This document shows, in pieces, positions 1 to 64,000 of a DNA stretch of 64,000 bases. Below the pieces are notes generated by a model, which searched no databases, was not told where the DNA came from, and worked only from the letters and a program-made list of their open reading frames with translations. Origin of the DNA: Candidatus Doudnabacteria bacterium. GTDB taxonomy: Bacteria > Patescibacteriota > Doudnabacteria > UBA920. The stretch is from contig JAEUSF010000006.1 of NCBI GenBank assembly GCA_016788665.1, positions 4,401 through 68,400 of the forward strand. The letters are read 5' to 3'. A program made the position numbers and the translations under genes. The number at the start of each line of letters is the position of its first letter. Positions within the stretch are counted from its first letter, which is position 1.

Positions 1-2
1 CC

Positions 3-704
3 AGCAAACCGTTAAGCCTAAAAGAAATTGCCAAAATTCTACAAATCCCTGAAAGCGAAGCGAAAACGGCACTTCAAGAACTTTTTACTGACCGCAAAGA
101 TTCCGGCATTGTCCTACTAGACAGCAACGACCAATACCAGCTTGCCAGCCATGCGGAAAATACTGCTATAGTTAAAAACTTTCTTAACTCAGAACTCAGG
201 GAAAAACTAACCGAAGCGACAATTGAAGTCCTAGCCATAATTGCCTACAGACAACCCGTCTCAAAAGCCGAAGTCGAAGCCATTAGAGGAGTAAATTCGC
301 AGTATTCAATAAGACATCTGCTCATGAGAGGCCTAATTGAAAAGGTTTCCAACCCTACCGACGCCAGATCTTCCTTATACAAAACCACGACCGAATTCCT
401 CCAGCATCTTGGCCTGAACTCGGTAAACGACCTACCGGAGTTTGAAAAATTAGTCGGACAAATTCAGCTACCAGAAACACCTGCGGTTGCAGAAAACCCA
501 GTTGTCCACCCCCTAGACTCTGCGAAGACAGAATTACCACCAGAAACAACAAAGCCCTATCAAAGCCAAGATTCTTTAAACACCAAACCTATAGCACAAA
601 CAAACGAAACCCCTCTGCCCTCCCCCACTCCAGAAGAACCAAAAGAAGACGAATTCGATGAGGATGACGAGGATGAAGATGAAGACGAAGATGAACAAAA
701 ATAG
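3..704 (+). CDS. scpB: segregation and condensation protein B (ScpB), 5'-truncated by window edge
   Basis: Open frame from nt 3; translation ..LSLKEIAKILQIPESEAKTALQELF..TEATIEVLAIIAYRQPVSKAEVEAIRGVNSQYSIRHLLMRGLIEKV.. matches ScpB winged-helix repeats; acidic DE-repeat C-terminal tail; track ORF 324..704 is its C-terminal part. Confidence 0.8.
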   Translation, partial: SKPLSLKEIAKILQIPESEAKTALQELFTDRKDSGIVLLDSNDQYQLASHAENTAIVKNFLNSELREKLTEATIEVLAIIAYRQPVSKAEVEAIRGVNSQYSIRHLLMRGLIEKVSNPTDARSSLYKTTTEFLQHLGLNSVNDLPEFEKLVGQIQLPETPAVAENPVVHPLDSAKTELPPETTKPYQSQDSLNTKPIAQTNETPLPSPTPEEPKEDEFDEDDEDEDEDEDEQK

Positions 705-941
705 CAAATTAAAACTCCGAAAGCAAAAGCTTTCGGAGTTTTCGATCCTAACAATTTTATACCCGCACCTTCCTACTTCCTACTTAGGCAATTCCCCATA
801 CGACTCCCTTGGGCTCGACGGAGTTTCTCGGGGTAAATCCATAAGCTCACAACCGGCGGCCACAAAAAGAAGCAGCGCAAAACTTAAAATTATTTTTTTC
901 ATAAATTGCAATATATTACCTAAAAATAACTAAACCACTTT

Positions 942-1700
942 TCAACTCTTTAAAAGCAATGCGGCCCCTACCGCACCAGCGTTTTCCAAATTGGAAACAA
1001 AAACTTTAATTTGTATATTTTTGTTTATTAGAAGCTTTTGAGCATATAAAACAGCTGCCTCTAAAAACTTTTCGTGGTTTTTTACTGAAACACTGCCCCC
1101 CATAACCACCAATTCAACATCTATTAAATTATATATATTAGCCAAAAGGACTCCAACAATTTTAGCCAGACGCTTATAGTCCGAAGAATCCCTTGCTTTC
1201 TGGTAATAATATTCAATAGTATGGTCAGCGTCCATCATAACATGTCCCACTTCGCCCGCACTCCCATGCGAGCCCAAGTATAACTCGTCCATAAAAAATA
1301 ACGCACCTCCCACACCTGTACCTAAAGTTACAGCAAAAAAATTCTTTAAACTTTTACACTGTCCCAAAACTGCCTCGGCTCTGGCAAAACACTTAGCGTC
1401 ATTATCCAACCTTACTTTATATTTTGGGAAAAGTTCTTTGAAGTTAAAATTTTCTATAAATCTCAAATTCGGTGAATGTAAAACTGTATAATTTTTACGG
1501 TCAACTATACCCGCCATACCTACCCCCAAACCTTCTATTTTCACATTTAAAGAAAGTGTTTCAACCAGTTTTAACAAGCTAGCTTTAAAGCTTGGCAAAG
1601 ACTTAGGCGTTGGGATCGTTAATGACCGCAACTGCTTTTTTCCATCAAAAAGCACGCCTGTAATTTTTGTCCCGCCTATGTCTAGTCCAATTATGTTCAT
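942..1700 (-). CDS. ROK family sugar kinase/regulator (glucokinase-like)
   Basis: N-terminal IIGLDIGGTKI ATP-binding motif, LGTGVGGA and HxxxD..GHVMMD-type ROK signatures. Confidence 0.75.
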   Translation of the reverse strand: MNIIGLDIGGTKITGVLFDGKKQLRSLTIPTPKSLPSFKASLLKLVETLSLNVKIEGLGVGMAGIVDRKNYTVLHSPNLRFIENFNFKELFPKYKVRLDNDAKCFARAEAVLGQCKSLKNFFAVTLGTGVGGALFFMDELYLGSHGSAGEVGHVMMDADHTIEYYYQKARDSSDYKRLAKIVGVLLANIYNLIDVELVVMGGSVSVKNHEKFLEAAVLYAQKLLINKNIQIKVFVSNLENAGAVGAALLLKS

Positions 1701-1763
1701 TTATTTAAATTTAGAATGCAGAATTTAAAATTTATAGTTGCCTACCATTTGTATTCTACGTTT

Positions 1764-2768
1764 CTAATCACGCATTAGCCCTTTTGCTTTTTCCCAAAAT
1801 TCCGGATGGTTTTGCTTTTGCTTCATATAGTACCACCATTCTACTCCCCATAAATACTGAGGAGAAAGCCTTGTAGTTTCTGCAACGTCGAGTATTTTTT
1901 CAAACTTTTGCATACTCATGGTTTTAAACTGTTCTTCAACAGAAGTATTAAGTATGCCTTTAGTTGTCCATGGCTCTGCCTGTAGTTCAATTATAGCAAC
2001 TTGTTTACCCGGGTTCAAAAACCTCAAAAATCCCGCCTTAACTCTATAAACCCAAAACGGAATATAGTTAACCCAGTAACGGTTAAGCTTGTCGCTAAAT
2101 ACATATCTGTACAAAGTCGTACCAAATAAGTCGCCTCTCTTTCCGGAGCTTATCCACAGGGAAAGCTCTCCGCTGTCTGTAATTAACACCGGCCTTACGG
2201 GATCCAATTTTTTTACTAAAGCAATCTCACTGTCTAAAAGACCCGGATCTGGCTTCGGGCATTCGCCAAAGCTGGCTAGAAAAGGTTCGTTCTCAACCTG
2301 CCAAATTTCAACCGCCCGACTATTTTTATACCGCAAAACCACAGTTTCCACAAAAGACAATAAAGCATTTTTTAATTGCTGTTGATTTAAGTTTTTTATC
2401 CAAGCTGGGTCATGGCATTCCGGCCATCTGGGCAAACGCCTGCCTACAGACAAAACAATGCTGGTGTCTGTTTTTTCAGCTTCTGCAATCATATAATCCA
2501 AATCATCGAAATTAAAGTTCCCAGGTTCCGGCTCAACCTTATTCCAATAAGCGGAAAGCCGAACTTTTTTCACTCCCAAATCGCCCAGCATTTGTTTGTA
2601 GACTTCTTTCCAATCCAGTCCTAAATCCATAGCTTGAACCTGGCTAAAAGTTACCCCGTACTCAATTTGTTTGTGGGATCCTGAGTTTAAATACAGTAAA
2701 AATAATAAAACAAATAATACAAACAGCCCACTTAAAATTTTGTGATTTTTTATTAATTCAAAAAACAT
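1764..2768 (-). CDS. membrane-anchored glycoside hydrolase, clan GH-A (GH5/GH113-like TIM barrel)
   Basis: N-terminal TM helix; WNKVEPEPGNFNF and catalytic-type ENEP motif; family not assignable from sequence alone. Confidence 0.55.
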   Translation of the reverse strand: MFFELIKNHKILSGLFVLFVLLFLLYLNSGSHKQIEYGVTFSQVQAMDLGLDWKEVYKQMLGDLGVKKVRLSAYWNKVEPEPGNFNFDDLDYMIAEAEKTDTSIVLSVGRRLPRWPECHDPAWIKNLNQQQLKNALLSFVETVVLRYKNSRAVEIWQVENEPFLASFGECPKPDPGLLDSEIALVKKLDPVRPVLITDSGELSLWISSGKRGDLFGTTLYRYVFSDKLNRYWVNYIPFWVYRVKAGFLRFLNPGKQVAIIELQAEPWTTKGILNTSVEEQFKTMSMQKFEKILDVAETTRLSPQYLWGVEWWYYMKQKQNHPEFWEKAKGLMRD

Positions 2769-2891
2769 AAGTAAATGAAAGTGTTAAAATCAAAATGAAA
2801 AATAACAGTTTAAAATTTTAATTTTTTAATTCTGAATTGTCATTTTGATTTTTAATATTTAATCTTTACACTATAAAATCTAACTTATCTC

Positions 2892-3776
2892 CTAAACAAA
2901 CAAAATAATAGTGCCGCCGAAAATTAAACAAATAGCCGCAAATTTCTGCCAAATTACCTTTTTATTTAATTGCTCCTGCAGCAAATGCTGATGTGTATAT
3001 GACAAAATCAGAGCAAAGAGAAATAAGAATATGTACCTAAATCCCTGTAAACCGTTTACGACAGAAATTTTTGAAAAAACAAGTAAAAAACTTAAAAACA
3101 CAAAGCTTACCCCGCCTAATATTTGCTTTAAGAAAAAAAGCAAAGATGTCTGTTTCTTTTTTTCCACATTCTTTACTCCCAATATATTTCGGCGGGCAAC
3201 TGGTAAAGCTAAAAGCAAAACCACTGGCAGAGCAGCGCCCAACCTGTTCCACATAAGGTGGTTAAGCACATTGCCGCCGGTAGCAGAATATTGCCAGACA
3301 GCATAATAAATACTCCAAAGCAAAGCGCTTAAAACCTTAAGTAGAATGTGCCTGCTTGAAAACACCTCTTTTTTATAAGCTATTAAAAAAGCTCCAGGCA
3401 ACAGCAAGCAGAGCGCGGAAAACTCTTTTATACTTAACAAATTAGCGCCAGTGAAAACAGAAACCAACAAGTCGGTTAAAGGCACTACGGCAAAAATAAA
3501 CGGCACTACGCGGCTGACCTCGCCTTCTGACACAGCTTTAAAAAACAAATACATGGCGACCGAAAAAAGCACGCCGGAAAACACGTCTAACAATATTCGG
3601 CTAAAGCCCAACGGCTCATAGACCCAAGGCCAAGCGAGGAGCAAAATAAGCCCCATAACCACCGTAAAAAAAGTGTAAGTCAACGGCCTAATCTTTCTAG
3701 CCGAAAGCAGCACCTTGTCCATGACATCAACAACGGAGGAAATGAGATAGAAAAAAATTATTAATAAATATGTCAT
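2892..3776 (-). CDS. polytopic membrane protein (possibly DMT/EamA-like), function unknown
   Basis: 294-aa ORF with about 9 hydrophobic helices; no diagnostic motif. Confidence 0.4.
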   Translation of the reverse strand: MTYLLIIFFYLISSVVDVMDKVLLSARKIRPLTYTFFTVVMGLILLLAWPWVYEPLGFSRILLDVFSGVLFSVAMYLFFKAVSEGEVSRVVPFIFAVVPLTDLLVSVFTGANLLSIKEFSALCLLLPGAFLIAYKKEVFSSRHILLKVLSALLWSIYYAVWQYSATGGNVLNHLMWNRLGAALPVVLLLALPVARRNILGVKNVEKKKQTSLLFFLKQILGGVSFVFLSFLLVFSKISVVNGLQGFRYIFLFLFALILSYTHQHLLQEQLNKKVIWQKFAAICLIFGGTIILFV

Positions 3777-3858
3777 CTTGTTATACTGGAAATGTTATTG
3801 TGATTATCCGATCCGGATATACTAACACCATCCAGATCTGCAGATAAATACAGATACT

Positions 3859-4233
3859 TTATTTTCTTGTTTCTCTTAAAACTCTATGCGGTTTTATATA
3901 CCTATCTCTAAAATTATAAATAATACCCAACTCCAAATTTAAGGCTTGTAAGTATACCTGGGTCTGATAATAATCCTGTTTGATTATAAAAGGCTTAGCT
4001 TTCATTTCTAGCACAATTTTATCAAAAACTAAAAAGTCCAGTTTATTACCCGTATCTCCCACTATTAACTCCCTCTTATAAACAATATTTTTATTTTTTA
4101 GAGCCTTTTCATAAGCATCGCAATATTGTTTCTCCCTTCCAAACCGGCTTATTTGATTCTGCACATTAAAAGCAATCCCATTTAAAATGTAACTCTCTTC
4201 TTCAAACAATAACTTATTGTTACTATTTAACAT
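3859..4233 (-). CDS. GxxExxY family protein (PD-(D/E)xK-like fold)
   Basis: EEESYILNGIAFNVQNQISRFG..DFLVFDKIVLEMKAK..LGIIYNF matches GxxExxY family; start moved to internal ATG (MLNSNNKLL) to remove the 70-nt overlap with the bgl stop and match the usual ~125-aa family length. Confidence 0.6.
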   Translation of the reverse strand: MLNSNNKLLFEEESYILNGIAFNVQNQISRFGREKQYCDAYEKALKNKNIVYKRELIVGDTGNKLDFLVFDKIVLEMKAKPFIIKQDYYQTQVYLQALNLELGIIYNFRDRYIKPHRVLRETRK

Positions 4234-4285
4234 ATGTTTATCGGATAAGTAGTCATCCGCAGATCCGGATTGCAGTATCCGTATA

Positions 4286-5530
4286 TCAGGATCGGTGTGC
4301 GGACAAAGAAGCATCGGGTTCGTAAACCATCTCATTACTTCCGCATATTTCTCCAAACTTTAAAGCACTATAACGTACTTTACGCTTTAAAAGACCTTCG
4401 CGGTCTATTTCTACAAGCCCAAAACGTGGACCAAACCCCATGAGCCACTCGAAGTTGTCGGTCAGGCTCCAGTACAAATAGCCTTTTACATTTACTCCCT
4501 GTTTAATGGCTTTGTGAACAAAATACAAATGGTCCTTTATAAACTTTTCTCGCTTTTTGTCATGCCTGTCTGCTATGCCATTCTCGGTTATGTAAACAGG
4601 TTTCTTATATTTTTTTAACGACAAAAGTACTCTTTCTAAACCTTCCGGATGTATACCCCAACCCAAGTCCGTCTGCTCGTGACCCGAATGGCTTTTGCGT
4701 CTTTTTCCAAGCCAACCCACATGGTGATGAAAATAATAATTGACTCCGACAAAATCACAAAAGTCTATGGTACGGTTTAAAATGTATTCGTTAGCCAAAT
4801 AATGCGCCAAGTATGTAATTGGCTCGCTAAAAATATTTACCGCTTGAATATCGGACAGGTGAAAAGCCATACTAACAGGCTTTTGAGAATGCATCCTGAG
4901 TATTTTATAAGACCGGTTGTGTGCAGAAATTAAATTCTGTAAAACTCTAAAAGATTTAAAAAAACTTTTTTCCTGAGGCGGATACAAACCCAAAAAATAC
5001 GAGAAAGAAACATAAACTTCAGGCTCGTTAAATGTCAGCCAAAAATCCACCTCTTCGCCAAATCTTTTGGCTATCACTTCAACATAGCGTAAGAAAAATT
5101 GAATATTTTCTTTTTTCTCAAACGCCCTTTTTTCAGCAAACCAAACCGGATTAGTATAATGGTGCAAAGTTAAAAATACTTTCAGTCCATTAAACCTGGC
5201 GGACTGAAGCATTTTTTCGTAATGGTCTAAAACATGTTGGTCAAACTCCCCTTCTTTGGGCTCTACCCGTGCCCACTCTATGCCAATGCGAATAGAGTTA
5301 TGGTTTAAACTTTTTGCTAACGCAAAATCTTCTTCGTAACGGTTATAAAAGTCACAAGCTTGTCCGGACATAAAATCTTCAGGTTTCTTACCCGCAGACT
5401 CAAGTACCCCTTGGCGCCCCAAACTTTTTTCCCACTTATACCAATCACTGTAAATATTACCCCCTTCGGTTTGGTAAGCGCTATTTGCCGTGCCCCACAA
5501 AAATCCTTGGGGAAATTTTAATTTTTGCAT
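4286..5530 (-). CDS. GH1 family beta-glucosidase
   Basis: FPQGFLWGTANSAYQTEGG N-terminus, catalytic TFNEP and ITENG motifs of glycoside hydrolase family 1. Confidence 0.9.
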   Translation of the reverse strand: MQKLKFPQGFLWGTANSAYQTEGGNIYSDWYKWEKSLGRQGVLESAGKKPEDFMSGQACDFYNRYEEDFALAKSLNHNSIRIGIEWARVEPKEGEFDQHVLDHYEKMLQSARFNGLKVFLTLHHYTNPVWFAEKRAFEKKENIQFFLRYVEVIAKRFGEEVDFWLTFNEPEVYVSFSYFLGLYPPQEKSFFKSFRVLQNLISAHNRSYKILRMHSQKPVSMAFHLSDIQAVNIFSEPITYLAHYLANEYILNRTIDFCDFVGVNYYFHHHVGWLGKRRKSHSGHEQTDLGWGIHPEGLERVLLSLKKYKKPVYITENGIADRHDKKREKFIKDHLYFVHKAIKQGVNVKGYLYWSLTDNFEWLMGFGPRFGLVEIDREGLLKRKVRYSALKFGEICGSNEMVYEPDASLSAHRS

Positions 5531-5618
5531 GAAAGATTTTTTATTTGTGTTTCAACTTCCAGAGCTCACATTTATCTAAATAATTATACAATAAATCTTT
5601 TATATTTACTAATTTTTA

Positions 5619-5647
5619 TTGACAAAAAATAGTATTTAAGGTATAAT
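5619..5647 (+). promoter_or_regulatory. consensus sigma70 promoter TTGACA-17-TATAAT, followed by AAGGAGG SD at 5685-5691
   Basis: Read directly: TTGACA 5619-5624, 17-nt spacer, TATAAT 5642-5647; drives the GC-rich ORF at 5700. Confidence 0.6.
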
Positions 5648-5699
5648 TTGCAGGCGCTTTTTTCACGATGCGCATACTTCAAATAAGGAGGCACACCAG

Positions 5700-6230
5700 A
5701 TGCCTAAGTACAATATTGTTTCGCCCGAGAACCCCGACTGGTTTGTCAGGAGGGTAAACAGTCAACAGGCCGTTGTTAGGGCTAAGCTGCGGCTGGACGT
5801 GGAAACCGGAAATGTGGACTACGAGTTTCGCATGTACTACCTCTACCAAGGCAAGCTGTACGAAACTACGTTTGCCACCTGGGAGCAAAAGTCAGGTGGC
5901 CTGCCAGGTACGGCTACCACTTACTTTAACTTCCGCCAACCCAGCCACATCACACTGCCCGCCGCCGCAGAATTTGTTACCAACTTTTGGCAAGGCGTCC
6001 ATAACACACTATGGATGTACGACGCGGAAACTATTACCATCGACAACAAAGGACCGAACGGCTCCTACCGAGTACTCGAAGGCGAAGAGAAAAACCTTGT
6101 GCTTTCGAGCCTGCTAAGAGGGCTTGTGAACGAACTCCGACTGCTGCTGCACATGTCGGACAACGACATGCACAAGCATTGCTACCAATACGCAAAGCAG
6201 GTGGCCGAAAGCTGCCTTGCCAACCTCTAG
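5700..6230 (+). CDS. hypothetical protein, GC-rich foreign-looking gene (no signal peptide)
   Basis: 176-aa ORF with markedly higher GC than flanks, perfect SD and promoter; no recognisable domain. Confidence 0.6.
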   Translation: MPKYNIVSPENPDWFVRRVNSQQAVVRAKLRLDVETGNVDYEFRMYYLYQGKLYETTFATWEQKSGGLPGTATTYFNFRQPSHITLPAAAEFVTNFWQGVHNTLWMYDAETITIDNKGPNGSYRVLEGEEKNLVLSSLLRGLVNELRLLLHMSDNDMHKHCYQYAKQVAESCLANL

Positions 6231-6459
6231 CCTACACAAACAACGTCCGACTGTAAAAATTTTAAAACTTTAATCTGGTATTAATATAAACTATTTTTAA
6301 AAGAAAAAAGATTCAACGAAGACCCGCGTGCGCCAAATATATCTGCCGCGGGTCTTCTTCACACCTAGAGTTGAAAAAAAACCCTTAAAATGCTAAACTT
6401 TCAAAAGTTAACTACTGTATACAATTTGAAATTTGATATTTAAACTTTGATATTTCTAT

Positions 6460-6534
6460 GGCGCTATCGTCTAATGGTTAGGACAGGTGGTTCTCATCCA
6501 CCAAATCGGGGTTCGATTCCCCGTAGCGCTACCA
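6460..6534 (+). tRNA. tRNA-Glu (anticodon CUC)
   Basis: Cloverleaf folded by hand: acceptor GGCGCTA/TAGCGCT (G1-U72 wobble), D arm GTC..GAC, anticodon stem GGTGG/CCACC with loop TTCTCAT, T arm CGGGG-TTCGATT-CCCCG, encoded CCA. Confidence 0.8.
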
Positions 6535-6540
6535 ATTTTA

Positions 6541-6570
6541 AAAACCCAACCATAAGGTTGGGTTTTTAAA
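6541..6570 (+). terminator. rho-independent terminator after tRNA-Glu
   Basis: AAAACCCAACC-ATAA-GGTTGGGTTTTT hairpin plus T-run. Confidence 0.7.
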
Positions 6571-6666
6571 ATTGTCCCGAGCGAAGTCGAGGGGCACTAA
6601 ATTTGTTCCGAGCGCAGGCCCGCTCTGCGGGCTGTAGTCGAGAGACACAAATGTTATAATATAGAC

Positions 6667-6921
6667 ATGTTTTACTTTTATCTACTCCGCACTCCCAACA
6701 ACACCCTGTACACCGGCGTCACAAGTAATCTTAGAGACCGAGAAAACCGTCACAACACTGGCCGCGGTTCAATTTGGACAACTACGCACCACGGCGGAAA
6801 AATTGTCTACACCGAAACTTTTCCTACTTTATCTAAAGCCCGCCTCCGAGAAACCCAAGTCAAAAAATGGTCTCGGGTTAAAAAAGAAAATTTGATCAAA
6901 ATGTCAAAAGTCAAGACTTGA
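6667..6921 (+). CDS. GIY-YIG nuclease family protein (small, UPF0213-like)
   Basis: FYFYLLR..NTLYTGVTSNLRDRENRHN..KIVYTETF..SKARLRETQVKKWSRVKK matches GIY-YIG catalytic module; TATAAT 7 nt upstream of the ATG and no SD, suggesting a leaderless or very short leader. Confidence 0.8.
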   Translation: MFYFYLLRTPNNTLYTGVTSNLRDRENRHNTGRGSIWTTTHHGGKIVYTETFPTLSKARLRETQVKKWSRVKKENLIKMSKVKT

Positions 6922-7107
6922 TCCCCTGTACTCTACTTTACCAAAGCAAGAAAAGTTTTCCATCCCAACTTCGCTAAAGCTTCTTCGGGCAAGCTGTCTC
7001 GACTTGGTCTAAAATGCTTCACCCTCGTGGCGGAGCTTTTCTTTCGTTAACAAAGATCATCTTTGTTTAAAAATAAAAAAAGCCGCAAAGTTCGCGACTT
7101 AACAAAG

Positions 7108-7572
7108 TTAGTCCGTTAAGGACTCCACAATCCCGCCTATAACCGCTCCGCAAGCTTCCAAGGCCGCATCCACCGCTACCTCAAAAACTGTTTCAGCAAC
7201 AGCCCCAGCAAGGCTCCATCCGGCTTCGCCCAAATCGGTACCGGTTACGGTAGATGGGTTTACAACCGGCGCAACTGCCGGCAAGGCACTTAAGGCTTTA
7301 CCGACTGCCTTTTTCGGCAGTTTTTTTGCTACCCGAATTTTGAGACTTCCCTTCTTTTTTTGCAGGGTCCCCTCCTTTTCAGCAGTATTATATTTTAAAA
7401 CAGGGCTTTGTTCAAGCCTAATATAATTTAACAAATTCCAGTAAATAAAAAACCAAGACTTGTTTAAGTTCTTGGTAAAGAAATTTCCGACTCGAGTATC
7501 ACAAGCACCTTTTTCAGGTACTGGTGGTCTGGGTAGTCTGCCGACAACAGTTTCAGCAAAGGAGCCACCCAC
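7108..7572 (-). CDS. hypothetical Ala/Val/Gly-rich protein, GC-rich; true start unresolved
   Basis: Track ORF starts at GTG; an internal TATAAT plus AAGGAGGGG precedes an in-frame CTG at about 7360, with no ATG; overlaps the upstream ORF in another frame. Confidence 0.3.
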   Translation of the reverse strand: MGGSFAETVVGRLPRPPVPEKGACDTRVGNFFTKNLNKSWFFIYWNLLNYIRLEQSPVLKYNTAEKEGTLQKKKGSLKIRVAKKLPKKAVGKALSALPAVAPVVNPSTVTGTDLGEAGWSLAGAVAETVFEVAVDAALEACGAVIGGIVESLTD

Positions 7573-8039
7573 GGGTTCAGGCTTTCGGCCAGAATCTGAC
7601 GAAGGTCAGCTTCGTCCAGCATACAGCCCAGGACCGCCAAAGCAATAGCGGCCGCCTCGTCCAGGTCCGGACAGTAGCTTGCAACTGCCAGCGCAATGGG
7701 CGCACCGAGGTGCACAAAAAATATGCCGCCCGCCGGAGTGTATGCACAAAGGCTTGTACACTGATTTTGGTTCTCTGCAACTGCAGCTACCCTCCACTTT
7801 GCAGACCCGCTCCAGAGCTGGAGGTCGACGAAGGACCATTTACACTCTGGCGCCATTAAAAGCTCATTTAGCAATGGCGGAGCGTACTTCAACCGGTCCC
7901 TGCTTTCACCTCCGGCCGAAACAAGAGTTACGACGCATCCTCTAAAAGGCCTTTTGCGGCCTTCGTTGAATGCGTCGCCGGCTAGCGCCTTTATGACTGA
8001 GCGCGCGTAGTTCCGAGTTCTTCCAGAAAGGGACGCCAT
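7464..8039 (-). CDS. hypothetical protein, GC-rich foreign-looking gene
   Basis: 191-aa ORF with GGAGG 7 nt upstream of the ATG at 8039; no recognisable domain. Confidence 0.45.
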   Translation of the reverse strand: MASLSGRTRNYARSVIKALAGDAFNEGRKRPFRGCVVTLVSAGGESRDRLKYAPPLLNELLMAPECKWSFVDLQLWSGSAKWRVAAVAENQNQCTSLCAYTPAGGIFFVHLGAPIALAVASYCPDLDEAAAIALAVLGCMLDEADLRQILAESLNPWVAPLLKLLSADYPDHQYLKKVLVILESEISLPRT

Positions 8040-8115
8040 TTTCGCCCCTCCTTCCTTATTTTGAAATACATTATAATATAGTAATCAAGCTATGTCTATA
8101 AACTAAAAAACCCTT

Positions 8116-8469
8116 ATGAATTTAAAGCCAACCAGTTACCCCAAAGAAAACGAACTGCCGAAACTTGTTAGAGACAACATACCAACCCTGTACCAAAAAC
8201 GAGCTGGCAAAATTGCACAAACTAGAATTGCCAAAAGTGACACTGAGTACTTAAAATACCTGCTAAAAAAAGTTACTGAAGAGGCCACAGAAGTTAAACA
8301 CTCGCTTAAGCACAATAACCTGCTGGAAGAAATAGCTGACGTTTACGAAGTTATAGAGGCTATACTTAAACTAAAGGGCTGGTCTTTAAAAGATGTAAAA
8401 AAGATACAGAATTCAAAACGAGAAAAAAATGGCGGGTTTAACAAACGCATAATTCTGCTCACCAAATAA
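8116..8469 (+). CDS. MazG/HisE-like nucleotide pyrophosphohydrolase family protein
   Basis: LVRDNIP...EYLKYLLKKVTEEATEV...LLEEIADVYEVIEAIL..GWSLKDV...REKNGGFNKRIIL matches the small all-alpha NTP-PPase family. Confidence 0.6.
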   Translation: MNLKPTSYPKENELPKLVRDNIPTLYQKRAGKIAQTRIAKSDTEYLKYLLKKVTEEATEVKHSLKHNNLLEEIADVYEVIEAILKLKGWSLKDVKKIQNSKREKNGGFNKRIILLTK

Positions 8470-8517
8470 AATATGGTATAATATATTTATATTAAAAAGT
8501 AAAAAGAAACTAAAAAT

Positions 8518-8994
8518 ATGAACAAGAAAGTCGCAGCTTTGCTTTCAGGCGTTTTCGCATTAAGCATGGCTATGCCTGCCTTTGCAGCCGAAGGCATGTT
8601 AAGAACAAACAGTATGAGAGTAGCCTCCTCCTCTCCAACTACAGTAGACCAAACTCAAGCAATAGCCTGCGTAGGAGCCGCCGTTAGCACCCGAGAAGCA
8701 GCTTTAGCTTCAGCCTTCTCTACGCACAGCCAAAGTCTTCAAACAGCCTATACTAACAGAGCTTCCGCTTTAGCCGCCGCTTACAAAAAAACTACCACCA
8801 AAGAAGTTAAAGCAGACGTAAAAGCTGCTTGGTCTGCGTTTACCAAAGCAAAGAGAGAAGCTTCCTCTGCTTGGGTTAAGTCTAAGAACACAGCTTGGAC
8901 AAGCTTTAAAACCTCTGTTAGAGCCTGCAAGTCATCTGTAGCAAACTCTGTCTCTGACTCAGGCAATTCTTCTTCTGAAGCCCAAGGTCAATAA
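8518..8994 (+). CDS. secreted Ala/Ser/Thr-rich protein, unknown function
   Basis: Signal peptide MNKKVAALLSGVFALSMAMPAFAA; low-complexity mature region; followed by hairpin terminator 9008-9036. Confidence 0.6.
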   Translation: MNKKVAALLSGVFALSMAMPAFAAEGMLRTNSMRVASSSPTTVDQTQAIACVGAAVSTREAALASAFSTHSQSLQTAYTNRASALAAAYKKTTTKEVKADVKAAWSAFTKAKREASSAWVKSKNTAWTSFKTSVRACKSSVANSVSDSGNSSSEAQGQ

Positions 8995-9062
8995 AACTTT
9001 AAAAAACCCGTCACTTCAAAGTGACGGGTTTTTTGTAAGTAAAAAAAAGCTTCCTAATAGCT

Positions 9063-9428
9063 TTAGGAAGCAGAAGCGACTTTAACGCTTGGGTGAATGT
9101 TTTGCTGCTCAATTATCCACAAAAGAGAAGTAATAAGGGCATCCAAGCCTGTTACCGCACAGACCCCCCTCACATGTTCACCTACAGTTTCGTAAGCAAA
9201 ATACAGCGCTCTGGCTTGGTTTATGTCCAAAGCCAAAGCATCGGCGACATTCAGCCCCGGGTCCACACCTTCGCAGACTACCACTTGCACAGTATTCCAA
9301 AAAAAACTACTCCAGTCCCCTGTGTGATTGTGTGCAAATACACACTCTACTCCTCTAAAAGCGGAAAAAATCTCGCTCCACAATTTCTTCTCTGCGTCCA
9401 AACTCAGGCCCACAATCGCGATTTTCAT
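9063..9428 (-). CDS. hypothetical protein
   Basis: Start moved to MKIAIVG with GGAGGA SD 6 nt upstream; no confident family assignment. Confidence 0.45.
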   Translation of the reverse strand: MKIAIVGLSLDAEKKLWSEIFSAFRGVECVFAHNHTGDWSSFFWNTVQVVVCEGVDPGLNVADALALDINQARALYFAYETVGEHVRGVCAVTGLDALITSLLWIIEQQNIHPSVKVASAS

Positions 9429-9519
9429 ATTCCTCCGCTCAGGAGGAGATAATACCCTAACTTTACGAATTATGTCAACTAAATATTCCAAATAAAAAAG
9501 CGCTGGCAAAAGCCAAACG

Positions 9520-9867
9520 CTAAAAGTGTACCAAGGTAAAACGAACAAACTTCCTTATCCGGGGCGTAAGTAGGCTTACGTCGTAAAGCCTGATTTTTCC
9601 AGTAATCTTGTTTGCACGCCAACAAACTTTGGCGTAGCCCCAAGTTTGGTTGCGAATAACAACGCTCGCGACAAACCCTAAACCCTGCGAAGACCCTCCG
9701 CCCTTACAAGCGCTCTTTACAACGACTCTAACATCCCCGGCCTCACGGGCGCATGTCTTCTTACTACGCGCAAGTAGCGCTATCACTCCTTCAGCCACAA
9801 GCCTACTAGCCAAACTAAAATCCACCATTGAGGCCTTGTTCTTAAAATACCCCAGCTCTGGCTTCAT
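9520..9867 (-). CDS. hypothetical protein, GC-rich
   Basis: ATG (MKPELGYF) preceded by GAGGAGGG and TTATAAT on the minus strand; GC-rich segment 9560-9900; could instead be noncoding. Confidence 0.3.
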   Translation of the reverse strand: MKPELGYFKNKASMVDFSLASRLVAEGVIALLARSKKTCAREAGDVRVVVKSACKGGGSSQGLGFVASVVIRNQTWGYAKVCWRANKITGKIRLYDVSLLTPRIRKFVRFTLVHF

Positions 9868-9988
9868 AACCCTCCTCAAAATTATAACAACCAAGCATTA
9901 TACAAAACTTTAACCCTTTTTTCAAGCCCAAAATAAAATCCCCGCACCTCTAGGTGTGGGGCATGCAGAATGCAATTATGATTGGCTT

Positions 9989-11053
9989 TTATTGCTGAAA
10001 GAGCCTTCGAGCCGTTTCAACTTTCTCCCTTAGGCCTTCAGTCTCCTTCTCTTTAGCTTGGAGCAAGCTGCGAAGATTTTCGTTCTCCTGAAGCAGATGA
10101 GTGACCTGTGCGAGCAGATTCTCCATTGCCTGCTGGGAATCTGCAGTTGCCTTTTTGGCTGCCGTTACAGCTTCGGCAAAAGCCGCCGAGGCACTTTGCG
10201 CGAGAACCTGTTCAATTGTCGGGGTGGATGGTTTCGCACCTTTTACCGACCGTGGCATACGAAGCTGAATTCCGCGGCTTTTTTCCAACGTTTTAATCCT
10301 GCCGTACAAACTTGCGTCCGAAATACTACTCCTATTAAACCCCATCGAACGGATTTCGCGGATAACATCCCGCTTGCTGCCCATGTGCCGGTCGTAAATG
10401 GAGCTCAACCCTGCTAAAACATCTTCGAGCCGGGGCCTGCTCATGACGGCAGGCTTCGGTCCCTCTGTTGTTGGTTGCCCGACGGATGTTTCCGGACTTA
10501 GCAAGGCCGGATGCGGTTGTTTTTCATGGGCTTGGTTCAGTCTTTTAGCCCCAGACTGATCAGCCATTGCTACGGTAACGGGCGCGGGTGTATGTTGAAG
10601 TTTCTCAGCATCAGGCTTAGGCAAGCCTACTGTCTTTGTGACCCCACCCAAACTTAAGCAGATGACACCTTTTTTGTCGCCTTGGAAAGATTCGACCATC
10701 CTATGCAAGAACGACGCAGCGTCAACCACCAACATTACGCAACCGGTCTTCTTACTACTAACCAATTTTTCAATGCTGGAAAGGATCTCGTCGCCAAGCC
10801 TCCCATTAACAGCAACAAACTTTGCGTTTGGCGAAAGCTGCGTTACATGCTTAGCCTGGTATACATTCCAGAAGACAACACGCCCATCAAGCTGGGCCTT
10901 GGACTTCTCTACCGCTGAATCATTTGCTCCGACTACTACCATATTTTCGCCGGGCTCGAGTCTGAATTCGAAGGACGTACCCTCGACTGCGGACGTTGCG
11001 ACAGCACTCATATACGTTCCTTGCAAAAAAGACACAAAGCCCGTAAAAGCCAT
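9989..11053 (-). CDS. hypothetical protein, possibly NYN/LabA-like nuclease domain with C-terminal coiled coil; GC-rich
   Basis: N-terminal MVVVGANDS...VMLVVDAASFLHRMV..GVICLSLGG loosely resembles the NYN fold; C-terminal heptad coiled coil; alternative start MSAVATS at 11011 has an AAGGA SD; terminator hairpin 9938-9965 on the minus strand. Confidence 0.4.
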   Translation of the reverse strand: MAFTGFVSFLQGTYMSAVATSAVEGTSFEFRLEPGENMVVVGANDSAVEKSKAQLDGRVVFWNVYQAKHVTQLSPNAKFVAVNGRLGDEILSSIEKLVSSKKTGCVMLVVDAASFLHRMVESFQGDKKGVICLSLGGVTKTVGLPKPDAEKLQHTPAPVTVAMADQSGAKRLNQAHEKQPHPALLSPETSVGQPTTEGPKPAVMSRPRLEDVLAGLSSIYDRHMGSKRDVIREIRSMGFNRSSISDASLYGRIKTLEKSRGIQLRMPRSVKGAKPSTPTIEQVLAQSASAAFAEAVTAAKKATADSQQAMENLLAQVTHLLQENENLRSLLQAKEKETEGLREKVETARRLFQQ

Positions 11054-11447
11054 GCATCCTCTTTAAGATTTAGCAGGTTTACCCTGCCAGTTAATACGTA
11101 TTATAGCAACCAAACGCTTTTAGGCAAACCAAAATTTTAAAAATTAAAAAACCACCTTTCGGCAAGCCTTAGGTGGTTTTTTATAAAGTTTTTATGCCCA
11201 TAACATTCCTTTGAATTCGCTATTTACGACTAGCGGAACGCCTCGCAAAGACTGGATTCTTAAAGAAATTTCTTTTACAGGACACCTATGATTGCGATTA
11301 TTTCCACACGCACAGTGTGCGCACAAACCCTGCAGCTGAGAAATAATGCTTAGTTTTGTTTGTTGTATTTCAGACATAAAATTTGAATTATCTTTTTAAA
11401 TCAAAATGTAAAAATCAAAAATCAAAGTTGCAATAAAAAATTTAAAA

Positions 11448-11819
11448 TTATTTTCTTCCCTTAAGTGTTAAAATACTCGAAGCTAAAATATTAGACACCT
11501 CAATCAATTCCTTTAATAGCCAATCTTGCTCTTTTGGCTCACCTTTTTCCAAATCCCTAAACAAAGTAATCCAGACTTTTGACTCATTAGAGGACTTAAG
11601 CGAATAAGTAAAAAAATTTATAAAATCTTTTTTGGAAGAAGCAGAGTTGGCTTCAACGTAGTTTGCCAAAACGCTTGTCCCGCTTCTTAAAAGCTGTTTA
11701 CCCATTACATCGTTTACAGAACTTTTAGGTAACGAGTCGATAAACTTAATTAGCCTTAGTACCCAAGAATACAACCGCTTTTTGAATTCAAATTTAAATT
11801 TTGAATTATCATTTTCCAT
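11448..11819 (-). CDS. four-helix-bundle protein (23S rRNA intervening-sequence protein family)
   Basis: KFEFKKRLYSWVLRLIKFIDSLPK..MGKQLLRSGTSVLANYVEANSASSKKDFINFF matches the TIGR02436-type four-helix-bundle family. Confidence 0.75.
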   Translation of the reverse strand: MENDNSKFKFEFKKRLYSWVLRLIKFIDSLPKSSVNDVMGKQLLRSGTSVLANYVEANSASSKKDFINFFTYSLKSSNESKVWITLFRDLEKGEPKEQDWLLKELIEVSNILASSILTLKGRK

Positions 11820-11861
11820 TTTGATTTTTCAATTTTAATTTTTGCGGCTTCGTACTACCAG

Positions 11862-12479
11862 CTATTCTAGGTTCCTAATAACCCCAACCACCTTCCCCTG
11901 CACCATCCACTCTTCTTTCGGATAAATGTCTTTATATTCCGGGTTTTCGGCTTTTAAGTACGCGCGGTTTTTAATTTGGATAAAACGTTTAACCGTTGCC
12001 TCGTCGTGTAACAGCGCTACTACTATGTCGTTATGCTTAGCTTCACGAGTAGGCCTAACAATAACCAAGTCACCCTCATAAATTCCCGCGTTTATCATAC
12101 TGTCACCTCTAACTTTAAGAAGAAAAACATCTCGCCGGCCTTTTACTAACGAAGAGGGTAAATTTATCCACTCTTCTATTTGTTGTTCTGCCATATGAGG
12201 ACTTCCGGCCTGAACCCTACCCATAAGCGGTACCGCTATAAGACCCTTTTCCAAACTTTCGCCTAGAGCGTTTAAAACTTCTATACCCCTAGCCTTACCA
12301 GAAATTTTTATATATTTGGCATCTTCCAAAGACTTAAGCAGCTTGGCAACAGCATTTTTGGAACTGACTTTTAAAAATTCGGCCATTTCTGAAATACTAG
12401 GAGGAAGATTGTGTTCGCGAACTTGTTTTACAATGAATTTTAAGAGCTCCTTTTGCCTAGAAGTAATTTCGTTTTCCAT
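11862..12479 (-). CDS. lexA: LexA repressor
   Basis: N-terminal wHTH, Ala-Gly cleavage region, S24 peptidase motifs VRGDSM (Ser) and KRF (Lys). Confidence 0.9.
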   Translation of the reverse strand: MENEITSRQKELLKFIVKQVREHNLPPSISEMAEFLKVSSKNAVAKLLKSLEDAKYIKISGKARGIEVLNALGESLEKGLIAVPLMGRVQAGSPHMAEQQIEEWINLPSSLVKGRRDVFLLKVRGDSMINAGIYEGDLVIVRPTREAKHNDIVVALLHDEATVKRFIQIKNRAYLKAENPEYKDIYPKEEWMVQGKVVGVIRNLE

Positions 12480-12600
12480 ATAATTTAGTTTAATGCTCTG
12501 TATTGGAATAATATACGAACGTACACCTCAAGTCAAAGGCAAAGAAAAACAGGGTAAACACCCGTTTACCCTGAAGTTATCCACAAGCCTATTTAAAAAA

Positions 12601-12837
12601 CTATTTTGTGTTGAGTAAAAATTTAACAATACTTACCAGCGCCGACCAAACATTTTTTAATATGGGCACAGAAGCCGGCAATAAAACAACCAACCCGACT
12701 AAAAATATCCAATCTTTTTTTAAAACTTTTATTGCTGAGTATACTAAAAAGACAGCCAAAGCAATAGACACGACCGGCCTGGTACTTTCTGGAAAATTGC
12801 CCAAAAACTGTAAATATATGTTTTGAATTTGCTCCAT
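12601..12837 (-). CDS. small two-TM membrane protein
   Basis: 78-aa ORF with two hydrophobic helices; terminator hairpin downstream on the minus strand at about 12545-12580. Confidence 0.4.
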   Translation of the reverse strand: MEQIQNIYLQFLGNFPESTRPVVSIALAVFLVYSAIKVLKKDWIFLVGLVVLLPASVPILKNVWSALVSIVKFLLNTK

Positions 12838-12888
12838 ATTTTTTAGTTAATCATAAATCAATATTGAATCCAACCTAAACCGGCATTT

Positions 12889-13449
12889 CTACTTAGTAAT
12901 ACTGTCACACACAACTAAATGTCTATAGTCAAAAATATCTTTTATAAACTTGTCGAAAGTATTGCGACGAGTTTTGAATTCAGCTTCAGACATAAGACTA
13001 TAATTTATTTCTTGGCCCATTAAGGTTTCCAAACGCTTTAAAAAATCTTCAAGCTTTTCGGCCTTAACCTTTCCAACTAACAGCAAATCCACCGGTAAGC
13101 CAGGCTCCCCTACAAACAACCCGCTCAAAAAGGCAGCCCTTACCTCTCCCAAATTCTTAATTGCAGAAAAAAGTTCATCCTGATATCTAGAACCATTTTT
13201 CAACAAATAGTCCCGTATTAACGGGAGTAGTTTATAACGAGGATTTACTAAATAATATTTTTTACCCTTTTTGCTAAAACTTTTAAGCTGTCCATGCAAA
13301 ACAAGCTTATTTAAAGTATGGGTAGTTTTCAAATAAGAGAGTTTAAGTCGCTTAGATATTTCGAAAGGCGAAAAGCTTCTTTCCGGCGCTGTCAAAAAGA
13401 AACTCAAGACCGATGCGTCGGCTTTGGAATTCAATATTTCTTCAAGCAT
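12889..13449 (-). CDS. winged-helix DNA-binding domain protein, unknown function
   Basis: N-terminal HTH-like segment (SPFEISKRLKLSYLKTTHTLNKLVLHGQL); C-terminal domain unassigned. Confidence 0.45.
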   Translation of the reverse strand: MLEEILNSKADASVLSFFLTAPERSFSPFEISKRLKLSYLKTTHTLNKLVLHGQLKSFSKKGKKYYLVNPRYKLLPLIRDYLLKNGSRYQDELFSAIKNLGEVRAAFLSGLFVGEPGLPVDLLLVGKVKAEKLEDFLKRLETLMGQEINYSLMSEAEFKTRRNTFDKFIKDIFDYRHLVVCDSITK

Positions 13450-13558
13450 TCAAAATGGCCTAATATTAAGCTAATTATAGCATACTACCTAAATGACTTA
13501 AAATGTTGTATAATTATATATATTGAATTTAAGAAAAACTCTGGAAAAAAGTCAAAAT

Positions 13559-15583
13559 ATGGACAAGCTAGAATCCCAAATAGCCAGAATTCAGCTATTT
13601 AGCCCCAAGCAAGCAGGAAATTTTGTTTTTGTTTCGGCCGAAAAAGCTACAGGCTCGGAAGCCGAGCTCTACATGGTTGCCGAACTTCCTCTATTTAACC
13701 CTGCGGCGGCAGACCAATGTGCCAAAATATGCCAAGCGGTGTGGGGAGTTTTAAAAAGAAGTTATAAAAAACCTCTAGAAGAGAGTTCTTTTGAAAACAT
13801 GGTGGCGCAAGTTAACGAAGAACTTGGTCACATGGCTGAAACCGGCCAGAATTATTGGATAAACAAATTCAACTGTATACTTGCTGTTAAACATCAGGAA
13901 ACATTTTCTATAACCACCTGTGGCAAAACCACGGCTTTTTTGCTAAGAGAAGGCAGTTTTGCTGACATCTCCACCGCAAACGGACAAAACCACCCGCTAA
14001 AAACTTTCGACAGTTTTGCCAACGGAAAAATTAAATTAAATGACATATTAATACTTTCCAATACTCAGCTTTTAAATTTTATTTCTGTTGACCGTTTAAA
14101 AGAGGTATTAAAAAAAGACAATTTTCTAGCTGCTGCACAAACTGTTATAGAACTTTTAAAAGAAACAGCTGGTCCTGCCGTTGCTTTCGGCACCATTTTT
14201 AACCTCCAACTGCCTTACGGGCAAGGAGTTTCAGAGGAAGTTGACTTAGAAAACTATATAGTCGAAAACCCTTACCATAAAACCGTGCTAAGCAAAGTCA
14301 CTGAGTTTATAAAAAGCATGACAGCAACAGACAAAAGCTTAAGGCAAAACAAAGCGGACTTACCCAAAATTTCTGCGAGCGAAAGATTCGCCATGCTAAA
14401 AAAAGCTAGCAAGCAAATGCTTTCAGGAACAAGGGAAGGCCTTACAGGAATTACCGGCAAAATTATAAATGCCGGACAAGCAGTCTCGCCCAGACAAATA
14501 AAAAAATTCTCTCCAGGCAAAAAATATTTACTGGGGTCAATTGCCATATTTTTAATTGCGGCAGTCCTAAGCGTAAGCGCTGCGGTCTACAACAAAAATA
14601 TAAAGCAAAAACAACAGAACGCCGCGGCACAGTTTGAACTTGTCACTCAAAACTTAAGCCTCGCTGAATCAGCTTTATTGTACAAAGACGAAAAATTAGC
14701 CAAGGAATATCTGGCCTTAGTTGAACAAAATTTGCCGACTGCTGAAAATATATCCAAGGACCAAAAAGAGCAACTTACGCAGGCTTCCCAACGATTAGAA
14801 AACTTAAAAAATCAATTCGAAAAGAAAAACAAAGTAGAAGCTGTTTCTTTAGGCAACCTTGCTTCGACAAATGAACTGTTAGACCTAAATGAATTTTTGG
14901 CCGTTACTTCCGGCCAAAGCATAATAACCTACGAAAAATCTTCGGGAAAAATTGAGGACGGCAGGCTAAAAACCGAGCAACCCATTTTAAATGCATACGC
15001 TTTTAAATCTGGACAAGCCGCCGTGTACAACGGCGAGGCACTTAGTATATGGAACTATCAAACCGGACAAACGGGTTCACCGCTAATATCTTCCGTACCG
15101 CCCAAAGACACTATTGCTGGCCTAGCTTTTTACCCCACGAACAACCGCATATATTTAATAGACAGGCAAAAAAGCCAAATAATTAGCTTTCAAATAAACC
15201 AGAACACTCTTCAAAAACCTGTGGTTTCTATAAGCGAACCCGGTTTGTCAGCGGCCGAGGACCTTGCAATAGACAGTAGTATTTACGTTTTAAAGCCAAC
15301 AGGTATAGTAAAATTCAGCGCAGGAAAACTGGCAGCCTTTGAAATGCCTTTCTTGTTTGACAGTTACACCGGTGGCGGTAAAATCTACACCCAAGTCGGC
15401 TGGAAAAACCTTTACCTCCTAGATATAGCAAAAAAGCGTTTGCTCATTATGGACAAGCAAGGCAACATGATTAATATGCTTGTAAGTGACAAATTCACAG
15501 ACCTTAAAGATTTTGTAATAGACGAAGAAAATAAAACAATATATTTACTTAACGGCACCGAACTTTTGAAAGTAAATTTTTAA
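13559..15583 (+). CDS. large membrane-anchored hypothetical protein (N-terminal cytoplasmic domain, one TM, C-terminal domain)
   Basis: Track start 13523 is TTG; first ATG at 13559 (MDKLESQ); TM helix YLLGSIAIFLIAAVLSVSAAVY near residue 335; the N-terminal domain is faintly PP2C/SpoIIE-like. Confidence 0.5.
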   Translation: MDKLESQIARIQLFSPKQAGNFVFVSAEKATGSEAELYMVAELPLFNPAAADQCAKICQAVWGVLKRSYKKPLEESSFENMVAQVNEELGHMAETGQNYWINKFNCILAVKHQETFSITTCGKTTAFLLREGSFADISTANGQNHPLKTFDSFANGKIKLNDILILSNTQLLNFISVDRLKEVLKKDNFLAAAQTVIELLKETAGPAVAFGTIFNLQLPYGQGVSEEVDLENYIVENPYHKTVLSKVTEFIKSMTATDKSLRQNKADLPKISASERFAMLKKASKQMLSGTREGLTGITGKIINAGQAVSPRQIKKFSPGKKYLLGSIAIFLIAAVLSVSAAVYNKNIKQKQQNAAAQFELVTQNLSLAESALLYKDEKLAKEYLALVEQNLPTAENISKDQKEQLTQASQRLENLKNQFEKKNKVEAVSLGNLASTNELLDLNEFLAVTSGQSIITYEKSSGKIEDGRLKTEQPILNAYAFKSGQAAVYNGEALSIWNYQTGQTGSPLISSVPPKDTIAGLAFYPTNNRIYLIDRQKSQIISFQINQNTLQKPVVSISEPGLSAAEDLAIDSSIYVLKPTGIVKFSAGKLAAFEMPFLFDSYTGGGKIYTQVGWKNLYLLDIAKKRLLIMDKQGNMINMLVSDKFTDLKDFVIDEENKTIYLLNGTELLKVNF

Positions 15584-15619
15584 TCTTTTACTTCTGAAGG
15601 ACAAAGCCCCCCTTTGTTA

Positions 15620-16684
15620 CTATTTTCCAAACTGTCTAACCACCTCTTCTGCTTCGGAGAGGTTTTTAGTTTCCAATAATTTAGCTCTCAGCTCAGAGCT
15701 TCCCTCAAACCCAGTTGCATACGCTTTAAAATGCTTGCGCATAATATAAAAACTTTTTTTTCCACCCAACTTTTCTTCAAACAACTTTGCATGCTCCAGC
15801 ATTATTTTAAGCCTTTCCTCCGCTTGAGGCATATAGCCATCCGGCCGAAAAAGCCAAGGGGTGCCAAAAGCACCTCTGGCTATCATAACGCCGTCGCACC
15901 CAGTCTCCCGAACCCGCCTTAAACCTTCCTCTCGTGTTTTAACATCCCCATTACCTATTATTAAAGTTTTATCTGCTCTTTCTGCCTGCAGTGCATTTCT
16001 TACTTCCACAGCTTTTTTAATTTCTTCCCAGTGGGCAGGGACCTTACTTTTCTCTTGCTTAGTTCTAGCGTGCAAAGTTATAGCAGGTAAATTGTGCTTT
16101 AATAAATACCCAATCCAACTCTCCGTTTCCGGCTTAGTATAACCAATTCTGGTTTTTACGCTGACCGGCAAACTGCCCGCACCCTTTTGTGTAGCTTTTA
16201 TTATTTCACTAGCAAGTTTTGGGTTTCTTATAAGCGCAGCACATGCACCAATACCTATTTCCTTATCCTGCGGACAACCCATATTTATATCTATACCGTC
16301 AAAACCCATACCCGCGACCAACTGGGCCGCCTTATAAAATTTTTCAGGATTCGTCCCCCATAGTTGCACAACTATTGGCCTCTGGTTTTCTGTAAATTCC
16401 AAATCTATTTTAAGCTTTTCAAAACCCACCGGATGCAATAGCCCGTCAACATTTATAAACTCTGTAAACATAACGAAAGGATTGTTACGAGTTACGTGTG
16501 ACGAGTTACGTGTTACATGAGTACTATGCAATGCAAACATTTCACGGAACACAACGTCGGTAACTTCTTCCATAGGAGCAAGAGCAAATAAAGGCTTTTC
16601 CATTCCGGCCCAAAAACCAGGGTTTACGGGTCCTGTTTTGATGCGGAATATAGGAATTATAAAACGGCGCAAAAATTCGAACAT
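15620..16684 (-). CDS. tRNA-dihydrouridine synthase (Dus family)
   Basis: FALAPMEEVTD, VQLWGTNP, FDGIDINMGCP and catalytic-region motifs of the Dus TIM barrel; contains an in-frame heptad-repeat duplication (SHVTRN x2) at 16485-16518. Confidence 0.85.
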   Translation of the reverse strand: MFEFLRRFIIPIFRIKTGPVNPGFWAGMEKPLFALAPMEEVTDVVFREMFALHSTHVTRNSSHVTRNNPFVMFTEFINVDGLLHPVGFEKLKIDLEFTENQRPIVVQLWGTNPEKFYKAAQLVAGMGFDGIDINMGCPQDKEIGIGACAALIRNPKLASEIIKATQKGAGSLPVSVKTRIGYTKPETESWIGYLLKHNLPAITLHARTKQEKSKVPAHWEEIKKAVEVRNALQAERADKTLIIGNGDVKTREEGLRRVRETGCDGVMIARGAFGTPWLFRPDGYMPQAEERLKIMLEHAKLFEEKLGGKKSFYIMRKHFKAYATGFEGSSELRAKLLETKNLSEAEEVVRQFGK

Positions 16685-16722
16685 AGTCTGTATTATAAAA
16701 AAAAGAGCCGAACTTGTCGACT

Positions 16723-17019
16723 CTAGTCGCGGGGAGTAACGTAAGTTATATGTTCTAACGCGCTATCCGCACAATAGACCATTATAGGAACACCTGGGGC
16801 AATCCCGGTGGGTCCGAAATTAACGTACTTTTCCGGCCCCCGTTTGGGAGCGAAACCTTGGACATGAGACCCTAGGAAAAAGTGTGCCGGCGTCCCAGCA
16901 CCGCTCCCTTTTGGCCTGAAATCTGCCGGGTAACTATATCTCACTTCAGTTGCGCCGAACAAACCAGCGCATTGAACAACTTCTGTCACCACAGCTGGTA
17001 ACTTGTGTCTTTTTGGCAT
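16723..17019 (-). CDS. hypothetical protein, GC-rich foreign-looking gene
   Basis: ATG (MPKRHKLPAVV) at 17019 with AGGAGG 4 nt upstream; about 98 aa; no recognisable domain. Confidence 0.45.
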   Translation of the reverse strand: MPKRHKLPAVVTEVVQCAGLFGATEVRYSYPADFRPKGSGAGTPAHFFLGSHVQGFAPKRGPEKYVNFGPTGIAPGVPIMVYCADSALEHITYVTPRD

Positions 17020-17216
17020 CGTGCCTCCTGGAGAAATTCTAACAAAAAACCAAAAACACAACAAACAAGTTTTTCCTCTCATTTCTAGAAAGAGTCTATG
17101 TGAGACTAGAATCTGCCCAAGACTCAGACGCGTGGTAAGGTTATTTTTCAACACACAAAAACACCGCCCCAAAAAGGCGGATAATATATTACATATCAGC
17201 TAAGTTAAACAAATTC

Positions 17217-17459
17217 TTACTTCAAAATACTTTCTATTTCCTTCATGTTAAAATGTTCAGCTAAGAACTTAAATACTCGTTCATGTTTTTCAACTTTGTC
17301 TTTTACATCAAAACGTTCGCGCATATCTTTAAAGCCATCGGCCACCATTCTAGCCAACTCGTCCTGACTTTCATCTATTCTATGGATAATATCCTTTTTG
17401 GTATTACTTAGTTGTTTCTCAAGAATTTTTTCAAATTCTTCTTTTGTAAGTTCTGACAT
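17217..17459 (-). CDS. small hypothetical protein (about 80 aa, charged, helical)
   Basis: ATG MSELTKEEF at 17459 lies downstream of TTGACA (17510-17505, minus strand); the longer track ORF would run through the rplL terminator. Confidence 0.4.
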   Translation of the reverse strand: MSELTKEEFEKILEKQLSNTKKDIIHRIDESQDELARMVADGFKDMRERFDVKDKVEKHERVFKFLAEHFNMKEIESILK

Positions 17460-17511
17460 AAATTTTTGCTTACTTATATTCAGAATATACCCTAAAAAAC
17501 CGAGTGTCAAA

Positions 17512-17541
17512 CGAACAAAAACACCACCCTGACGGGTGGTG
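17512..17541 (-). terminator. rho-independent terminator downstream of rplL
   Basis: Minus strand CACCACCC-GTCA-GGGTGGTG followed by TTTTTG. Confidence 0.7.
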
Positions 17542-17685
17542 TTTAGAAAGCTTGATGTTTTTATAGTAGTTGCCTCATTTATGAGGCCTTTGACTCGATT
17601 AATGCAACTTCGCATAAAGCTACGTCGCACAAGTCAAGCAGCTATATTTACCCCACTTTCATGAGGATGCTTTGAAATAAAGCTA

Positions 17686-18090
17686 TTATTTCAAAGCTAC
17701 CTTAGCTCCAGCTTCTTCCATTTTCTTCTTCATTTCTTCAGCCTGGGCTTTAGCAACGTTTTCCTTAACAACTTTTGGAGCACCGTCTACAATGTCCTTG
17801 GCTTCTTTAAGACCAAGACCGGTGATTTCGCGAACAACTTTAATTACATTAATTTTGTTTGCACCTGCTTCTGTTAATTCAACATTGAATTCGGACTTTT
17901 CTTCAGCGGCCGGAGCAGCAGCACCAGCGGCCGGCATTGCACCCATCATCATAGGAGCAGCGGCAGAAACACCGAACTTACCTTCTAATACTTTAACCAA
18001 TTCGGAAAGTTCCAAAACGGACAATTTTTCAATTTGTTCTACCAAAGCTTTAAATTTCTCTGGTACTTCAACTTTTACTTCGTCTGACAT
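17686..18090 (-). CDS. rplL: 50S ribosomal protein L7/L12
   Basis: Typical N-terminal dimerisation helix, Ala/Gly-rich hinge, C-terminal domain ..[31 protein letters not shown]. Confidence 0.95.
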
Positions 18091-18149
18091 ATGTTTATAG
18101 TTATTAGTTATTATTTATAAAATATTTACAATCCATGAGCAAGCCAAAT

Positions 18150-18665
18150 TTATTTGGTTGCTATGGCATTCAGCACATTAACCAAACCACGTAGGTTTGC
18201 TGCAAGTACGTTAACGAATCCGGAAACCGGAGCATTAATAGTACCCACAAGCTGTGCTCTAAGCTGGTCTTTAGAAGGCAAGTCTGCCAAAGCTTCCACC
18301 TGGGACTTGGCAATAACCGCTTTGTCTACAACACCTTCCAAAATTTTTATAGTCTTTATTTCTTTAGCCAAAGACTTAATAGCGCGCGCAGGAGAAGTTT
18401 CGTCTTCCTCGGAAAGAGAAAGAATAACAGGCGTCTTGTAGTCAGACACCTGGCCACTAACTCCGGCTTCTGCCAAAGCTTTTTTTACCAAAGTCAGTTT
18501 ATAAACTTTAGAGAAAACATTTTCTTTTCTTAAAGCTGCCCTAAACTTGGTTATGTCTTTTACAGTCGTGCCACGATATTCTGTAAAAACTATAGACTTG
18601 GCAGCTTTTACCTTGTCGGTAAGCTCACCTAAATCTGTAGTTTTTTGGGATTTTGATTTTGCCAT
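18150..18665 (-). CDS. rplJ: 50S ribosomal protein L10
   Basis: L10 family sequence immediately upstream of rplL, the conserved rplJL arrangement. Confidence 0.9.
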   Translation of the reverse strand: MAKSKSQKTTDLGELTDKVKAAKSIVFTEYRGTTVKDITKFRAALRKENVFSKVYKLTLVKKALAEAGVSGQVSDYKTPVILSLSEEDETSPARAIKSLAKEIKTIKILEGVVDKAVIAKSQVEALADLPSKDQLRAQLVGTINAPVSGFVNVLAANLRGLVNVLNAIATK

Positions 18666-18950
18666 AATGTAATTTATTTACTAATTTCTCGCTATCGGTT
18701 TCGACCTTTTTTGGTTAATACCCTGACTACCATCCTTTTTCTTGCCCAATTTAATTGGGCTCAAAAGAGGATTGTTTTCTTTAAAAGATTATAAAGCAAA
18801 CAAAAACTCGGGCAGACCCGAGTAAAAATACACTAGCTTGCATGCTTATTAACTTAATAAGCCTACGAGCTTTATATACTTCCTCGGTGGGCTTCCCAAT
18901 AAAGGAAATTTAACCCGCCGATTAGGCGGGACCAACTGTCATTGGATAAT
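18666..18950 (-). ncRNA. candidate ribosomal protein L10 leader (structured 5' UTR)
   Basis: About 285-nt untranslated region upstream of rplJ with hairpins (GGTCCCGCC-TAATC-GGCGGGTT; ACTCGGGTCTGCCCGAGTTTTT attenuator-like); assignment is by position only. Confidence 0.35.
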
Positions 18951-19064
18951 TAACTTAAAGCTATTATACCATGTTTAAAGTTACTGTCAACTGTAAATAT
19001 TGTGTTCAATTTGTTACAAAAACCGCTTGTATGCAATAATACAGGCTTCCAAGGGAGGAGAAAA

Positions 19065-19415
19065 ATGGGCCCCTTGCTCATACACCCCAAACCACCACGA
19101 CTCCAGCTCGTAAAAATGCTGGGCGTCTCTGCGGTCATCTGGATACTATCATTTTCACCCGCGGTCGCTTTCGCCCTCGCAGGGTCTGCTTTAGCAGACA
19201 AATATGAAGACGATACCCTGCCTCTACTGTTTTCAGTTTGCCTGCTCGTAATATTCCTTTGCTGGTTCGCCTTATCGCATGTGGTGTTCCACGTAAGCTA
19301 CCTGTACCAACACGTAGCTTACTACGAAAAGGCCGGCCACATACCACAAGCGTCTAGGGCAGAAAAAATGAAGGCGGCGTGGCAGCTGTATAAACAGCCC
19401 ATGAGATACGACTAG
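19065..19415 (+). CDS. small two-TM membrane protein, GC-rich foreign-looking gene
   Basis: ATG at 19065 with GGGAGG SD; hydrophobic helices; terminator hairpin at 19430-19465. Confidence 0.5.
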   Translation: MGPLLIHPKPPRLQLVKMLGVSAVIWILSFSPAVAFALAGSALADKYEDDTLPLLFSVCLLVIFLCWFALSHVVFHVSYLYQHVAYYEKAGHIPQASRAEKMKAAWQLYKQPMRYD

Positions 19416-19596
19416 CCTGAAAAGGCTACGACTTTCCGAAGACTAAACCCTTCGGCTTTTTATTTTTCATTCTTGTGTGTTTTGTGTTTTTGAAATTTGT
19501 CCTTTACGAAGAATCCAAAAAAAAGATAAAGGACGAACTACAAACTCCCCCTCGAGCTACTAGCTTCCGCCTACCAGCTACTAGCTAATTTGTAAA

Positions 19597-20178
19597 TCAT
19601 CCAAATAGAAATTTAGGCAAATAACTTACCATAGCTGCCATTTCCCGAAAATAATGAAAGACTAGCTCCCCTGGCTTATAGTAACTTGAAGTTTTAGGTG
19701 AGCTCCAATACACGTTTTTAAAACCTTGAGACTTAGCCATAAAAAAACCTCTAGCCAGATGGTAAGAATCGCTCACTACAATTATACTACTGGCCTTAGG
19801 CAACTTTTCTCTTGTGTTCTTTAAATTCTCATATGTACTACCCGAATGTTCTTCTAAAATAACATTAATGGGATTTTTAGAATTCTTGTCCATAACTCTT
19901 AACATATAAGTTGCTTCGGAAATATCTTTGTCGGAAATCCTCCCACCCGAAAGCACAACCACCGGGGCAAAACCTTCCTCGTACAGTCTTAGGGCTTCCA
20001 AGGTGCGGTTATAAAGCGCGGGAGTATTTATAGCGGCTCCAAGTATAACTATCGCGTCCGCTTTTTTTACATGAGGCGAGGTTAAGGCAAACCCAAAAAC
20101 CAGGCACGCATCTAGCAGAAAAGCGCCAACAAAAACAAATGCTCCTATTTTTACAGCTTTAAAAACTCGTCTTCTCAT
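19597..20178 (-). CDS. DUF218 (YdcF/SanA/ElyC-like) domain protein
   Basis: N-terminal TM anchor; DAIVILGAA...VVLSGG...SGSTYENL...IVVSDSYHLAR motifs of the DUF218 Rossmann-like family. Confidence 0.7.
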   Translation of the reverse strand: MRRRVFKAVKIGAFVFVGAFLLDACLVFGFALTSPHVKKADAIVILGAAINTPALYNRTLEALRLYEEGFAPVVVLSGGRISDKDISEATYMLRVMDKNSKNPINVILEEHSGSTYENLKNTREKLPKASSIIVVSDSYHLARGFFMAKSQGFKNVYWSSPKTSSYYKPGELVFHYFREMAAMVSYLPKFLFG

Positions 20179-20241
20179 AATTTTATTGTATCACAAAACA
20201 AGGGGGTCCTTATATAAAAAAGAATCTCCCCTTATAAAAAC

Positions 20242-21750
20242 TTATGCTAGGCCAGGAAAAAAGTCGGTCTTTATTTTACTGCGTTTAACACCCATTTCAA
20301 ACAAAGCCTCTTTCGCTCCTTCAACCATACGCTGAGAACCAGAAATATAGAAGACCCGGTCTTTATAGTCAGGCACTGCCTTTAAAATATTTTCTCTGCT
20401 TATGTACCCACTAAGCCCCGACCAACTTTTTGAAGGATTGGCAAGCGAATACCAAATTGTAATCCCTAACTTTCTACCTGCCTCGTCCCAAATTTCTCTG
20501 TAAGCAATTTCTTCTTCGCTACCTGTGCCGTATAACATAACAATATTGCGTCTCTCATTTTTATCTACCAAATACTTAAGCATGCTCCTAAAGGGCGTAA
20601 CCCCTATGCCGCCAGCCAAAAAAGCCAGCTTAATATTTTTATTCTCTGGCAACACAAACTCGCCCGCAAGTTGACCAGCCAAAACCGAAGCGCCGGGCAG
20701 CAAGCTGAGTAAAGAACTTTTAAAGGCACTCGGGTTTTCGTAAAATCTAACTCCTATTAAAGTTTTTTGCTCTGTCGGGGAAGATGCAATGGTTAAAAAC
20801 CTTCTATTACCCCTGCTGTCAAACCTCTTTACCCGCAAAGTCCACTCCATATATTGTCCCGGTAAAAACTTAAAAGCCCTACCCGAAAAGGAAAATTGCT
20901 TTATACCTTTTGCCAAATCTTCAATACTATTAAGCCGCAGCGAATATCGGAATTTAGGACTAACCAAGAAAGAAAAAATATTACCCAAAAGCAAAGCTAT
21001 TTCAGGCGTAAAATATAAGTTTCCCACATGAACCACCGGAGAAAAAAACACTCCAGTTACCATGCCATACAAAATTTGTTTAATTTTGGTTGGCGGAGTA
21101 GTTACAGGCTCGGTTAACATAACGCCCAAAAAAAACAAAAACGAAGAAGAAAGAAACAATTGCCTAGTTACCAAAAATACCGAAGCCCCAGATACAAACC
21201 AGGTTATACCAAAAGTTGCCCCCAAAAAACCTGCTGCCAACAAAAATTTCTTCAGCTTTCTTAATATAAGAAAACAGCCCACCAACAATGGCAAAAATAA
21301 AGGGGTGCTACCTACCCACCAAACTGCTGGCTGTGCTACAAACAATGCCACCGCAAAAATACCAAACGCAGCTGGGTTAAATATATGCTTACCCTTATAA
21401 TTTATGGCGTACTTGGAAATTTGGGCAAAGCCCGCTGCTCCTAAAAGTACCCACAATACACTCAAATATTGCCCGCTTACCGGCGGAACCAAAACTAAAC
21501 TTAAAATTAGTGCTGTAATATATACCGACTCAAAATTTTCAGATACGCGAAAAAATTTGGCCGAAATTCTATTGGTAATAAAAGAAGCGACAAGCAAAAC
21601 CGCTAGCGAATAAAGTAACCCAAAAGCGTCTATATGCAAGAGGCCAAAAAGCGCTAAAACTACGGACAAGCAATAAATAAAAACCAAAAAATACAGCACT
21701 AGCCTGTACATGGTTACGCGGTCCAGAACATGGTCAATATATTTAAACAT
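20242..21750 (-). CDS. membrane oxidoreductase with C-terminal ferredoxin-NADP+ reductase-like FAD/NAD(P)-binding domain
   Basis: About 330-aa polytopic N-terminal domain plus a C-terminal RFLTIASSP..GGIGVTPF..YISGS FNR module; track start 21828 is TTG and would overlap apbE; ATG at 21750 is preferred. Confidence 0.65.
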   Translation of the reverse strand: MFKYIDHVLDRVTMYRLVLYFLVFIYCLSVVLALFGLLHIDAFGLLYSLAVLLVASFITNRISAKFFRVSENFESVYITALILSLVLVPPVSGQYLSVLWVLLGAAGFAQISKYAINYKGKHIFNPAAFGIFAVALFVAQPAVWWVGSTPLFLPLLVGCFLILRKLKKFLLAAGFLGATFGITWFVSGASVFLVTRQLFLSSSFLFFLGVMLTEPVTTPPTKIKQILYGMVTGVFFSPVVHVGNLYFTPEIALLLGNIFSFLVSPKFRYSLRLNSIEDLAKGIKQFSFSGRAFKFLPGQYMEWTLRVKRFDSRGNRRFLTIASSPTEQKTLIGVRFYENPSAFKSSLLSLLPGASVLAGQLAGEFVLPENKNIKLAFLAGGIGVTPFRSMLKYLVDKNERRNIVMLYGTGSEEEIAYREIWDEAGRKLGITIWYSLANPSKSWSGLSGYISRENILKAVPDYKDRVFYISGSQRMVEGAKEALFEMGVKRSKIKTDFFPGLA

Positions 21751-22480
21751 AGTTTGTAAATTTTTCCGTAAATATTGTCTTTTTTTCAGATGTAATAAAA
21801 AATGCTGCCAGTGCTTTTTTTCGGGCAAATTCTATGCCGTACTCCCCCATTGCAAACAATGCTGTTGCAAACCGATCAGCCTCATAAACATTTTCCGCCA
21901 CCACGGTTACACTCGCCAGACCACCTAGGTCGTCTTTAACATTATGCGGATTATATATATGAGCTCCTCTTATATAGTTACCTGAGGTGGCCACGCCATG
22001 ATTTTGTAGGTTTAAAACTTTTACAAATTCCTTGCCGCCAAACGGGTTTTTCACACCAACTCTCCAAAACCTGTTTCCTTCGTAAGCGGTTTGTATATCA
22101 CCCCCGGCTTCGATATAAAAATTTCTAAAACCTTTTTTTTCCAACATCAGGCTTGCATTATAAACCGCCCATCCTTTTACAATCCCAGAGGGGTCAAACT
22201 TCTTGTCGGGCGTCTGAATGTTAAAATATCCTTCTGTTTCCGTTTTGGTACGCTCGGAAAGCGAAAAAATTTGCTGTACTTCCAAGCTATAATCCGCGGG
22301 TAAAATCTCACCTCTGTTTATTTTACTAATTTCGCTGTTTAACTTATAAGTACTAAACCTGCTATCTACTGCTAAAAAATATTCAAAAACGTCTTCCAAA
22401 TCTCTTTGAGTTGCGACTGCGTCTAAAACCTGCAATTCAACTGGCATACCCATTATTAACCTAACAGATTTTAAAGACAT
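21743..22480 (-). CDS. apbE: FAD:protein FMN transferase (ApbE family)
   Basis: IMGMPVELQV...FDPSGIVKGWAV...EAGGDIQ... ApbE motifs; adjacent to its likely FMN-accepting partners. Confidence 0.75.
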   Translation of the reverse strand: MSLKSVRLIMGMPVELQVLDAVATQRDLEDVFEYFLAVDSRFSTYKLNSEISKINRGEILPADYSLEVQQIFSLSERTKTETEGYFNIQTPDKKFDPSGIVKGWAVYNASLMLEKKGFRNFYIEAGGDIQTAYEGNRFWRVGVKNPFGGKEFVKVLNLQNHGVATSGNYIRGAHIYNPHNVKDDLGGLASVTVVAENVYEADRFATALFAMGEYGIEFARKKALAAFFITSEKKTIFTEKFTNYV

Positions 22481-22482
22481 AT

Positions 22483-22905
22483 TTATTCAGCCGCCTTCTG
22501 CAGAGCAGAACGCAAAGATTCCTTAAATGCCAAACTTGTATCGGTTGCACCTGTTATTATATCTACCTCGGCACTCTGAACATTCAATGCTTCTTCTATT
22601 AAGCCTGAAAGCGCTTGTCCGTTTACTACTTCCGAGGTTAAGCGAGATTTCGGAGAATCTTTTATAATAACCTCGGCCAGCTTCCCATCCAAAACAGAAA
22701 TAAAGACCTGCACATAGCCGTAAAATGCAAAACTAGTTTTACCCGTGTAATCCCCATCCTTTAAAACTGACGTTGTTAAAGACGTTTGTCCGGGCGCTCT
22801 AAAATTTAAAACCGGAGAATAAACCTGACTTATATTTCTGCCAAAAAAAACATACAGAGCAGCAAATGCAGAGGCAACAACAGAATAAATAATCTTCTTA
22901 AGCAT
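22483..22905 (-). CDS. FMN-binding domain protein (flavin acceptor with TGATxTS motif)
   Basis: N-terminal TM; C-terminal ..DIITGATDTSLAF.. FMN_bind signature with a candidate flavinylated Thr. Confidence 0.7.
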   Translation of the reverse strand: MLKKIIYSVVASAFAALYVFFGRNISQVYSPVLNFRAPGQTSLTTSVLKDGDYTGKTSFAFYGYVQVFISVLDGKLAEVIIKDSPKSRLTSEVVNGQALSGLIEEALNVQSAEVDIITGATDTSLAFKESLRSALQKAAE

Positions 22906-23061
22906 AATTAGATTTGGTTTAAAGTTACTACATATTTATTGGCTAAATATTTCCTCTAAATAAAGAGTTTTTGTCTAGAGATTGTAATATTTATGCCCTT
23001 TTACTGTATTATATAGTATGTTGGGCGAATATTAAAAAACAGTTGCTAGAGCTCAAAAGAA

Positions 23062-23622
23062 ATGCCGGAAAATACTGACGAAAAAATTGCAGAAGATGTA
23101 CAAGCGGGAAAAACCCAGGCCTTTGGCGAACTGGTTACACGCTATGAAAAAAAACTTTCCCGTTACGCAAAAAAGTTTTTATTTGACCACTTAGAAAGTG
23201 AAGATTTAGTGCAAGAAATTTTCTTAAAAGCTTTTTTAAACATACAAAGTTTTGACACCAAACGGTCCTTTAATTCGTGGGTTTATCGGATTGCACATAA
23301 CCTATTTATTAACGAAATTAAAAAGAAAGGCAAAGAACCTCTGCCTTTCTTTGACCCAGACACTCTTTTTCCACATCCCACTGAACCCAAAAAAGCCGAC
23401 GACGCAATAAAGGAAGAAGAGCTGCAAAAAATGATGAATGCGTGCCTAAGTAAGCTTAGCCCTAAATACAGAGAGGTAATGATCCTATTTTACGCAGAAG
23501 AACTTAGTTACGAACAAATATCGGACATTTTACGCATACCGGCTTCTACAGTCGGAGTCCGGCTAAGCCGGGCAAAAAAAGCATTAAAAGAAAATTATGA
23601 CAAACTCTACCAAGGAAAATAA
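23062..23622 (+). CDS. ECF-subfamily RNA polymerase sigma-70 factor
   Basis: Region 2 (LVQEIFLKAF..SWVYRIAHNLFINEIKK) and region 4 HTH (YREVMILFYAEELSYEQISDILRIPASTVGVRLSRAKKAL). Confidence 0.9.
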   Translation: MPENTDEKIAEDVQAGKTQAFGELVTRYEKKLSRYAKKFLFDHLESEDLVQEIFLKAFLNIQSFDTKRSFNSWVYRIAHNLFINEIKKKGKEPLPFFDPDTLFPHPTEPKKADDAIKEEELQKMMNACLSKLSPKYREVMILFYAEELSYEQISDILRIPASTVGVRLSRAKKALKENYDKLYQGK

Positions 23623-23635
23623 CTCCGAAGCTTCC

Positions 23636-24325
23636 ATGGAAAAAAAAGTTTTGGAAACCATTGAAAAAAACCGCCTTAAACCGCTTTCGCGCTGGTACTT
23701 TATAGCACAAAGTTCAGCCTTGGGCATAGGGCTTGTTGTAGTCGCCCTGCTTATTTTATTTTTTGCCAGCCTAATACTTTTTAACCTTAGAGAAAACAGG
23801 ACGTACATGGCGCCAGGCTTCGGCTTTTATGGCTTTGGCGTATTTTTTCTTTCACTTCCATGGCTACTTATTGCACTTGTGGCCGGACTACTTATTTTGT
23901 TGGAATATATTTTAAGACGCTACAAATTTACCTACCAAAGACCGATCCTATACTCCTTTGTAGCCATGGCTTTACTGGTTTCCGTAGGGTCAATTTTTAT
24001 TTCTCAAAGCAAAATGCACGAATCTCTTATGGCCAAATCCCGCCTTAAGCCTAAATTTTTTGGCAGCCCAATTTATAGACGACTAGGTCTCCCAAAAACC
24101 GACCAGCTGACAATAGGCAAAGTTTTCGAAACCAACGCACAAGGTTGCAGGCTAAATACTAAAGGGGGCGAAAGCTGGCAGGTATATATAAACGACGAAA
24201 CCCATCTGCCTCACGACTATAGTATTTCAAACGGAGACATAATAATGGTTATAGGGCCAAAATCTGAAAACAGCATAAAGGCCGTGGGAGTTAAGCCACT
24301 TCCGGGCTTGCCCATGAGAAAATAA
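23636..24325 (+). CDS. membrane protein, putative anti-sigma factor (by position)
   Basis: Immediately downstream of and overlapping the ECF sigma gene; several TM helices; no conserved anti-sigma motif recognised. Confidence 0.45.
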   Translation: MEKKVLETIEKNRLKPLSRWYFIAQSSALGIGLVVVALLILFFASLILFNLRENRTYMAPGFGFYGFGVFFLSLPWLLIALVAGLLILLEYILRRYKFTYQRPILYSFVAMALLVSVGSIFISQSKMHESLMAKSRLKPKFFGSPIYRRLGLPKTDQLTIGKVFETNAQGCRLNTKGGESWQVYINDETHLPHDYSISNGDIIMVIGPKSENSIKAVGVKPLPGLPMRK

Positions 24326-24399
24326 ACTAAATTGAAATACATTTGAAGTTTAATTGTAGTAATAGTCGAGGACCTCAAAAAATATTAATAAAAAAACTT

Positions 24400-24849
24400 A
24401 TGAGAAAAAAACTCGTTTCTTATGCAATCATCCCCGCCTTCGCTCTTACCTTAGTAGGAGCAGGCCTTGCTTCTGCTCACGGCTTTGGGTCAGGTTTTAA
24501 CAAAAACTTAAGCCCTGAAGAAATTGCCCAAAGCCAACAGGACCGTTTTACCGAGCAAGCAAACCTTCTTGGTATAAGTGTAGACGAAATAAAAAACGCT
24601 TGGGCGCAAGGCAAAACCTTGCAACAGCTAGCTACCGAAAAAGGCATTAGCACTGACCAGCTTAAAGAAAAAATGAAAGCACGGGCTCAAGAAAAAATGA
24701 AGTCCATGCTCCAGACATTAGTTCAAAAAGGAGTTATAACCCAAGCTCAAGCCGACCAGCGCTTACAACACATGCAAACCCAAATGCAAAATGCTGAAAC
24801 CAAGGGTTTTGGCGGACACAAAGGCAGCATGAAAATGATGGGACTTTAA
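24400..24849 (+). CDS. secreted Gln/Lys-rich helical protein
   Basis: Track start is TTG; ATG at 24400 gives signal peptide MRKKLVSYAIIPAFALTLVGAGLASA; bidirectional terminator hairpin 24875-24915. Confidence 0.5.
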   Translation: MRKKLVSYAIIPAFALTLVGAGLASAHGFGSGFNKNLSPEEIAQSQQDRFTEQANLLGISVDEIKNAWAQGKTLQQLATEKGISTDQLKEKMKARAQEKMKSMLQTLVQKGVITQAQADQRLQHMQTQMQNAETKGFGGHKGSMKMMGL

Positions 24850-24899
24850 TAGTTTAAAATTTAAAGATCAAAGTTAAAAATTTAAAACTCTCAAAGGCA

Positions 24900-25337
24900 T
24901 TATGCGTCTTTGAGAGTTTTTAGTTTAGTAATATATTCAGGCGGCAACATACACCTTTCCGCACCCTCTATAAGTTCTTCTAAATACGAACTGCTTGGCC
25001 GCGTTTCCAAAAACCCGTCTCTTAAATATATAACGACACTTTGAGCTCCGTGCGTGGTGTGGTTTACTAAAATTTCTTTTCTTTGGTAGTACTGAGGCAC
25101 ACCCTCGTACTCATCTAAAAATTTTAAATCAGGTTCAGAAATTTCAAACACAGCACCCCAAACTCTTCCACCCTCTTGCTTAATTACATTTGCCGTACCT
25201 CCACCTCGAATTTTTGACTGCCCGTCAAAAACTAACTTGTAATTCTCCAAGAGTGCAGGGTATAAAAACTTGGGACTCATACCTAACCTTGCCCAAGTTT
25301 TTTCGTTTAACAAAACCCCATAACAGAATAACTTCAT
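24900..25337 (-). CDS. gamma-glutamylcyclotransferase-like (AIG2/GGCT fold) protein
   Basis: MKLFCYGVLLN..YPALLENYKLVF..GGGTANVI..GRVWGAVFEISEPDLKFLDEYEGV matches the GGCT/AIG2 family. Confidence 0.6.
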   Translation of the reverse strand: MKLFCYGVLLNEKTWARLGMSPKFLYPALLENYKLVFDGQSKIRGGGTANVIKQEGGRVWGAVFEISEPDLKFLDEYEGVPQYYQRKEILVNHTTHGAQSVVIYLRDGFLETRPSSSYLEELIEGAERCMLPPEYITKLKTLKDA

Positions 25338-25344
25338 AAGTTAC

Positions 25345-25767
25345 CTATTTTGCCATTAAACTAAAAACCGCAGCAATAATAAGCATGTTACCCAAAGCCG
25401 CACCGCTCATAATGCCAATTTTAGACATTACCCATTCCGGTTTAGTCCCACCAAAAATTACAGCACTAACCTGGGTTGGCAATATAAAACCAAGCCAGAA
25501 AAAACCAGCCAAACCATATATATTCCAATCACTTGGAAACCCATTTATCAACAAGGCAAAAACAAAAGTTGTAACAAAAGTAAAAATAAGCTGCGTGCTT
25601 AAAGGCTTCCACATATTACGCATCATCTCTTTTTGCTTTTCCGGCGAAACCTTGTCGAACTCATGTATTCGACCCCACGTTTTACCAAAAATTGGCGTAT
25701 ACCAAATTGCGCTAAACACAAACTGCGCAATACTAGCCACTAACACTGCCCAATAATTTATAGACAT
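25345..25767 (-). CDS. DUF1761-like small membrane protein
   Basis: 140-aa, four-TM ORF; assigned from recalled family similarity only. Confidence 0.4.
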   Translation of the reverse strand: MSINYWAVLVASIAQFVFSAIWYTPIFGKTWGRIHEFDKVSPEKQKEMMRNMWKPLSTQLIFTFVTTFVFALLINGFPSDWNIYGLAGFFWLGFILPTQVSAVIFGGTKPEWVMSKIGIMSGAALGNMLIIAAVFSLMAK

Positions 25768-25856
25768 ATTTGTTAACTAATTAATTAGTTTAGTTATTAT
25801 AGCATTATTTTTTATATAAAAAAGTTCCGACCATCTGGTCAGAACAAAAGCGAAAC

Positions 25857-26270
25857 CTACAGCAAGCAGTACCTGCCTTCTTCGTAGTGCTGTGGCGACA
25901 TGGTCAGAATTAGCTCCTTTACCACGCCGTCCTTACCCAGCATTCTAAATCGTGGGCCTTGGGCCTTTTTGTCGAGGACGACCGTAACCACCCTGGGTCT
26001 TACAGCAAAAGTCCTGAAGACTGGCTTTCTGTCCTTGTCAACAAACGCGAGCTGAAAATACAGCTCTGCTCCTTCGCGGATTATGTAGTCCCCGCAGCGC
26101 ACCTGCGACGGAGATAGCTTTGTTAAAACCGGCAGCTTAGCCGGAAAAAGGTCGAAGCCCTTTTCAAAGGCCTCAGAAATCACGGCATTGATCTTGCCCG
26201 TGACCTCGTCTATTTCCTGCTCCTGGCCAGCAAACGCAGCCAACACCAAGCACGCAATAAGCAACTGCAT
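25857..26270 (-). CDS. small secreted protein, GC-rich foreign-looking gene
   Basis: ATG at 26270 with AGGAGG 4 nt upstream; signal peptide MQLLIACLVLAAFAGQ; the 40-nt palindrome lies just upstream. Confidence 0.5.
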   Translation of the reverse strand: MQLLIACLVLAAFAGQEQEIDEVTGKINAVISEAFEKGFDLFPAKLPVLTKLSPSQVRCGDYIIREGAELYFQLAFVDKDRKPVFRTFAVRPRVVTVVLDKKAQGPRFRMLGKDGVVKELILTMSPQHYEEGRYCLL

Positions 26271-26338
26271 ACAGCCTCCTGGACAAAAGCCTACCACAAA
26301 CCTTACACCTAGGTCAAAAAAATTCAAATTCAAAAAAG

Positions 26339-26378
26339 GCAAAATACCTCAATACTAGCTAGTATTGAGGTATTTTGC
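26339..26378. repeat. 40-nt perfect palindrome GCAAAATACCTCAATACTAG|CTAGTATTGAGGTATTTTGC (copy 1)
   Basis: Read directly; the second copy at 35078-35117 matches at 39 of 40 positions. Confidence 0.9.
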
Positions 26379-26701
26379 TAATTTAAGAAACCTTTGTTAA
26401 AACGCTAAATTTATAACTACAAACCAAACTCAAAATAAATAATTATATAAATTCTTAGTTATTTAAAATATCCCGTCACATCTATTACTTTTACAGCAAT
26501 TTGTAAACAATCGAAGCCTATTTTTACTTTACCAATTTTATACAATACACTCATAACTTACAAATTCTACATAAATTTACTTTTATTATATAACTTTGGA
26601 TCGGAAGACTTTTAATAAAACAAGGTGCCACTTATTAATCAATATGTCATATTGAAAATTTCTGCTGAATGCTCTATACTGTATTGGATTTGCTTTATAC
26701 G

Positions 26702-26728
26702 TTGGGGTGTCGTCCCGACTAGCCGGGA
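26702..26728 (+). repeat. direct repeat copy L: tRNA-Gln 5' fragment (TTGGGGTGTCG) fused to the GTCCCGACTAGCCGGGA hairpin
   Basis: 11 nt identical to tRNA-Gln positions 27003-27013, followed by a near-palindrome; copy R at 27111-27145. Confidence 0.85.
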
Positions 26729-26744
26729 TAAGGAGCCGCACAAC

Positions 26745-26983
26745 ATGTACACGACTTATATATTACAAAACCCTTTGGGAAAGCTTTATATAGGTTACTC
26801 CAGTAATCTTGATGTTCGGATTAGTTGGCATAATTCGGTAAATCAAAATTTACCAGAAATAAAGGTCCATGGAAGTTGTTTTATAGTAAAGAATTTCTGA
26901 CAAAATCTGAAGCTATCAAATACGAATATTATCTTAAATCTTTAAAAAGTCCGGAGTATATTAAAAAACTTATTGTGAAATAA
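26745..26983 (+). pseudogene. GIY-YIG nuclease gene with a 1-nt frameshift
   Basis: MYTTYILQNPLGKLYIGYSSNLDVRISWHNS then, after a single-base frame change at about 26833-26837, GKSKFTRNKGPWKLFYSKEFLTKSEAIKYEYYLKSLKSPEYIKKLIVK*; the joined product is a canonical about 80-aa GIY-YIG protein; AAGGAG SD at 26730. Confidence 0.75.
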
Positions 26984-27098
26984 TTTTTTCCTTTCACCTT
27001 CATTGGGGTGTCGCCAAGTGGTAAGGCAGGGGCCTTTGAAGCCCCCATTCGTAGGTTCGAATCCTACCACCCCAGCCAGGTGAAAGGAAAAAATTATT
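26979..27098. repeat. 20-bp perfect inverted repeat enclosing tRNA-Gln
   Basis: AATAATTTTTTCCTTTCACC (26979-26998) is the exact reverse complement of GGTGAAAGGAAAAAATTATT (27079-27098); the tRNA sits in the 80-nt loop. Confidence 0.9.
27004..27078 (+). tRNA. tRNA-Gln (anticodon UUG)
   Basis: Acceptor TGGGGTG/CACCCCA with U1-A72 as in bacterial tRNA-Gln, D arm GCC..GGC, anticodon stem GGGGC/GCCCC with loop CTTTGAA, T arm GTAGG-TTCGAAT-CCTAC, discriminator G, encoded CCA. Confidence 0.8.
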
Positions 27099-27110
27099 TT
27101 ATAATAGTAA

Positions 27111-27145
27111 GGTGTCGTCCCGACTAGTCGGGACCACCCCAGCCA
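27111..27145 (+). repeat. direct repeat copy R: GGTGTCG + perfect palindrome GTCCCGACTAGTCGGGAC + duplicated tRNA-Gln 3' end ACCACCCCAGCCA
   Basis: 13 nt identical to the tRNA 3' end (27066-27078); followed by terminator hairpin CACCAATAAACATTGGTG plus T8 (27154-27179). Confidence 0.85.
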
Positions 27146-27318
27146 AAAGAATTCACCAATAAACATTGGTGTTTTTTTTATGGTATAAATTATTTTGAAC
27201 CAAACTTTCAACACTTTCTAGGGGTGGACGTTTTTCTACATTTTTGCTAAAATACAAGGTCTCTTGTCAATGCTGCGGCAGTAGGAAGACTAGAGTGAAT
27301 GTAAAGGAGGTGAGAAGA

Positions 27319-27753
27319 ATGCAAAGTATTCGCGCGTTTGTACCGTGGACGTTTTTTAGAAAGCTGCATCCGTTCAATGCGGAGCTGCTGAAAAGCAACG
27401 CTATGCTTGTCAGAGCATGCGGCGCTAAACCCGCAGACGGCAGCATTTTACGGTCTAGGGGTTATTTGCTTTTTGGAAACGGAGTGGCCACACTCCTTCC
27501 TCAAGCAGAGACACTCGCACAAGGACTGAACGGCGTAAAAGGTTACGTTATGGAATTCGTCCAAAAGCGTGACCCTCGTAATGTCGCCTACTGGGAAGTC
27601 CAAATCTCAGTAGACCAGACGCGGGTCGAGCGGGATTGGAGAATTGAAGCGTCCTGCTTGCCGCCAGATTCGGACGAGGGCATCCACTTCACGCCCCTCG
27701 TCGAACAGCAAGGCAAACCCGGACAGTATTTCTACCTTACTTGCGTAGCTTAG
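27319..27753 (+). CDS. hypothetical protein, GC-rich (gene A of islet)
   Basis: ATG at 27319 with AAGGAGG at 27304-27310; 144 aa; no recognisable domain. Confidence 0.5.
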   Translation: MQSIRAFVPWTFFRKLHPFNAELLKSNAMLVRACGAKPADGSILRSRGYLLFGNGVATLLPQAETLAQGLNGVKGYVMEFVQKRDPRNVAYWEVQISVDQTRVERDWRIEASCLPPDSDEGIHFTPLVEQQGKPGQYFYLTCVA

Positions 27754-27868
27754 GGCGGACAGCAATGTTCGCTAAACCGTAACTTGGGGTTTGTTGTCCA
27801 AATGCGGCCACCTTGTGTGGCTTTCCATAATGTGACAAACCCTCCTTAACCCCAAAAGGAGATTTGTC

Positions 27869-28354
27869 GTGAGAAACTTAGTCTACGTATCCGGGGCATT
27901 GAGCGATGTCCCCTCGGCCATTCGGCCTCTGTACCTCGACTTTTACGAGTTGATCGGACGGAAAGTCGAGACTCTCGGACTTGCTTCATATGTCCCGCAC
28001 CTCAACACAGACCCGGTGCGGCACAAAAACGTAACTCCGAAACAGGTCGACCTCATCGACCGGACAGCAGTCACCTCAGCTATGCTGGTCGTAGCCGTGG
28101 CAGACAATCCGTCGCTCGGTGTCGGTATTGAGGTCGAGATGGCCTTCCATGCTAACAAGCCGGTTGTACTTCTCTGCCAACGAGAACGAATCGAGCAGCG
28201 GCTCATTAGCCGCCTAATCCGCGGCAACCCTGCAGTCATCCACGAGATTGTTTATGTGGATTTCGCCGATGCGCTCTCTTTACTTGAAACGTTCATTCTT
28301 TCATTCCTGAAAGAACAGGCGGAGAGTATTCTTCCAAAGACGCTCAAAGTCTAG
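27869..28354 (+). CDS. DNPH1/Rcl-like 2'-deoxynucleoside-5'-phosphate N-glycosidase family protein (nucleoside 2-deoxyribosyltransferase fold)
   Basis: GTG start with AAGGAG SD; VYVSGALSDV N-terminal phosphate-loop-like segment and VAVADNPSLGVGIEVEMAFHANKPVVLL..ISRLIRGN closely parallel the DNPH1 motif PSLGVGYELG..A..NK (recalled from memory, not searched). Confidence 0.6.
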   Translation: MRNLVYVSGALSDVPSAIRPLYLDFYELIGRKVETLGLASYVPHLNTDPVRHKNVTPKQVDLIDRTAVTSAMLVVAVADNPSLGVGIEVEMAFHANKPVVLLCQRERIEQRLISRLIRGNPAVIHEIVYVDFADALSLLETFILSFLKEQAESILPKTLKV

Positions 28355-28487
28355 CAATCAGGCGGTGTCGCATACAGCGATGCCGTTTTTTTTGGTAATA
28401 AATCCACGTCTCAGTTTAGCGTATTATAACTTTCTAAACTCGCCTAACACCCTAAGCTTCAAATAATTGTATATACAGCTAACACTG

Positions 28488-28540
28488 AGTAAAAATTAAA
28501 AAAACCGCGGGGCAGACTGGTTGGTCTGCTCCGCGGCTGG
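28488..28540 (-). terminator. rho-independent terminator for the secreted beta-helix-like gene
   Basis: CCGCGGAGCAGACC..GGTCTGCCCCGCGG hairpin followed by a U-run on the minus strand. Confidence 0.6.
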
Positions 28541-28551
28541 ATTACTTCTTG

Positions 28552-29808
28552 TTATTGGTTGCCGTACAGCTTCGCTTCACACTCCACCTTACCGGTAGAA
28601 GCCGCGTTGGTTTGCGCGGTAAACTTAACGGTAAAGCCGGTGTAAGTCTTGTTGCTAAACGACACCGAAGGCGCTGCGTAGCCTGCAAACTCCTGCACGC
28701 CACACCCCGACAGCGAGTAGTTGGCTACCCCCGGGAGAAAAGGCGTGAGGAAATTGACCACGTAGGTGCAGGTGGATCCTGCGACTGCCGCGGTCGTACA
28801 GTTACTCTGCGGGTCGGCGGCGGTAACCATACGCACGCTACTAAGTTTGGTTAGAACCCCGGTAGCCGTGCGTGTGTTGATGATGCTGCAATCCTTACAG
28901 GGCGTAACGCCGTCAGGACTTGAACCATTCGAGATGGTTGTGTTGTAAGCGGGAGTTTCCCCATTAGGACCCGCCGTATCTTCCGCAACAACGCCGCCAG
29001 CTCCGTTTCCGGAAGTCTGGACTCCATCCACAACGTGGTCAAGCCCTCGCAAACTCAGCCCCCTACTTCCATTCGTAACCCTGAGGCTGCGAAATGTGAA
29101 ATAGGTTGAACCCATAACGTAAGCACCGTAACCACTTCCGGAGAGGTTTATGTAACCTCCCCACACGTTTACGCGCACAAAGTTAGAGTTCGAAGACGGA
29201 TTTGATGGCACCGTTACCAACCCGTAGGTGAACACTCCGGTCCACACAACCTCGTGTAGGTCAATATCGCCGGTATAGCAAGGAGCGCTACCACCCTCCA
29301 CCGTGCAGAGCCCAGCAGGGCTCCAATAGGTATTCTTAAGCACCAAGCCATCGGTGCGGTAGCGGGTAGTATTTCTGTTCGCGAATATCACGTTCCGGAG
29401 TTTCGCCCGGATCATGTTGTCGAGCACCACAGCATTCGCAGTGTTACTGTTTGAGGTAGTCAAGTCGAAGATGATATCCTCGAACTGCACCCCGTAGGAA
29501 AACATGCCCGGAAAGCCCATTGTGAAGATGGTGCTGCAACCATTGCAGCTGAGCCTTACCATCCCGCCGTTCTTGGGCCGAAACCGCACAACCACCTCTG
29601 AGGGAATGGTATTCCAAAGCCCGACCGAGATTTTACAATCGGACTCGAACAGAACCTCGCCTCCCCCAGACAAGACAATCAGGGGGTAATTCTGTTGCAG
29701 CGACAACGACGCAGTACCATCTGCGCATGACGCTGCGGTTACCACGTAGCTTGTGGCAGCCTGTGTACTGGCTACGAGAGCCAGAAACAGGACAAGAAGT
29801 CTAAACAT
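28552..29808 (-). CDS. secreted Cys-containing Gly/Ser/Thr/Asn-rich protein, possible right-handed beta-helix; GC-rich
   Basis: ATG at 29808 with AAGGAGGAG SD; signal peptide MFRLLVLFLALVASTQA; repetitive N/G/S/T-rich segments typical of beta-helix adhesin/lyase folds; fold not proven. Confidence 0.55.
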   Translation of the reverse strand: MFRLLVLFLALVASTQAATSYVVTAASCADGTASLSLQQNYPLIVLSGGGEVLFESDCKISVGLWNTIPSEVVVRFRPKNGGMVRLSCNGCSTIFTMGFPGMFSYGVQFEDIIFDLTTSNSNTANAVVLDNMIRAKLRNVIFANRNTTRYRTDGLVLKNTYWSPAGLCTVEGGSAPCYTGDIDLHEVVWTGVFTYGLVTVPSNPSSNSNFVRVNVWGGYINLSGSGYGAYVMGSTYFTFRSLRVTNGSRGLSLRGLDHVVDGVQTSGNGAGGVVAEDTAGPNGETPAYNTTISNGSSPDGVTPCKDCSIINTRTATGVLTKLSSVRMVTAADPQSNCTTAAVAGSTCTYVVNFLTPFLPGVANYSLSGCGVQEFAGYAAPSVSFSNKTYTGFTVKFTAQTNAASTGKVECEAKLYGNQ

Positions 29809-30246
29809 TAACTCCTCCTTATGGGAGCTAGTGCCCGCACCTATAGCAAGGCGCAGATTTCCGAAATTATGACAGATTCCAGAGTGCACATTGAGGTCTC
29901 AGCGCAAATGACAAGCGCTTTATTTTGACCAGTGCCCGTTGGCACCTCTGTTGGCACAGAGGGTAATTATATTAAATATTCATTAAATTGTAAATAGTGC
30001 CCATATCCTAGCGGACAATTTACGCGAATTACCCACTAGGAAAATACTATAAATTAACTATACATGTAATAGCTTTTTAAAAGGTTGTTTGGTATTATTA
30101 CTAAAGTTAATAACAACTTTAGAATACCTTTTTAAACAAAAAATGTGTAATAAAATTACTAATGTAAAATAATTTTTAATATATTTATATTCTAAACATA
30201 AGCAAAACAATTTTATTTCATAATATACTTAGTTCAATACTCCCAT

Positions 30247-30636
30247 ATGACCAAAGACATAAAACAATACAATTCAAAACTAAAGGGCGAGGACAAAAAG
30301 ATTTGTAATATATTAGTAAAAGAAATATATGCAAATTTAAAAGAAGCGGAAAGCAAAGTCTGGCACGGGCATCCGGTGTGGTTTTTGGACGGAAACCCTA
30401 TAGTTGGCTACGGAAAGCTTAAGGCTTCAGTGCAATTGCTTTTCTGGAGCGGACAGACGTTTAAAGAAAAAGGGCTTAAGCCTGAAGGCAGTTTTAAAGC
30501 TGCCGAGGTACGCTATACTAAAGCAGAAGAAATAAGCACTACACACTTAACCAAGTGGTTAAAAAAAGCGAAAAAAATTCAATGGGATTATCAAAATATA
30601 GTCAAAAGAAAAGGTAAGCTAATTCGACTAAAATAA
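30247..30636 (+). CDS. DUF1801 (YdhG-like) domain protein
   Basis: ..VWHGHPVWFLDGNPIVGYGKLKASVQLLFWSGQTF.. matches the DUF1801 family; native AT-rich composition; bidirectional terminator 30643-30677. Confidence 0.6.
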   Translation: MTKDIKQYNSKLKGEDKKICNILVKEIYANLKEAESKVWHGHPVWFLDGNPIVGYGKLKASVQLLFWSGQTFKEKGLKPEGSFKAAEVRYTKAEEISTTHLTKWLKKAKKIQWDYQNIVKRKGKLIRLK

Positions 30637-30770
30637 CCTTGTTTACAAAACGCCTCTATGCCCATAGAGGCGTTTTGTATTTGTATGTATTAGCCTTCTA
30701 AATTTTTTTAGTTTATAATCTTAACATAGCGGGAAGTTGCCGCTCATCTTACCATGGTTCCAGGAGGACT

Positions 30771-31112
30771 ATGCTTCGCGCCAAAATCGCATTGGCCGCA
30801 ATGGCGGCCATGTCACTTGGTCTCTCAGCTCCCGCTGTTGAGACAACCCCCGAGCTCATTCCCGAGCTCGGAAAACAACAGCCCAAGTTCGCACCCGCTA
30901 CGGTCGAAGACGATACGGTCTGCGCCGTCGCCTACCAAGACGGCCCCAACCAAATTTTGGCACGTGAAAAAGACGTGCCGAAAGGGGCGAAGATTGTGGC
31001 AGTGTACACGGCCACAAAAAAAGAGTGCGCGCGCCTGGGACGACTCCCAAGCGTCAAAGCGCAAAAACGGGGTACGGTCATTCACTTTACAGCCCCCGCC
31101 CAGCCAAAGTAG
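30771..31112 (+). CDS. small secreted protein, GC-rich
   Basis: AGGAGG 5 nt upstream; signal peptide MLRAKIALAAMAAMSLGLSAPA; own terminator 31112-31137. Confidence 0.55.
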   Translation: MLRAKIALAAMAAMSLGLSAPAVETTPELIPELGKQQPKFAPATVEDDTVCAVAYQDGPNQILAREKDVPKGAKIVAVYTATKKECARLGRLPSVKAQKRGTVIHFTAPAQPK

Positions 31113-31195
31113 AGCACCTTGCTCTACTATTTTTTTGACCCTTTTTGTTTTTCTATTTATAATTCTCACACCAAGTTTAAGCCAGAGGAGGCCGA

Positions 31196-31612
31196 ATGCT
31201 GAGAATTCTGATTGTTCTATATTTCCTTTCTTGGGGCACATTCGAAGCCGCTGTGTGGCACCAAGAAGAAGTGGCGTCCGTAAAAACCCAAGGCCAAACC
31301 AAAAGCAAAGTGATCTTCCCCAGAGTCACGCTCGGAGAAAACTACCAAAGCGAAGTCGCTGTTATAAACACTTCACAAGCTGTTGGCTCATGTAGCCTGT
31401 CGGAGTACAGCCCAGAGCTATCACGGGTAGTGCGGGTAAGCCACACGCCAGTCATTGGCCCAGGAAAGCAGTTTAGTCTTCGGCTTGTGCCTGTCAAAAG
31501 CTTACAAAAGGCGTACATTGTAATAATTGCCAATTGTAACTTTGCAAGCACGGGCGTGCTCACAACGACTAACCTTCAAAAAAAACTCGCCACTGTAGAA
31601 CTGGCCTACTAA
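31196..31612 (+). CDS. small secreted protein, GC-rich (paralog pair with 31696)
   Basis: TTGACC-17-TATAAT promoter at about 31127-31155, GAGGAGG SD, signal peptide; shares the FP..x..S..N....C motif with the next gene. Confidence 0.55.
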   Translation: MLRILIVLYFLSWGTFEAAVWHQEEVASVKTQGQTKSKVIFPRVTLGENYQSEVAVINTSQAVGSCSLSEYSPELSRVVRVSHTPVIGPGKQFSLRLVPVKSLQKAYIVIIANCNFASTGVLTTTNLQKKLATVELAY

Positions 31613-31695
31613 AAGCACCTAAAGTTTCGGGTGCTTATTTTATTGACGAAAATGCTTTTATAAAGTAAGCTTTCAAGTTAACAAGGAGAGACGAA

Positions 31696-32124
31696 ATGAA
31701 GAAAGTAACAGGACTGTTTTGGGTCCTATTTTGGCTCTTTCTAATGACCAATGTTGTGGGTTTCTTGCGGAGCAACCTGTCTGAGTACACCGTGGTCAGA
31801 AAAAACTCAAAGAAAAAACGGGTTAAACTGGTATTTCCGAGCCTTAGCCAGGCGGAAAGCTACATGTCTACAATATGGCTCACCAACTACGGCAGAGCCA
31901 CCGCAAAGTGCCAAACGGACTACTACCTGGCCCACGGAAACGGGGAAAGATACTGGAGAGTGACCTCTACAATCTCCCCCCACTTCACCCACGTAGAGCC
32001 TCCTCCAGGCTATTCCGCCAAACAAACCGAGTACTCGGCCGTTTCTACGTGCGATGCCGGAGTTAGAGGCTACGCCATAGTCTACGGACCCAGTGGCGCC
32101 GTAGCTCTGTACGACGCCAAATAG
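31696..32124 (+). CDS. small secreted protein, GC-rich (paralog of 31196)
   Basis: AAGGAGAG SD, signal peptide MKKVTGLFWVLFWLFLMTNVVG; LVFPSLSQAESYMSTIWLTNYGRATAKC aligns with VIFPRVTLGENYQSEVAVINTSQAVGSC of the previous gene. Confidence 0.55.
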   Translation: MKKVTGLFWVLFWLFLMTNVVGFLRSNLSEYTVVRKNSKKKRVKLVFPSLSQAESYMSTIWLTNYGRATAKCQTDYYLAHGNGERYWRVTSTISPHFTHVEPPPGYSAKQTEYSAVSTCDAGVRGYAIVYGPSGAVALYDAK

Positions 32125-32215
32125 ACCGCCCCACCAAAGCAGATTTCTCTGCTTTTTTTATTTTTCCCAAATTATATAAAGTGCTATAATTAAGCATTAT
32201 TAAACATAAAATTTC

Positions 32216-33307
32216 ATGATAATTGTAGGCTTCCTTAGCTTTGTCCAGCTAACCCTGTTTTTCGGACATTTCATAGTGTATAAAACTTTTGTTAAATTTT
32301 TTCAAATTACCCATCCACAAAATCTTTTATACACACGCTTGGTTTTCCTTTTGCTTTCTATAAGTTTTTTGGTAGCCTCTGCACTTGCTTACAAGTTTTA
32401 TGGCAGTTTTGGCCGCACAGCATACGCCAGCGCAGCGGTATGGCTTGGAACTTTGTATTGGTTAGTCTGGGCAAGCCTTTTTGCCTGGATACTCTATTTC
32501 CTTCTCCCCCACTCCATCTCGCTCAAACTTGGTCAAAGTTTGTTTATTTTAGCCTTGTTAGTCAGCGCCTACGGTGTTTGGAATTCTTACCAAACCAAAG
32601 TTAAACATATAACCATCACAATTCCTAACTTACCATCTGAATGGCAGGGTAAAAAAGCAGTCCTTGTTTCCGACACTCACTTAGGCAACGTAAGAAGCTT
32701 AAATTTTTCAAAGCGGATAGCTGAACTAGTTAGCGCTCAAAATCCGGACATAGTATTGGTGCCTGGTGATTTTTACGACGGACCTCCCGCTAATTACGAG
32801 GAACTTGCCGAGCCTTTCGGAAAAATAAAATCGACCTATGGTGTTTATTTTGCTGCCGGCAACCACGAGGAGTTTGGCGATGCGGGACCTTTGTTGTCAG
32901 CCATAGCTAAATCCGGTGTTAAAGTTTTAAACAACCAAATAGAAAACGTAAATGGCCTGCAAATTATTGGAGTAGGTTACGGAGCCACTGTAAATAAGAC
33001 TTCGGAAAAAAGTATATTAGACGGATTAAACATAAACCGCGACCTTCCCAGCATCCTTCTTAAACATGCGCCTACGAACATAGAAACCGCAGAAGCTGCC
33101 GGAATCTCCCTGCAAGTTTCCGGACATACCCATTTAGGCCAAGTTTACCCGTTTAGATATTTAACTAAAAAAATCTACGGAAAGTTCCACTATGGAGCTT
33201 CGGCTTTAAACAACACGCAGGTCGTAACCACCAGTGGAGTCGGCACTTGGGGCCCGCCGCAAAGAGTCGGCACCAATTCAGAAATAGTTGTTATAACTTT
33301 TAGGTAA
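32216..33307 (+). CDS. membrane-anchored metallophosphoesterase (calcineurin-like)
   Basis: N-terminal TM helices; VSDTHLG, GDFYDG, GNHE, GHTHLGQ metallophosphatase motifs. Confidence 0.85.
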   Translation: MIIVGFLSFVQLTLFFGHFIVYKTFVKFFQITHPQNLLYTRLVFLLLSISFLVASALAYKFYGSFGRTAYASAAVWLGTLYWLVWASLFAWILYFLLPHSISLKLGQSLFILALLVSAYGVWNSYQTKVKHITITIPNLPSEWQGKKAVLVSDTHLGNVRSLNFSKRIAELVSAQNPDIVLVPGDFYDGPPANYEELAEPFGKIKSTYGVYFAAGNHEEFGDAGPLLSAIAKSGVKVLNNQIENVNGLQIIGVGYGATVNKTSEKSILDGLNINRDLPSILLKHAPTNIETAEAAGISLQVSGHTHLGQVYPFRYLTKKIYGKFHYGASALNNTQVVTTSGVGTWGPPQRVGTNSEIVVITFR

Positions 33308-34182
33308 TGACCGAAACAAAAAAAGGCGAATCTTATATTTTGGCAGAAACCCTGCTCTGGAGCTTGTTCCCGGTAATTACAGTTATATCTTTAAACCAAC
33401 TAAGGCCAATGTTTTCATTGGCCTTAAGCTCTTTTTTTGCTGCTATTTTTTTTGCTTGTGTAATTACTTATAAAAAACTTTGGCATGAACTCAAAGAGAG
33501 AAAAGCACTTTGGGACGTACTGTGGGGAACCTTGCTTTTAGGAATAATATATTACTTACTTCAATTCGCCGGATTGTCGCTCTCCACCCCAGGAAACGCT
33601 GCCCTCGTTTCGCAAATGGAAATACTTTTTAGTTTTTTATTGTTCAATGTGTGGAAAAAAGAACGCATAGATTTTTTGCACCTCACTGGCTCTGGCTTAA
33701 TGCTAATGGGTGCCGCTGTCGTGCTCTTACCCAAAGGTTCCGGCGTTGCCTTAGGCGACCTACTCATATTAATTTCAGCTGCCGTAGCTCCGTTTGGCAA
33801 CCTGTTCCAAGGCCGCGCAAGGAAACAAATTAGCAGCTATACCATAATGTTTCTGCGCAACGCAATAAGTTTTCCGGTCATACTTTTTATTGCTTTTTTG
33901 CTTGGACAAACGCACAGCGAAGTCAACACTTTCAAATCTTTATGGCCAGTTATTATTAACGGCATTTTTCTTCTAGGCATCTCAAAAATATTATGGCTGG
34001 AAGCAATTCACCGCATTCCGGTAGTAAAAGCAAACGCTTTCAACTGCATAGGACCTGCCTTCACTCTAATTTATGCTTATTTGCTTTTGGGTCAGCGCCC
34101 GAATGCCTTTCAAATTTTTTCCTTAGTACCAATATCGATAGGTATATATTTGCTTACCCGACCAGCCAAACAAACTCCATAA
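33307..34182 (+). CDS. DMT superfamily (EamA-like) transporter
   Basis: About 10 TM helices in two repeats typical of EamA; overlaps the upstream stop (ATGA). Confidence 0.7.
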   Translation: MTETKKGESYILAETLLWSLFPVITVISLNQLRPMFSLALSSFFAAIFFACVITYKKLWHELKERKALWDVLWGTLLLGIIYYLLQFAGLSLSTPGNAALVSQMEILFSFLLFNVWKKERIDFLHLTGSGLMLMGAAVVLLPKGSGVALGDLLILISAAVAPFGNLFQGRARKQISSYTIMFLRNAISFPVILFIAFLLGQTHSEVNTFKSLWPVIINGIFLLGISKILWLEAIHRIPVVKANAFNCIGPAFTLIYAYLLLGQRPNAFQIFSLVPISIGIYLLTRPAKQTP

Positions 34183-34315
34183 ATTAAACGAGTAATACAA
34201 ACCAAATAGCCGCTTACCAATCTTCCCTGGGAAGATTTTTTATTTAATTACTTCTTAAGTTTTTTTAGCTATGGTGTACTTAGTCAATAAAATTTTAAAC
34301 TAATTGCACAAACTT

Positions 34316-35035
34316 ATGCCACAAAATTACAAGAAAGACTTAAGTCCGCCCAAAAAAACACTAACCCAACAACAGCTCGAACTTATTCGTAATACCGTAG
34401 CCAAAGGTGCCACGCCTGACGAGCTAAAACTGTTTTTAATAGTAGCCAACAGAGCCGGTCTCGACCCTTTTACAAGACAAATACACTTTGTAAAGAGGGG
34501 TGGCAGAGCCACAGTACAGACTGGTATAGACGGCTATAGAGCCATAGCAGAAAGAAGCGGGAGCCTGGCGGGCATAGAAGACGCATTATACGACGCCGAA
34601 GACCAAGTCCACCCGAACAAAGCCACGGTGACAGTTTATAGAATGGTGAGTGGGCAAAGAGTTCCGTTTAGTGCTTCTGCCAGATGGGATGAATACGTGC
34701 CCCAAAGCGGACAAGACTTTATGTGGCGGAAAATGCCCTACTTTATGCTCGGTAAAGTTGCGGAAGCATTAGCTTTAAGAAAAGCATTCCCAAACGACTT
34801 AAGCGGACTTTACATTCACGAGGAAATGCAACGTGACGACAACAGTACGGAAAATGATTCAGAAGCGCTAATAAATCACAACAGCACCTCTCAAGAAAAA
34901 GAAAGTTCTTTAGACCCCACATTAACTGCCGCAAAAGATTACTCAAAAAAATTCTGGTCCCGCGCCGAACAACAAACACCTGCCTCAGAAAAACAAGCGC
35001 CTGTTTACCAAAAAGAAGCACTAGACGAGCCCTAA
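34316..35035 (+). CDS. recT: RecT/Bet-family phage single-strand annealing recombinase
   Basis: LTQQQLELIRNTVAKGATPDELKLFLIVANRAGLDPFTRQIHFVKRGGRATVQTGIDGYRAIAERSG is a textbook RecT (PF03837) core; track start is TTG, ATG at 34316. Confidence 0.8.
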   Translation: MPQNYKKDLSPPKKTLTQQQLELIRNTVAKGATPDELKLFLIVANRAGLDPFTRQIHFVKRGGRATVQTGIDGYRAIAERSGSLAGIEDALYDAEDQVHPNKATVTVYRMVSGQRVPFSASARWDEYVPQSGQDFMWRKMPYFMLGKVAEALALRKAFPNDLSGLYIHEEMQRDDNSTENDSEALINHNSTSQEKESSLDPTLTAAKDYSKKFWSRAEQQTPASEKQAPVYQKEALDEP

Positions 35036-35077
35036 AAAAAGCTTGTAAAGAGTAAGGGTTAACAAAACAACAAAGCA

Positions 35078-35117
35078 GCAAAATACCTCAATACTAGCTA
35101 GTATTAAGGTATTTTGC
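35078..35117. repeat. 40-nt palindrome, copy 2 (39 of 40 palindromic)
   Basis: GCAAAATACCTCAATACTAGCTAGTATTAAGGTATTTTGC; the single mismatch is at 35106. Confidence 0.9.
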
Positions 35118-35177
35118 TAAATAACACGCAGTGACAGACTAATGGATACATGCTAAAATTCTCTGCAAGGAGGCCGC

Positions 35178-35555
35178 ATGCTTGTACTTCTAGCACTGGT
35201 CACGACGATTTTCGCCGCTGAACCCACGCAAAAAAATCTAGACGCGAGTCCAGGCTTCGTCTGGGGCTACATAGCCCGCGAAGTTAGTTGGATAACGCGG
35301 TCAGAAAGCGGGTACCTGGAACTCGTTCGTGCAGACTTGGTCTGCACCGACAAAACCGAGCGGCGCTGTGCTGCTCTTAGGCAGTACCTTATTCCACTGC
35401 CGAAGACCAACTACATGATATTTACGAAAAAGGACTTCCCACTGGGAAGTCCGAAACAACCCCGCGACGAAAACCCTGCGAGGTTAGTAAGTCCGGGGGT
35501 TGTAATCCCCCTGCTTCAAAAGCTCCAACAAGAGCCCGGGCATTCTAATCAATAG
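35178..35555 (+). CDS. small secreted protein, GC-rich
   Basis: AAGGAGG SD, signal peptide MLVLLALVTTIFAAEP; terminator hairpin about 35528-35578. Confidence 0.55.
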   Translation: MLVLLALVTTIFAAEPTQKNLDASPGFVWGYIAREVSWITRSESGYLELVRADLVCTDKTERRCAALRQYLIPLPKTNYMIFTKKDFPLGSPKQPRDENPARLVSPGVVIPLLQKLQQEPGHSNQ

Positions 35556-35567
35556 AAATGCCAGGGC

Positions 35568-36560
35568 TTATTTTTTTATAAAGCTAGCCTCAAAAGCCCA
35601 AGCCGTACACTTGCTTAATTGCTCTTCAGACATAATACCGTGCTTTTTCAAAAATTCTTCTTCATGCACGATATTGCTTTTATACATTTCTGGCCCGTCT
35701 GTATTTATTGTGAACTTAACTTTATTTTGCAATAAAGTTTTTACTACCAAAGCTAATTCGCCAATATTTTTTAAAACGCTATTTCTTAAATTTGAAGTCG
35801 GACAAATCTCCAAAGTTATATTATTCTTTACGATATCAGCCATAACCTTTTTGTCTTTCACGCACAAAATTCCATGGCCAATTCTGTCAGGTTTTATCTG
35901 CCTCACAACATACCTTAACTCTTCTAAACTCCCTGCCTCACCCGTATGTATGGTTACTCCCAAACCAGCCGCTCTGGCTTTTTTAAAAAGGGGAGCATGT
36001 TTTTTCATAGAAAAAGTTTTTCTCTCCGGGTCAGCTATGTCAATGCCAATAACTCCTTGAGATTTATACTTTATGGCTTTATCGAGAATTATAGAATTCT
36101 GCTCAAAAGACAAAGATCTTCCCATCATAAGAATAATCCCAGCTCTAACTTGAGGATATTCAAGCATGGCCCTTTCCGTTCCCCACAAAGCTGAATAAAT
36201 AATGTGGTCCAAATCCCGCTCTCCTCCTCTGTTTCTTTTCATGGGATTAAACCTCAGCTCATGGAGCACGATATTGCTTTTCCTATAACCTCCAGCGATC
36301 GTACCTTTTACTGACTCTTCTATCGCTTCCGGGGAAGACTGAATAAGTTCGGTCCAATGGTAAAATTGCTTATCCATTTGGTCAAGGTTTTTATTTTTTT
36401 CCTCACCAGTCATGGTTATAAGGTCCTCAAATTCCCAATAATTTTTGGTCGGTAACTTAATCCCCTGCCGGTGAGCAATCGCCCAAAGTATAGAAGGATG
36501 CACAGCCGCTCCTAAATGAGAATGAAGTTCAACATGTTGTTTGAATATTTTTTGTGGCAA
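35568..36560 (-). CDS. adenosine/AMP deaminase family protein
   Basis: HVELHSHL metal-binding HxH, THTGE and NTDGP motifs of the adenosine deaminase TIM barrel; TTG start. Confidence 0.7.
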   Translation of the reverse strand: MPQKIFKQHVELHSHLGAAVHPSILWAIAHRQGIKLPTKNYWEFEDLITMTGEEKNKNLDQMDKQFYHWTELIQSSPEAIEESVKGTIAGGYRKSNIVLHELRFNPMKRNRGGERDLDHIIYSALWGTERAMLEYPQVRAGIILMMGRSLSFEQNSIILDKAIKYKSQGVIGIDIADPERKTFSMKKHAPLFKKARAAGLGVTIHTGEAGSLEELRYVVRQIKPDRIGHGILCVKDKKVMADIVKNNITLEICPTSNLRNSVLKNIGELALVVKTLLQNKVKFTINTDGPEMYKSNIVHEEEFLKKHGIMSEEQLSKCTAWAFEASFIKK

Positions 36561-36664
36561 GTGTTTAATTAGCTGTTAATACTTAAAAGTTAGTAGGTGA
36601 TAGTTTGTAGCCGAACAAAATTTGCTAATTGCTTACTACCAGCCCCTAAGGGGCCCCTTCGGGG

Positions 36665-38389
36665 CTATCTGGTTGGGGCAACCTGATAATAGTTTAATAT
36701 AAATTTAGCAATTTCGCCAAATGCTGGGGCAGCGGTACTCTCGGCATATTGCACAGTTTTTGGCTCGTCTATTCTCACAAGCATTAAAAATTTTGGATCC
36801 TCTACAGGACCAAATCCTATAAAACTTCCAATTGTAGCATGCTCCTCATAGCCTAAACCATTTTGTTTTGAAATCTGCGCAGTGCCGGTCTTACCCGCAA
36901 TATAATACCCCGGAACTCCAGCCCTTTTACCATGACCATTCTCAACTACATTTACCATCATGGCTGTAACCGTATTGGAAGTTTGAGCAGAAATAATATC
37001 TTTTAATATGGATACTTTTGTATCCTGCCTGTTACCAAACGGATCTATTTTAGAAGCCACAATATATGGTTTAAGCATCTTACCCCCATTTGCAATAGCT
37101 GTAAAAGCCTGAATCATTTGAATGGGCGTTACAGAAATACCCTGGCCAAAACTTGCGGTAGCATAGTTAATTTTGATTTTAAACTTTAAATTATCCAAGC
37201 TACCTTTTTTTTCTGGAAGCTCTATGCCAGTCTTTTCTCCAAAACCAAAATCTTTCAAATACCGCAAAAAAATATCGTCCCCAATTTGGTCTTTTGCAAA
37301 AATAACACCTGTATTCAATGATTGCTCAAGCACCTGCGTCATAGTCTGCACACCTCGGGGTTTAGGATCCGAATTCTTTATTACCTTGTCATCTATTTTT
37401 ATCTGACCTTCGTCAACATAAGTAGTATCTGCCTTAATTTTTCCCTCATTTAAGGCAGCGGCTAAAGTAAGAGGTTTAAAAATCGAGCCCGGTTCATAAA
37501 CCCCCGTAACTGTTTCATTATTAAAAGCAGCCGGATCAACAACCTTATTAAACTGGTTAGGGTCAAAAGTAGGATACGAAGCCATAGCTAAAATTTTGCC
37601 AGTCTTAGGGTCGGCAACTATAACTGAACCGCCAGTTGCCCCATGCTTTACTACAGCATCCGCCAAAATCTCCTCGGCTTTATACTGAATATTTTTATCT
37701 ATTGTGAGAATTAAAGAATCACCATCCTTTACCGGCTCTGTCTGTCTTTTGCCTCCAAATATCCATGCCCCACTTATATCGCCCTCCTGTTTGACCACAC
37801 CCTCTTTACCAGCCAAAGCTTCTTCTTCATATCCTTCTAAACCATAAATACCTTGTCTTAAATCACCCTTATAACCAACAAATCCTAGCACGTGGGCAAG
37901 TAACTGACCTTGAGGGTAATATCTGGCACCCTCATTGTCAAAATATATTCCACTTAAATTCAAAGTTCGAATTTTTTCCTGGTCTTCTTCCGTCAACTGC
38001 TTTTTTAAAATTATATATTTTTTATCCTTATTAACAAGCTTGGGTAATAAATCCTCTTCTGGTAGTCTCAAAACTCCCGACAGGCTTGCCGCAACAAGAT
38101 TAGGATTTTGTATTTCTCCTGGAACCGTATACACCAAAGGCTTTTGAATATTGGTAGCCACCGGTAATAATTGTTGAGTTGAACGGTCAATTATACTAAT
38201 TTGCCCTCGGCTTGGCAATAACCTTAGTACCATACTTCGCTGATTTTCTGCTTTTTGCCTATTTTCGTTCCCATTAACTATTTGTAACTGAGCTAATCTA
38301 GCTATTATTGCCAGAAAGCCAAATACGAAAAAAGCAGCTAACAAACTGCTTCTTTCCAAATTTAAACTTTTATTTTTTTTACTAACCAT
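36665..38389 (-). CDS. ftsI: penicillin-binding protein 2/FtsI-type transpeptidase
   Basis: N-terminal TM, dimerisation domain, SxxK (GSIFKP), SLN and KTGT motifs; position in the dcw cluster. Confidence 0.85.
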   Translation of the reverse strand: MVSKKNKSLNLERSSLLAAFFVFGFLAIIARLAQLQIVNGNENRQKAENQRSMVLRLLPSRGQISIIDRSTQQLLPVATNIQKPLVYTVPGEIQNPNLVAASLSGVLRLPEEDLLPKLVNKDKKYIILKKQLTEEDQEKIRTLNLSGIYFDNEGARYYPQGQLLAHVLGFVGYKGDLRQGIYGLEGYEEEALAGKEGVVKQEGDISGAWIFGGKRQTEPVKDGDSLILTIDKNIQYKAEEILADAVVKHGATGGSVIVADPKTGKILAMASYPTFDPNQFNKVVDPAAFNNETVTGVYEPGSIFKPLTLAAALNEGKIKADTTYVDEGQIKIDDKVIKNSDPKPRGVQTMTQVLEQSLNTGVIFAKDQIGDDIFLRYLKDFGFGEKTGIELPEKKGSLDNLKFKIKINYATASFGQGISVTPIQMIQAFTAIANGGKMLKPYIVASKIDPFGNRQDTKVSILKDIISAQTSNTVTAMMVNVVENGHGKRAGVPGYYIAGKTGTAQISKQNGLGYEEHATIGSFIGFGPVEDPKFLMLVRIDEPKTVQYAESTAAPAFGEIAKFILNYYQVAPTR

Positions 38390-38479
38390 GAATGCGGTAC
38401 CTTACTTGGTAAATCTTAGTAAAAATTATACTAAAAAAGCCCTAAATTTAAACTTCATAATATACAAGCTCAACTGTAC

Positions 38480-38851
38480 TTATTTTAGCATAGCCGTATT
38501 TTCAGAGCCCACTTTTATATATTTAGGCGCATCAGCAGACACAAAGCCGGCATTTTCAAAGTCCTGACTAAGAACCGAAATAGCTGTAACTTCCGAAAGC
38601 TTTAAGTTCAAAAGCCTTTGCTCTTCACCTAGCTTTACTGTCTGTTTTTCCAACTGCTTTATTTCATACCCCGTAGAAGCCTGCGTATTAACACCCAGCA
38701 AGTAACTTAAAAGCAAGGCAGTGTTTACAGCAAATAATGCATAGACCAAGAAAAAATTTTTCGTTTCCCCTTCCACCGAGAATGTCTTACGAGTTAAGAA
38801 AGCATTTGAACGAACAGAAAAAATATTTGTAATAGCGTCAACTTTTAACAT
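38480..38851 (-). CDS. ftsL: cell division protein FtsL-like (single TM plus coiled coil)
   Basis: Small bitopic protein between rsmH and ftsI; assigned by position and architecture. Confidence 0.55.
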   Translation of the reverse strand: MLKVDAITNIFSVRSNAFLTRKTFSVEGETKNFFLVYALFAVNTALLLSYLLGVNTQASTGYEIKQLEKQTVKLGEEQRLLNLKLSEVTAISVLSQDFENAGFVSADAPKYIKVGSENTAMLK

Positions 38852-38863
38852 TGTTTTTTTGTT

Positions 38864-39811
38864 TTAATTTTTGACAATTGCCCTAAGTTTAGCGGGCTTA
38901 GATCGAGAGTTTTTTTCAAGTTCTGCCTCGGAAGGAATAACAGGCTTTTTGGTAAGAATTTTTGCCTGGGGATTTTGACCACATATGCACATTGGAAACT
39001 CCGGCGGACAAACACAGCCTTTACTTAGCCCATTAAAATATTGTTTAACTATCCTGTCCTCTAATGAGTGAAAACTTACTACTACAAGCCTGCCTCCAGG
39101 TCTTAAAATATTAAATGCTTTGGGCAAAAACTCTTGCAAATTTTCCAACTCATGGTTTACTGCTATTCTTAAGGCTTGAAAAATTCTTCGGGCACTGTCG
39201 TCGGCTTTATGCTTAAAAGGTTTTGGCAAAGCGTCTTTTATTACCTCATAGAGTTCCCTGGTCTGCTTCAAACTTAATTTATTTAACTTATACTGTGTAA
39301 TCTTTTTAGCTATTAGGCCAGCAAACTTTTCCTCACCAAAATCTTCAAATATTTTTCTAAGCTCCGCTTCAGTTTTCGAATGTAAATAAAAAGCGGCATC
39401 TTCGGGCTGACTCTGGTTAAAACGCATATCTAACGGCTCAGACTTCTGAAAACTAAACCCTCTACCCGATTGATCGAGCTCAAAACTCGAAAGTCCTATA
39501 TCGGCAACTATTCCTGAAATGTTTTCAAAATTATGACTTTTTACAATTTTGTCTATATGTTGGAAATTTCCATGATGCAATACAACCCTATCTGCATTAA
39601 TTTTGTAATTTTGAATTTGTAATTTGAAATTCTCAAGAGCAACCGTATCCAAATCTATACCCAAAACTTTTCCATTCGCTTCCGTATGTTTTAAAATCTC
39701 TAAACTATAACCACCTCCGCCCAAAGTAGCATCTACAAAATTTTCGTCTGAACCAGGCTTAAGGTACGAAATAACCTCTTGTAAAAGGACAGGAATATGA
39801 TCATATAACAT
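38864..39811 (-). CDS. rsmH: 16S rRNA (cytosine1402-N4)-methyltransferase RsmH (MraW)
   Basis: MLYDHIPVLL.. N-terminus, SAM-binding DATLGGGG, and other RsmH family motifs. Confidence 0.9.
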   Translation of the reverse strand: MLYDHIPVLLQEVISYLKPGSDENFVDATLGGGGYSLEILKHTEANGKVLGIDLDTVALENFKLQIQNYKINADRVVLHHGNFQHIDKIVKSHNFENISGIVADIGLSSFELDQSGRGFSFQKSEPLDMRFNQSQPEDAAFYLHSKTEAELRKIFEDFGEEKFAGLIAKKITQYKLNKLSLKQTRELYEVIKDALPKPFKHKADDSARRIFQALRIAVNHELENLQEFLPKAFNILRPGGRLVVVSFHSLEDRIVKQYFNGLSKGCVCPPEFPMCICGQNPQAKILTKKPVIPSEAELEKNSRSKPAKLRAIVKN

Positions 39812-39896
39812 TTTTTAATTAAATCTTTCTTCCCTCTAAAGGCGGATATATCTCTAGCACACGGTTCGCAAATTTTACTTAATTTTAATTTATTCC

Positions 39897-40328
39897 TTAA
39901 ACTCCCAAACTTCCAAGCTGTTCAGCGATACTATTACTTGCGGCTTCTGTTTGTTGCTTATAAGCCACCCATAGCTCTTCACTCCATATTTCTATACGAT
40001 TATACAAACCGGCCAAAACAGCCTTTTTATTTATTTTGGCAAATTCCTTTAAGTAACTTGGTAAAATAATTCTTCCTTGCTTATCTATCTCACAATCCAT
40101 TGCTCCAGCTAACATAAGACGACTAAAAGCTCTAGTATTAGCAGTAGCTATTGGTAAAGTTGAAAGCTTCTCAGCCAACTTTTTCCACTCTTCCATGGAA
40201 TACAAAAACAGAGAATTATCCAAGCCCCTGGTAACCACAACCTTGTTTTTTAATGCCGTTCTAAACTTCACGGGAATTAAGACCCTACCCTTTTCGTCTA
40301 TACTTGCCTGATATTCACCAATAAACAT
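39897..40328 (-). CDS. mraZ: transcriptional regulator MraZ
   Basis: Tandem MraZ/SpoVT-AbrB domains (MFIGEYQASIDEKGRVLIPVKFR.. and ..IDKQGRIILPSYLKEFA). Confidence 0.9.
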   Translation of the reverse strand: MFIGEYQASIDEKGRVLIPVKFRTALKNKVVVTRGLDNSLFLYSMEEWKKLAEKLSTLPIATANTRAFSRLMLAGAMDCEIDKQGRIILPSYLKEFAKINKKAVLAGLYNRIEIWSEELWVAYKQQTEAASNSIAEQLGSLGV

Positions 40329-40404
40329 ATTGTAATTAGCTTTTAAACGAAGTGCTGTGATTTTTTTATAAACAATTAGGCAAAGCCTAGTAAAAAACAG
40401 ATAT

Positions 40405-40480
40405 CCACGAGTCTACCCACTTTTTCCCACTTTCAACCACTTTTTGACATCTAAGTGAATTATATACCACCCTAAACCAC
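40405..40480 (-). promoter_or_regulatory. array of GTGG(G) direct repeats at about 10-bp spacing upstream of mraZ (candidate MraZ operator)
   Basis: Plus-strand CCAC/CCCAC at 40405, 40416, 40426, 40437, 40467 and 40477, i.e. GTGG(G) on the coding strand. Confidence 0.55.
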
Positions 40481-40636
40481 TTGGTCAAAGATATACAAAC
40501 AACAAAAAAACCCCTTTTTAAAGCGGTTTTATAGCTAACTATGTTGCAAATTACTAGCTACCTACAAACTATCCACAGCTTTTAATTCAAATGCGTAAAA
40601 TTTAGCAAAAACAATTCCAAGTTTAGCAAACAGAAA

Positions 40637-41161
40637 TTATTTCAACACATTTTTTAAATTTTGCGAAATAACGTAAGCAGCCACACCAAAAGCCACACTA
40701 ACATTTAAGCTTTCTTTTTTCCCATACATAGGAATTTCCACAATTTTGTCGCATGATTTCAAAATTTTTTTATCCACACCCCCCACCTCTTCGCCCAAAA
40801 CCAGCGCAATTGGATCTGCACACTTAAACCTATTCAATTTAGTAGACATTTTAAAACCTGGGCCCAGGTTATTTTCCAAAGCAACAACCTTTAATTTTTT
40901 ATACTTTAATCTTAAATTTTTAATGGCTTTTATTGCCGAGTTATTATATTCCCACAAAACAAACTCCTCAGCTCCCAAAGCGGTTTTATTGATTTTTATT
41001 TTGTGCTTTACGTTATCTAACGTAGGAGTATAACCTGTTAAAAATATTTTTGACACCGCAAAAGCATCGGCTGTCCTAAAAATCGCTCCCACATTAAAGA
41101 GGGAGCGAATATTATGAGCTATGACAAAGAATTCGTTTTGTTGACGCTTATAAACTTTCAC
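40637..41161 (-). CDS. SpoU/TrmH-class RNA 2'-O-methyltransferase
   Basis: SPOUT knot motifs ..ALENNLGPG.., ..LVLGEEVGGV.., ..IPMYGKKESLNVSVAFGVAAY. Confidence 0.8.
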   Translation of the reverse strand: MKVYKRQQNEFFVIAHNIRSLFNVGAIFRTADAFAVSKIFLTGYTPTLDNVKHKIKINKTALGAEEFVLWEYNNSAIKAIKNLRLKYKKLKVVALENNLGPGFKMSTKLNRFKCADPIALVLGEEVGGVDKKILKSCDKIVEIPMYGKKESLNVSVAFGVAAYVISQNLKNVLK

Positions 41162-41170
41162 AGATTCAAA

Positions 41171-41539
41171 TTAATATACCACTTCCTTTTCCAGTTCACA
41201 ATTATTTTTCACCCAATCTCGGTCAAACTCAGACAATTCTTTCCTTTGACCCTTGTATACATAGTACTCGTTTGGCTCCGAGCTGTCGCTCATACCAGGC
41301 ATTTTATTTTCGTACCAATTTTCAGGGCAAGACTTCATGGCGCCTTTATGTCTTAGTTTAAAATTTACTCCCGGCATCAAACTGTTTATTTCCTCTTCTA
41401 CACTTTGATTGTACAACGCCCAAACCAAAGACCCACCAACTAAAGCAGAAACTAATGCCACAACCACCATTGGCCAAAACGACTTAAGGCGCTTAATTTT
41501 AGATTCATTTTCTGACAAACTTGTACTTTTGTTTTCCAT
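41171..41539 (-). CDS. membrane-anchored hypothetical protein
   Basis: Single TM near the N-terminus (FWPMVVVALVSALVGGSLVWALY); no domain recognised. Confidence 0.4.
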   Translation of the reverse strand: MENKSTSLSENESKIKRLKSFWPMVVVALVSALVGGSLVWALYNQSVEEEINSLMPGVNFKLRHKGAMKSCPENWYENKMPGMSDSSEPNEYYVYKGQRKELSEFDRDWVKNNCELEKEVVY

Positions 41540-41586
41540 TTTGTTATTACCTTAAATTATATAAAAATTTAAAAATTTTCCCAATA

Positions 41587-42006
41587 TCACTCCAGCAATT
41601 TAAGATTAGTCTCCTGGTCAAGCTTTCGCTCCATTTTACCTTCAAGTTTTGTTAAAAATATTTCGCAGGTCACAGAAATCACGAGCTTAAACACATGCCC
41701 ACCTAAACACGAAAAATCTGTTCGGGAAAACATACCATGCGCATGTATAAAGGGTTTATTATCCACCAAGCAGCCATTACCCAGAAACGATACAAGTTCC
41801 AATTCCTCATAAAAAGGCTTTTTTCTATAGTCTTTTAGATGAGTGTTATAATAACCTATTTCCACCTCACTAGTTGCGCCTATGCCAGTAAACACACAAG
41901 CCGAAATACCTTCTGATTGCATAAACTTTTCTACCTCAGAAAAAACTTCTTCACCTCTACTGAAACGAAGTATATATTGGCCTCGATCTGTTACCACCAC
42001 TTTCAT
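41587..42006 (-). CDS. DUF296/PPC-domain (predicted DNA-binding) protein
   Basis: About 139-aa beta-rich ORF with GxEV..E...FM...G.....F.GIG..S.V.IG pattern recalled for PPC/DUF296. Confidence 0.5.
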   Translation of the reverse strand: MKVVVTDRGQYILRFSRGEEVFSEVEKFMQSEGISACVFTGIGATSEVEIGYYNTHLKDYRKKPFYEELELVSFLGNGCLVDNKPFIHAHGMFSRTDFSCLGGHVFKLVISVTCEIFLTKLEGKMERKLDQETNLKLLE

Positions 42007-42098
42007 ACACCAAATGAGTTAAAATAATAAGCAAATTTCCCGAATCTTCTAGCTATAATTCCTGTTGTTTTAAACTTTGATATTTAACTTAGAAGCAA

Positions 42099-42482
42099 CT
42101 AAGACAGTTTTATATCTCTGCTCAGGACGTCCCTAACCTTCTTCATAACCTCATCTATAGACTGGTCACTCTTAAGCAAATAATCTGTCGCCCCCGCTTC
42201 CAGAATTTTACTTATGGTTTCCATATCACCCATGTTTGTAAGAACTATGACCGCCACACCTTTAGTTTCTGGATTGCTTTTCAATTCCCACAAAACAGAA
42301 ATGCCGTCTAATTTGGGCATCATTATATCAAGCAATAAAAGATCCGGCTTTATTTCCTTAGCTTTTGCCACTGCATCTTCACCATCATAAGCAGGCGTTG
42401 CTTCATGACCCTGACTCTTTAAAGCGTCACACAAAGAAGCTGAAATTAACTTATCGTCTTCTGCTACCAATATTTTTGCCAT
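42099..42482 (-). CDS. single-domain response regulator (CheY-like receiver)
   Basis: ILVAEDD..., phospho-acceptor LLLLDIMMP, ..VIVLT.., K in DYLLKS. Confidence 0.9.
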   Translation of the reverse strand: MAKILVAEDDKLISASLCDALKSQGHEATPAYDGEDAVAKAKEIKPDLLLLDIMMPKLDGISVLWELKSNPETKGVAVIVLTNMGDMETISKILEAGATDYLLKSDQSIDEVMKKVRDVLSRDIKLS

Positions 42483-42573
42483 ATATTTATAAACTATTTA
42501 TTAAAATTGCTTGTAACTATTATAGTAAATATACCAAAAAAGTAAACTTTAACTCACAATACGGACAAATCCG

Positions 42574-44247
42574 TCAATTGGGCAAAGAAAAATAAAAAGT
42601 AGACCCTAGGTTCTCCCCTGGGCTTTCTACCCAGATCTGTCCACCATGGGATTCGATAATTCCTTTAGAAACCACCAGTCCAAGTCCTGTACCCTTTTTA
42701 GACCTGTCCCCACTTTTTAGTTGTTTAAACTTAGAAAATAAAACAGGCAAATCTTCCCTCGAAATCCCAATACCAGTGTCTTTTACCCCCACCACAACCC
42801 GTTTATTTGCCTCATCAACCAACAAACTTACAACTATTTCACCGCTGTCAGAATATTTTATTGCATTGCTAATAAGGTTACCCAAAACCTGCGAAACACG
42901 TATTCTGTCAAACTTGGCCTTAAGTTTTTCAGGCGAACTTAAACTTAAAGCCAAATGTTTAACTTCGGCCTGAGGCTTAAATACTTCGACCTGTTGCTTT
43001 GCCACTTCGGCCAAATCGTATTCCTGAGAATTCAATTCAAACTTACCTGCTTCAATTTTTGCGACGTCTAGCAGGTCGTTAACCAACTCCAGCATATTAT
43101 TGGAAGCAGTTTCTATTGTTACCAAAGTATCCTTAACCTTGCCCGGTTCTGAACCTGTTGCCTGGGCTAAGTTTTTAAGCATAGACTCGCTTGACCACCT
43201 AACAGCAGTTAAAGGCGCCCTCAGTTCATGTACCATCATTGCCGTAAACTCTTGCCGCAATTTTTCCAAAGACTTCTCCGTAGTAATATCATGAAAAACC
43301 ACATTAGCACCAACTTTTTCACCGATTTCGTTCTTTACTGGTGTAATATTTATTTCCAAAGCTCTATTTTTCAAAACCACATCTGGAACAAAAATGCGCT
43401 TGTCTTCAGCCAAAGCTTGATCGATTTTCGTCCTTAAATCAGTTTTACCTGCCAAAGCATCTACAATATCGAACATTGTTATGTCGCTTACTTCAGAACT
43501 CTTTGCAGGTGCAATTTCCAGAATCTCCCTCACAGAAGGATTGGCAACCAAAAGCTGGTGGCTTAAGTCTACAGATATTATACCGTCAGTTATAGAATCT
43601 ATAACTGCCTTCAGTTTACCTCTTTCACTTCTCAAAACCCCTTGTAAGCGAGTAACAGCCAAAGCAGCCTGGTTAGTAATAGTGTACAAAATGGAAGCCT
43701 CGTTTTCCCCAAAACGACCAAATTGACCAGAAGCGACATTTATAACCCCCACTAACTTCTCTCCAATAAATACAGGTAAATTAAAATACGACTTCACCCC
43801 CACCCGTACATTGTCATCCAATAAATTTCCAGTCACACTTTCATCAAAACGACTCGGCTTAACGTCTAGGTTTAAAATGCCGGAAAAAGCCATTAGAATT
43901 TTATCCTTTACTTCTTCTATAAATTCATGACTAACGCTATTTTCCACATGGCATTTAAAAACTGCTGAGTTGTCAGTTATCAACATGTAGGAAACAGTAT
44001 CGTAGGGCAGTAAATTCCCCAGACTATTGGTAATAATTTCTACCACTTTTGTCGTATCCAAAGAATACCCAATACGCTCGCTTATTTCCTTTAACACCTG
44101 AGCCTGATAAACTTTTTGCTGTAACTGCATGCTTTGACTTAGACGTGTGCGCAAATAAGCCCTTTCCCTAAGGGTACGAAAAATATACCAAGCCATAACA
44201 ATGGCAAGGACAATAAAATCTGCAACCAAAAGTATGTTTATTATCAT
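42574..44247 (-). CDS. sensor histidine kinase (TM, GAF/PAS-like sensor, HisKA, HATPase_c)
   Basis: H-box MMVHELRAPLTAV, N box LISNAIKYS, G boxes DTGIGI and GTGLGL. Confidence 0.9.
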   Translation of the reverse strand: MIINILLVADFIVLAIVMAWYIFRTLRERAYLRTRLSQSMQLQQKVYQAQVLKEISERIGYSLDTTKVVEIITNSLGNLLPYDTVSYMLITDNSAVFKCHVENSVSHEFIEEVKDKILMAFSGILNLDVKPSRFDESVTGNLLDDNVRVGVKSYFNLPVFIGEKLVGVINVASGQFGRFGENEASILYTITNQAALAVTRLQGVLRSERGKLKAVIDSITDGIISVDLSHQLLVANPSVREILEIAPAKSSEVSDITMFDIVDALAGKTDLRTKIDQALAEDKRIFVPDVVLKNRALEINITPVKNEIGEKVGANVVFHDITTEKSLEKLRQEFTAMMVHELRAPLTAVRWSSESMLKNLAQATGSEPGKVKDTLVTIETASNNMLELVNDLLDVAKIEAGKFELNSQEYDLAEVAKQQVEVFKPQAEVKHLALSLSSPEKLKAKFDRIRVSQVLGNLISNAIKYSDSGEIVVSLLVDEANKRVVVGVKDTGIGISREDLPVLFSKFKQLKSGDRSKKGTGLGLVVSKGIIESHGGQIWVESPGENLGSTFYFSLPN

Positions 44248-44259
44248 AAGCTTAAAGGC

Positions 44260-44523
44260 TTAATAAGCCATACTTGGGTACTTTTGTTTTAAAACATTTA
44301 ATGCCATTTGAGTAACATAACTAGAAAGAACGGTATATTCTTGAGCAACGCTTCTCAAAACCATAACCGGATCACCTATTATTTCCAAAACCACGCCGTC
44401 ACCAGCAATTCTAATTCCCGGAACCTTTCTCGCTGTATCCAAGGCAATATTCGGACCCAGAATCACCATTTGTTTTTGTATAAGTTCAGTTAAAAGTTTT
44501 TTATAATCTGCCTGCTCGGACAT
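44260..44523 (-). CDS. small hypothetical protein adjacent to the two-component pair
   Basis: Track start is TTG; ATG MSEQADYKK at 44523; no family recognised. Confidence 0.35.
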   Translation of the reverse strand: MSEQADYKKLLTELIQKQMVILGPNIALDTARKVPGIRIAGDGVVLEIIGDPVMVLRSVAQEYTVLSSYVTQMALNVLKQKYPSMAY

Positions 44524-44690
44524 CGAACTTTTTCTCCTTATTATCTGCTCAGGGTTTGAAAAAAAAGTTTTCAAAAATGAGCTTAAAACTATTTTTTAAT
44601 TTTTATTTCATGTCAATTTTTTTGATACTTTATTATACCACATTTTTTACGCACCTCAAAAATTAAACACCCAATCTCATTTCTTACCAT

Positions 44691-46103
44691 TTACACCTCC
44701 TTAACCCTTCCAAACCCCACACTGTCCCTAAATACCTTCCCCGCCTTAAGCACAGGGGTATAAGAAACCGTAAATTTGCCATATTTAGCATTTATAACAT
44801 CTATAGCTATCATAAGAGCGCCTTTAGATGTATGCTTTTTAAACAAAGCCTGTTGAAACACATAAGGCTTTAAATTATCCACAGTAACCCCCACTAGCTT
44901 ACAATTAGCAATAACTTTTTCTGCTTCGAGAAAATTTCTCAAAATTTTCCGGCTTTCACAAAACAAGTCCCTTGCATCAAAAATAGGTTCACCCAAAGTT
45001 ACAGAGTTGCCATAAGAGTTATACTCTCCATCTCTTACATAAGCAACCAAAACATTACCCCACAGCTTCTTCCGCCTAAGCCTTTCAGCCACCATTTCGC
45101 AAAGCTTATACAAAACCGGTTCAAAAAAATCCCGGCCCCTATACTCTTTAGGTAAGGTATACATATGACCAATGGACTTAATAGTTTGGTCATGATGAAC
45201 TTTGGACTTCCAGCTACCATCTAATTTACCCATATGGTGAAGATGATACCCGCTTATACCAAACACTCTCACAAGTCGGCTTAAAGGAAAATCTCGCAAA
45301 TCTTTTAAAGTCCTAATCCCCAACTCATTAAGCCTCTTCTCCTGCCTCCTAGCTATTCCAGGAATATCAGTAAGTTTAAGTTTTTCATATAAATCTTCTT
45401 TAGTAAAATTTAAGAATTTAGAATGACAAATGCAGAATACAGAATTTTTACAAAAACATTCTAAATTCTTAATTCTCAATTCTGCATTACTTATAATTAC
45501 CAACCCATCAGGTTTCTGCATATCACTGGCTATTTTAGCCAAAAGTTTATTGTCCGCAACCCCAATACCGCAGGTTAAATAGTCTCCCACCTCTCTTTTT
45601 ATTCTCTGCTTTATTTCCCAAGCCACCCTCACGGCCTCTTCAAATGGATTAACTGATAGATAATAATCCAACTTTGCCTTATGGAAGTATTTTAGTTGAT
45701 CATTTTTAGATTTTGTAATTTGTATTATTTTTTGAAACTTGTAATTTGGAATTTGTAATTTAATATTACAGCTTGCTGTAATGTCTACGTACGCTTCATC
45801 TATACTTGCAGGCTCAACAAAACTACTATAGTCCCTTAAAACTTTTAAAAACAATCGGTGATAATGCCTATAAGCTTCTGCCCTGGTGTGGGTTAAAATA
45901 ATTTTAGGATAAAGCTTTTTAGCCTCCCACACAGGTGTACCGGTTTTTATACCCCAACGTTTTGCCTCTATACTTGCAGCTATTATTATGCCACCTAAAT
46001 GCTCGCACACACCTAAAGGCTTGCCTCGCCACAACAAATTATCCTGTTGTTCAACCGAAGCAAAATAACTATTCATATCCAAATGAAGAATAACGGGGGT
46101 CAT
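44691..46103 (-). CDS. dinB: DNA polymerase IV (Y-family, DinB)
   Basis: ILHLDMNSYFASVEQ, catalytic SIDEAYVDIT, little-finger domain; contains an in-frame heptad-repeat-derived insertion (LQIPNYKFQKIIQITKS) at 45711-45775. Confidence 0.85.
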   Translation of the reverse strand: MTPVILHLDMNSYFASVEQQDNLLWRGKPLGVCEHLGGIIIAASIEAKRWGIKTGTPVWEAKKLYPKIILTHTRAEAYRHYHRLFLKVLRDYSSFVEPASIDEAYVDITASCNIKLQIPNYKFQKIIQITKSKNDQLKYFHKAKLDYYLSVNPFEEAVRVAWEIKQRIKREVGDYLTCGIGVADNKLLAKIASDMQKPDGLVIISNAELRIKNLECFCKNSVFCICHSKFLNFTKEDLYEKLKLTDIPGIARRQEKRLNELGIRTLKDLRDFPLSRLVRVFGISGYHLHHMGKLDGSWKSKVHHDQTIKSIGHMYTLPKEYRGRDFFEPVLYKLCEMVAERLRRKKLWGNVLVAYVRDGEYNSYGNSVTLGEPIFDARDLFCESRKILRNFLEAEKVIANCKLVGVTVDNLKPYVFQQALFKKHTSKGALMIAIDVINAKYGKFTVSYTPVLKAGKVFRDSVGFGRVKEV

Positions 46104-46106
46104 AGG

Positions 46107-46155
46107 AGTAGTGAGTAGTGAGTAGTGAGTAGTGAGTAGTGAGTAGTGAGTAGTG
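46107..46155. repeat. (AGTAGTG)x7 perfect heptanucleotide tandem array abutting the dinB start codon
   Basis: Counted directly: seven exact copies 46107-46155, immediately 5' of the ATG at 46103 (minus strand). Confidence 0.95.
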
Positions 46156-46212
46156 CTACGGATCCCGTTACTACCGTCAACTACCCGCTACTTATTACCT
46201 GCTTTTTTAGCT

Positions 46213-46261
46213 AAACGTTCGTTCACCTTGTTATTTTATGACTATAATAAAAATTGTGCAA
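46213..46261 (-). promoter_or_regulatory. dinB promoter (TTGCAC-17-TAAAAT) with a GAACGAACGTTT LexA-box candidate just downstream of the -10
   Basis: Minus strand -35 at 46261-46256, -10 at 46238-46233, box at 46224-46213; same ACGAACGT core as upstream of lexA. Confidence 0.45.
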
Positions 46262-46390
46262 ATCAAAAAAACCACATTCACCATATAACAAAAAAGCCTA
46301 TTTTAAAAACAAGCGATTGTCTTCAAAAAAGGTCTTTAAATATGCTATTAATACTGGGCTTACTGCTTTATATGCTCTCTCAAGCATTAT

Positions 46391-46780
46391 TTAATGATGC
46401 CCATGATGATGAGCGTGCTGTTCCTTGCGTATATGAATATGTCTTTTTTTATGCAGCAAAAATACCACTGCCAACATTACAAAATAGCCAATCCATAATT
46501 CCCATCTTAGAAAAATCCCCGTGCCTAAAATCGCCGAGGTAACAATTAAGTCTAAAAACAGGTCAAACCCCAACCAAAATATACAAACAAAAATTGCTTC
46601 AAAATAACTAATAACCCCAAAACGCCTGACCAAAACCAAAGTAACAAAAGCAATAAGGAGGAAGTACAAATAAAAAGCAAAATTCCCCTGCCCCAAGTAC
46701 CCGTCGAAATAAAAAAATCTAAGTAACAATAAAAAAAGCCATTGGAAAAAAGTTATAAGAAAGAAACGGCTTAAATTCAT
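46391..46780 (-). CDS. polytopic membrane protein with His-rich C-terminus
   Basis: 129 aa, 3-4 TM, C-terminal HAHHHGHH; overlaps the upstream gene by ATGA. Confidence 0.45.
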   Translation of the reverse strand: MNLSRFFLITFFQWLFLLLLRFFYFDGYLGQGNFAFYLYFLLIAFVTLVLVRRFGVISYFEAIFVCIFWLGFDLFLDLIVTSAILGTGIFLRWELWIGYFVMLAVVFLLHKKRHIHIRKEQHAHHHGHH

Positions 46781-47361
46781 ATTTTCTTACGAGCTTTTGG
46801 GGACCTAACGACTTTCTCTTTTAACTCCAAATTTGACCTCAGAGCCGTCCGTCTCGTCTTTAATGGCTTAACAGAAGTTTTTTGTCTTAAAAATGCCGGG
46901 GCCTGTTTTGCTAAAGCTTCCAGATCATTTAAATTATTTTCTAACCTTAGCGCCACATGCTCCAACTTATTTTCAAAAATTTCTGGCTTGCTTTTTGACT
47001 TTCCAGTAAAAAAACTTCCTATGTGGTCTATTAAACCATTGTGAGTATTTTCATGATACACAACTTTATACCAATACTCACCTATCCACATGCCATAGAC
47101 CAAACCAACCACCATCGAGAAAGAAAGAGTTATATAATCCCAAAGTAAAAAAGTATTATATTCAAAAAATACATCAGCGGAAGTAACTATTAATAAATAT
47201 AAAAATATTGCAATTCTGTGCAATATAAAAAATATCAACAAACCCATAAGGCCTGAAAGAATAAGGTAAATGGACCTCCTGAATACGTTTATCATTTTAG
47301 TTTCTAAAGTTTGTTTATTTCTACTATTATAAAATAAATTCAAACCTAAAGCAAACAGCAT
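46777..47361 (-). CDS. membrane protein, unknown function
   Basis: 194 aa with N-terminal TM helices and a charged C-terminal tail. Confidence 0.45.
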   Translation of the reverse strand: MLFALGLNLFYNSRNKQTLETKMINVFRRSIYLILSGLMGLLIFFILHRIAIFLYLLIVTSADVFFEYNTFLLWDYITLSFSMVVGLVYGMWIGEYWYKVVYHENTHNGLIDHIGSFFTGKSKSKPEIFENKLEHVALRLENNLNDLEALAKQAPAFLRQKTSVKPLKTRRTALRSNLELKEKVVRSPKARKKI

Positions 47362-47462
47362 TTGTCCACAGATTTATATATTAACGTTTAAGCATCTCAA
47401 CACGCTAAAAAAGCTTTTAGCTTAAACGCATGGAATTTTACCCAAATAAAATTATCGAGAAG

Positions 47463-48470
47463 CTATCTAACACTCAAAATGCTCCTCTTATAACTATCTA
47501 AGTTATCGAGCGCCACTCCCGTACCCTTCGCCACACAAAGAAGAGCGTCCTCTGCCACATAACAAGGAACACCGACACTTTGAGCAATATATTTATCTAA
47601 ATTTCTTAGCAAGGCCGTACCTCCAGTCATAACCATTCCCTTATCTATAATGTCCGATGCGAGCTCAGGTGGAGTTTCTTGCAAGACAACCTTAACCGCC
47701 TTTGCTATTTCATATAAATCTTCATTAATAGCATCTACTATTTCGTTAGTTGTAACACTTACGGTTTTAGGCAGACCAGATACCATGTCGCGCCCTTTAA
47801 CCTCCATAACCTCTTCCTCTTTTAAATGCAAAGCGCTACCAATAGTAATTTTTATTTCCTCTGCCGTCCTATCGCCAATAGCAATTCCATGTTTTTTTCT
47901 GACGTAGTCAATTATGGACTGATCAAGCCTGTTACCTGCAACGCGAACCGAAGTAGAGTTAACAATACCCCCTAAAGACAAAACGGCGACATCGGTAGTA
48001 CCCCCGCCTATATCTATAATTAAATTACCGCGTGCCTCTGCGATTGGTATACCAGCGCCTATGGCCGCAGCCACAGTCTCTTTTATTACATAAGCCGCCC
48101 TTGCTCCAGCCGCCTGTGCTGCTTCTATTACCGCGCGCCTTTCGGTAGAAGTTATGCCACCAGGGACAGATATCATTACCTCCGGCCTAAAAAATCTTAC
48201 TTTGCCCAAAGCTTTGTTAATAAAATATCTCAACATGGCTTCCGTTACCCTATAATCAGCAATTACCCCATCTTTCATCGGCCTGCTGGCAACAATAGTT
48301 TCAGGTGTCCTTCCCAACATCTCTTTAGCCTCCTGTCCTACTGCCAAAACGTGGTTATCGCTTATAGAAATAGCAACCACGGTAGGTTCATTTATAATTA
48401 TCCCTCTTTTAGGTAAAAAGACCAAGGTGTTAGCAGTGCCCAGATCTATGCCCACTTTTGAATCAAACAT
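47463..48470 (-). CDS. mreB: rod-shape-determining protein MreB
   Basis: Actin-fold motifs GIDLGTANT, DIGGGTTDVAV, GGTALL. Confidence 0.95.
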   Translation of the reverse strand: MFDSKVGIDLGTANTLVFLPKRGIIINEPTVVAISISDNHVLAVGQEAKEMLGRTPETIVASRPMKDGVIADYRVTEAMLRYFINKALGKVRFFRPEVMISVPGGITSTERRAVIEAAQAAGARAAYVIKETVAAAIGAGIPIAEARGNLIIDIGGGTTDVAVLSLGGIVNSTSVRVAGNRLDQSIIDYVRKKHGIAIGDRTAEEIKITIGSALHLKEEEVMEVKGRDMVSGLPKTVSVTTNEIVDAINEDLYEIAKAVKVVLQETPPELASDIIDKGMVMTGGTALLRNLDKYIAQSVGVPCYVAEDALLCVAKGTGVALDNLDSYKRSILSVR

Positions 48471-48622
48471 ATGGGTTAATTTCGGCTTTTTTTAGTAAAA
48501 TAGTCAGACCATTATATCAAATAGTAACAATTGAAACAACTCCATTAATACTGTAAAATATGGATATTCCCTTAAATAATTTAAGCTACCCTAAAAAATA
48601 GCACGCCCCCTGGAAAAAAATA

Positions 48623-49906
48623 ATGACCAAACGATCACGCTACTTATTAATAGCCTTAGGCGCCTGTATTTTTGCCGTACTAGCTCCAGCCATTGTAATA
48701 TACTCAGCCGGCTTATCAATAGATTGGAAAAATAAAAAAATTACCCGAACGGGAATAATTGCTTTTAAAGTTGAACCTAAAAATCCCAATATTTTTTTGA
48801 ACGAACAAGATAAAACCGGTAGCGGCGAAAATATAAAATTTTTAAAATCCCAAGATTACGAACTTCGTTTTGAAGCAGAAAGTTATTGCTACTGGCAAAA
48901 AAAACTACTTGTCACTCCCGGGGAAGTTACGTGGGCCAGCCCATACGGGGGCAAAATTCATTTACTAAAAAACAGTCCCCCGGCAAAAATTATTTCAGAA
49001 TCAGTAGATGATTTTTTCTATTACGGCAACACTCTTTACTCTGTAAAAGAAAATTTATTTTCGACTCTTGACCTAGGTAATAATTCTACACATACTTTAA
49101 CGTTACCAAAAGACGTAAAAAATATAAGCCATATTTCCGGCTCCGACAAATTTTTAGTTTACAACAGCTCCGAAATGACATCTGGTATTTTTTTGGTGGA
49201 CGGAAAAAACACAACTCTTTACGACTTAAGCAAAAACTTCTCCGAACTTCCGAAAATCTTATATTCAGGCACTTCGATCTTTGCCCTGGAAAACAAAACG
49301 CTGTACAAAGTTAGTTCCGACTTTTCTACAAAAACAGAATTTAAATCAAATGTACTTGACTACAATATTCTAAATGACTCCTTATACTATATATCGTCCA
49401 ATGCTTCTACGACTGAATTAATTGCTTTTTCCCTAAACGAAAATCAAGAAACCTTGATTTCCACCCTACCTCAGTTATTAACCGCCAAAGTGTTAGTCAC
49501 AGGGCAAAAACAAATTTTTGTTGAGGGCGACAACCAGCTTTATCAAATTGGCTTTAATCAAAAAAACCTAGGCCCCATAACCACAAAAGACTTCGAAGCC
49601 TCTTCACCCAAACTAATATATATTGGTGGCGGGGAAGCTAATTTCTACGACTTTAACAAGAACGAGACACGCCTAATCTCGAGAAGCAGCCAAAACCTTC
49701 AAAATCCCATCCTTGCCACCAACATTGGCTATGCTATTTGGCAAAAAGGCAACATAATAGAAGCTGTAGAACTAGATACCCGCGACCATCAAAATTCTTG
49801 CGAACTTTTCAAAAGCCCGACAATACAAAAGTTTCAAACCGACGAAGAAAATCGCCGGTTACTTATTTTGGACAACAATCAAATAAAAATAATTGATATC
49901 CAGTAA
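48623..49906 (+). CDS. membrane-anchored hypothetical protein (N-terminal TM, large extracytoplasmic domain)
   Basis: 427 aa; TM YLLIALGACIFAVLAPAIVIY; Asn/Ser/Thr-rich; no domain recognised. Confidence 0.5.
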   Translation: MTKRSRYLLIALGACIFAVLAPAIVIYSAGLSIDWKNKKITRTGIIAFKVEPKNPNIFLNEQDKTGSGENIKFLKSQDYELRFEAESYCYWQKKLLVTPGEVTWASPYGGKIHLLKNSPPAKIISESVDDFFYYGNTLYSVKENLFSTLDLGNNSTHTLTLPKDVKNISHISGSDKFLVYNSSEMTSGIFLVDGKNTTLYDLSKNFSELPKILYSGTSIFALENKTLYKVSSDFSTKTEFKSNVLDYNILNDSLYYISSNASTTELIAFSLNENQETLISTLPQLLTAKVLVTGQKQIFVEGDNQLYQIGFNQKNLGPITTKDFEASSPKLIYIGGGEANFYDFNKNETRLISRSSQNLQNPILATNIGYAIWQKGNIIEAVELDTRDHQNSCELFKSPTIQKFQTDEENRRLLILDNNQIKIIDIQ

Positions 49907-49941
49907 AATCCATCTTTATCAGACAAGAGACAAAACTACGG

Positions 49942-50364
49942 TTATACTTTTAAAGCCGCGTCCAAAGCCATGTTTACCAACTTGTCAGCTTCTTTGTTTT
50001 GCTCCCTTGGGACGTGAGAAAAATTTACACTTCGAAAATTTTTGCACAGTTTTAGCACCTCTTCCGCTACAGGCTTGAGCCCCAGATCTTTTATTTTATA
50101 ACGCCCTTGCATTTGCCTAACAATTAGCTCTGAATCCATTCTTATTTCCAAATCCAAACTACTGGTCTCTAAGTCTGCAATTTCAGACACACCTTTTAAA
50201 GCTCGCAGCAGTGCTCTATACTCGGCTTGATTATTGGTTGTCTCACCTATAAATTCCCCAATTTCAAGCAGTATACTCCCCTTCTCATCTTTGACAATCG
50301 CACCTATCCCTGCCGGTCCAGGATTCCCCCTTGACCCACCGTCTGTATTTATAAATAGTTTCAT
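49942..50364 (-). CDS. rnhA: ribonuclease HI
   Basis: DGGSRGNPGPAGIGAIV..., catalytic D/E/D residues in an RNase H-like fold. Confidence 0.85.
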   Translation of the reverse strand: MKLFINTDGGSRGNPGPAGIGAIVKDEKGSILLEIGEFIGETTNNQAEYRALLRALKGVSEIADLETSSLDLEIRMDSELIVRQMQGRYKIKDLGLKPVAEEVLKLCKNFRSVNFSHVPREQNKEADKLVNMALDAALKV

Positions 50365-50371
50365 TTAATTA

Positions 50372-52084
50372 TTATTGGATTTTGATATCCAAAATTTTTA
50401 ATTTTAATTTTTTTTGACCATTCCAACTATCTTCCAATAGCTCGCACACGGCTTGAACTTTTGACCCATTTAAAATATTAGCAATTTTTGACCCCATGTT
50501 AAACCCAATGGCTGAAAAAGTTTTATTTTCTTTTTGCAACTGAAGCTGAACATGCTTACTCCCTTGTCCTACAATTTTATGCGAAACCACATCCAAATCC
50601 CTTATTAAAAATTTAGGAGCCGGATTTCCTACACCATAAGGCTCCAAAATCATAAGAGCAGATGCCGTATATAAATCAAGCTCAGAGACCAAAAGCTCTG
50701 CTTCTATTTCAACCGAAGCAATCAAGTCATCGGGTCGTAAATTACTTTTGGTAAACTCCAGCACTTTAAGATAAAAATTTTCAAAATTACCCGCGTGAAG
50801 CGTTAAACCTGCTGCCTGCTTATGACCCCCAAACCTTACCAAATTTTCTGACGCATACTTTAAAGCATCAATAATACTAAACTCGCCTACAGTTCGAGCA
50901 GAACCCGTGGCATAATCCCCTTCTTTAGACAAAACTATTGTTGGTTTGTTAAATTCTTCTGCAATTTTACCCGCTGCCAGACCCACCACGCCCTTGCTCC
51001 ACCCTTCTCCCATAAGTACCAAAAAATTTCTGTCAGCAATTTTCTGCGCCTCCTCTCGCGCTTCACTCATAATCCGCTCAGTCAATTCCTGTCTTCTCTT
51101 GTTTACAGTTTCCAAATACTCCGCCTTTTCACCTGCAGCAATTGGATCCTCTTCCAACAAGACACCCAAAGCCACGTCTGCATGTTCTAGCCTTCCTGCG
51201 GCATTCAAACGAGGTGCCAGAACGAAACCCAAAGTATACGCATCGGGTTTTTTTGTTTTAAAATCCAAACCCGCCTTGTTACATAGAGCCTTCAGACCTT
51301 GCCATTTGGTTTTTTCCAAAACCTTCAAGCCATACTTCACCAAAATCCTGTTTTCCCCTAACAGCTCGTGACAATCCGCAACTGTGCCTATGGCCACCAA
51401 ATCCAAAAGCCACTTTTCCCAACCCGGTTTTAATTTAGGATTTAAAATTTCAGATTTAAGATTTTGCAAAACCGCAGAAGCGAGTTTAAAGGCCACACCC
51501 ACGCCGGTTATGTCCCTATACGGATAGGTGTCCGAAGGATTTTTCGGGTTTATGAGGGCAAAAGCCTGGGGGGTAGGACCAATAATTTCGTGATGATCGG
51601 TAATAATAAAATCAACACCATTCTCCAAACACCAATCCGCCACATCACAAGAATTAGTTCCGCAATCTACAGTTATTATTATTTTTGTCCCGCTCTCTTT
51701 TATTTTTAAAACAGCATCCAAATTTACTCCATAACCCTCCGTAAACCTGTCAGGTATATAGCTATAAACATTTGCCCCCAATTCTTTAAATGCCAGCCGT
51801 AAAACCGCATTAGCTGTTACCGCATCAGCATCGTAGTCACCATAAATACAAATTTTTTCGCCCAGTTCGATGGCTTTCCAAATTCGATTTACCGCTTTTT
51901 CCATATCCAAAAATAAAAACGGAGCATTAAGCCCCTCGTACTTCGGATCCAAAAATTCTTTTACTGCCTCCTCGTCGCGTATTTTACGATTATACAAAAT
52001 TTTCGCAAGTACAGAAGGAAGATTTTCATAAACTTTTAAATCTTCTGCAGAAACATTTTCTTTTAATTTCCAGATTTTTTGCAT
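50372..52084 (-). CDS. recJ: single-stranded-DNA-specific exonuclease RecJ
   Basis: DHH motifs (IYGDYDADAV..., TDHHEI) and DHHA1 GGHKQAAG. Confidence 0.9.
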   Translation of the reverse strand: MQKIWKLKENVSAEDLKVYENLPSVLAKILYNRKIRDEEAVKEFLDPKYEGLNAPFLFLDMEKAVNRIWKAIELGEKICIYGDYDADAVTANAVLRLAFKELGANVYSYIPDRFTEGYGVNLDAVLKIKESGTKIIITVDCGTNSCDVADWCLENGVDFIITDHHEIIGPTPQAFALINPKNPSDTYPYRDITGVGVAFKLASAVLQNLKSEILNPKLKPGWEKWLLDLVAIGTVADCHELLGENRILVKYGLKVLEKTKWQGLKALCNKAGLDFKTKKPDAYTLGFVLAPRLNAAGRLEHADVALGVLLEEDPIAAGEKAEYLETVNKRRQELTERIMSEAREEAQKIADRNFLVLMGEGWSKGVVGLAAGKIAEEFNKPTIVLSKEGDYATGSARTVGEFSIIDALKYASENLVRFGGHKQAAGLTLHAGNFENFYLKVLEFTKSNLRPDDLIASVEIEAELLVSELDLYTASALMILEPYGVGNPAPKFLIRDLDVVSHKIVGQGSKHVQLQLQKENKTFSAIGFNMGSKIANILNGSKVQAVCELLEDSWNGQKKLKLKILDIKIQ

Positions 52085-52124
52085 TTCTCAAAAATCAACG
52101 AATTAAAACCAGTCCATTTTACTA

Positions 52125-53723
52125 CTACATATTCTCCAGTAAATTTATACCTGTCATTTCCTCAGGTCTTGGGAGATTTAGCAACGAGAGTATGGTAGGA
52201 GCAATATCTGAAATTACACCACCCGGCATTTCCGAAGCCAAATCTTCATACCTTTTATTTGCCGGGATTTTAAACTTCCACTCATTACTTATAAACAAAC
52301 AAGGTACGGGATTAGTCGTATGATCCTTATCTATTTCTCCAGTTTTCACCGAAATCATCTCCTCTACATTACCGTGGTCAGCAGTAATTAGCAAGGCTGC
52401 GCCAGCCGCCAAAGCAGCGTCCGCAACACGTCTTAAATAGGTGTCTATAAACTCGACCGCCTTTATACTGGCTTGCAAATTGCCGGTATGACCTACCATA
52501 TCACAGTTTGCATAATTAGCCACAAAAAAATTAGTATTAGTACTGATTATTTTCTGCGTCAAAACATCAGTCATTTCATCTCCAGCCATCTGAGGACTAT
52601 CTACATAATTCTTTGAATTGTTAGGACTTGTAACTATTTGCCTCTCTTCACCCGGATAAGGGTCGGTTTTCCCGCAGTTAAAAAACGAAGTTACATGGGC
52701 ATATTTTTCGCTTTCGGCTATATGATACTGCGTAAACTTATTTTGTGACAAAACTTCTGCCAAATTATTTTTTAAGTCCGATGGTGGAAATGCCACATGA
52801 ACCCGAGTCAGGTTCTGTGAATACTCTGTCATGGTGCAAAAGTATACATTTTGCAAAACCGGCCTTCTAAAGCTTTCCGGCACCTGCTCAGGGGCTGTAA
52901 ATATCTGAGCAAGTTGCAAAGCTCTATCCTGCCTGAAGTTAAAAAACACCACGCCGTCGCCGTCTTCTATTTTTGCCATGGGCTTTTGCTCAAAATTAGT
53001 CAAAACAGTTGGGGGTATCATTTCATCAAAAATCTGTTTTTCGTAATTTTGCCTCACCACCTCTTCTGCAGAGGTTCCAACCGGACCTTCGCCCTTAACC
53101 AAAACTTTATAAGTATCAAAAGTCTGGTTCCAATGTCCACCACGATCCATAGTATAAAACCTTCCGCCAATTGAAGCGACAACCCCAACCCCTATACGCA
53201 TTATCCTTTCTTTGATCTTATCTATTGCCTGAAGAGCAACTCGTTCAGCTGTATCACGACCGTCAGTAAACATATGAATAAATACCTCCTTCAAACCCAT
53301 CTCGGCAGATAACCCGAGTAAAGCAAACATATGCTCGTCTAAACTGTGCACGCCGCCGTCTGAAACCATGCCCACCAAATGCAACTTTGATTTATTTTTT
53401 ATACAATGCTCAACCGCGTCCCTCAAAACAGAATTTTTAAAAAACTCTCCATTCTGTATAGCCATGGTTATACGAGGCAAATCTTCTCCTACAATCCTAC
53501 CCGCACCTATGTTCAAATGCCCGCTTTCACTGTTACCCATTTGCCCCCAAGGCAAGCCGACCAGAGGACCACTGGCCTGCAAGGTCGTTGAAGGATAATT
53601 GTTAACCAAACTGTTTAAAGTTGGTATACGTGCCCGCAAAACTGCATTGCCAGTAGAAGGGCCAGCGACGCCGAAACCATCCAGAATCACCAGGACAACT
53701 TTTTTGTAAATTTTATTTTGCAT
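52125..53723 (-). CDS. gpmI: 2,3-bisphosphoglycerate-independent phosphoglycerate mutase
   Basis: LVILDGFG N-terminus, catalytic Ser region, ITADHGN near the C-terminus. Confidence 0.9.
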   Translation of the reverse strand: MQNKIYKKVVLVILDGFGVAGPSTGNAVLRARIPTLNSLVNNYPSTTLQASGPLVGLPWGQMGNSESGHLNIGAGRIVGEDLPRITMAIQNGEFFKNSVLRDAVEHCIKNKSKLHLVGMVSDGGVHSLDEHMFALLGLSAEMGLKEVFIHMFTDGRDTAERVALQAIDKIKERIMRIGVGVVASIGGRFYTMDRGGHWNQTFDTYKVLVKGEGPVGTSAEEVVRQNYEKQIFDEMIPPTVLTNFEQKPMAKIEDGDGVVFFNFRQDRALQLAQIFTAPEQVPESFRRPVLQNVYFCTMTEYSQNLTRVHVAFPPSDLKNNLAEVLSQNKFTQYHIAESEKYAHVTSFFNCGKTDPYPGEERQIVTSPNNSKNYVDSPQMAGDEMTDVLTQKIISTNTNFFVANYANCDMVGHTGNLQASIKAVEFIDTYLRRVADAALAAGAALLITADHGNVEEMISVKTGEIDKDHTTNPVPCLFISNEWKFKIPANKRYEDLASEMPGGVISDIAPTILSLLNLPRPEEMTGINLLENM

Positions 53724-53849
53724 GTTTTAAGCCAAACATTTTTACTATATCCAGCTTCCTAAATTATAACACAAAAAACACCTCTTAACGCCAGAGGTGC
53801 TTTAAACTAATCCAGATAGTTATTTATATAAGCATGTGATAAAAACCAA

Positions 53850-54155
53850 CTATCTTGGTTCATCAATTTCCCGATGAACCAAAGCGTATACTATTAAAGA
53901 AAAATATGGAGCAGTTAAAAAGAATAAATAAAGCTCCAGTGGCAACCCATAAAAATATACACCTACCATGCCTTTACCCGGATAAAGCCAAGCTTTAAAA
54001 AACCAAAAATTTATAAACTCCCACCCCATTAATACAATAAAAATAAATCCTAAGACTAATAGCCTGGTCTTTAAACTCGAAAAGAGTTTTATTTTATACT
54101 TAATTTCTAAGGACACGGCTGCTAATAAAAAAATTATATCTATTAATAGATTCAT
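53850..54155 (-). CDS. lycopene-cyclase-domain protein (CrtYd-like half)
   Basis: About 101-aa three-TM protein with W...G.W.F and GLPLELYLFF (PxE-type motif). Confidence 0.5.
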   Translation of the reverse strand: MNLLIDIIFLLAAVSLEIKYKIKLFSSLKTRLLVLGFIFIVLMGWEFINFWFFKAWLYPGKGMVGVYFYGLPLELYLFFLTAPYFSLIVYALVHREIDEPR

Positions 54156-54457
54156 CTTGTTTTTCTGTCGACTTCGACGGCCCTATAAATAGTTAAACAA
54201 AAATAAGGGACTATTAGAAACCACATAAATTCTTCAATTGGAATAACTCCCACGTATATTCCCAGAATGCCCTTACCGGTAAATACCCAGTGGCCGTTAG
54301 GGATTGCATACTGATCCCATAAAGTTCCAATAAATAAAAATACCAACGCCCAAACCAGCCTTGCCTTTAAATGCTTAAACAAATGTTCCCGATAAATAAA
54401 TTCAACTATCAACCCAAAGACCAACAATATCAAAGCAGAAACGAAATAAAAATACAT
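54152..54457 (-). CDS. lycopene-cyclase-domain protein (CrtYc-like half)
   Basis: Paralog of the previous ORF; WDQYAIPNGHWVF..GVIPIEEFMWF matches the lycopene cyclase domain PxEE signature; overlaps by ATGA. Confidence 0.55.
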   Translation of the reverse strand: MYFYFVSALILLVFGLIVEFIYREHLFKHLKARLVWALVFLFIGTLWDQYAIPNGHWVFTGKGILGIYVGVIPIEEFMWFLIVPYFCLTIYRAVEVDRKTR

Positions 54458-54461
54458 AAGC

Positions 54462-55679
54462 TTATTTTAATGCTTCTATTCCTGGCAATTTTTTGCCTGC
54501 TAAATACTCAAGCATGGCTCCCCCACCAGTAGATACATGATCTATATGACTAAACTGGTGAGCAAGTCTTACGGCATCTACAGTCTCACCGCCACCCACA
54601 ACAATAAAGGCCTTTCCTTTTCCCCGACCGCCTATCAGTCTTGCTAAGGCCATTGTTGAATGATGAAAAGGTTTTGTCTCAAACTTACCCAAAGGTCCGT
54701 TCCAGACCAAAGTATTGGCAAGTTTAATATACTTTGACCATTCCAAAATAGTTTTTGGCCCAGCGTCCAAAATAACTTCTCTTTTACCCACTTCATAAGG
54801 AGCGACACATCTTATTGAACTCGGGTCCATGTCTTTATTTGCCACTACCAAATCTAAAGGCAGTAAAATTTTGTTTTTAAAATTTTTCTCCAATTGCCAC
54901 GCTATCTTAACCCCGGCTTCTTCAACTTTTGACAGACCAGTCTCATAACCCTTGGCTTTAAAAAATAAACTCGCAATTCCCCCTCCTAGCAGCAAATGGT
55001 CAGCTTTCTCGCCAATATTCATAAGAGTCGCAACTTTATCTACAAGTTTTATACCACCCATCATTATTACAAAAGGTTTTTTTGGTTTTTTTAGCAACAC
55101 ATCCAAATTTTTTATTTCCGATTCCAGCAACAGCCCTGCATAAGAGTTCAAATATTTATTAACGCCGACCAAAGAAGCTGCTTCCCTGTGATCAACCCCA
55201 AAAGCATCGTTCACATAAACATCTGCCAGCAAAGAAAGCTGTTTGGCAAAATAGGCGTCGTTTTCATCCTCGCCCTTATAAAATCTTAAGTTTTCCAAAA
55301 ATACCAAATCCTTACTTGGCACATTTTTTATTTGTCTCTCATGCTTCTCCTGCCTTATATCACCAGTATAAAAAATTAAGTGCGGTACATGGTAATCGGG
55401 CACCCTGTGCTCGGTTTCGACAAACTTCATTTTCAATATATCCGCCAATAAGGATGCAACCGGTTTCAATGATAACTTCTCTTCACGCCTGCCTTCTGGT
55501 CTACCTAAATGTCCGCAAATAATAACTTTATTTTTATTCCCCAACAAACACTTTACAGTCGGAACAATTTGCTCAATTCGAAAAGCATCCATAACTTTCC
55601 CATTCTCAACCGGCACATTCACATCTACCCTTAAAAGTACGGTTTTATTTTTAATTGAACTGTTTTTTAAATACTTCAT
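54462..55679 (-). CDS. pgk: phosphoglycerate kinase
   Basis: RVDVNVP, GHLGRPEG, hinge and C-terminal ATP-binding motifs; track start 55706 is TTG, ATG at 55679 (MKYLKN) is preferred. Confidence 0.9.
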   Translation of the reverse strand: MKYLKNSSIKNKTVLLRVDVNVPVENGKVMDAFRIEQIVPTVKCLLGNKNKVIICGHLGRPEGRREEKLSLKPVASLLADILKMKFVETEHRVPDYHVPHLIFYTGDIRQEKHERQIKNVPSKDLVFLENLRFYKGEDENDAYFAKQLSLLADVYVNDAFGVDHREAASLVGVNKYLNSYAGLLLESEIKNLDVLLKKPKKPFVIMMGGIKLVDKVATLMNIGEKADHLLLGGGIASLFFKAKGYETGLSKVEEAGVKIAWQLEKNFKNKILLPLDLVVANKDMDPSSIRCVAPYEVGKREVILDAGPKTILEWSKYIKLANTLVWNGPLGKFETKPFHHSTMALARLIGGRGKGKAFIVVGGGETVDAVRLAHQFSHIDHVSTGGGAMLEYLAGKKLPGIEALK

Positions 55680-55931
55680 AAATGATACTAATATAACTTT
55701 TTCCAATTATCTATTCTAACTTAGGGAATAAATTTTATTTTCCTTTCATCGAAAATCCTTTTGGCTACATCACAATACTGTTTTTCCCTTGCACAACACC
55801 CAAGTTCGTTATGAGTCGAAAAGAGCACACCTCTAATTTCATAGTTAAATCTTTGTAAATTAACTCATTGTTTTTTATATCTGTATTATTAGTATCATCA
55901 GCATGCATTCGCATATTAGTATCTCATACAG

Positions 55932-56948
55932 TTAGCCGATCAAACTAACCATTTCTACCAACCTGTTACTATAGCCAAACTCGTTGTCATACCAAGCCAC
56001 TACCTTCACAAAATTCCCGTCCACAACCTGGGTTAAGGACAAATCTACAATTGAAGATGCCGGGTTACCTACTATGTCTTGCAAAACTAAAGGCTCTTTT
56101 GAAACTTCTAAAATTCCTTTATACCTTACCTCTTTTGAAGCTTCTATAAATGCCTCATTAACTTCGTCTTTAGTTACATTCTTTTTTAAAAGTAAAGTAA
56201 AATCTGACAAACTGCCCACCGGAGTCGGTACTCGAAAAGAAACTCCGTCAAACTTACCTTTTAGACTCGGTATAGCCTGTGTTGCGGAAATTGCTGCACC
56301 TGTTGTTGTCGGTATTATATTCACTGCCGCTGCTCTTGCACGACGCAGGTCGTTTGACTTACCGCCCGGCGGAGGCCCGTCCACTAAATTCTGTTCCGCA
56401 GTATAACTGTGAATAGTAGACATTAGCGCCTTTTCCACTCCAAATATTCTATGCATTATTTCTAGAACCGGCGCAATACAATTGGTAGTACAAGAGGCGT
56501 TGCTTATTATTGCCTGTTTATGATATTCCTGGTTATTTACCCCCAAAACTATTGTCGGGGTTATGCCCTCATCTTTAGCAGGAGCACTTATAATAACTTT
56601 TTTGGCGCCTGCCTTAATATGTGCGCTAGCCTTTTCACTGTCCGTAAACCTGCCAGTCGACTCTATAACCACATCTACAGAAAGCTGCCCCCAAGGCAGT
56701 GCGGTCGGATCTTTCTCTGCAAAAACTTGGTACTTTTTTCCGTCAACAATTATATTATGAGCGTCAAAAGAAATATCATATGAAGACCTGCCGTAGTTAC
56801 TGTCATACTTAAGCAAATGAGCCAAAACGTCCGTTCCTGTCAGGTCATTTATCCCAACGACTTCAATATCTGGTTTTTCCAAGGCAATCTTAAACGCCTG
56901 TCTTCCAATACGACCAAAACCGTTAATAGCTAATCTAATCTGACTCAT
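55932..56948 (-). CDS. gap: glyceraldehyde-3-phosphate dehydrogenase
   Basis: INGFGRIGR NAD-binding, catalytic SNASCTTNCIAP. Confidence 0.95.
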   Translation of the reverse strand: MSQIRLAINGFGRIGRQAFKIALEKPDIEVVGINDLTGTDVLAHLLKYDSNYGRSSYDISFDAHNIIVDGKKYQVFAEKDPTALPWGQLSVDVVIESTGRFTDSEKASAHIKAGAKKVIISAPAKDEGITPTIVLGVNNQEYHKQAIISNASCTTNCIAPVLEIMHRIFGVEKALMSTIHSYTAEQNLVDGPPPGGKSNDLRRARAAAVNIIPTTTGAAISATQAIPSLKGKFDGVSFRVPTPVGSLSDFTLLLKKNVTKDEVNEAFIEASKEVRYKGILEVSKEPLVLQDIVGNPASSIVDLSLTQVVDGNFVKVVAWYDNEFGYSNRLVEMVSLIG

Positions 56949-57001
56949 ATTTTTAAAAGTTAATTATTCGTATTCTTACCGCAAACTTTAAATAAAGTTT
57001 G

Positions 57002-57036
57002 TAATTTCTAATTTGAAATTTTGAATTTGACATTCC
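57002..57036. repeat. heptad array TAATTTC-TAATTTG-AAATTTT-GAATTTG-ACATTCC between gap and the pfkB-family gene, preceded by palindrome CAAACTTTAAATAAAGTTTG (56982-57001)
   Basis: Read directly; the array abuts the pfkB-family stop codon. Confidence 0.8.
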
Positions 57037-58073
57037 TAGTCATTCTTCTTACTAACTAAATTTAAAACCTCTTGCTTTATTTTTTCACTGCTTATTACCA
57101 CAATCTTAAAGCTTTTCATTTTCTTTAGCCTTGTCTCTATTTCATGCATAGTAAGCAAACCTGCCTGCGGTCCAACTTGCTGTACCACACTGCCAGCATT
57201 TACCGGACCCCAAGTCAGCGCCTCCTTATGAGACTTGCCGTGCACCAACCCTGCAATATAGGCAGTAGTAAAACTATCCCCAGCTCCGGTAGCTTCAAGC
57301 CTAGGCCCTGGATATTCCGGACAATAATAAAACCCTTCTTGGCTAAAACTATACGCCCCTTTTCTCCCATCAGTTAAAGCAATAGCTTTAGGACCCAATT
57401 CCATTAAAGCCTGGCATAACTTTTCCGGATCTCTACCCAAATCGCCTACCCAGCTTTGAGCTTCCTCTACATTTAATGATAGCACGGTGGTCCTCTTAAG
57501 CATTTCGGAGTTAAACTTTGGGCCCTTCCTTAGTTGAAAAGTGCCTGGATTGAAACCGAGGCTTACCTTATATTTGTCCAAATATTTTGCCAAATCTTTA
57601 TAAATTTTTTCAAAACCTTCGCCCATGCTAGTTAAATACACCCAGTGAGCCGGAACTAAATTCGGCAGCTTGTAATTTCTGTGCTCATGGTGAACCAAGA
57701 TTGTTCGTTCCCCGTCATAACTTATAACAAAAGATGCATTAGTCCCCTGCTTTTCGTCTATTACAATATACCTGTCAGATACACCTTCTTTTTTCAATTT
57801 ATAAATTATTTCCCTACCGCCTGCGTCATGCGCCAAAACAGTATAATAAGCCGCCTTAAGCCCTAAACGGGCACTCCCCACCGCATTGTTCGCCGCATTT
57901 CCCGCCACTGTTCTATACATTTTATCTACAGGCAGTTTATCACCCCAATTCAAAATAGCTTTTTGCTTACCCTCGATATTTTTAATTTCAATATCGTGAA
58001 TAAATAAAAAGGTATCTATAGTTGCGTCACCAATTGAGATAATGTCAAGCATTTTTTCGCTTATATAAGTCAC
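57036..58073 (-). CDS. PfkB-family carbohydrate kinase (ribokinase-like)
   Basis: N-terminal sugar-binding segment, GG dipeptide region, C-terminal GAGDSF anion hole; GTG start, or ATG at 58052. Confidence 0.75.
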   Translation of the reverse strand: MTYISEKMLDIISIGDATIDTFLFIHDIEIKNIEGKQKAILNWGDKLPVDKMYRTVAGNAANNAVGSARLGLKAAYYTVLAHDAGGREIIYKLKKEGVSDRYIVIDEKQGTNASFVISYDGERTILVHHEHRNYKLPNLVPAHWVYLTSMGEGFEKIYKDLAKYLDKYKVSLGFNPGTFQLRKGPKFNSEMLKRTTVLSLNVEEAQSWVGDLGRDPEKLCQALMELGPKAIALTDGRKGAYSFSQEGFYYCPEYPGPRLEATGAGDSFTTAYIAGLVHGKSHKEALTWGPVNAGSVVQQVGPQAGLLTMHEIETRLKKMKSFKIVVISSEKIKQEVLNLVSKKND

Positions 58074-58093
58074 AGAGGACGGCCCTCTATAAT

Positions 58094-58128
58094 TATTTGA
58101 AATTTGTTATTTGTTATTTGGAATTTTT
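58094..58128. repeat. heptad array TATTTGA-AATTTGT-TATTTGT-TATTTGG-AATTTTT overlapping the tkt C-subunit stop, upstream of the pfkB-family gene
   Basis: Read directly. Confidence 0.8.
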
Positions 58129-59094
58129 TCTAGATATTACTTTTCTGATAGCAGCTTTTATTGACTTAATTCCCATACAATACTTTTCTATTAACTCCTC
58201 AGGCTGACCAGACTCTCCAAATGAATTAGGCATGCCTACCATTTCAACCGGCACAGGAAAATTTTGGGCCAATACTTCACACACAGCGCTACCACACCCA
58301 GCCATCGTTTGATGCTCTTCCACAGTTACCACGGCCTTACATTTTTTCGCAGCTTCAATAATTGTTTCCGAATCTATAGGCTTTATTGTGTGGTTATTTA
58401 TAACCATGCAACTTACGTTTTCCTTTTCCATTTCCGCCGCAGCAACCAGCGCATTGTAAAGCACTGGCCCGCTCCCAATAATTACCACATCCGAACCGTC
58501 CTTGAAAACCTCAGCTTTTCCTACAGTAAATGAAGAACTGTTTGTCGTAATAATTGGCGTCTTAGAACGACCGAGACGAAAGTAAGCTGGACCGGCCATC
58601 TTTCCCAAAGCAACCGTTGCTTTTCTGGCTTCCAGGGCATCACAAGGCACAACAACAGTCAAATTGGGCAACACTCGGGTAATAGCAACATCTTCTAAAG
58701 CTTGATGAGTGGCTCCATCGGGCCCAACCGTAACACCTGTATGAGCTCCAGCTATTTTTACATTTGCCATACTATAACAAACACTTACCCTTAATTGGTC
58801 CCAATTCCGTCCCGGGGAAAAAGTAGCGTAAGAAGAAACAAATGGCACTTTACCATATAAAGCCAGACCTGCTGCAACACCCATCATGTTCTGCTCAGCT
58901 ACACCGCATTCCACAAACCTTTCGGGATACTTTTTAGCAAAATCTAATACCATAGTGCTTTCAGCCAAGTCAGCCGTTAAAACTACAACATTTTCATCTA
59001 TTGCTGCCAAATCTAAAAGCCCTAAGCCGTAACCTTTGCGCGTTGGCTCTTGCTCAATATCACTATTTCCAATTTTGGGATTCAAATAAGTCAT
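58114..59094 (-). CDS. transketolase, C-terminal (pyrimidine-binding plus C-terminal) subunit
   Basis: Split-transketolase C half with conserved Pyr-domain motifs. Confidence 0.85.
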   Translation of the reverse strand: MTYLNPKIGNSDIEQEPTRKGYGLGLLDLAAIDENVVVLTADLAESTMVLDFAKKYPERFVECGVAEQNMMGVAAGLALYGKVPFVSSYATFSPGRNWDQLRVSVCYSMANVKIAGAHTGVTVGPDGATHQALEDVAITRVLPNLTVVVPCDALEARKATVALGKMAGPAYFRLGRSKTPIITTNSSSFTVGKAEVFKDGSDVVIIGSGPVLYNALVAAAEMEKENVSCMVINNHTIKPIDSETIIEAAKKCKAVVTVEEHQTMAGCGSAVCEVLAQNFPVPVEMVGMPNSFGESGQPEELIEKYCMGIKSIKAAIRKVISRKNSK

Positions 59095-59336
59095 TTCCTT
59101 TTATATTGATTTTCTCCTGTCACCATTTTACGTCTCACCACCATCTGCCTATTAAACTCAGGCTCCTTTAAACCATACCCTTCTGCTAATATCAAATAAT
59201 CCACCCGTGAATTGCATTGTCTTAACTCTTCTTCTAATTTGGTCAAAGCCTCTTCGGGTTCTTTTGCTCTTGCAGAAACCCACTCGACTATAATACTTTC
59301 TGCGTACGAGCTATTAAAATTTTCTTCTTCAGTCAT
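59091..59336 (-). CDS. small acidic hypothetical protein between the two tkt halves
   Basis: 81 aa; overlaps tktC by ATGA; no family recognised. Confidence 0.35.
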   Translation of the reverse strand: MTEEENFNSSYAESIIVEWVSARAKEPEEALTKLEEELRQCNSRVDYLILAEGYGLKEPEFNRQMVVRRKMVTGENQYKRK

Positions 59337-59380
59337 AATTCCTAATTCCTAATTCTAAATCTTACATCTTACATCTTACA
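59337..59380. repeat. two adjacent heptad arrays, (AATTCCT)x2.5 then (ATCTTAC)x3, filling the intergenic gap between the tkt N-subunit stop and the small ORF start
   Basis: Read directly. Confidence 0.9.
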
Positions 59381-60232
59381 TTACTTATGCTCGCTATCTA
59401 TCTGACCTCTTAAAGTCCTTAATTCCTCTAGAGCTACTTTTGCCTGCTCCTTATTTGGCGGACTACCGTGCCATTTAAAATCACCTTCCATAAAATCCAC
59501 GCCCTTCCCAGGTATAGTATGCGCAATTATCACCGTTGGTTTTTCATAAATGGCTTTTGCTTCCATACATGCGTTTATAATAGCTTGATGATTATGTCCA
59601 TCCACCTCCAAAACATGCCAATTAAAAGCTTCGTATTTGGCTTTTAAATTATCTAAAGGCATAACATCCTCTGTGTAACCGTCTATTTGTATATTATTGC
59701 GATCAATTATTGCCGTAAGATTATGAAGTTTGTACTTTCCTGCAAACATAATCGCTTCCCAAACCTGACCTTCCTGCTGCTCGCCGTCAGACATAATTAA
59801 ATAAACCCTCTGAGACTTTTTTCTGTCCATATAAAGTCCGTAGGCCATACCAACCGCCTGACTTGCTCCTTGTGCTAAGGGTCCTGAAGAAGTTTCTATC
59901 CCAGGCAAGCTTAAATTATGCGGGTGGCCGTGCAAACGGGTTCCAAATTTTCTTAAAGTTTTAAGTTCATCTTTCATAAAATAACCTGCCTCCGCCAAAC
60001 TTGCATATAAAACGGGACATATATGCCCACACGACAAAACTAACCTATCACGTTCTTCTAGCTTGGGTCTTTTTGGGTCATGATTCAGGACACTAAAATA
60101 CAAACAAGCAAAAATATCGGCCATACCTAAAGGCCCGGCACTATGTCCGCTACCTGCTTCTAAAAGCATTTGCACTATATCTTGCCGTATATCGTTGGCT
60201 TTGTATTTTATTTCGTTTATAGATAACTTCAT
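59381..60232 (-). CDS. transketolase, N-terminal (TPP-binding) subunit
   Basis: GSGHSAGPLGMADI..., GDG-type TPP/metal-binding region. Confidence 0.85.
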   Translation of the reverse strand: MKLSINEIKYKANDIRQDIVQMLLEAGSGHSAGPLGMADIFACLYFSVLNHDPKRPKLEERDRLVLSCGHICPVLYASLAEAGYFMKDELKTLRKFGTRLHGHPHNLSLPGIETSSGPLAQGASQAVGMAYGLYMDRKKSQRVYLIMSDGEQQEGQVWEAIMFAGKYKLHNLTAIIDRNNIQIDGYTEDVMPLDNLKAKYEAFNWHVLEVDGHNHQAIINACMEAKAIYEKPTVIIAHTIPGKGVDFMEGDFKWHGSPPNKEQAKVALEELRTLRGQIDSEHK

Positions 60233-60354
60233 AATATTGAAGCAACCTCTCCCTGCCCTCTCCTAAAAAGGAGAGGGAAAGGCTACAACTGCATTCCTCT
60301 CCCCTCCTAGAATAGGAGGGGTGTCCCGATTTATCGGGACGGGGTGGTAGAGAC

Positions 60355-60689
60355 CTACGATAAATACCTTTTTATTTCTTGAACAACTCCATTTAAATCA
60401 CTTAATACTTCTTTATTTTGGAATCTAATTATTTTAATACCCTGACTCTCTATAAACCCTGCGCGTTTTATATCATTCTGATAGCTTACAGCATTATCAT
60501 GAGTAGAGCCATCTAGCTCAATTCCCAAACGTAACTCTGGGCAATAAAAATCTAAAGAATAAATTCCTACACCATATTGCCTTCTAAACTTTTTACCTAG
60601 TTTATTACCTTTTAATTGTCTCCAAAGTATAATTTCCGGAAGGCCAAGGTTGTTTCTGAGTTTTTGCCTTAGGCCTTTTTAATTAGCAT
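60355..60689 (-). pseudogene. DUF559 (Vsr-like restriction-endonuclease-fold) gene with an N-terminal frameshift
   Basis: Minus-strand translation LRNNLGLPEIILWRQLKGNKLGKKFRRQYGVGIYSLDFYCPELRLGIELDGSTHDNAVSYQNDIKRAGFIESQGIKIIRFQNKEVL matches DUF559; the only ATG (MLIKKA, 60689) is in another frame and hits a stop after 6 codons; one frame change would restore a ~113-aa protein. Confidence 0.65.
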
Positions 60690-60846
60690 TGTTGTATAAG
60701 TAGTCCATACTCTACCACCTCCCGTCGCTAGCGCGACGTACTCCTCCTGTTCCAAGAGGAGAATACTGCAACAGCTTTCTTTCTAATACAGAATTCCAAT
60801 TTTACTTTACTTAATAAAATACTTCTTTTTTATCTTTTAGGTTACA

Positions 60847-61482
60847 TTAATTGGCATTCAACTTTTCAAAAGCCTCTTTTGGGTTTTCAGTTTTTACAAT
60901 AGCACTACCCACAACAATTAAATCTGCACCTGCCTCTTTTATACTTTTTATATTAGTTTCATTGACGCCACCGTCTATTTCTATTATAGCATGCGGCAGT
61001 AAAGCTTTAAGCTCTTTGATTCGTTCGAGAGTTTCCGGAAAAAAAGGAGAGCCTTGAAACCCAGGCTTAATTCCCATTAACTGAAAATTTTTCAAAAATA
61101 CGTAATCCGTCAAATATGACACAGGAGTGTCTAAATTCAAACAAACAGCAGGCTCTAACCCTAAATCTTGAATTTGCTTTAGGGCTTGGGTTAATAAATT
61201 CTTATTGGAATAAGCCTCATAATGCAAAACTACCTTTTTGAATCCACAAATCTTGTAATCTAAAAAATCTTTAGGCTCTTCGCACATAATATGAGCTTCC
61301 CAAATAAAGGCAGGATTTAACGCATCAATTTCAGCTACGGGAAGTAAGGTGTTGGGAACAAATTTTCCATCAGCAAAGTCCACCTGGATTCTTTCGACAC
61401 CAGGAATTTTTGTAACCAAAGAAGAGGTGGCAGAAAATTTTTCTTTAGTTTGCTCTAAAATTGCCGGAATAATAATAGCCAT
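60847..61482 (-). CDS. rpe: ribulose-phosphate 3-epimerase
   Basis: VDFADGKFVPN, ..HIMCE.., IEIDGGVN TIM-barrel motifs. Confidence 0.85.
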   Translation of the reverse strand: MAIIIPAILEQTKEKFSATSSLVTKIPGVERIQVDFADGKFVPNTLLPVAEIDALNPAFIWEAHIMCEEPKDFLDYKICGFKKVVLHYEAYSNKNLLTQALKQIQDLGLEPAVCLNLDTPVSYLTDYVFLKNFQLMGIKPGFQGSPFFPETLERIKELKALLPHAIIEIDGGVNETNIKSIKEAGADLIVVGSAIVKTENPKEAFEKLNAN

Positions 61483-61487
61483 ATTTC

Positions 61488-61943
61488 CTAATTCCTATTT
61501 TCTAATTCTATAGAATTAATCTTTTCTATTCTCTTCACATGTCTGGCACCTTCAAAACCCGTCTCAATCCATAAATCCACAGCTCTCATAGCTTCTTCGG
61601 CTGTTATAAAATGCGCGCCCAAAGAAATCACATTAGCATTGTTATGCTGGCGAGAAAGCTTAACAACTTCCTCCGGACCTCCATAAAAGACCGCAGCTCT
61701 TACACCCTTTGCTTTATTAGCAACTACGGCTTCTCCCTGCCCGCTATAACCTATGACAATACCCATACTACCAGCTTTGTGCCCAACTTTTACCGCACAC
61801 GGATAAACAAAGTCAGGGTAATCGTCTTCGTGTTTGTATTCAAAAGGCCCGCAGTCTTCTACAGACTGCCCCGACGTCTTTAAATGGTCAATTAACTTGT
61901 TTTTCAATTCAAATCCTGCGTGGTCTGAGGCGATATAGATCAT
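61488..61943 (-). CDS. rpiB: ribose-5-phosphate isomerase B
   Basis: MIYIASDHAGFELK.., GIVIGYSGQG.., RpiB/LacAB family. Confidence 0.85.
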   Translation of the reverse strand: MIYIASDHAGFELKNKLIDHLKTSGQSVEDCGPFEYKHEDDYPDFVYPCAVKVGHKAGSMGIVIGYSGQGEAVVANKAKGVRAAVFYGGPEEVVKLSRQHNNANVISLGAHFITAEEAMRAVDLWIETGFEGARHVKRIEKINSIELENRN

Positions 61944-61997
61944 TTTAGCTATTAGCTAGTAGCAAGTAGCGTGTAGCACTGCTAGCTACTAGCTACT
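61944..61997. repeat. heptad array TTTAGCT-ATTAGCT-AGTAGCA-AGTAGCG-TGTAGCA followed by inverted copy GCTAGCTACTAGCTACT, abutting the rpiB start
   Basis: Read directly; AGTAGC units are related to the AGTAGTR family. Confidence 0.85.
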
Positions 61998-62006
61998 CCC
62001 TACAAA

Positions 62007-62690
62007 CTATAGATTAATAATTTTATTAAAATAACTTGGAACCAAGCTGGCACCACCCACCAATAAACCATCCACATTCCTTTGTGCCAAGAACCCTTGG
62101 GCATTACTTGGGTTAACACTACCTCCATAAAGAACTTTTTCTACACCATAGCGGTTTTTTATAAACAAAGCAATTTTTTCAGTATGATCTGGCGTAGCCG
62201 TTTTACCACTCCCAATTGCCCATACCGGTTCATACGCAACCACAACTTTTTCGGCCTCCAGCCCTGCCAAACCTAAGTCTAACTGATTTTTTATAATATC
62301 GGTCACCTCCATGTCGTCCTGCAAAACAGTTGTTTTGTACCCAACACATAAAACAGGAACAATATTGTTCGCCAAAGCAAGCCTAATCTTGGCGTTTACC
62401 ATATGATCATCATCACCCGCAAAACGTCTTTCACTATGCCCAACCAAAACATACTTAATTTTAAAATTTTTAAGTTGTAAGGGGCTGACCTGCCCGGTGA
62501 AAGCACCTTTCTCTTCCCAAAAACAATCTTGCGCACCTAAATTTGGATACTTCACCGAAGACAAAAAGACATGAGGCGGACACAATACCACAGTATTTTT
62601 TTTTGTCTTTTCTATTAAAGAAGTAAGCTTAACAGCTTCTTTTAAACTTACCGGATTTAATTTCCAATTTCCAATTATTAATTTTTTCAT
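62007..62690 (-). CDS. tpiA: triosephosphate isomerase
   Basis: IIGNWKLN, catalytic VGHSERR and AYEPVWAIGSG motifs. Confidence 0.9.
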   Translation of the reverse strand: MKKLIIGNWKLNPVSLKEAVKLTSLIEKTKKNTVVLCPPHVFLSSVKYPNLGAQDCFWEEKGAFTGQVSPLQLKNFKIKYVLVGHSERRFAGDDDHMVNAKIRLALANNIVPVLCVGYKTTVLQDDMEVTDIIKNQLDLGLAGLEAEKVVVAYEPVWAIGSGKTATPDHTEKIALFIKNRYGVEKVLYGGSVNPSNAQGFLAQRNVDGLLVGGASLVPSYFNKIINL

Positions 62691-62785
62691 TTTTTATTCT
62701 TTAACTGTTTTAAAAACATTTTTATTTTGCAAGCAGATACTACAATATTTTACTAACTTTGACCACGTAAACTTAATCTTGTTAA

Positions 62786-62820
62786 CTTACTTCTTACTTC
62801 CTAATTCTTCATTTACCTAA
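62786..62820. repeat. heptad array CTTACTT-CTTACTT-CCTAATT-CTTCATT-TACCTAA overlapping the galT stop codon
   Basis: Read directly. Confidence 0.85.
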
Positions 62821-63827
62821 TCCCCTCTCAAAAACTTTGCAGTTACTTCAGGCGGTATGGGGTTAACAGGAATCCCTGTCGCATACTCAAAACCTGCCCA
62901 TGTGGTAATACGAGGAAATATAGTCAAATGCCACCTGAAAGCCTGTTCATTATAAGTCTTACTCTCTTTTCTTAGAGGCATATTGTGAACATAAAAATTC
63001 AAAGGTGGATCTGAAAGTTTTGTATACAGCTGTCCCAAAGTCACCTTTAAAACAAAGGATAAATGTTTTATTTCATCTTCCGTCATATCTTCAAACCTGG
63101 CTGACTGCCTTTTTGGAATTATCCAAGTTTCAAACGGCTGACGCGAAGCATAAGCAGACAAAATAACAAAATGATCGCTCTCGTGCAAAATTCTATCTTT
63201 AACTTTTAATTCTTCCTTTAAAATATCTCCGTAAATATCCGTACCGTGAATACCGTAATAATGCTGACAGCCCATTATTTCGTTATGAATGTGGGGTGGC
63301 ACTATAGGGGTTGCTAAAAGTTGGTAGTGCGGATGCACAATCGAAGCGCCTGCGTCGCGCCCATGGTTATGAAATAACTGCACATAAGCCAATTCCCCAT
63401 GCCTCGAAAGCTCATTAATTCTTCTTATAAAAACTTTTAAAGTACTTTCGACTATTGAAATAGACTGCAGAGCAACAGGCTCGTTGTGTTTTCTTGTTAT
63501 TATAACTTCATGGTCTCCGTCACCCGAATGAGAAAAATAAAATTCTTTATGACTATAAGCAGTTGCGTGCTCTAAAGCCGCAAACTTATTAGGAATTATG
63601 CGAATCTCCCACTGATCAGATCTTAAATCGAGCAAATTTCCCTCCTGGTCAAACCTTTCTATTTCCGGATTTAGACTTTCATTACCAGGACAAAACACGC
63701 AAGTCTTATCATGCTCAGGTACACCATGCATTACGCTATATGTTTTGTACTCATCAGGCCTCTTATTCCTACCAGGAGCTATAAGCACCCAAGATTTGGT
63801 TATTGGATTTTGCCGAAATTCTGACAT
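62817..63827 (-). CDS. galT: galactose-1-phosphate uridylyltransferase (HIT superfamily)
   Basis: Zn-binding Cys/His N-terminal region and HPHYQ (HxHxQ-type) active-site motif. Confidence 0.7.
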   Translation of the reverse strand: MSEFRQNPITKSWVLIAPGRNKRPDEYKTYSVMHGVPEHDKTCVFCPGNESLNPEIERFDQEGNLLDLRSDQWEIRIIPNKFAALEHATAYSHKEFYFSHSGDGDHEVIITRKHNEPVALQSISIVESTLKVFIRRINELSRHGELAYVQLFHNHGRDAGASIVHPHYQLLATPIVPPHIHNEIMGCQHYYGIHGTDIYGDILKEELKVKDRILHESDHFVILSAYASRQPFETWIIPKRQSARFEDMTEDEIKHLSFVLKVTLGQLYTKLSDPPLNFYVHNMPLRKESKTYNEQAFRWHLTIFPRITTWAGFEYATGIPVNPIPPEVTAKFLRGD

Positions 63828-63830
63828 ATA

Positions 63831-63880
63831 AGTAGTAAGTAGTAAGTAGTAAGTAGTAAGTTTGATACCTACTACTTACT
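63831..63880. repeat. (AGTAGTA)x4 heptad array abutting the galT start, with inverted copy TACTACTTACTA (63868-63880) forming a potential hairpin over the ruvX stop
   Basis: Read directly. Confidence 0.9.
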
Positions 63881-64000
63881 ATTTATTTCTGTCTAAATAA
63901 TTTTGTAAAAATATTTGCGCCGCTAAACTATCAACTTGTTTTTTTCCACCAGGTAATTTTTTTGCCATGGAGGAGCTAAGTCTCTCGTCTTGCGTTTTAA
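63879..64000 (-). CDS. ruvX: Holliday-junction resolvase-like YqgF/RuvX, C-terminal fragment (gene start beyond window)
   Basis: Minus-strand ..MAKKLPGGKKQVDSLAAQIFLQNYLDRNK* resembles the RuvX C-terminus (..KKEVDSEAAVIILESY.. in E. coli, recalled from memory). Confidence 0.45.
   Translation of the reverse strand, partial: KTQDERLSSSMAKKLPGGKKQVDSLAAQIFLQNYLDRNK

Follow-up and report, generated by a model that had tools for sequence, protein, structure and literature searches.

Two discrete gene classes share the 64,000-nucleotide window analysed here, which comes from a MAG of Candidatus Doudnabacteria and lies on a contig of 68,452 bp (locus tags JNN11_03590 onward): a GC-rich class with a mean GC3 of 0.57, in which 13 of 14 genes carry a strong Shine–Dalgarno (SD) site, and a native class with a mean GC3 of 0.36, in which 2 of 51 genes do. 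Judged by comparison with related contigs, the GC-rich class is made up of long-lived, fast-evolving accessory genes and has not been freshly imported from a host. The GC of the whole window is 0.400. The compositional contrast pointed out in a preliminary description of this DNA is real and very strong, the 14 ORFs listed there having a GC of 0.48–0.58 and a GC3 of 0.45–0.66 against a GC3 of 0.28–0.46 in the native genes (Mann–Whitney p = 1.4e-8); its figure of mid-50s% GC was slightly too high, the pooled ORFs reaching 52.3% (listed segments, 0.49–0.54). The pooled GC1/GC2/GC3 of 56/43/58 indicates that the named frames are coding, and the shift involves all three codon positions and amino-acid composition, being restricted neither to synonymous sites nor to the 5' end of the genes.

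As shown in Table 1, two genes are added here, giving about 16 GC-rich genes with a GC of 0.47–0.58. Unit 4 had been overlooked, and three segments taken for single genes each hold more than one: 7108–8039 contains units 2 and 3, 27319–28354 is a two-gene operon (unit 10), and 30771–32124 comprises three separate monocistronic genes (units 12–14). The products were described as mostly signal-peptide proteins with no recognisable domain; nearly all are indeed orphans, but a signal-peptide or TM-like N-terminus is found in about half (7/14). They are Cys-rich, and the set is enriched in secreted proteins. Abrupt composition switches in a short-read MAG could suggest an assembly chimera, or contaminant reads joined into the contig; however, all junctions are intergenic with a coherent order of terminator, promoter and SD, and matching units occupy matching positions in independent NCBI, Logan and JGI/ENA assemblies, so that such an artefact is hardly credible.

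Table 1. GC-rich units and palindromes in the window (duplex energies in kcal/mol).
Feature	Position	Strand	Signals	Product and composition
Unit 1	5619–6230	+	promoter TTGACA-17-TATAAT (5619–5647); AAGGAGG leader; duplex energy -12.2	ORF 5700–6230 (176 aa); cytoplasmic orphan, singleton at 90% identity; GC 0.52, GC3 0.66
Unit 2	7108–7415	-	promoter TTGAAC-17-TATAAT (7415–7387); AAGGAGG 5 nt ahead of apparent CTG start (start codon uncertain); terminator 7100–7080	small ORF ~7108–7365, read from sequence (85 codons, Ala/Val/Gly-rich); GC 0.52
Unit 3	7464–8098	-	promoter TAGACA-17-TATAAT (8098–8070); AAGGAAGGAGG; duplex energy -12.2	ORF 7464–8039 (191-aa orphan); GC 0.55, GC3 0.58
Unit 4	9063–9478	-	promoter TTGACA-18-TATTAT (9478–9449); GGAGG; terminators 9071–9049 and 9034–9001	ORF 9063–9428 (121 aa); GC 0.47, GC3 0.48
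Unit 5	9520–9925	-	promoter TTGAAA-17-TATAAT (9925–9897); GAGGAGG; duplex energy -12.7	ORF 9520–9867 (115 aa); GC 0.49
Unit 6 (g9989)	9989–11127	-	promoter 11127–11100; weaker SD AGAGGA	ORF 9989–11053 (354 aa); GC 0.51
Unit 7	16723–17019	-	CAGGAGG; terminator 16724–16704	98-aa ORF; at dus|rplL junction
Unit 8	19065–19455	+	GGGAGGAG; terminator 19436–19455	ORF 19065–19415 (116 aa, membrane protein)
Unit 9 (g25857)	25857–26270	-	CAGGAGG; terminator 25845–25824	137-aa secreted ORF
Palindrome	26339–26378	.		40 nt, perfect, GCAAAATACCTCAATACTAGCTAGTATTGAGGTATTTTGC; upstream of unit 9
Unit 10	27225–28388	+	promoter 27225–27253; terminator 28360–28388	ORFs 27319–27753 (144 aa) and 27869–28354 (g27869, 161 aa)
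Unit 11 (g28552)	28505–29994	-	promoter TTTACA-17-TATAAT (29994–29966); AAGGAGG; terminator ~28505–28545	ORF 28552–29808 (418 aa, secreted, all-beta)
Unit 12 (g30771)	30771–31128	+	CAGGAGG; terminator 31108–31128	ORF 30771–31112 (113 aa, secreted)
Unit 13 (g31196)	31135–31636	+	promoter TTGACC-17-TATAAT (31135–31163); GAGGAGG; terminator 31613–31636	ORF 31196–31612 (138 aa, secreted)
Unit 14 (g31696)	31696–32155	+	AAGGAG; terminator 32136–32155	ORF 31696–32124 (142 aa, signal/TM N-terminus)
Palindrome, second copy	35078–35117	.		40 nt, 1 mismatch; upstream of unit 15
Unit 15 (g35178)	35131–35555	+	promoter GTGACA-17-TAAAAT (35131–35159); AAGGAGG	ORF 35178–35555 (125 aa, secreted)

With a strong SD defined by a predicted anti-SD duplex energy of <= -6 kcal/mol, the two classes differ sharply (means -10.8 and -0.85; Fisher p = 8.6e-11), so that the claim of an SD before each GC-rich gene falls one short of 14 and the native genes are confirmed to be essentially SD-free, both native matches being poorly spaced or inside an operon. 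The canonical SD lies 4–9 nt ahead of the start codon in leaders of roughly 25–70 nt (about 155 nt in g28552), while native leaders are mostly A/T-rich without SD and a few genes look leaderless. Most GC-rich genes have a sigma-70-type promoter and a terminator of their own, and the two near-consensus promoters cited earlier, those of units 1 and 13, are present (12/12 and 11/12 matches); however, consensus promoters do not mark the class, since native rplJ (18990–18963, 12/12) and dus (16720–16692, 11/12) carry the same type. What sets the class apart is solely the SD in its leaders and the composition of its coding sequences. Relatives show the same association: across seven independent related contigs, the GC3 of SD-led genes exceeds the locus median by 0.13 (19 vs 76 genes, p = 4e-8), and contigs L001 and L035 show it as well. 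SD motifs are kept in orthologues while adjacent bases diverge, which implies that the SD is very probably used by the ribosome of Candidatus Doudnabacteria.

The preliminary description regarded the genes as recently acquired, that is, as independent imports from a high-GC partner or host that have not yet ameliorated and still carry the SD and promoter signals of the donor. Atypical composition fits such an origin, but positional orthologues of six units (9 and 11–15) occur in the relatives L039 and/or L040 across a backbone dS of about 0.8–5, at which synonymous sites are saturated; these orthologues remain GC-rich (GC3 ~0.56–0.64) and keep the SD at 8 of 9 starts. Amino-acid identity to L039 is 68% for unit 9 (GC3 0.64, SD kept) and 61% for unit 15 (SD GAGGAGG). 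Unit 12 has orthologues in L039 (59% by BLASTP, 68% in the codon alignment) and L040 (56%), both GC-rich, with the SD kept in L040 (-10.2) and none at the start called in L039 (-1.5), the single exception. For units 13 and 14, the latter a weak paralogue of the former (BLASTP E = 2e-4), the identities are 35–36% (L039) and 39% (L040) for unit 13, and 41% by BLASTP or 38% in the codon alignment (L039) and 69% (L040) for unit 14. Persistence over such divergence marks the class as old.

Meanwhile, no sign of amelioration was found in codon-position GC or in three-taxon change counts. The pooled codon-position values agree with what the Lawrence–Ochman relations predict at a genomic GC of 52%, and parsimony gives 206 GC>AT vs 193 AT>GC changes (85 vs 83 at third positions), crude counts because the sites are saturated. 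The GC content is at compositional equilibrium, and equilibrium values together with symmetric changes mean that it is maintained and is not the fading scar of a recent transfer. A simple two-state decay calculation also speaks against recency, as a per-lineage dS of at least 0.5–1 would need an initial GC3 of at least 0.85. At the protein level, the GC-rich genes evolve several-fold faster, with a dN of 0.21–0.94 compared with 0.03–0.41 in backbone genes.

As for acquisition itself, the part of the earlier claim that stands is that the units are autonomous, lie between conserved backbone genes and have in some cases been gained or lost; gain, loss and replacement are individual among syntenic relatives. 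The block 6921–11192 is missing in L029; at the dus|rplL junction, L029 has an unrelated 531-aa GC-rich SD-led unit instead of unit 7, and L030 and L041 have no insert; unit 8, which lies between rplJ and a DUF218 gene, is missing there in L031 and L041. Similarly, 27078–28500, including unit 10, is missing in the close relative L039. A tRNA-Glu gene at 6460 and a tRNA-Gln gene at 27004 lie close to these two blocks, a proximity that would suit import. Unit 10 is known from three differing contexts with a similar GC (0.52–0.54): it shares 81.7% nt identity over 1,174 nt with L001 and L002, other CPR-type contigs in which it has different flanks and stands out as an island of 54% GC against a contig GC of 44%, and its two proteins are 45% and 76% identical to those of the Saccharibacteria MAG L003. 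On this sequence evidence, at least one unit has moved between CPR lineages. Its changes on the window lineage (GC>AT 24 vs AT>GC 15) give a weak, non-significant hint of decay. The second protein, g27869, is distantly Rcl/DNPH1/nucleoside 2-deoxyribosyltransferase-like, with weak family similarity.

Database searches lend no support to a high-GC partner or host as the source. Homologues of the GC-rich genes were not found in phage and plasmid collections, and nearly all identifiable relatives come from other contigs of CPR or CPR-like type; outside CPR genomes, only g27869 has relatives (cyanobacteria and one Anaerolinea MAG, 35–43% identity). The tetranucleotide profiles of the odd and even halves of the set correlate at r = 0.11, and with no common signature a single high-GC host is not indicated as the donor. 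Recent import is therefore unlikely. It has been reported that transfer into Patescibacteria comes mostly from other Patescibacteria (PMC12455944). Most units are orphans (units 1 and 3 match no family in Pfam, PADLOC, PHROG or NCBIfam), so a shared pool is documented for only two, unit 10 and g9989. The latter has 7 distant homologues (28–34% identity) among 1.84 billion representatives, all in similar mosaic contigs; its AF2 model, built from an 8-sequence alignment (pLDDT 69 overall, domains 75–93), predicts three parts, namely a Rossmann-like alpha/beta domain at the N-terminus, a bundle of helices and a long coiled coil, and no significant match was obtained against PDB folds.

In the classic architecture of phage morons, one gene of deviant composition, equipped with a promoter and a terminator of its own, stands between conserved genes. 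The units, with their orphan products, resemble it, and could be such morons or cargo of a decayed prophage or mobile element; a lone RecT gene (34304–35035) and 43-nt repeats at 26339 and 35078 that flank 8.7 kb point the same way. However, structural, integrase and terminase genes are absent, as is any transposase in the window; neither tblastn against 50,697 phage records nor IMG/VR scans gave a match, and PHROG gave no meaningful one. Unlike morons, the units lie outside a prophage, interleaved singly with rplJ/rplL, lexA, dus and other housekeeping genes, and relatives preserve this order. The 40-nt repeat is at both places in L039 too, the first copy conserved at 6206–6247 and the second as a fully compensated variant. 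Its sequence looks like that of a hairpin terminator, and its role is probably that of a terminator or insulator, or else of an operator. A phage origin is thus quite improbable.

It is also conceivable, though fairly unlikely, that the SD-led, GC-rich mRNAs are translated under a control of their own, as a distinct regulon whose composition and SD are upheld by selection and not by recombination; translation might, for instance, require an accessible anti-SD, or concern mRNAs of greater stability or structure during contact with a host. The conserved SD, the stationary composition and the enrichment in secreted, Cys-rich proteins are consistent with it, as is unit 11, whose conserved, structured 5' UTR (fold z = -2.6; no Rfam match) is predicted to occlude the SD. 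Against it, the shift spans all codon positions and amino acids, and in the GC-rich relative L030 (GC3 0.63–0.68) backbone genes are still without SD, so that high GC alone does not demand an SD. In Bacteroidia, ribosomes blind to the SD translate a rare SD-led gene under certain conditions; in Flavobacteria this gene is rpsU, where the SD serves autoregulation (PMC7797042, PMC9976891, PMC13000453). Like this SD-independent translation (GeneMarkS-2 'group B'), the window combines an A/T-rich SD-less majority with a small strong-SD minority; unlike rpsU, the SD-led genes make up about a quarter of the genes along a 30-kb stretch, and all of them are accessory and GC-rich.

The class further resembles two known kinds of locus. 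In hypervariable surface-protein loci, which serve antigenic or receptor variation, conserved flanks surround a variable gene. Units 11, 13 and 14 likewise pair conserved regulatory flanks with a highly divergent secreted protein: the promoter with UTR start and the terminator of unit 11 are 92–95% identical in L039 and L040, whereas the CDS retains only 31% aa identity. They differ in that the whole protein is divergent and silent cassettes, invertases and DGR components are absent. Deviant composition, patchy presence and many ORFans are shared with atypical (HGT) genes and genomic islets (the 'atypical' class of GeneMarkS-2, PMC6028130), and exchange mainly within CPR agrees with HGT among Patescibacteria (PMC12455944). 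However, atypical genes usually have a lower GC than the host (PMC6028130), while the units lie 12–20 GC points above theirs, stay stationary over saturated divergence and also depart from it in the translation-initiation signal; unlike islets, they have neither integrase nor flanking direct repeats.

The best explanation, held with about even confidence, is a stable, recombining, CPR-internal class of accessory, largely secreted genes. Each unit would be an insulated assembly of sigma-70-type promoter, SD leader, ~52% GC ORF and intrinsic terminator, placed in an intergenic gap of a conserved ~38–40% GC backbone whose own translation would start without SD from A/T-rich leaders. Such units may circulate by recombination inside a CPR-internal gene pool, and the conserved promoter and terminator flanks may aid allele replacement. 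High recombination would uphold the ~52% GC against AT-biased backbone drift, either because gene conversion is GC-biased, or because units are re-imported time and again from CPR that are richer in GC and use the SD (Saccharibacteria, for example), or both. Counting against this explanation, the published effects of GC-biased gene conversion in bacteria are not known to go beyond a few percent of GC3, against 20 points here, and no integrase or transposase gene is present that would point to a mechanism of insertion. The products are lineage-restricted proteins, probably cell-surface or host-interaction factors together with a few cytoplasmic enzymes and regulators.

The window belongs to a MAG named Candidatus Doudnabacteria bacterium, a CPR (Patescibacteria) member (locus tags JNN11_03590 onward). 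Its overall GC is 0.400, while the segments singled out in the preliminary description as GC-rich and led by a Shine–Dalgarno (SD) sequence have a GC of 0.49–0.54. Fourteen ORFs of this kind (class-2, as opposed to the AT-rich, mostly SD-less native or backbone genes of the same genome) were scored with starts set at the SD-proximal ATG or GTG. Their GC is 0.48–0.58 per ORF (class 0.52 versus genome 0.40), and GC3 reaches 0.45–0.66 (mean 0.57) versus 0.28–0.46 (mean 0.36) in 51 native genes (Mann–Whitney p = 1.4e-8). The anti-SD duplex energy was computed on the 21 nt 5' of the start, and a strong SD (<= -6 kcal/mol) was found in 13 of 14 class-2 genes (mean -10.8) and in 2 of 51 native genes (mean -0.85; Fisher p = 8.6e-11). 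The classes hardly overlap in these two contrasts, so the existence of a distinct GC-rich, SD-led gene set is confirmed. An SD is lacking in 49 of the 51 native genes, whose leaders are A/T-rich. The possibility that native genes are leaderless was rejected, since a -10 box close to the start codon (about 7–16 nt) occurs in only a few, most having A/T-rich SD-less leaders. The pooled GC1/GC2/GC3 of class-2 is 56/43/58, which shows that the frames are genuinely coding; this, together with the two tRNAs that are the only Rfam matches in the window at gathering thresholds, rules out non-coding RNA islands. At four-fold sites the composition shifts from T-rich in native genes (T 0.39) to balanced in class-2 (C 0.29, G 0.27); Cys is enriched 2.6-fold in class-2 products, Arg, Pro, Ala and Val are up, and Lys, Ile and Asn are down. 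The stop codon is TAG in 10/14 class-2 genes versus 10/30 native genes, where TAA predominates. In seven related contigs, SD-led genes lie 0.13 over the locus median in GC3 (19 vs 76 genes; p = 4e-8). A further GC-rich orphan with a signal peptide (18151–18798, minus strand; GC 0.54, GC3 0.67) is present in the unrelated 44% GC JGI contig L001, which hints that the phenomenon extends outside Doudnabacteria.

Reading 160 nt 5' and 110 nt 3' of every unit, together with consensus scans, revealed a common layout: the terminator of the preceding gene, a TTGACA-like -35 box, a spacer of 16–18 nt, a TATAAT-like -10 box, a leader of ~25–70 nt, AGGAGG or AAGGAG at 4–9 nt from the ATG, the GC-rich ORF, and a hairpin with a T-run. 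Two members were added (see the table), and three segments of the preliminary description proved composite: 7108–8039 holds two units, 27319–28354 is one two-gene operon, and 30771–32124 holds three units. Consensus promoters are not peculiar to class-2, since native genes have them as well (rplJ 12/12, dus 11/12), and the promoter scan found the same type in both classes.

Features of the window and of its relative L039. Amino acid identities of positional orthologues are from the codon alignment to L039; values for L040 are from BLASTP.
Feature	Position	Strand	Properties
Added class-2 ORF	9063-9428	-	promoter 9478-9449, GGAGG, GC 0.47
Added small class-2 ORF	~7108-7365	-	own promoter, AAGGAGG, apparent CTG start
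g25857			orthologue identity 68%
g28552	28552-29808		orthologue identity 31%
g30771			orthologue identity 68% (L039); 56% (L040, BLASTP)
g31196			orthologue identity 36% (L039); 39% (L040, BLASTP)
g31696			orthologue identity 38% (L039); 69% (L040, BLASTP)
g35178			orthologue identity 61%
g28552 5' UTR	29809-29965	-	~155 nt
40-nt perfect palindrome	26339-26378; 35078-35117		~60-70 nt 5' of outward-facing secreted-protein genes
Palindrome sites in L039	6206-6247; ~12430-12470		one copy kept, the other a fully compensated variant TTACTCCAATACTACGTAGTATTGGAGTAA
tRNA-Gln	27004-27078		within 29-nt inverted repeats, 93% complementary (26971-27106)
tRNA-Gln in L039	6316-6390		opposite orientation
22-nt repeat GTGTCGTCCCGACTAGYCGGGA	26707-26728; 27112-27133		with hairpin, flanking tRNA-Gln
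GIY-YIG ORF	26745-26900		truncated-looking; one GTGTCGTCCCGACTAGYCGGGA copy just 5'
7-nt tandem repeat	46106-46155		
7-nt tandem repeat	63829-63861		
7-nt tandem repeat	59336-59381		
7-nt tandem repeat	61482-61508		
7-nt tandem repeat	58093-58120		

No credible match to Pfam, NCBIfam, PADLOC or PHROGs was obtained for any class-2 unit, ORF 27869–28354 being only weakly family-like. Its product scores 20.9 bits against Pfam PF05014 (under the 28.8 cutoff), has no NCBIfam match, and gives E = 0.002–0.05 against BlsM, Rcl and DNPH1 in a PDB phmmer search; on this sequence evidence its similarity to the Rcl/DNPH1/BlsM/nucleoside 2-deoxyribosyltransferase superfamily is weak and stays under the curated thresholds. 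Clustering at 90% identity left all other tested products as singletons. For g28552, a word-indexed search of 5.8 billion proteins returned only the query itself, but this search also missed its 31%-identical L039 orthologue, so "orphan" means without close relatives. When 1.84 billion representatives were scanned in full with HMMER, g9989 (9989–11053) proved to have only seven distant relatives, at 28–34% identity; one is a fusion with an ECF-sigma domain, and on their contigs, too, genes with A/T leaders are interspersed with GC-richer genes led by an SD. The AF2 model of g9989, built from an 8-sequence alignment, predicts an alpha/beta domain of Rossmann-like type together with a small helical bundle and an extended coiled coil; the domain models are usable and have no significant PDB fold match, whereas g28552 modelled from its single sequence (pLDDT 39) was unusable. 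A signal-peptide or TM-like N-terminus occurs in 7/14 class-2 products, so that such N-termini are indeed present, but not in most products as had been proposed.

Syntenic relatives of the window were obtained by a metagenome scan with a native 686-aa protein. In one of them, L029, the order is tRNA-Glu, GIY-YIG, w_11192 (a window gene named by coordinate), lexA, intervening genes, the 686-aa gene, dus, rplL and rplJ, with nothing in the place of window block 6921–11192. The dus/rplL junction holds unit 16723–17019 (unit 7) in the window and an unrelated 531-aa ORF in L029 (GC 0.53, TTGACT-17-TATAAT, AGGAGG, terminator), while dus and rplL directly adjoin in L030 and L041. Window 27078–28500 is absent from L039, and unit 19065–19415 (unit 8) is absent from L031 and L041; six other units are kept in L039 and/or L040. 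Because the gaps are filled differently among syntenic relatives, the units sit in gaps of a conserved backbone and turn over. Kinship of the L029 531-aa unit with g9989 was considered and no homology was found. The AT-rich DUF1801 gene 30247–30636 is not at this position in L039 and is 79% identical in L041; being AT-rich yet variable, it shows that variable genes do not all belong to the GC-rich class. A RecT-family recombinase (34304–35035; Pfam E = 2e-30, GC 0.45, no SD) stands alone without a partner exonuclease and is conserved in L041, where it lies beside DUF1801.

One unit moves between lineages. Unit 27225–28388 (promoter, two genes and terminator) has 81.7% nucleotide identity over 1,174 nt to two metagenome contigs of independent assembly, L001 (JGI) and L002 (ENA), where it again stands out, at 54% GC, from surroundings of 44% GC and lies beside other neighbours (S1 and a metallo-beta-lactamase-fold gene). 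Its best genome match is a 50% GC Saccharibacteria MAG (L003), in which the gene pair lies in yet another context; more distant relatives of the product of ORF 27869–28354 occur in cyanobacteria. An archaeal or methanogen origin, first suspected because the unit's neighbours in L001 include F420-ligase and TrmB, was dropped because L001 carries bacterial S1 and GyrA genes and has SD-less A/T leaders, and because the best genome match is the Saccharibacteria MAG. Mis-assembly is very unlikely as a source of the mosaic, since every junction is intergenic and coherent and recurs in independent assemblies.

The units differ from integron cassettes and from phage morons. Integron cassettes are promoterless ORFs with attC, arrayed by intI, whereas class-2 units are scattered and have their own promoters; repeat search and flank reading showed no attC-like imperfect palindrome shared at unit ends, and no integrase or transposase was found among the ORFs scanned against Pfam. 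The autonomous promoter–ORF–terminator layout of phage morons is present in class-2, but morons lie within a prophage or have phage homologues, and class-2 units do neither: their neighbours include rplJ/L, lexA, dus and a sigma factor, and tblastn of all products found no homologue in 50,697 phage records or 72,556 plasmids, nor did IMG/VR scans give a match. Like a classical horizontally acquired genomic island, class-2 deviates in composition from its host genome, and tRNA-Glu and tRNA-Gln lie near units. Such an island would also have mobility genes with direct repeats at a tRNA and be ameliorating; here the composition gives no sign of amelioration, and the only long repeat pair is the palindromic hairpin, also present in L039. 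The 8.7-kb stretch between the 40-nt palindromes was considered as an integrated element and rejected, since L039 also has the two palindromes along with the larger part of what lies between them, and there is no integrase. The palindrome could be a hairpin terminator, an insulator or a dimer operator. At the tRNA-Gln region, the inverted repeats and the flipped orientation in L039 suggest an invertible tRNA segment, and the GIY-YIG ORF is the only AT-rich gene there with a good SD.

Transferred or accessory genes normally drift toward the composition of their host, and the preliminary description took the GC-rich genes to be recently acquired. The closest relatives are L039 (NCBI GCA_964523855.1), whose synteny covers window 20054–42807, and L040 (Logan SRR12901019); backbone proteins are 55–98% identical to relatives, with backbone dS of 0.8–5, i.e., saturated. 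The positional orthologues of the six retained units have GC3 of 0.56–0.64 and a strong SD at every start except the one called for g30771 in L039. For the class as a whole, pooled GC1/2/3 is about 50–57/43–44/56–58 in the window, L039, L040 and L029, and its GC3 is at or above the Lawrence–Ochman expectation for that overall GC, the opposite of an amelioration signature. Three-taxon parsimony over three genes common to all three genomes counted 206 GC>AT versus 193 AT>GC changes (85 versus 83 at third positions). Under a two-state decay model with equilibrium GC3 of 0.36, a per-lineage dS of 0.5–1 leaves only 20–45% of an initial excess, so that a starting GC3 of at least 0.85, which is implausible, would be required. 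Taken together, these lines indicate that the class is at its own compositional equilibrium in a 40% GC genome, and with six units orthologous across saturated backbone divergence, recent acquisition is not supported for those units. Orthologues keep the SD motif even though the leader bases around it differ, which argues that the SD is functional here. Window–L039 dN values are 0.21–0.94 for class-2 and 0.03–0.41 for the backbone.

A high-GC partner or host had also been proposed as the source. Tetranucleotide z-score profiles correlate at r = 0.11 between odd and even class-2 halves, at r = 0.48 between two subsets of native genes, and at r = 0.07 between class-2 and the Saccharibacteria locus; class-2 thus has neither an internally coherent signature nor a likeness to that locus, which gives no support to a single high-GC donor. 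In the one polarisable case, unit 27225–28388 with L003 as outgroup, the AT-ward excess on the window lineage is weak and non-significant (24 vs 15).

For g28552, the promoter, the first ~55 nt of the leader and the terminator are 92–95% identical in L039 and L040, whereas the 418-aa secreted protein is 31% identical; as judged from sequence, a conserved expression socket here encloses what has the pattern of a hypervariable surface protein. The 5' third of its 5' UTR, including hairpin CCCTCTGTGCCAACAGAGGG, is conserved in L039/L040; in the predicted fold (z = -2.6) the SD is base-paired. Rfam gives no match, and the region may be an undescribed cis-regulatory leader. Among native SD-less minus-strand genes, perfect 7-nt tandem repeats stand directly 5' of start codons (for example, GAGTAGT x7.1, whose coding-strand reading is ACTACTC), and a role as leader or enhancer elements independent of SD, or as phase-variable spacers, is possible.

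The best-supported interpretation is that class-2 consists of accessory genes with a long history in this CPR (Patescibacteria) clade, enriched in secreted, fast-evolving proteins, built as insulated SD-led units, exchanged within CPR and kept at ~52% GC. HGT has been reported to be abundant among Patescibacteria (PMC12455944). The composition would be held by frequent recombination, i.e., allele replacement and re-import with GC-biased gene conversion, a mechanism favoured by the turnover of units, the movement of one unit between lineages and the conserved flanks around hyper-divergent coding sequences. The main rival has selection hold the composition by favouring a separate SD-dependent mode of expression, for which Bacteroidia offer a partial precedent (PMC7797042, PMC9976891, PMC13000453). 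As in a Bacteroidia-like SD-blind system, most native genes lack an SD although their mRNAs have leaders; in such a system the 16S rRNA keeps its anti-SD, sequestered by bS21, bS18 and bS6, and neither rRNA genes nor the relevant ribosomal-protein genes occur in the window or in the loci of relatives examined. We regard it as rather improbable that Doudnabacteria, and perhaps many CPR, combine an AT-rich SD-less core with an accessory secretome that is GC-rich and SD-dependent, and whose composition and initiation signal selection actively maintains as a translational regulon, neither being a by-product of transfer; under such a two-regime reading, the SD-led regulon would be separately controllable, e.g., during host attachment.

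Atypical genes usually have lower GC than their host (PMC6028130). Class-2 breaks this rule for accessory genes, being GC-richer than the host and compositionally stationary over deep divergence, and it uses a translation-initiation signal unlike that of the core genome; in the literature searched, no account was found of SD-led, GC-rich genes forming a class in a CPR genome that is otherwise SD-less. If the class is general in CPR, composition-based binning and HGT detectors would misread it as contamination or recent transfer, and it would offer a natural system for the cause of intragenomic GC heterogeneity, biased gene conversion versus selection. SD together with high GC3 would then be a sequence-only marker of fast-evolving, largely secreted proteins, flagging the likeliest host-interaction proteins of uncultured episymbionts.

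Follow-up and report, generated by a model that had tools for sequence, protein, structure and literature searches.

Candidate LexA operators in the lexA and dinB promoters of a Doudnabacteria-like Patescibacteria genome

The DNA analyzed here, referred to as the window, is a stretch of 64,000 nucleotides (64 kb) from a Doudnabacteria-like Patescibacteria genome, and all coordinates below are positions within it. Both lexA and dinB are encoded on its minus strand. Genes were annotated using Pfam, and promoter elements were read from the sequence. The features of the lexA operon and its promoter are as follows.

11146-11179, minus strand: probable operon terminator after orf61 (AAACCACCT, a 13-nt loop, AGGTGGTTT and a T-run), read from the sequence
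11192-11377, minus strand: orf61, encoding a Cys-rich 61-aa protein (CAHCACG...RCP), located after lexA in 71 of 73 related loci
11448-11819, minus strand: gene for a four-helix-bundle protein of the 23S-rRNA-IVP type (Pfam PF05635, 4e-18)
11862-12479, minus strand: lexA, encoding a 205-aa repressor (Pfam LexA_DNA_bind 2.9e-13, Peptidase_S24 2.8e-34)
12508-12513, minus strand: lexA -10 hexamer TATTAT (17-nt spacer, 10/12 consensus)
12510-12527, minus strand: predicted LexA operator at lexA, GGTGTACGTTCGTATATT, the top matrix match in the window (26.2 bits)
12531-12536, minus strand: lexA -35 hexamer TTGACT, in which TTG-C is invariant across 28 aligned promoters

The window LexA has an intact domain architecture and aligned end to end with solved LexA structures. 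When compared with LexA of E. coli, QAGSP was recognized as the Ala-Gly cleavage site, GDSM as holding the nucleophile Ser and VKR as holding the general-base Lys. The helix-III residues that contact DNA in the E. coli protein are Ser39, Asn41, Ala42, Glu44 and Glu45 (PMC3091678); three of these five are kept in the window LexA (Ser, Asn, Ala), and Glu44 and Glu45 are replaced by Ala and Lys. These changes would be compatible with recognition of a different half-site.

No terminator was predicted between lexA and the two genes downstream of it, and the IVP-type gene is probably co-transcribed with lexA. The hairpin after orf61 is not listed by the terminator scan, for which its 13-nt loop is too long. 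No Pfam match was obtained for orf61. Because orf61 follows lexA in nearly all related loci and no terminator is predicted in between, the repressed unit is probably lexA-IVP-orf61, with orf61 as its probable last gene and a candidate for a conserved gene under LexA repression. The IVP-type gene lies downstream of lexA in the window and between the box-bearing promoter and lexA in several relatives (L001, L006, L017, L067 and L068), and these variable positions suggest that it moves within the operon.

The lexA promoter, read on the minus strand, consists of a -35 hexamer TTGACT (12536-12531), a 17-nt spacer and a -10 hexamer TATTAT (12513-12508). It was recovered by a consensus promoter scan with 10 of 12 matches. 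The sequence ATACGAACGTAC, given as plus-strand positions 12514-12525, lies inside this spacer. A sequence-only reading of the window had placed the promoter and its spacer box at these coordinates, and all of them were verified by reading the minus strand. The predicted operator occupies the spacer between the -35 and -10 hexamers and extends into the -10, covering its first 4 nt.

The second predicted operator lies upstream of dinB, within the following features.

44691-46103, minus strand: dinB, encoding a Y-family translesion polymerase of 470 aa (Pfam IMS 1.4e-36, IMS_C 2.4e-15, IMS_HHH_1)
46106-46155, minus strand: (CACTACT)x7 array in the dinB 5' leader (TRF: period 7, 7.1 copies, 100% matches)
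46210-46227, minus strand: predicted LexA operator at dinB, GGTGAACGAACGTTTAGC, second in the window with 21.7 bits under the lexA-derived matrix
46233-46238, minus strand: putative dinB -10 hexamer TAAAAT, read from the sequence and compared with the orthologue L081
46256-46261, minus strand: putative dinB -35 hexamer TTGCAC (weak), read from the sequence

On the minus strand, the putative dinB promoter reads TTGCAC (46261-46256), 17 nt and TAAAAT (46238-46233), and GAACGAACGTTT is located downstream of the -10 at 46224-46213 (minus-strand reading). The positions proposed earlier for this promoter and box were likewise correct, with the qualification that the hexamers are weak (9/12). The promoter scan returned only shifted variants (TTTGCA and TGCACA, each with 9 of 12 matches), and these were not above shuffles, in which 1.4 such 9/12 matches were expected. 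In the closest dinB orthologue (L081, 70% identity), TATAAT is located 3 nt upstream of the box. The predicted operator in the window begins 5 nt past the -10 and spans the predicted transcription start. Of the two boxes proposed to overlap core promoter elements, the lexA box overlaps the -10, and the dinB box abuts the core promoter, starting 5 nt after a weakly called -10.

Other genes of the window were also considered as possible targets. The sequence-only reading had named lexA and dinB as its two canonical SOS genes, and no other was added by Pfam annotation of 40 further proteins or by the tblastn searches given below. The only other DNA-metabolism genes among the 40 were recT and recJ.

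34304-35035, plus strand: RecT-family recombinase (Pfam)
50372-52084, minus strand: RecJ exonuclease (Pfam)

No LexA box was found at recT or recJ, and no matrix match above 8 bits was present upstream of either gene. Using approximate E. coli-like queries, tblastn returned no match to recA or uvrA in the window or in the 160 sequences searched, and ruvB-like matches in four loci, none of them in the window. Given that recA, uvrA and most other SOS genes are absent from the window and loci, enrichment of the motif was established for two gene families only, and these two (lexA and dinB) are the families that were used to fetch the loci.

Both predicted operators carry the 8-mer ACGAACGT, which is present in exactly two copies in the 64 kb, one at each site. 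This count of 2 was compared with 0.96 expected, and two or more copies were obtained in 25 of 100 shuffles. The probability that two random segments have an 8-mer in common on either strand was 0.125 for segments of 60 nt and 0.42 for segments of 120 nt. The shared 8-mer alone is thus insufficient evidence and within chance; comparative evidence was therefore needed, and the significance of the two sites comes only from the comparative tests.

Related loci were collected in two scans. The LexA protein was used to scan species-representative genomes, which yielded 80 loci, 73 of them from close relatives with LexA mostly 74-93% identical. The relatives are all MAGs and are labelled Candidatus Doudnabacteria, Patescibacteria group or "uncultured Candidatus Saccharibacteria". 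The DinB protein was used in a metagenome scan that yielded 79 loci, of which the 30 with 44-70% identity were treated as orthologues.

A box of at least 17.5 bits heads the lexA operon in 70 of 70 related loci with readable upstream DNA; the other three of the 73 start inside lexA or are N-masked upstream. Where the box does not directly precede lexA, it precedes a small operon-heading gene, usually of the 23S-rRNA-IVP type. The conserved block upstream of lexA can be written as TTGACA-N3-5-GGTGWACG-NNN-GTATAC-TAT. In an unbiased MAFFT alignment of 28 lexA promoters (alignment A1), the sole invariant columns were TTG-C of the -35, nine box positions (G72, T73, A76, C77, G78, G82, T83, T85 and A86) and the last T of the -10. 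The operator positions at the window lexA correspond to these invariant box columns. Because the right half-site (GTATAC) overlaps the -10 at lexA, part of its conservation may reflect promoter function. In several loci (L012, L042, L046 and L051), the lexA -10 is closely followed by another copy of the box in inverted orientation.

Among the dinB orthologues, 24 of 30 have a box upstream, and the other six loci are without a strong box on the scanned strand. Some of these boxes occupy the spacer of a TTGACA promoter, like the lexA box; the others closely follow a -10-like hexamer, which is the arrangement at the window dinB and in L081. More distant, outgroup lexA genes (Ignavibacteria, L079 and L080; Calditrichia, L076) have palindromes of the form GTGTAC-N4-GTTCAC or GTGTAC-N4-GTACAC in their own promoters.

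An 18-nt matrix was built from 39 unique lexA-promoter sites, all from outside the window. When this matrix was run over the window, the lexA site scored 26.2 bits, the dinB site 21.7 bits and the next match 12.9 bits. The null distribution was obtained from 400 simulated 64-kb windows (Markov-1), in which the maximum score had a mean of 11.0, a 99th percentile of 18.3 and a highest value of 19.5 bits; the score of the dinB site was reached in 0 of 400. The reciprocal matrix, built from 20 unique sites of dinB orthologues only, ranked the window dinB site first (21.3 bits) and the lexA operator second (19.1 bits). Training sites were picked by a loose regular expression ([AT]AC-N4-GT) and dinB sites were picked by the lexA matrix, so that the two matrices are not fully independent.

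In 697 kb of related DNA, 121 box matches of at least 16 bits were found, nearly all of them ahead of lexA, dinB or the small gene that comes first in the operon of either. In L093, the box-bearing small gene ahead of dinB is a GIY-YIG gene. A box-like sequence of 21.3 bits, GGTGAACGCAGGTATATT, was observed within the lexA coding region of L064 (1897-1914) and probably arose by chance. A scan of a viral collection with GGTGAACGNNNGTATACT gave 73 matches, close to chance expectation, and none in a TTGAC promoter context. Rfam returned two tRNAs and nothing else for the whole window at the gathering threshold, and no match for the lexA upstream region with E up to 1.

The comparative sites define the operator as an imperfect palindrome of 16-18 bp, (G)GTRWAC-G-NN-N-GTWYAC, with GGTGAACG-NNN-GTATAC as its commonest form. 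AC (positions 6-7) and GT (positions 12-13) are invariant in the matrix, and the first spacer base (position 8) is G in 38 of 39 sites (97%). Positions 3, 6, 7, 12, 13, 15 and 16 are invariant in the 39 unique lexA sites and likewise in the 20 dinB sites. Beyond its first G, the spacer varies (GAAC, GTTC, GATT, GGTC and others). The core ACGAACGT that the sequence-only reading had singled out is carried by both sites, and the matrix refines it to the centre of this longer palindrome.

The same reading had described the sites as close to the Gram-positive Cheo box, and this was upheld at the level of the motif class only. Strict GAAC-N4-GTTC with at most one mismatch was not enriched in the window (10 found vs 17.8 expected) and was rejected as the operative motif; the dinB site has one mismatch to this core, and the lexA site departs from it at three of eight core positions. 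A reading of GAAC...CGT as a promoter for an ECF sigma factor was also rejected, given a spacing of 4 nt, not ~16 nt, and the presence of a TTGACA -35.

Taken in silico, the candidate LexA operators proposed earlier are supported by all 70 readable lexA loci, by a matrix derived from foreign sites and by 24 of 30 dinB orthologues. It is highly likely that both sites are operators of the genome's own LexA and constitute a small SOS regulon in this Doudnabacteria-like Patescibacteria genome. By sequence criteria, they are very probably real LexA binding sites, and the arrangement would be an ordinary, well-understood switch in a little-studied lineage. The assignment to LexA as the bound protein draws on the location of the sites and on analogy; repression, RecA-dependent induction and the transcription start sites are predicted in the same way. 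A LexA dimer would recognize the imperfect 16-18 bp palindrome, (G)GTRWAC-N4-GTWYAC. At lexA, bound LexA would exclude RNA polymerase, and the lexA-IVP-orf61 operon would be autoregulated; at dinB, the bound repressor would keep the open complex from forming or the polymerase from leaving the promoter. Upon DNA damage, RecA-ssDNA filaments would trigger self-cleavage of LexA at the Ala-Gly bond via its Ser/Lys dyad, and both the lexA operon and dinB would be derepressed. Repression relieved through RecA in this manner is the textbook SOS scheme, and lexA and dinB belong to the core LexA-regulated set across phyla (PMC8565304).

Several other explanations of the shared sequence were weighed against LexA binding. 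It could be an intrinsic promoter element (spacer, extended -10 or discriminator) instead of a repressor site, given that the right half overlaps the -10 in lexA promoters and that GTATACTAT recurs. This is extremely unlikely, however, as the position of the 18-mer relative to the -10 is variable: lexA and many dinB genes have it in the spacer, and at the window dinB and in L081, L089 and L109 it comes after the -10. The second inverted copies past the -10 in L012, L042, L046 and L051 also argue against a promoter element, and the left half, GGTGAAC, is not known to play a role in polymerase contact. In addition, ordinary promoters of the window are without the box, with no other match above 13 bits. 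Coincidence, by which two AT-rich promoter regions share a CG-containing 8-mer, would account for the 8-mer count, which is not significant, and two segments of 60-120 nt share an 8-mer with P = 0.13-0.42; nevertheless its probability is negligible, since it is refuted by the scores from independent-genome matrices, by conservation in orthologues and by the reciprocal test.

It is also very unlikely that a different transcription factor binds the palindrome and co-regulates lexA and dinB. The bound protein is not directly identified by the sequence evidence, the motif departs from the strict Cheo consensus, and genes for other regulators are present in the window, among them those of an ECF-type sigma factor (23062-23622) and a histidine kinase (42574-44247). 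Against such a factor, the presence of the palindrome in lexA's own promoter in every readable locus is the signature of LexA autoregulation, and its sole other target, dinB, is a core SOS gene (PMC8565304). The geometry of the dyad (an N4 spacer with GAAC/GTAC half-sites) fits known LexA boxes (PMC3091678), and the box shows synteny with no regulator gene other than lexA.

Two further elements were found upstream of the lexA -35.

12550-12573, minus strand: terminator-like hairpin CAGGGTAAACGGGTGTTTACCCTG with a T-run, between orf78 and the lexA -35
12576-12585, minus strand: conserved upstream element TGTGGATAAC, containing the reverse complement of the perfect DnaA-box consensus TTATCCACA

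Of 70 lexA loci, 58 have an exact copy of the upstream element and 68 have it with at most one mismatch; it mostly precedes the LexA box by 56-58 nt. In 695 kb, 64 exact copies were found, 58 of them at that place upstream of lexA; three of the remaining six likewise precede lexA. The window holds one exact copy, and the element is present in only 5 of 24 dinB promoters. It could reflect control of lexA by DnaA, or it could belong to the 3' region of orf78.

The hairpin has a stem (GGTAAAC/GTTTACC) that fits a degenerate LexA-box consensus. Elsewhere the stem reads GTGAAC/GTTCAC or GTGTAC/GTACA, and in many loci it is LexA-box-like. Within the window, the hairpin ranks third under both matrices, and, at a score that is not significant, it is a possible auxiliary site ~43 bp away from the main operator; as a second operator at 12553-12570 it was rejected, given that 12.9-14.4 bits falls within the null range.

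The array of seven AGTAGTG copies reported earlier for the dinB leader was confirmed as 7.1 perfect copies at 46106-46155. It stops 2 nt before the ATG and forms the 3' arm of a partial leader hairpin, outside the operator. Period-7 arrays are present at 46106-46155, 63829-63861, 61945-61997, 61485-61508, 18098-18118, 11787-11842 and 11398-11426, with a unit that differs at each site. At dinB, a galT-like gene, rpiB, rpe and the gene for L7/L12, several of which are housekeeping genes, the array stops 1-7 nt short of the start codon, and two further arrays lie in the lexA-IVP and IVP-orf61 spacers. When self-identity in 5' leaders was compared at lags 5 to 10, only lag 7 was enriched, with 2-6% of leaders reaching 0.70 and none reaching this value at lags 5, 6, 8, 9 or 10.

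In the leaders of dinB orthologues (L083-L116), a long hairpin of inverted heptamer arrays was found in 15 of 21; measured against dinucleotide shuffles, z ranged from -3.3 to -10.2. These hairpins are unrelated in sequence, and the 3' arm often pairs over 9-14 nt at or before the ATG. This conservation of structure without conservation of sequence suggests sequestration of the start codon. Unlike most orthologues, the window dinB leader (46097-46209, minus strand) did not fold significantly (z = -1.97, or -0.87 with the box included), and its fold is weak because the array expanded beyond the partner arm. The array and hairpin architecture is also present at other window genes, which sets it apart from SOS control as a feature of the genome at large.

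Additional, undescribed control layers on both SOS units, a composite lexA promoter together with post-transcriptional control of dinB, are considered rather unlikely. The composite promoter would consist of a perfect DnaA box (TGTGGATAA) fixed 56-58 nt upstream of the operator, with the LexA-box-like hairpin in between, and would link production of the repressor with the replication initiator or with cooperative binding of LexA. At dinB, the leader hairpin of inverted heptamers would sequester the start codon, and slippage of the array, whose seven perfect copies in the window outgrew the partner arm, would adjust how strongly the mutagenic polymerase is translated.

With LexA as the probable ligand of both operators, the sites provide a well-supported predicted LexA-binding motif for an uncultivated CPR lineage with reduced genomes. 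The regulon is minimal as far as sampled, comprising the lexA operon and dinB, and the motif is directly usable for annotating SOS regulons in Doudnabacteria-like genomes. The general understanding of the SOS response is unchanged by this result. Specialists may not have expected the lexA-specific DnaA-box word, the small conserved orf61 of the lexA operon and the heptamer-array hairpins of the leaders.

An in-silico SOS network of Patescibacteria was reportedly described by Sanchez-Osuna, Barbe and Erill (2017, Environ Microbiol 19:3465), a study cited in PMC8565304 and PMC7739468. From what is said of that study, it concerns the same superphylum and also applies comparative genomics to LexA boxes, and the small regulon found here, centred on lexA and error-prone polymerases, is as would be expected from it. 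It is cited among cases of direct-repeat LexA motifs, and the motif so attributed to it would differ from the palindrome found here (PMC7739468).

By 2021, 17 distinct LexA motifs had been reported (PMC8565304). The E. coli SOS box, CTGT-N8-ACAG (PMC8565304), is comparable in that a LexA dimer binds a promoter-overlapping palindrome, regulates its own gene and has dinB as a target; it differs in half-site and spacer length, which are unrelated, and in Glu44 and Glu45, which are Ala and Lys here. Two other known boxes are nearer. The operator of B. subtilis LexA (DinR), the Cheo box, is CGAAC-N4-GTTCG (PMC3091678). It shares with the present motif a dyad spaced by 4 nt, a GAAC left half in most sites including the window dinB, and a position over core promoter elements of lexA and of the translesion polymerase gene; the repressor is in both cases a winged helix-turn-helix protein with an S24 peptidase domain. 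However, the right half here is GTATAC, GTTTAC or GTACAC vs GTTCG, the conserved flank is GGT- vs C-, GTAC or ATAC is a frequent left half, and the window lexA site (GTAC-N4-GTAT) misses three of the eight core positions.

The cyanobacterial LexA box, given as RGTACNNNDGTWCB for Nostoc PCC 7120 or as AGTACWNWTGTACT (PMC3091678), is likewise a pseudo-palindromic 14-mer with GTAC half-sites and a 4-nt spacer, and its left half is fitted exactly by the window lexA site (GTGTAC-GTTC-GTAT). The sites here differ from it in an outer GGTG- vs A/G-, in a right half of GTAT or GTTT vs GTWC, and in the near-invariant G as the first spacer base. By comparison with these boxes, the motif is a lineage variant of the N4-spaced GAAC/GTAC class of Gram-positive bacteria and cyanobacteria and not a strict Cheo box. 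Placing this LexA in the GAAC/GTAC-N4 class helps to trace the evolution of LexA motifs, in which its predicted operator sits between the B. subtilis and cyanobacterial boxes with a GGT flank and a GTATAC right half of its own.

Follow-up and report, generated by a model that had tools for sequence, protein, structure and literature searches.

The analysed window, a 64-kb stretch of DNA, belongs to a contig of Candidatus Doudnabacteria (CPR/Patescibacteria), and the heptad repeats noticed in it are real. Tracts of this kind lie in frame in dus, dinB, rsmH and recJ, and further arrays occupy intergenic spacers; features on the reverse strand are marked (-). The identities of Dus, MraW/RsmH and IMS/DinB were confirmed by Pfam. 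A set of 81 sequences comprising 1.37 Mb served for comparison, and its members are given as L numbers. In the dus ORF (15620-16684, -), Tandem Repeats Finder detected a period-7 tract at 16484-16516 (-) with 4.7 copies and 80% match, which can also be read with period 14 (16483-16513, -; 2.2 copies, 94% match). The tract translates to STHVTRNSSHVTRNN. Its coding-strand heptads are AACACGT, AACTCGT, CACACGT and AACTCGT, and written as (GTAACNN)x4.7 it encodes (S/T)HVTRN(S/N) twice. The initial annotation of an in-frame (NACNCGT)x4.7 tract encoding SHVTRN twice was thus borne out in coordinates and peptide by Tandem Repeats Finder and translation. The ortholog alignment places a lineage-specific insertion at 16475-16522 (-; residues ~55-70), between FREMFA..S and VMFTEF, while seven Dus orthologs without the insert read KYGKP-DVMFTEF, the ancestral state. 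At this hot spot the window has ~16 extra residues and relatives have between 0 and ~60. The Dus of L081, the closest relative, contains the same two HVTRN copies, separated there by a 30-nt CGCCAG..CTGGCG palindrome.

The dinB ORF (44691-46103, -) carries heptad DNA at two insertion sites. Site 1 (45648-45767, -; residues ~113-152), located after the catalytic SIDEAY strand by ortholog alignment, comprises 41 amino acids in the window, compared to an ancestral loop of ~15. Tandem Repeats Finder assigned to it a heptad tract at 45712-45761 (-) with 7.4 copies, 66% match and 8% indels. Translation of the site-1 tract gives NIKLQIPNYKFQKIIQITKS, and its AAATTAC/AAATTCC-type units encode KLQIPNYKFQKIIQITK; it does not form a hairpin (fold z-score -0.26). 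Place and peptide of this tract agree with what had been annotated, but the number of heptads does not, as Tandem Repeats Finder revealed ~7 degenerate copies and not ~9. Site 2 (45393-45491, -; residues ~205-237) is located in the palm-thumb linker, where the ancestral sequence is VVRPEDKxxL. It harbors a second heptad tract that had been overlooked (45455-45488; AGAATNN units, peptide AELRIKNLE) and a hairpin (45404-45478, -) composed of a left (NNAGAAT)x4 arm (45458-45483 according to Tandem Repeats Finder) and a right inverted (ATTCTNN) array. This hairpin includes the perfect 16-nt inverted repeat TTAAGAATTTAGAATG / CATTCTAAATTCTTAA and has a fold energy of -20.7 kcal/mol (z-score -2.5). 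Distant DinB orthologs read NIRGYKDGVLQKLDP (site 1) and GLVVVRPEDKxxL (site 2); in the clade of the window, both sites are occupied by hypervariable inserts that reach ~80 residues. Thus, the ortholog alignment, with its short loops in distant taxa, supports the assumption that the dinB segments are lineage-specific insertions. In the pooled DinB insert DNA, autocorrelation peaks at lag 7 (0.375) and lag 14 (0.339), compared to 0.236 in the conserved parts. The AlphaFold2 model of DinB, which has a pLDDT of ~90 in the core and values below 50 without secondary structure for residues 116-149 and 212-228, predicts both insertions to be disordered loops.

For rsmH (ORF 38864-39811, -), Tandem Repeats Finder detected a period-7 tract at 39602-39631 (-) with 4.3 copies and 78% match. 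It translates to NFKLQIQNYKIN, its units AATTTCA, AATTACA, AATTCAA and AATTACA encoding NFKLQIQNYK, and both coordinates and peptide are as claimed before. The tract covers the helix between GIDLD and RVVLHHGNF. The segment had been proposed to be an insertion, a reading to be abandoned if distant orthologs held residues at this position. Since they do, as does the T. maritima structure 1M6Y, with a length difference of 3 residues, the proposal fails its own refutation test. The RsmH segment has a lag-7 autocorrelation of 0.431 in heptad-rich and 0.291 in heptad-poor genomes, the remainder of the gene one of 0.28. Judging from alignment and autocorrelation, the segment is heptad-derived by in-place overwriting of a helix of the same length, without net insertion. 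A fourth in-frame site, also missed in the initial annotation, was detected by Tandem Repeats Finder in the recJ ORF (50372-52084). Its tract (51433-51464, -) is made up of AAATCTN/AAATTTT units and encodes LQNLKSEILNPKLK. In the ortholog alignment, heptad-poor relatives conserve ALLSNHEKVIAQKKIEPSEHNPEW at this site, whereas heptad-rich relatives are hypervariable.

The dinB and rsmH tracts resemble each other closely. Positions 45739-45763 of dinB and 39603-39627 of rsmH are identical in 23 of 25 nt, with 0 matches expected by chance, and the common 25-mer has two copies only in the 64 kb. CAAATNN-type units recur at the dinB and rsmH sites of further species, namely L024, L011, L009, L018 and L007. 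Both arrays begin at conserved AAT-rich flanking codons, CNIK (TGTAATATTAAA) in dinB and ENF (GAGAATTTC) in rsmH. The 23/25 identity speaks for the earlier suggestion that the same repeat DNA seeded both genes, which is plausible from the sequence comparison. Common seeding is nonetheless unproven, since the AAT-rich flanks could seed both arrays, and because both start from such flanks, local seeding is as likely as copying.

Period 7 is the sole enriched tandem period in the window. Exact runs of period p with a length of 12 nt or more were found for p = 7 (n = 5) and p = 14 (n = 3) and for no other p. At a threshold of 17/21 matches, 14 period-7 tracts were counted compared to 0-2 for periods 5, 6, 8, 9 and 10, and at 21/28 matches 13 period-7 tracts compared to 0 in shuffles. 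Within coding sequences, seven arrays of period 7, 14 or 21 face a codon-shuffle mean of 1.7, and the four arrays with a score of at least 39 a mean of 0.33, while other periods show no excess (11 vs. 11.5). The coding period-7 excess over codon-shuffled controls is ~4- to 12-fold. Both properties of heptanucleotide simple-sequence repeats, 7-nt units arranged head-to-tail beyond chance and a dominant period 7, were thus found in the window. An Rfam scan of the window returned two tRNAs only and no RNA family overlapping the arrays. One period-7 match (62659-62686) was rejected as a repeat insertion, as it represents the conserved GNWKLN N-terminus of triose-phosphate isomerase (TpiA). A pattern of five conserved and two variable positions per heptad was dropped; the two most variable positions held a mismatch share of 0.87 compared to 0.84 under a random null, and their adjacency was weak (45/103 vs. 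1/3 expected), and the pattern is not significant. Likewise, the idea that coding arrays are older or more degenerate than intergenic ones was unsupported (mean match 87.5% vs. 84.9%, p = 0.19). The longest arrays (>8 copies) are exclusively intergenic.

Several intergenic arrays of the window form hairpins next to start codons. The 5' leader of dinB (46106-46195, -) contains a perfect (ACTACTC)x7 array and an upstream degenerate inverted array of ..GTAGT units, which together yield a hairpin with a fold energy of -26.4 kcal/mol (z-score -2.0). The perfect array ends 2 nt upstream of the first ATG of the dinB ORF (46103). Because the source's own DinB protein is nine residues shorter, translation may in fact begin at the ATG located 27 nt further downstream. 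In orthologs, the position of the leader array is kept and the units differ. A metagenome scan for copy-number variants of the perfect (GAGTAGT)7 leader array via its unique flanks gave no matches, so that strain-level slippage was not assessable there. Tandem Repeats Finder also identified a hairpin at 63829-63880 (-), in which (CTACTTA)x4.7 adjoins the ATG of ORF 62817-63827 and an inverted (TAAGTAG)x2 arm lies upstream (fold z-score -3.7), and another at 61945-61997 (-), whose GTAGCTA and GCTACNN arms adjoin the ATG of ORF 61488-61943 (-29.6 kcal/mol, z-score -3.2). A pair of perfect arrays detected in the same way (59336-59381, -), (GTAAGAT)x3 followed by (TTAGGAA)x3, takes up all of the spacer that separates the stop codon of ORF 59381-60232 from the following ATG. 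Of 84 intergenic arrays, 37 have an inverted array as partner at a distance of at most 70 nt, compared to five of 66 coding arrays. Moreover, 58 of 136 non-coding arrays end at most 25 nt upstream of a start codon, with frequent ends 0-4 nt before it. Pairing of Shine-Dalgarno (SD) and anti-SD sequences was rejected as a general rule for leader hairpins, an SD-like tetramer being present in eight of the 58 start-proximal arrays; it holds in a few cases (L019, L013 and the window arrays at 59336 and 61482).

In the comparison set, 245 arrays of the period-7 family were counted, built from more than 100 different units, the commonest heptad being seen seven times. By a crude greedy-ORF gene call, 113 arrays fall between genes and 109 within coding sequence, which, with ~88% of the DNA coding, amounts to a ~7-fold enrichment between genes. 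Across the 1.37 Mb, period 7 is represented by 165 arrays and each of the periods 6 and 8-12 by 14-74. All genomes with a DinB site-2 insertion (34/34) carry arrays, at 2.9 per 10 kb. Genomes without a DinB insert have 0.84 per 10 kb overall, and most of them have none. Arrays are absent from most of 44 other Doudnabacteria/Patescibacteria loci, i.e., their occurrence is sporadic and lineage-restricted. Relatives without genomic arrays keep a short conserved sequence at the hot spots, while relatives with arrays have different heptad units there, each lineage its own (TCAAGAA, AAAATCA, TGTCAAA, TAAGGGC and others), or small GC-rich palindromes. Proteins that are ~95% identical diverge almost exclusively at the hot spots. 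The strains L002 and L082, with 92% nucleotide identity over 17 kb, have units at corresponding sites of RecJ, DinB and RsmH that are unrelated to each other, and their DinB sequences are set apart by gaps of 6 + 21 nt. Strain pairs revealed 21-nt and 27-nt indels together with unit replacement at arrays. No out-of-frame allele was found among close strains; every variant observed is in frame. Between the window and L001, which are closest relatives, DinB site 1 is of equal length and shows point changes and unit reshuffling, indicating slow change.

Period-7 specificity, clade restriction, lineage-specific hypervariable hot spots, strain-level unit replacement and the predicted disorder of the DinB insertions are evident from these data. 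The tracts are probably what survives in coding regions of a lineage-specific period-7 simple-sequence-repeat process (slippage and concerted evolution) that acts across this Doudnabacteria genome. The shuffles, the ortholog alignments and the density of arrays in the clade agree with the initial annotation in that the coding tracts share one period-7 phenomenon with the intergenic arrays, are lineage-specific and are tolerated in frame. Under such a process, 7-nt units would expand, contract and be homogenised by slipped-strand mispairing, and an adjacent inverted array would sometimes arise and permit a hairpin. Most arrays lie in short intergenic spacers and 5' leaders. An array within a gene would be read through the three frames in turn, so that only units free of stops on the sense strand could persist, and coding length changes would survive only as multiples of 3 nt, typically as three units (21 nt, seven amino acids). 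Persistence would be confined to sequence-tolerant sites of the protein, namely surface loops, domain linkers and one solvent-exposed helix. The outcome would be either added residues (Dus, DinB sites 1 and 2) or overwriting at roughly constant length (RsmH, RecJ), and small GC-rich palindromes could also insert into arrays or replace them. We infer that slippage generates the arrays, that the same sites recur through selection and not through targeting, and that the encoded peptides have no function.

Some observations go beyond slippage. By itself it leaves the preference for 7 nt unexplained, as well as the inverted partners and the array ends directly before start codons, and these features hint at a function or at a more specific mechanism. 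The 23/25-nt identity of dinB and rsmH counts against pure slippage, as copying between sites could explain it. Complete unit replacement between strains could also result from recombination or active rewriting. An active, lineage-specific rewriting in place, e.g., by hairpin-primed or template-switching synthesis through a polymerase or repair enzyme, would turn the start-codon hairpins, including that of the SOS-regulated dinB leader, into a genome-wide control of translation or mRNA stability and the coding tracts into collateral writes into permissive loops; we regard this scenario as unlikely.

A copy-and-paste mobile micro-element, by which heptad DNA or a small hairpin would move between sites in the manner of Rickettsia palindromic elements, MITEs or cyanobacterial small dispersed repeats, and dinB and rsmH would hold two copies, might account for the near-identity of these tracts beyond chance expectation, for the recurrence of KFQISN-type peptides across several proteins and species, and for the hairpins in DinB site 2 and many intergenic arrays. 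The small palindromes clearly show mobile behaviour: two different heptad arrays of L002 each enclose CCGCCAGCTGGCGG, palindrome variants occur in the RsmH of L002 and L023 and in the Dus of L081, GC-rich palindromes have replaced heptad arrays at the same hot spots, and L082 carries a 61-nt insertion with a ~18-nt flanking duplication at the 3' end of dinB. However, the more than 100 heptad units share neither a consensus nor ends or flanks, the 25-mer is restricted to its two copies within 64 kb, and the dus, rsmH and dinB site-1 tracts do not form hairpins (z-scores of -0.26, +1.3 and +1.2 among the three). Furthermore, inverted partners are found with only five of the 66 coding arrays, the AAT-rich flanking codons allow local seeding, and RsmH and RecJ represent overwriting at constant length and not insertion. 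While the in-frame tolerance of the proliferating micro-repeat proposed earlier stands, its mobile copying ranks below slippage and is rather improbable.

Functional elements, be it peptides such as interaction motifs or flexible linkers, copy-number contingency loci or regulatory RNA hairpins extending into coding sequence, are a very unlikely explanation. Many orthologs do keep a heptad hairpin in place, with a LexA-box-like motif on one side and the dinB ATG on the other, the accumulation of non-coding array ends within 25 nt of start codons resembles that of the TAACTGA repeats of Beggiatoaceae (PMC4679880), and slippage by a single unit of 7 nt would shift the reading frame. Yet the coding tracts are short and imperfect (66-94% match) and are located in the housekeeping genes dus, rsmH, dinB and recJ, the observed variants are all in frame, the peptide sequence is not conserved even between ~95% identical strains, and the model of DinB predicts disorder for its inserts. 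Even if the intergenic hairpins had a role, the coding tracts would still need an explanation. It is hardly credible that AT-rich codon usage (K, N, I, F, Q) mimics the periodicity by chance. The rsmH and dinB site-1 tracts are indeed AT-rich and degenerate (78% and 66% match), and the TpiA match is merely a conserved motif, but the excess of high-scoring period-7 arrays over codon shuffles (four vs. 0.33) has no counterpart at other periods, the dus tract is not AT-rich, and relatives of the same GC content (34-42%) lack arrays and have conserved sequence at the same sites. For practical purposes this reading is refuted.

With slippage as the preferred explanation, the heptad arrays are a known kind of bacterial simple-sequence repeat in a new phylum and not a new system. 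Heptanucleotides are, as summarised in a later paper, the commonest long simple-sequence repeats in bacteria having repeats of 5-11 nt, and polymerase slippage has been proposed for them (Mrazek 2007, via PMC4679880). TAACTGA direct repeats occur in Beggiatoaceae, Cyanobacteria and Bacteroidetes, where a regulation of translation was proposed (MacGregor 2015, PMC4679880). Like the cyanobacterial STRR and the Beggiatoaceae heptamers, the Doudnabacteria arrays consist of tandem 7-nt units as the dominant period in sporadic lineages, are mostly intergenic and often situated a few nucleotides before a start without an obvious Shine-Dalgarno sequence, and occasionally encode 7-amino-acid peptide repeats within ORFs. 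A TAACTGA-type unit is also present (L003, L046, L082), and in the count of array units a rotation of this type turned up only twice. By contrast, Doudnabacteria have no single dominant unit but more than 100 in 1.37 Mb, the window tracts use none of CCCCAGT, TTGGTCA, CAACAGT and TAACTGA and are thus not assigned to one of these families, many arrays pair with an inverted array to form hairpins, and arrays recur in the same internal loops of housekeeping enzymes and not mainly at termini or in hypothetical ORFs. A full-text search within one library of papers yielded none on heptad repeats in CPR/Patescibacteria.

Nostoc punctiforme reportedly harbors small dispersed repeats of 21-27 nt nested in tandem heptamer repeats, an observation ascribed to Elhai et al. 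in 2008. The tiny palindromes residing in differing heptamer arrays, such as that of L002, are reminiscent of them, but phylum and element sequences differ, the host arrays are often inside protein genes, and the mobility of the Doudnabacteria palindromes is inferred from a handful of copies. The Rickettsia palindromic elements (Ogata et al. 2000, 2002; review PMC10969869) are ~100-150 bp long, fall into defined families and encode a conserved peptide. They share with the heptads the in-frame position in unrelated conserved genes at fold-compatible sites and the potential for hairpins (DinB site 2, GC-rich palindromes at the hot spots of relatives), although within the window's coding tracts palindromic structure was found at DinB site 2 and not in the dus, rsmH and dinB site-1 tracts. 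Contrary to these defined elements, the heptads are short, diverse 7-nt arrays without a family consensus, and several sites were overwritten rather than inserted. As in contingency repeats, the unit is not a multiple of three and a change by one unit would shift the frame. However, the coding tracts are not long and perfect but imperfect with at most 7.4 copies, and their hosts Dus, RsmH, DinB and RecJ are not surface, virulence or restriction-modification genes.

A streamlined CPR genome thus still holds a fast-evolving repeat process that acts genome-wide and reshapes loops of essential enzymes between strains of 92-95% identity. In proteins of Patescibacteria, low-complexity inserts like KFQISN, GLRAKGI and GHPCAAQGCP stem from repeats. 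Phylogenies, structure prediction and the calling of orthologs and domains should be done with such inserts masked, and the inserts also mark loops that tolerate arbitrary sequence. Sister lineages that differ in whether they have arrays lend themselves to a natural comparison of why slippage favours units of 7 nt in some bacteria, and the hairpins adjoining start codons are a candidate mechanism of translation control in unculturable organisms.

The period-7 tracts described in dus, rsmH and dinB by the initial annotation were recovered with Tandem Repeats Finder, and the peptides given there agree with our translations. In the window, DNA of an uncultured Candidatus Doudnabacteria bacterium (CPR/Patescibacteria) with about 40% GC and almost every gene on the minus strand, dus (15620-16684, minus strand, 354 aa; Pfam Dus, 3.5e-61) harbors 4.7 copies of a 7-nt unit at 16484-16516 (80% match; 94% as period 14), rsmH (38864-39811, minus strand, 315 aa; Pfam MraW methylase, 2e-102) 4.3 copies at 39602-39631 (78% match) and dinB (44691-46103, minus strand, 470 aa; Pfam IMS, IMS_HHH_1 and IMS_C) 7.4 copies at 45712-45761 (66% match, with indels). 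A second dinB tract composed of AGAATNN units (45455-45488) and a tract in the RecJ gene (51433-51464 within ORF 50372-52084), the fourth in-frame site, which encodes LQNLKSEILNPKLK, had been missed. A period-7 match at 62659-62686 was rejected as a repeat insertion; it is the conserved N-terminal GNWKLN motif of triose-phosphate isomerase (TpiA, ORF 62007-62690).

Among tandem periods, period 7 alone is enriched. Exact tandem runs of at least 12 nt occurred in the window only with periods 7 and 14. At a threshold of 21 matches in 28, 13 period-7 tracts were detected in the window and none in shuffles, and at 17 matches in 21 there were 14 period-7 tracts, compared to 0-2 for each of the periods 5, 6, 8, 9 and 10. 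Coding sequence alone contained seven period-7/14/21 arrays compared to a mean of 1.7 in codon-shuffled genes (for arrays scoring at least 39, four compared to 0.33); the remaining periods pooled revealed no excess in coding sequence (11 compared to 11.5 in codon shuffles). The window and 80 loci of other genomes (L numbers; 1.37 Mb in total) yielded 245 such arrays, in which over 100 different units occur. According to a crude greedy-ORF gene prediction, 113 of them are intergenic, 109 internal to coding sequence and 23 located at gene edges; with coding sequence making up about 88% of the DNA, this amounts to a roughly 7-fold enrichment of arrays in the intergenic portion. It might be argued that the coding tracts are an accident of base composition. 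However, all 34 genomes with an insert at the second DinB site (see below) possess arrays (2.9 per 10 kb), whereas, with GC content being similar, most of the 44 genomes without it lack them (0.84 per 10 kb across all 44), so that a compositional accident was rejected. Thus, the coding tracts belong to a clade-restricted, genome-wide phenomenon. Many of the closest relatives, L001-L006 and numerous further loci among them, bear the record name 'uncultured Candidatus Saccharibacteria bacterium' and stem from binchicken/SRP co-assemblies. Since DinB, RsmH and the gene order group loci of this type with Doudnabacteria, these labels are probably generic or wrong.

Compared to solved structures, DinB of the window has two additional segments (residues ~110-158 and 206-237). 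In an alignment of 80 orthologous loci, distant Doudnabacteria and Patescibacteria orthologs are short at both places; at site 1 they are mutually similar (NIRGYKDGVLQKLDP-like, ~15 aa) and at site 2 they share the well conserved GLVVVRPEDKxxL. By contrast, in a clade of 34 sequences, to which the window belongs, both sites hold hypervariable inserts that reach about 80 aa, which marks the two segments as lineage-specific insertions. The pooled insert DNA exhibits autocorrelation peaks at lag 7 (0.375) and lag 14 (0.339), the conserved parts of the same genes 0.236. The inserts are predicted to be disordered: in the AlphaFold2 model, residues 116-149 and 212-228 have pLDDT values below 50 and no secondary structure, compared to about 90 in the core. 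At site 2, an array and an inverted array within the gene form a 16-nt perfect inverted repeat (fold z-score -2.5).

For Dus, seven orthologs read uninterrupted ...YGKP-DVMFTEF, and the window has about 16 additional residues at exactly that point, where relatives have 0 to ~60; three more variable hot spots exist in this protein. The rsmH segment, also taken for an insertion initially, is no longer than in distant orthologs, which have equivalent residues, and there is a three-residue difference from the T. maritima RsmH structure. It corresponds to the helix linking the GIDLD strand to the RVxLxxxNF strand. Under the refutation test of the initial annotation, rsmH thus does not qualify as an insertion. 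Its lag-7 autocorrelation is 0.431 in heptad-rich and 0.291 in heptad-poor genomes (with and without many period-7 arrays), compared to 0.28 in the rest of the gene, and lineages have arrays of their own there, among others (TCAAGAA)3, (AAAATCA)4, (TGTCAAA)3 and (TAAGGGC)3. The segment is heptad-built in heptad-rich genomes only, and the rsmH tract is an overwrite, not an insertion. The RecJ site behaves alike: in the ortholog alignment, heptad-poor relatives retain ALLSNHEKVIAQKKIEPSEHNPEW, and the position is hypervariable in the heptad-rich ones.

In the closest relative of the window, whose DinB is 80% identical, site 1 is as long as in the window and differs by point changes and unit reshuffling; at site 2, the left arm is conserved and the right arm replaced by a palindrome. 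When sequences were clustered at 90% identity or more, those full-length variants of DinB that are about 95% identical proved to differ almost exclusively in the hot spots. In one cluster, site 2 has a 9-aa indel and clustered substitutions; in another, the whole site 1 is replaced. The strain pair L002 and L082, 92% identical over a 17-kb alignment, has unrelated units at the same sites: (AAATCCG)n with the palindrome CCGCCAGCTGGCGG and (GAGAAAA)n, respectively, in RecJ, (AAATWTC)n and (AAATTCG)4(AAATCTT)4 at DinB site 2 (gaps of 6 and 21 nt), and CCAAGAATCAAGATCTAAG and (GTTATCA)n at a second RsmH site. Thus, the arrays change much more quickly than the coding sequence around them, always in frame.

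In relatives, small GC-rich perfect palindromes often replace heptad arrays at the hot spots or nest within them. They were found at DinB site 2 (L011, L013, L020, L031), at DinB sites 1/2 (L016, L018, L019, L025, L030, L032, L008, L020) and in rsmH (L002, L011), with fold z-scores down to -11 and with the in-frame peptides GHPCAAQGCP (translated from AAGGGGCATCCTTGTGCAGCACAAGGATGCCCCTT), HPHPGPLPEGEG or those of the GTCATTCCGAGCGA type. The 14-nt palindrome CCGCCAGCTGGCGG (translated PPAGG) is nested in two different L002 arrays (3859-3872 and 10379-10392); it and its variants lie inside arrays of differing units in different genes, also in the rsmH segment of L023 and L002 and in dus of L081 (~10100-10160). 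This distribution suggests a very small mobile element that targets heptad arrays. In dus of L081, the closest relative of the window, a CGCCAG..CTGGCG palindrome separates two HVTRN-coding copies, and the doubled HVTRN of the window may represent the same kind of duplication, but lacking a palindrome. At the 3′-end of dinB, L082 (~9104-9165) contains a 61-nt insertion relative to L002, flanked by a direct duplication of ~18 nt (GGNAGNGTTAAGGAAGTT). A TAG stop lies within it, as does a GCCCGCC/GGGCGGG hairpin, and it truncates the C-terminal extension DNDGDISIRPGKSFKR found in L002. Like the L081 dus site, it consists of a long duplication enclosing a small palindrome.

The arrays probably arise by a period-7 microsatellite process, in which units would grow, shrink and homogenise via slipped-strand mispairing. 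An array within a gene would be read in all three frames in turn, and the survivors would be stop-free units whose length changes are divisible by three (typically 21 nt = 7 aa), in places where arbitrary sequence does not disturb the fold. That arrays recur at the same sites would most simply reflect selection, with loops being permissive, together with AAT-rich seed codons in the conserved flanks, namely TGTAATATTAAA (CNIK) in dinB and GAGAATTTC (ENF) in rsmH. The data show the period specificity, the restriction to a clade, the hypervariable hot spots specific to lineages, the turnover between strains and the predicted disorder of the DinB inserts, whereas we infer slippage itself, as well as the lack of targeting and of a peptide function. 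It had been proposed that the same repeat DNA seeded dinB and rsmH. The two tracts are identical in 23 of 25 nt (0 expected by chance), and within the window the LQIxNYK motif occurs only in DinB and RsmH. On the other hand, CAAATNN-type units (KFQISN-like peptides) are present at both sites in several other species, and the codons from which the two arrays extend are similar; copying between the sites and independent local seeding are about equally plausible. The initial interpretation holds in part: the tracts derive from heptads, are specific to the lineage and are tolerated in frame, but rsmH is not an insertion, and a common origin is unproven.

Many intergenic arrays are paired with an inverted array, and the two form a hairpin. 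An inverted two-unit partner at most 70 nt away was found for 37 of 84 intergenic arrays (controls: 1 and 12) and for only five of 66 coding arrays. The three tracts annotated initially are unstructured, single-orientation arrays (fold z-scores -0.26, +1.3 and +1.2). Across the loci, 58 non-coding heptad arrays (43%) end within 25 nt upstream of an ORF start, many at 0-4 nt, and only eight of the 58 contain a Shine-Dalgarno-like tetramer. Those of the window are located at 63829-63861, 61945-61997, 59336-59381, 61482-61508 and 46106-46155. The leaders of dinB, ORF 62817-63827 and ORF 61488-61943 have fold z-scores of -2.0, -3.7 and -3.2, respectively, and the right arms of their hairpins end 0-4 nt 5′ of the called ATG; since the DinB protein of the source is nine residues shorter, dinB may actually begin at an ATG that lies 27 nt further downstream. 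A few start-proximal arrays resemble repeated SD/anti-SD hairpins, among them (TTAGGAA)n preceding the ATG at 59336 and those upstream of dinB in L019 and L013. By analogy with the proposal for TAACTGA repeats, start-abutting arrays may exert translational control. About 100 nt upstream of dinB, a LexA/Cheo-box-like motif, GGTGAACGAACGTTTAG (GAAC-N4-GT(A/T)T), is present at 46211-46227 (minus strand), and also upstream of dinB in L003, L005, L009, L012, L013, L015, L016, L019, L028, L036 and L046. From this box to the ATG, the leader holds a heptad hairpin with a different unit in every genome. The box is conserved across orthologs, which points to SOS control of dinB in this lineage of the CPR.

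The closest known system is that of bacterial heptanucleotide long simple-sequence repeats, with which the arrays share head-to-tail 7-nt units, the dominance of period 7 and a sporadic, lineage-restricted distribution. This class includes the STRR heptamers of cyanobacteria and the TAACTGA repeats known from Beggiatoaceae, Cyanobacteria and Bacteroidetes. They lie mainly between genes and sometimes within ORFs, and often sit immediately 5′ of start codons, where Shine-Dalgarno sequences are rare (PMC4679880). As given there, heptanucleotides were the most frequent class in the study of Mrazek et al. 2007, who suggested slippage of the polymerase. However, the specific units of these families do not dominate in the window and the loci compared. 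The TAACTGA unit, one among the more than 100, is present reversed as GTTATCA/CAGTTAT in L003 (19404-19436), L046 (6706-6747) and L082 (~18547-18575). Rickettsia palindromic elements (PMC10969869) are likewise tolerated in frame but are defined by a conserved element family, which the Doudnabacteria tracts do not constitute. The coding tracts also lack the defining properties of contingency loci. The nested palindromes recall the small dispersed repeats that Elhai in 2008 reportedly described within heptamer arrays of Nostoc. Full-text literature searches retrieved no description of heptad repeats in CPR/Patescibacteria. Of interest are the speed and recurrence with which enzyme loops are rewritten in a reduced genome, as well as the hairpin leaders adjoining start codons.
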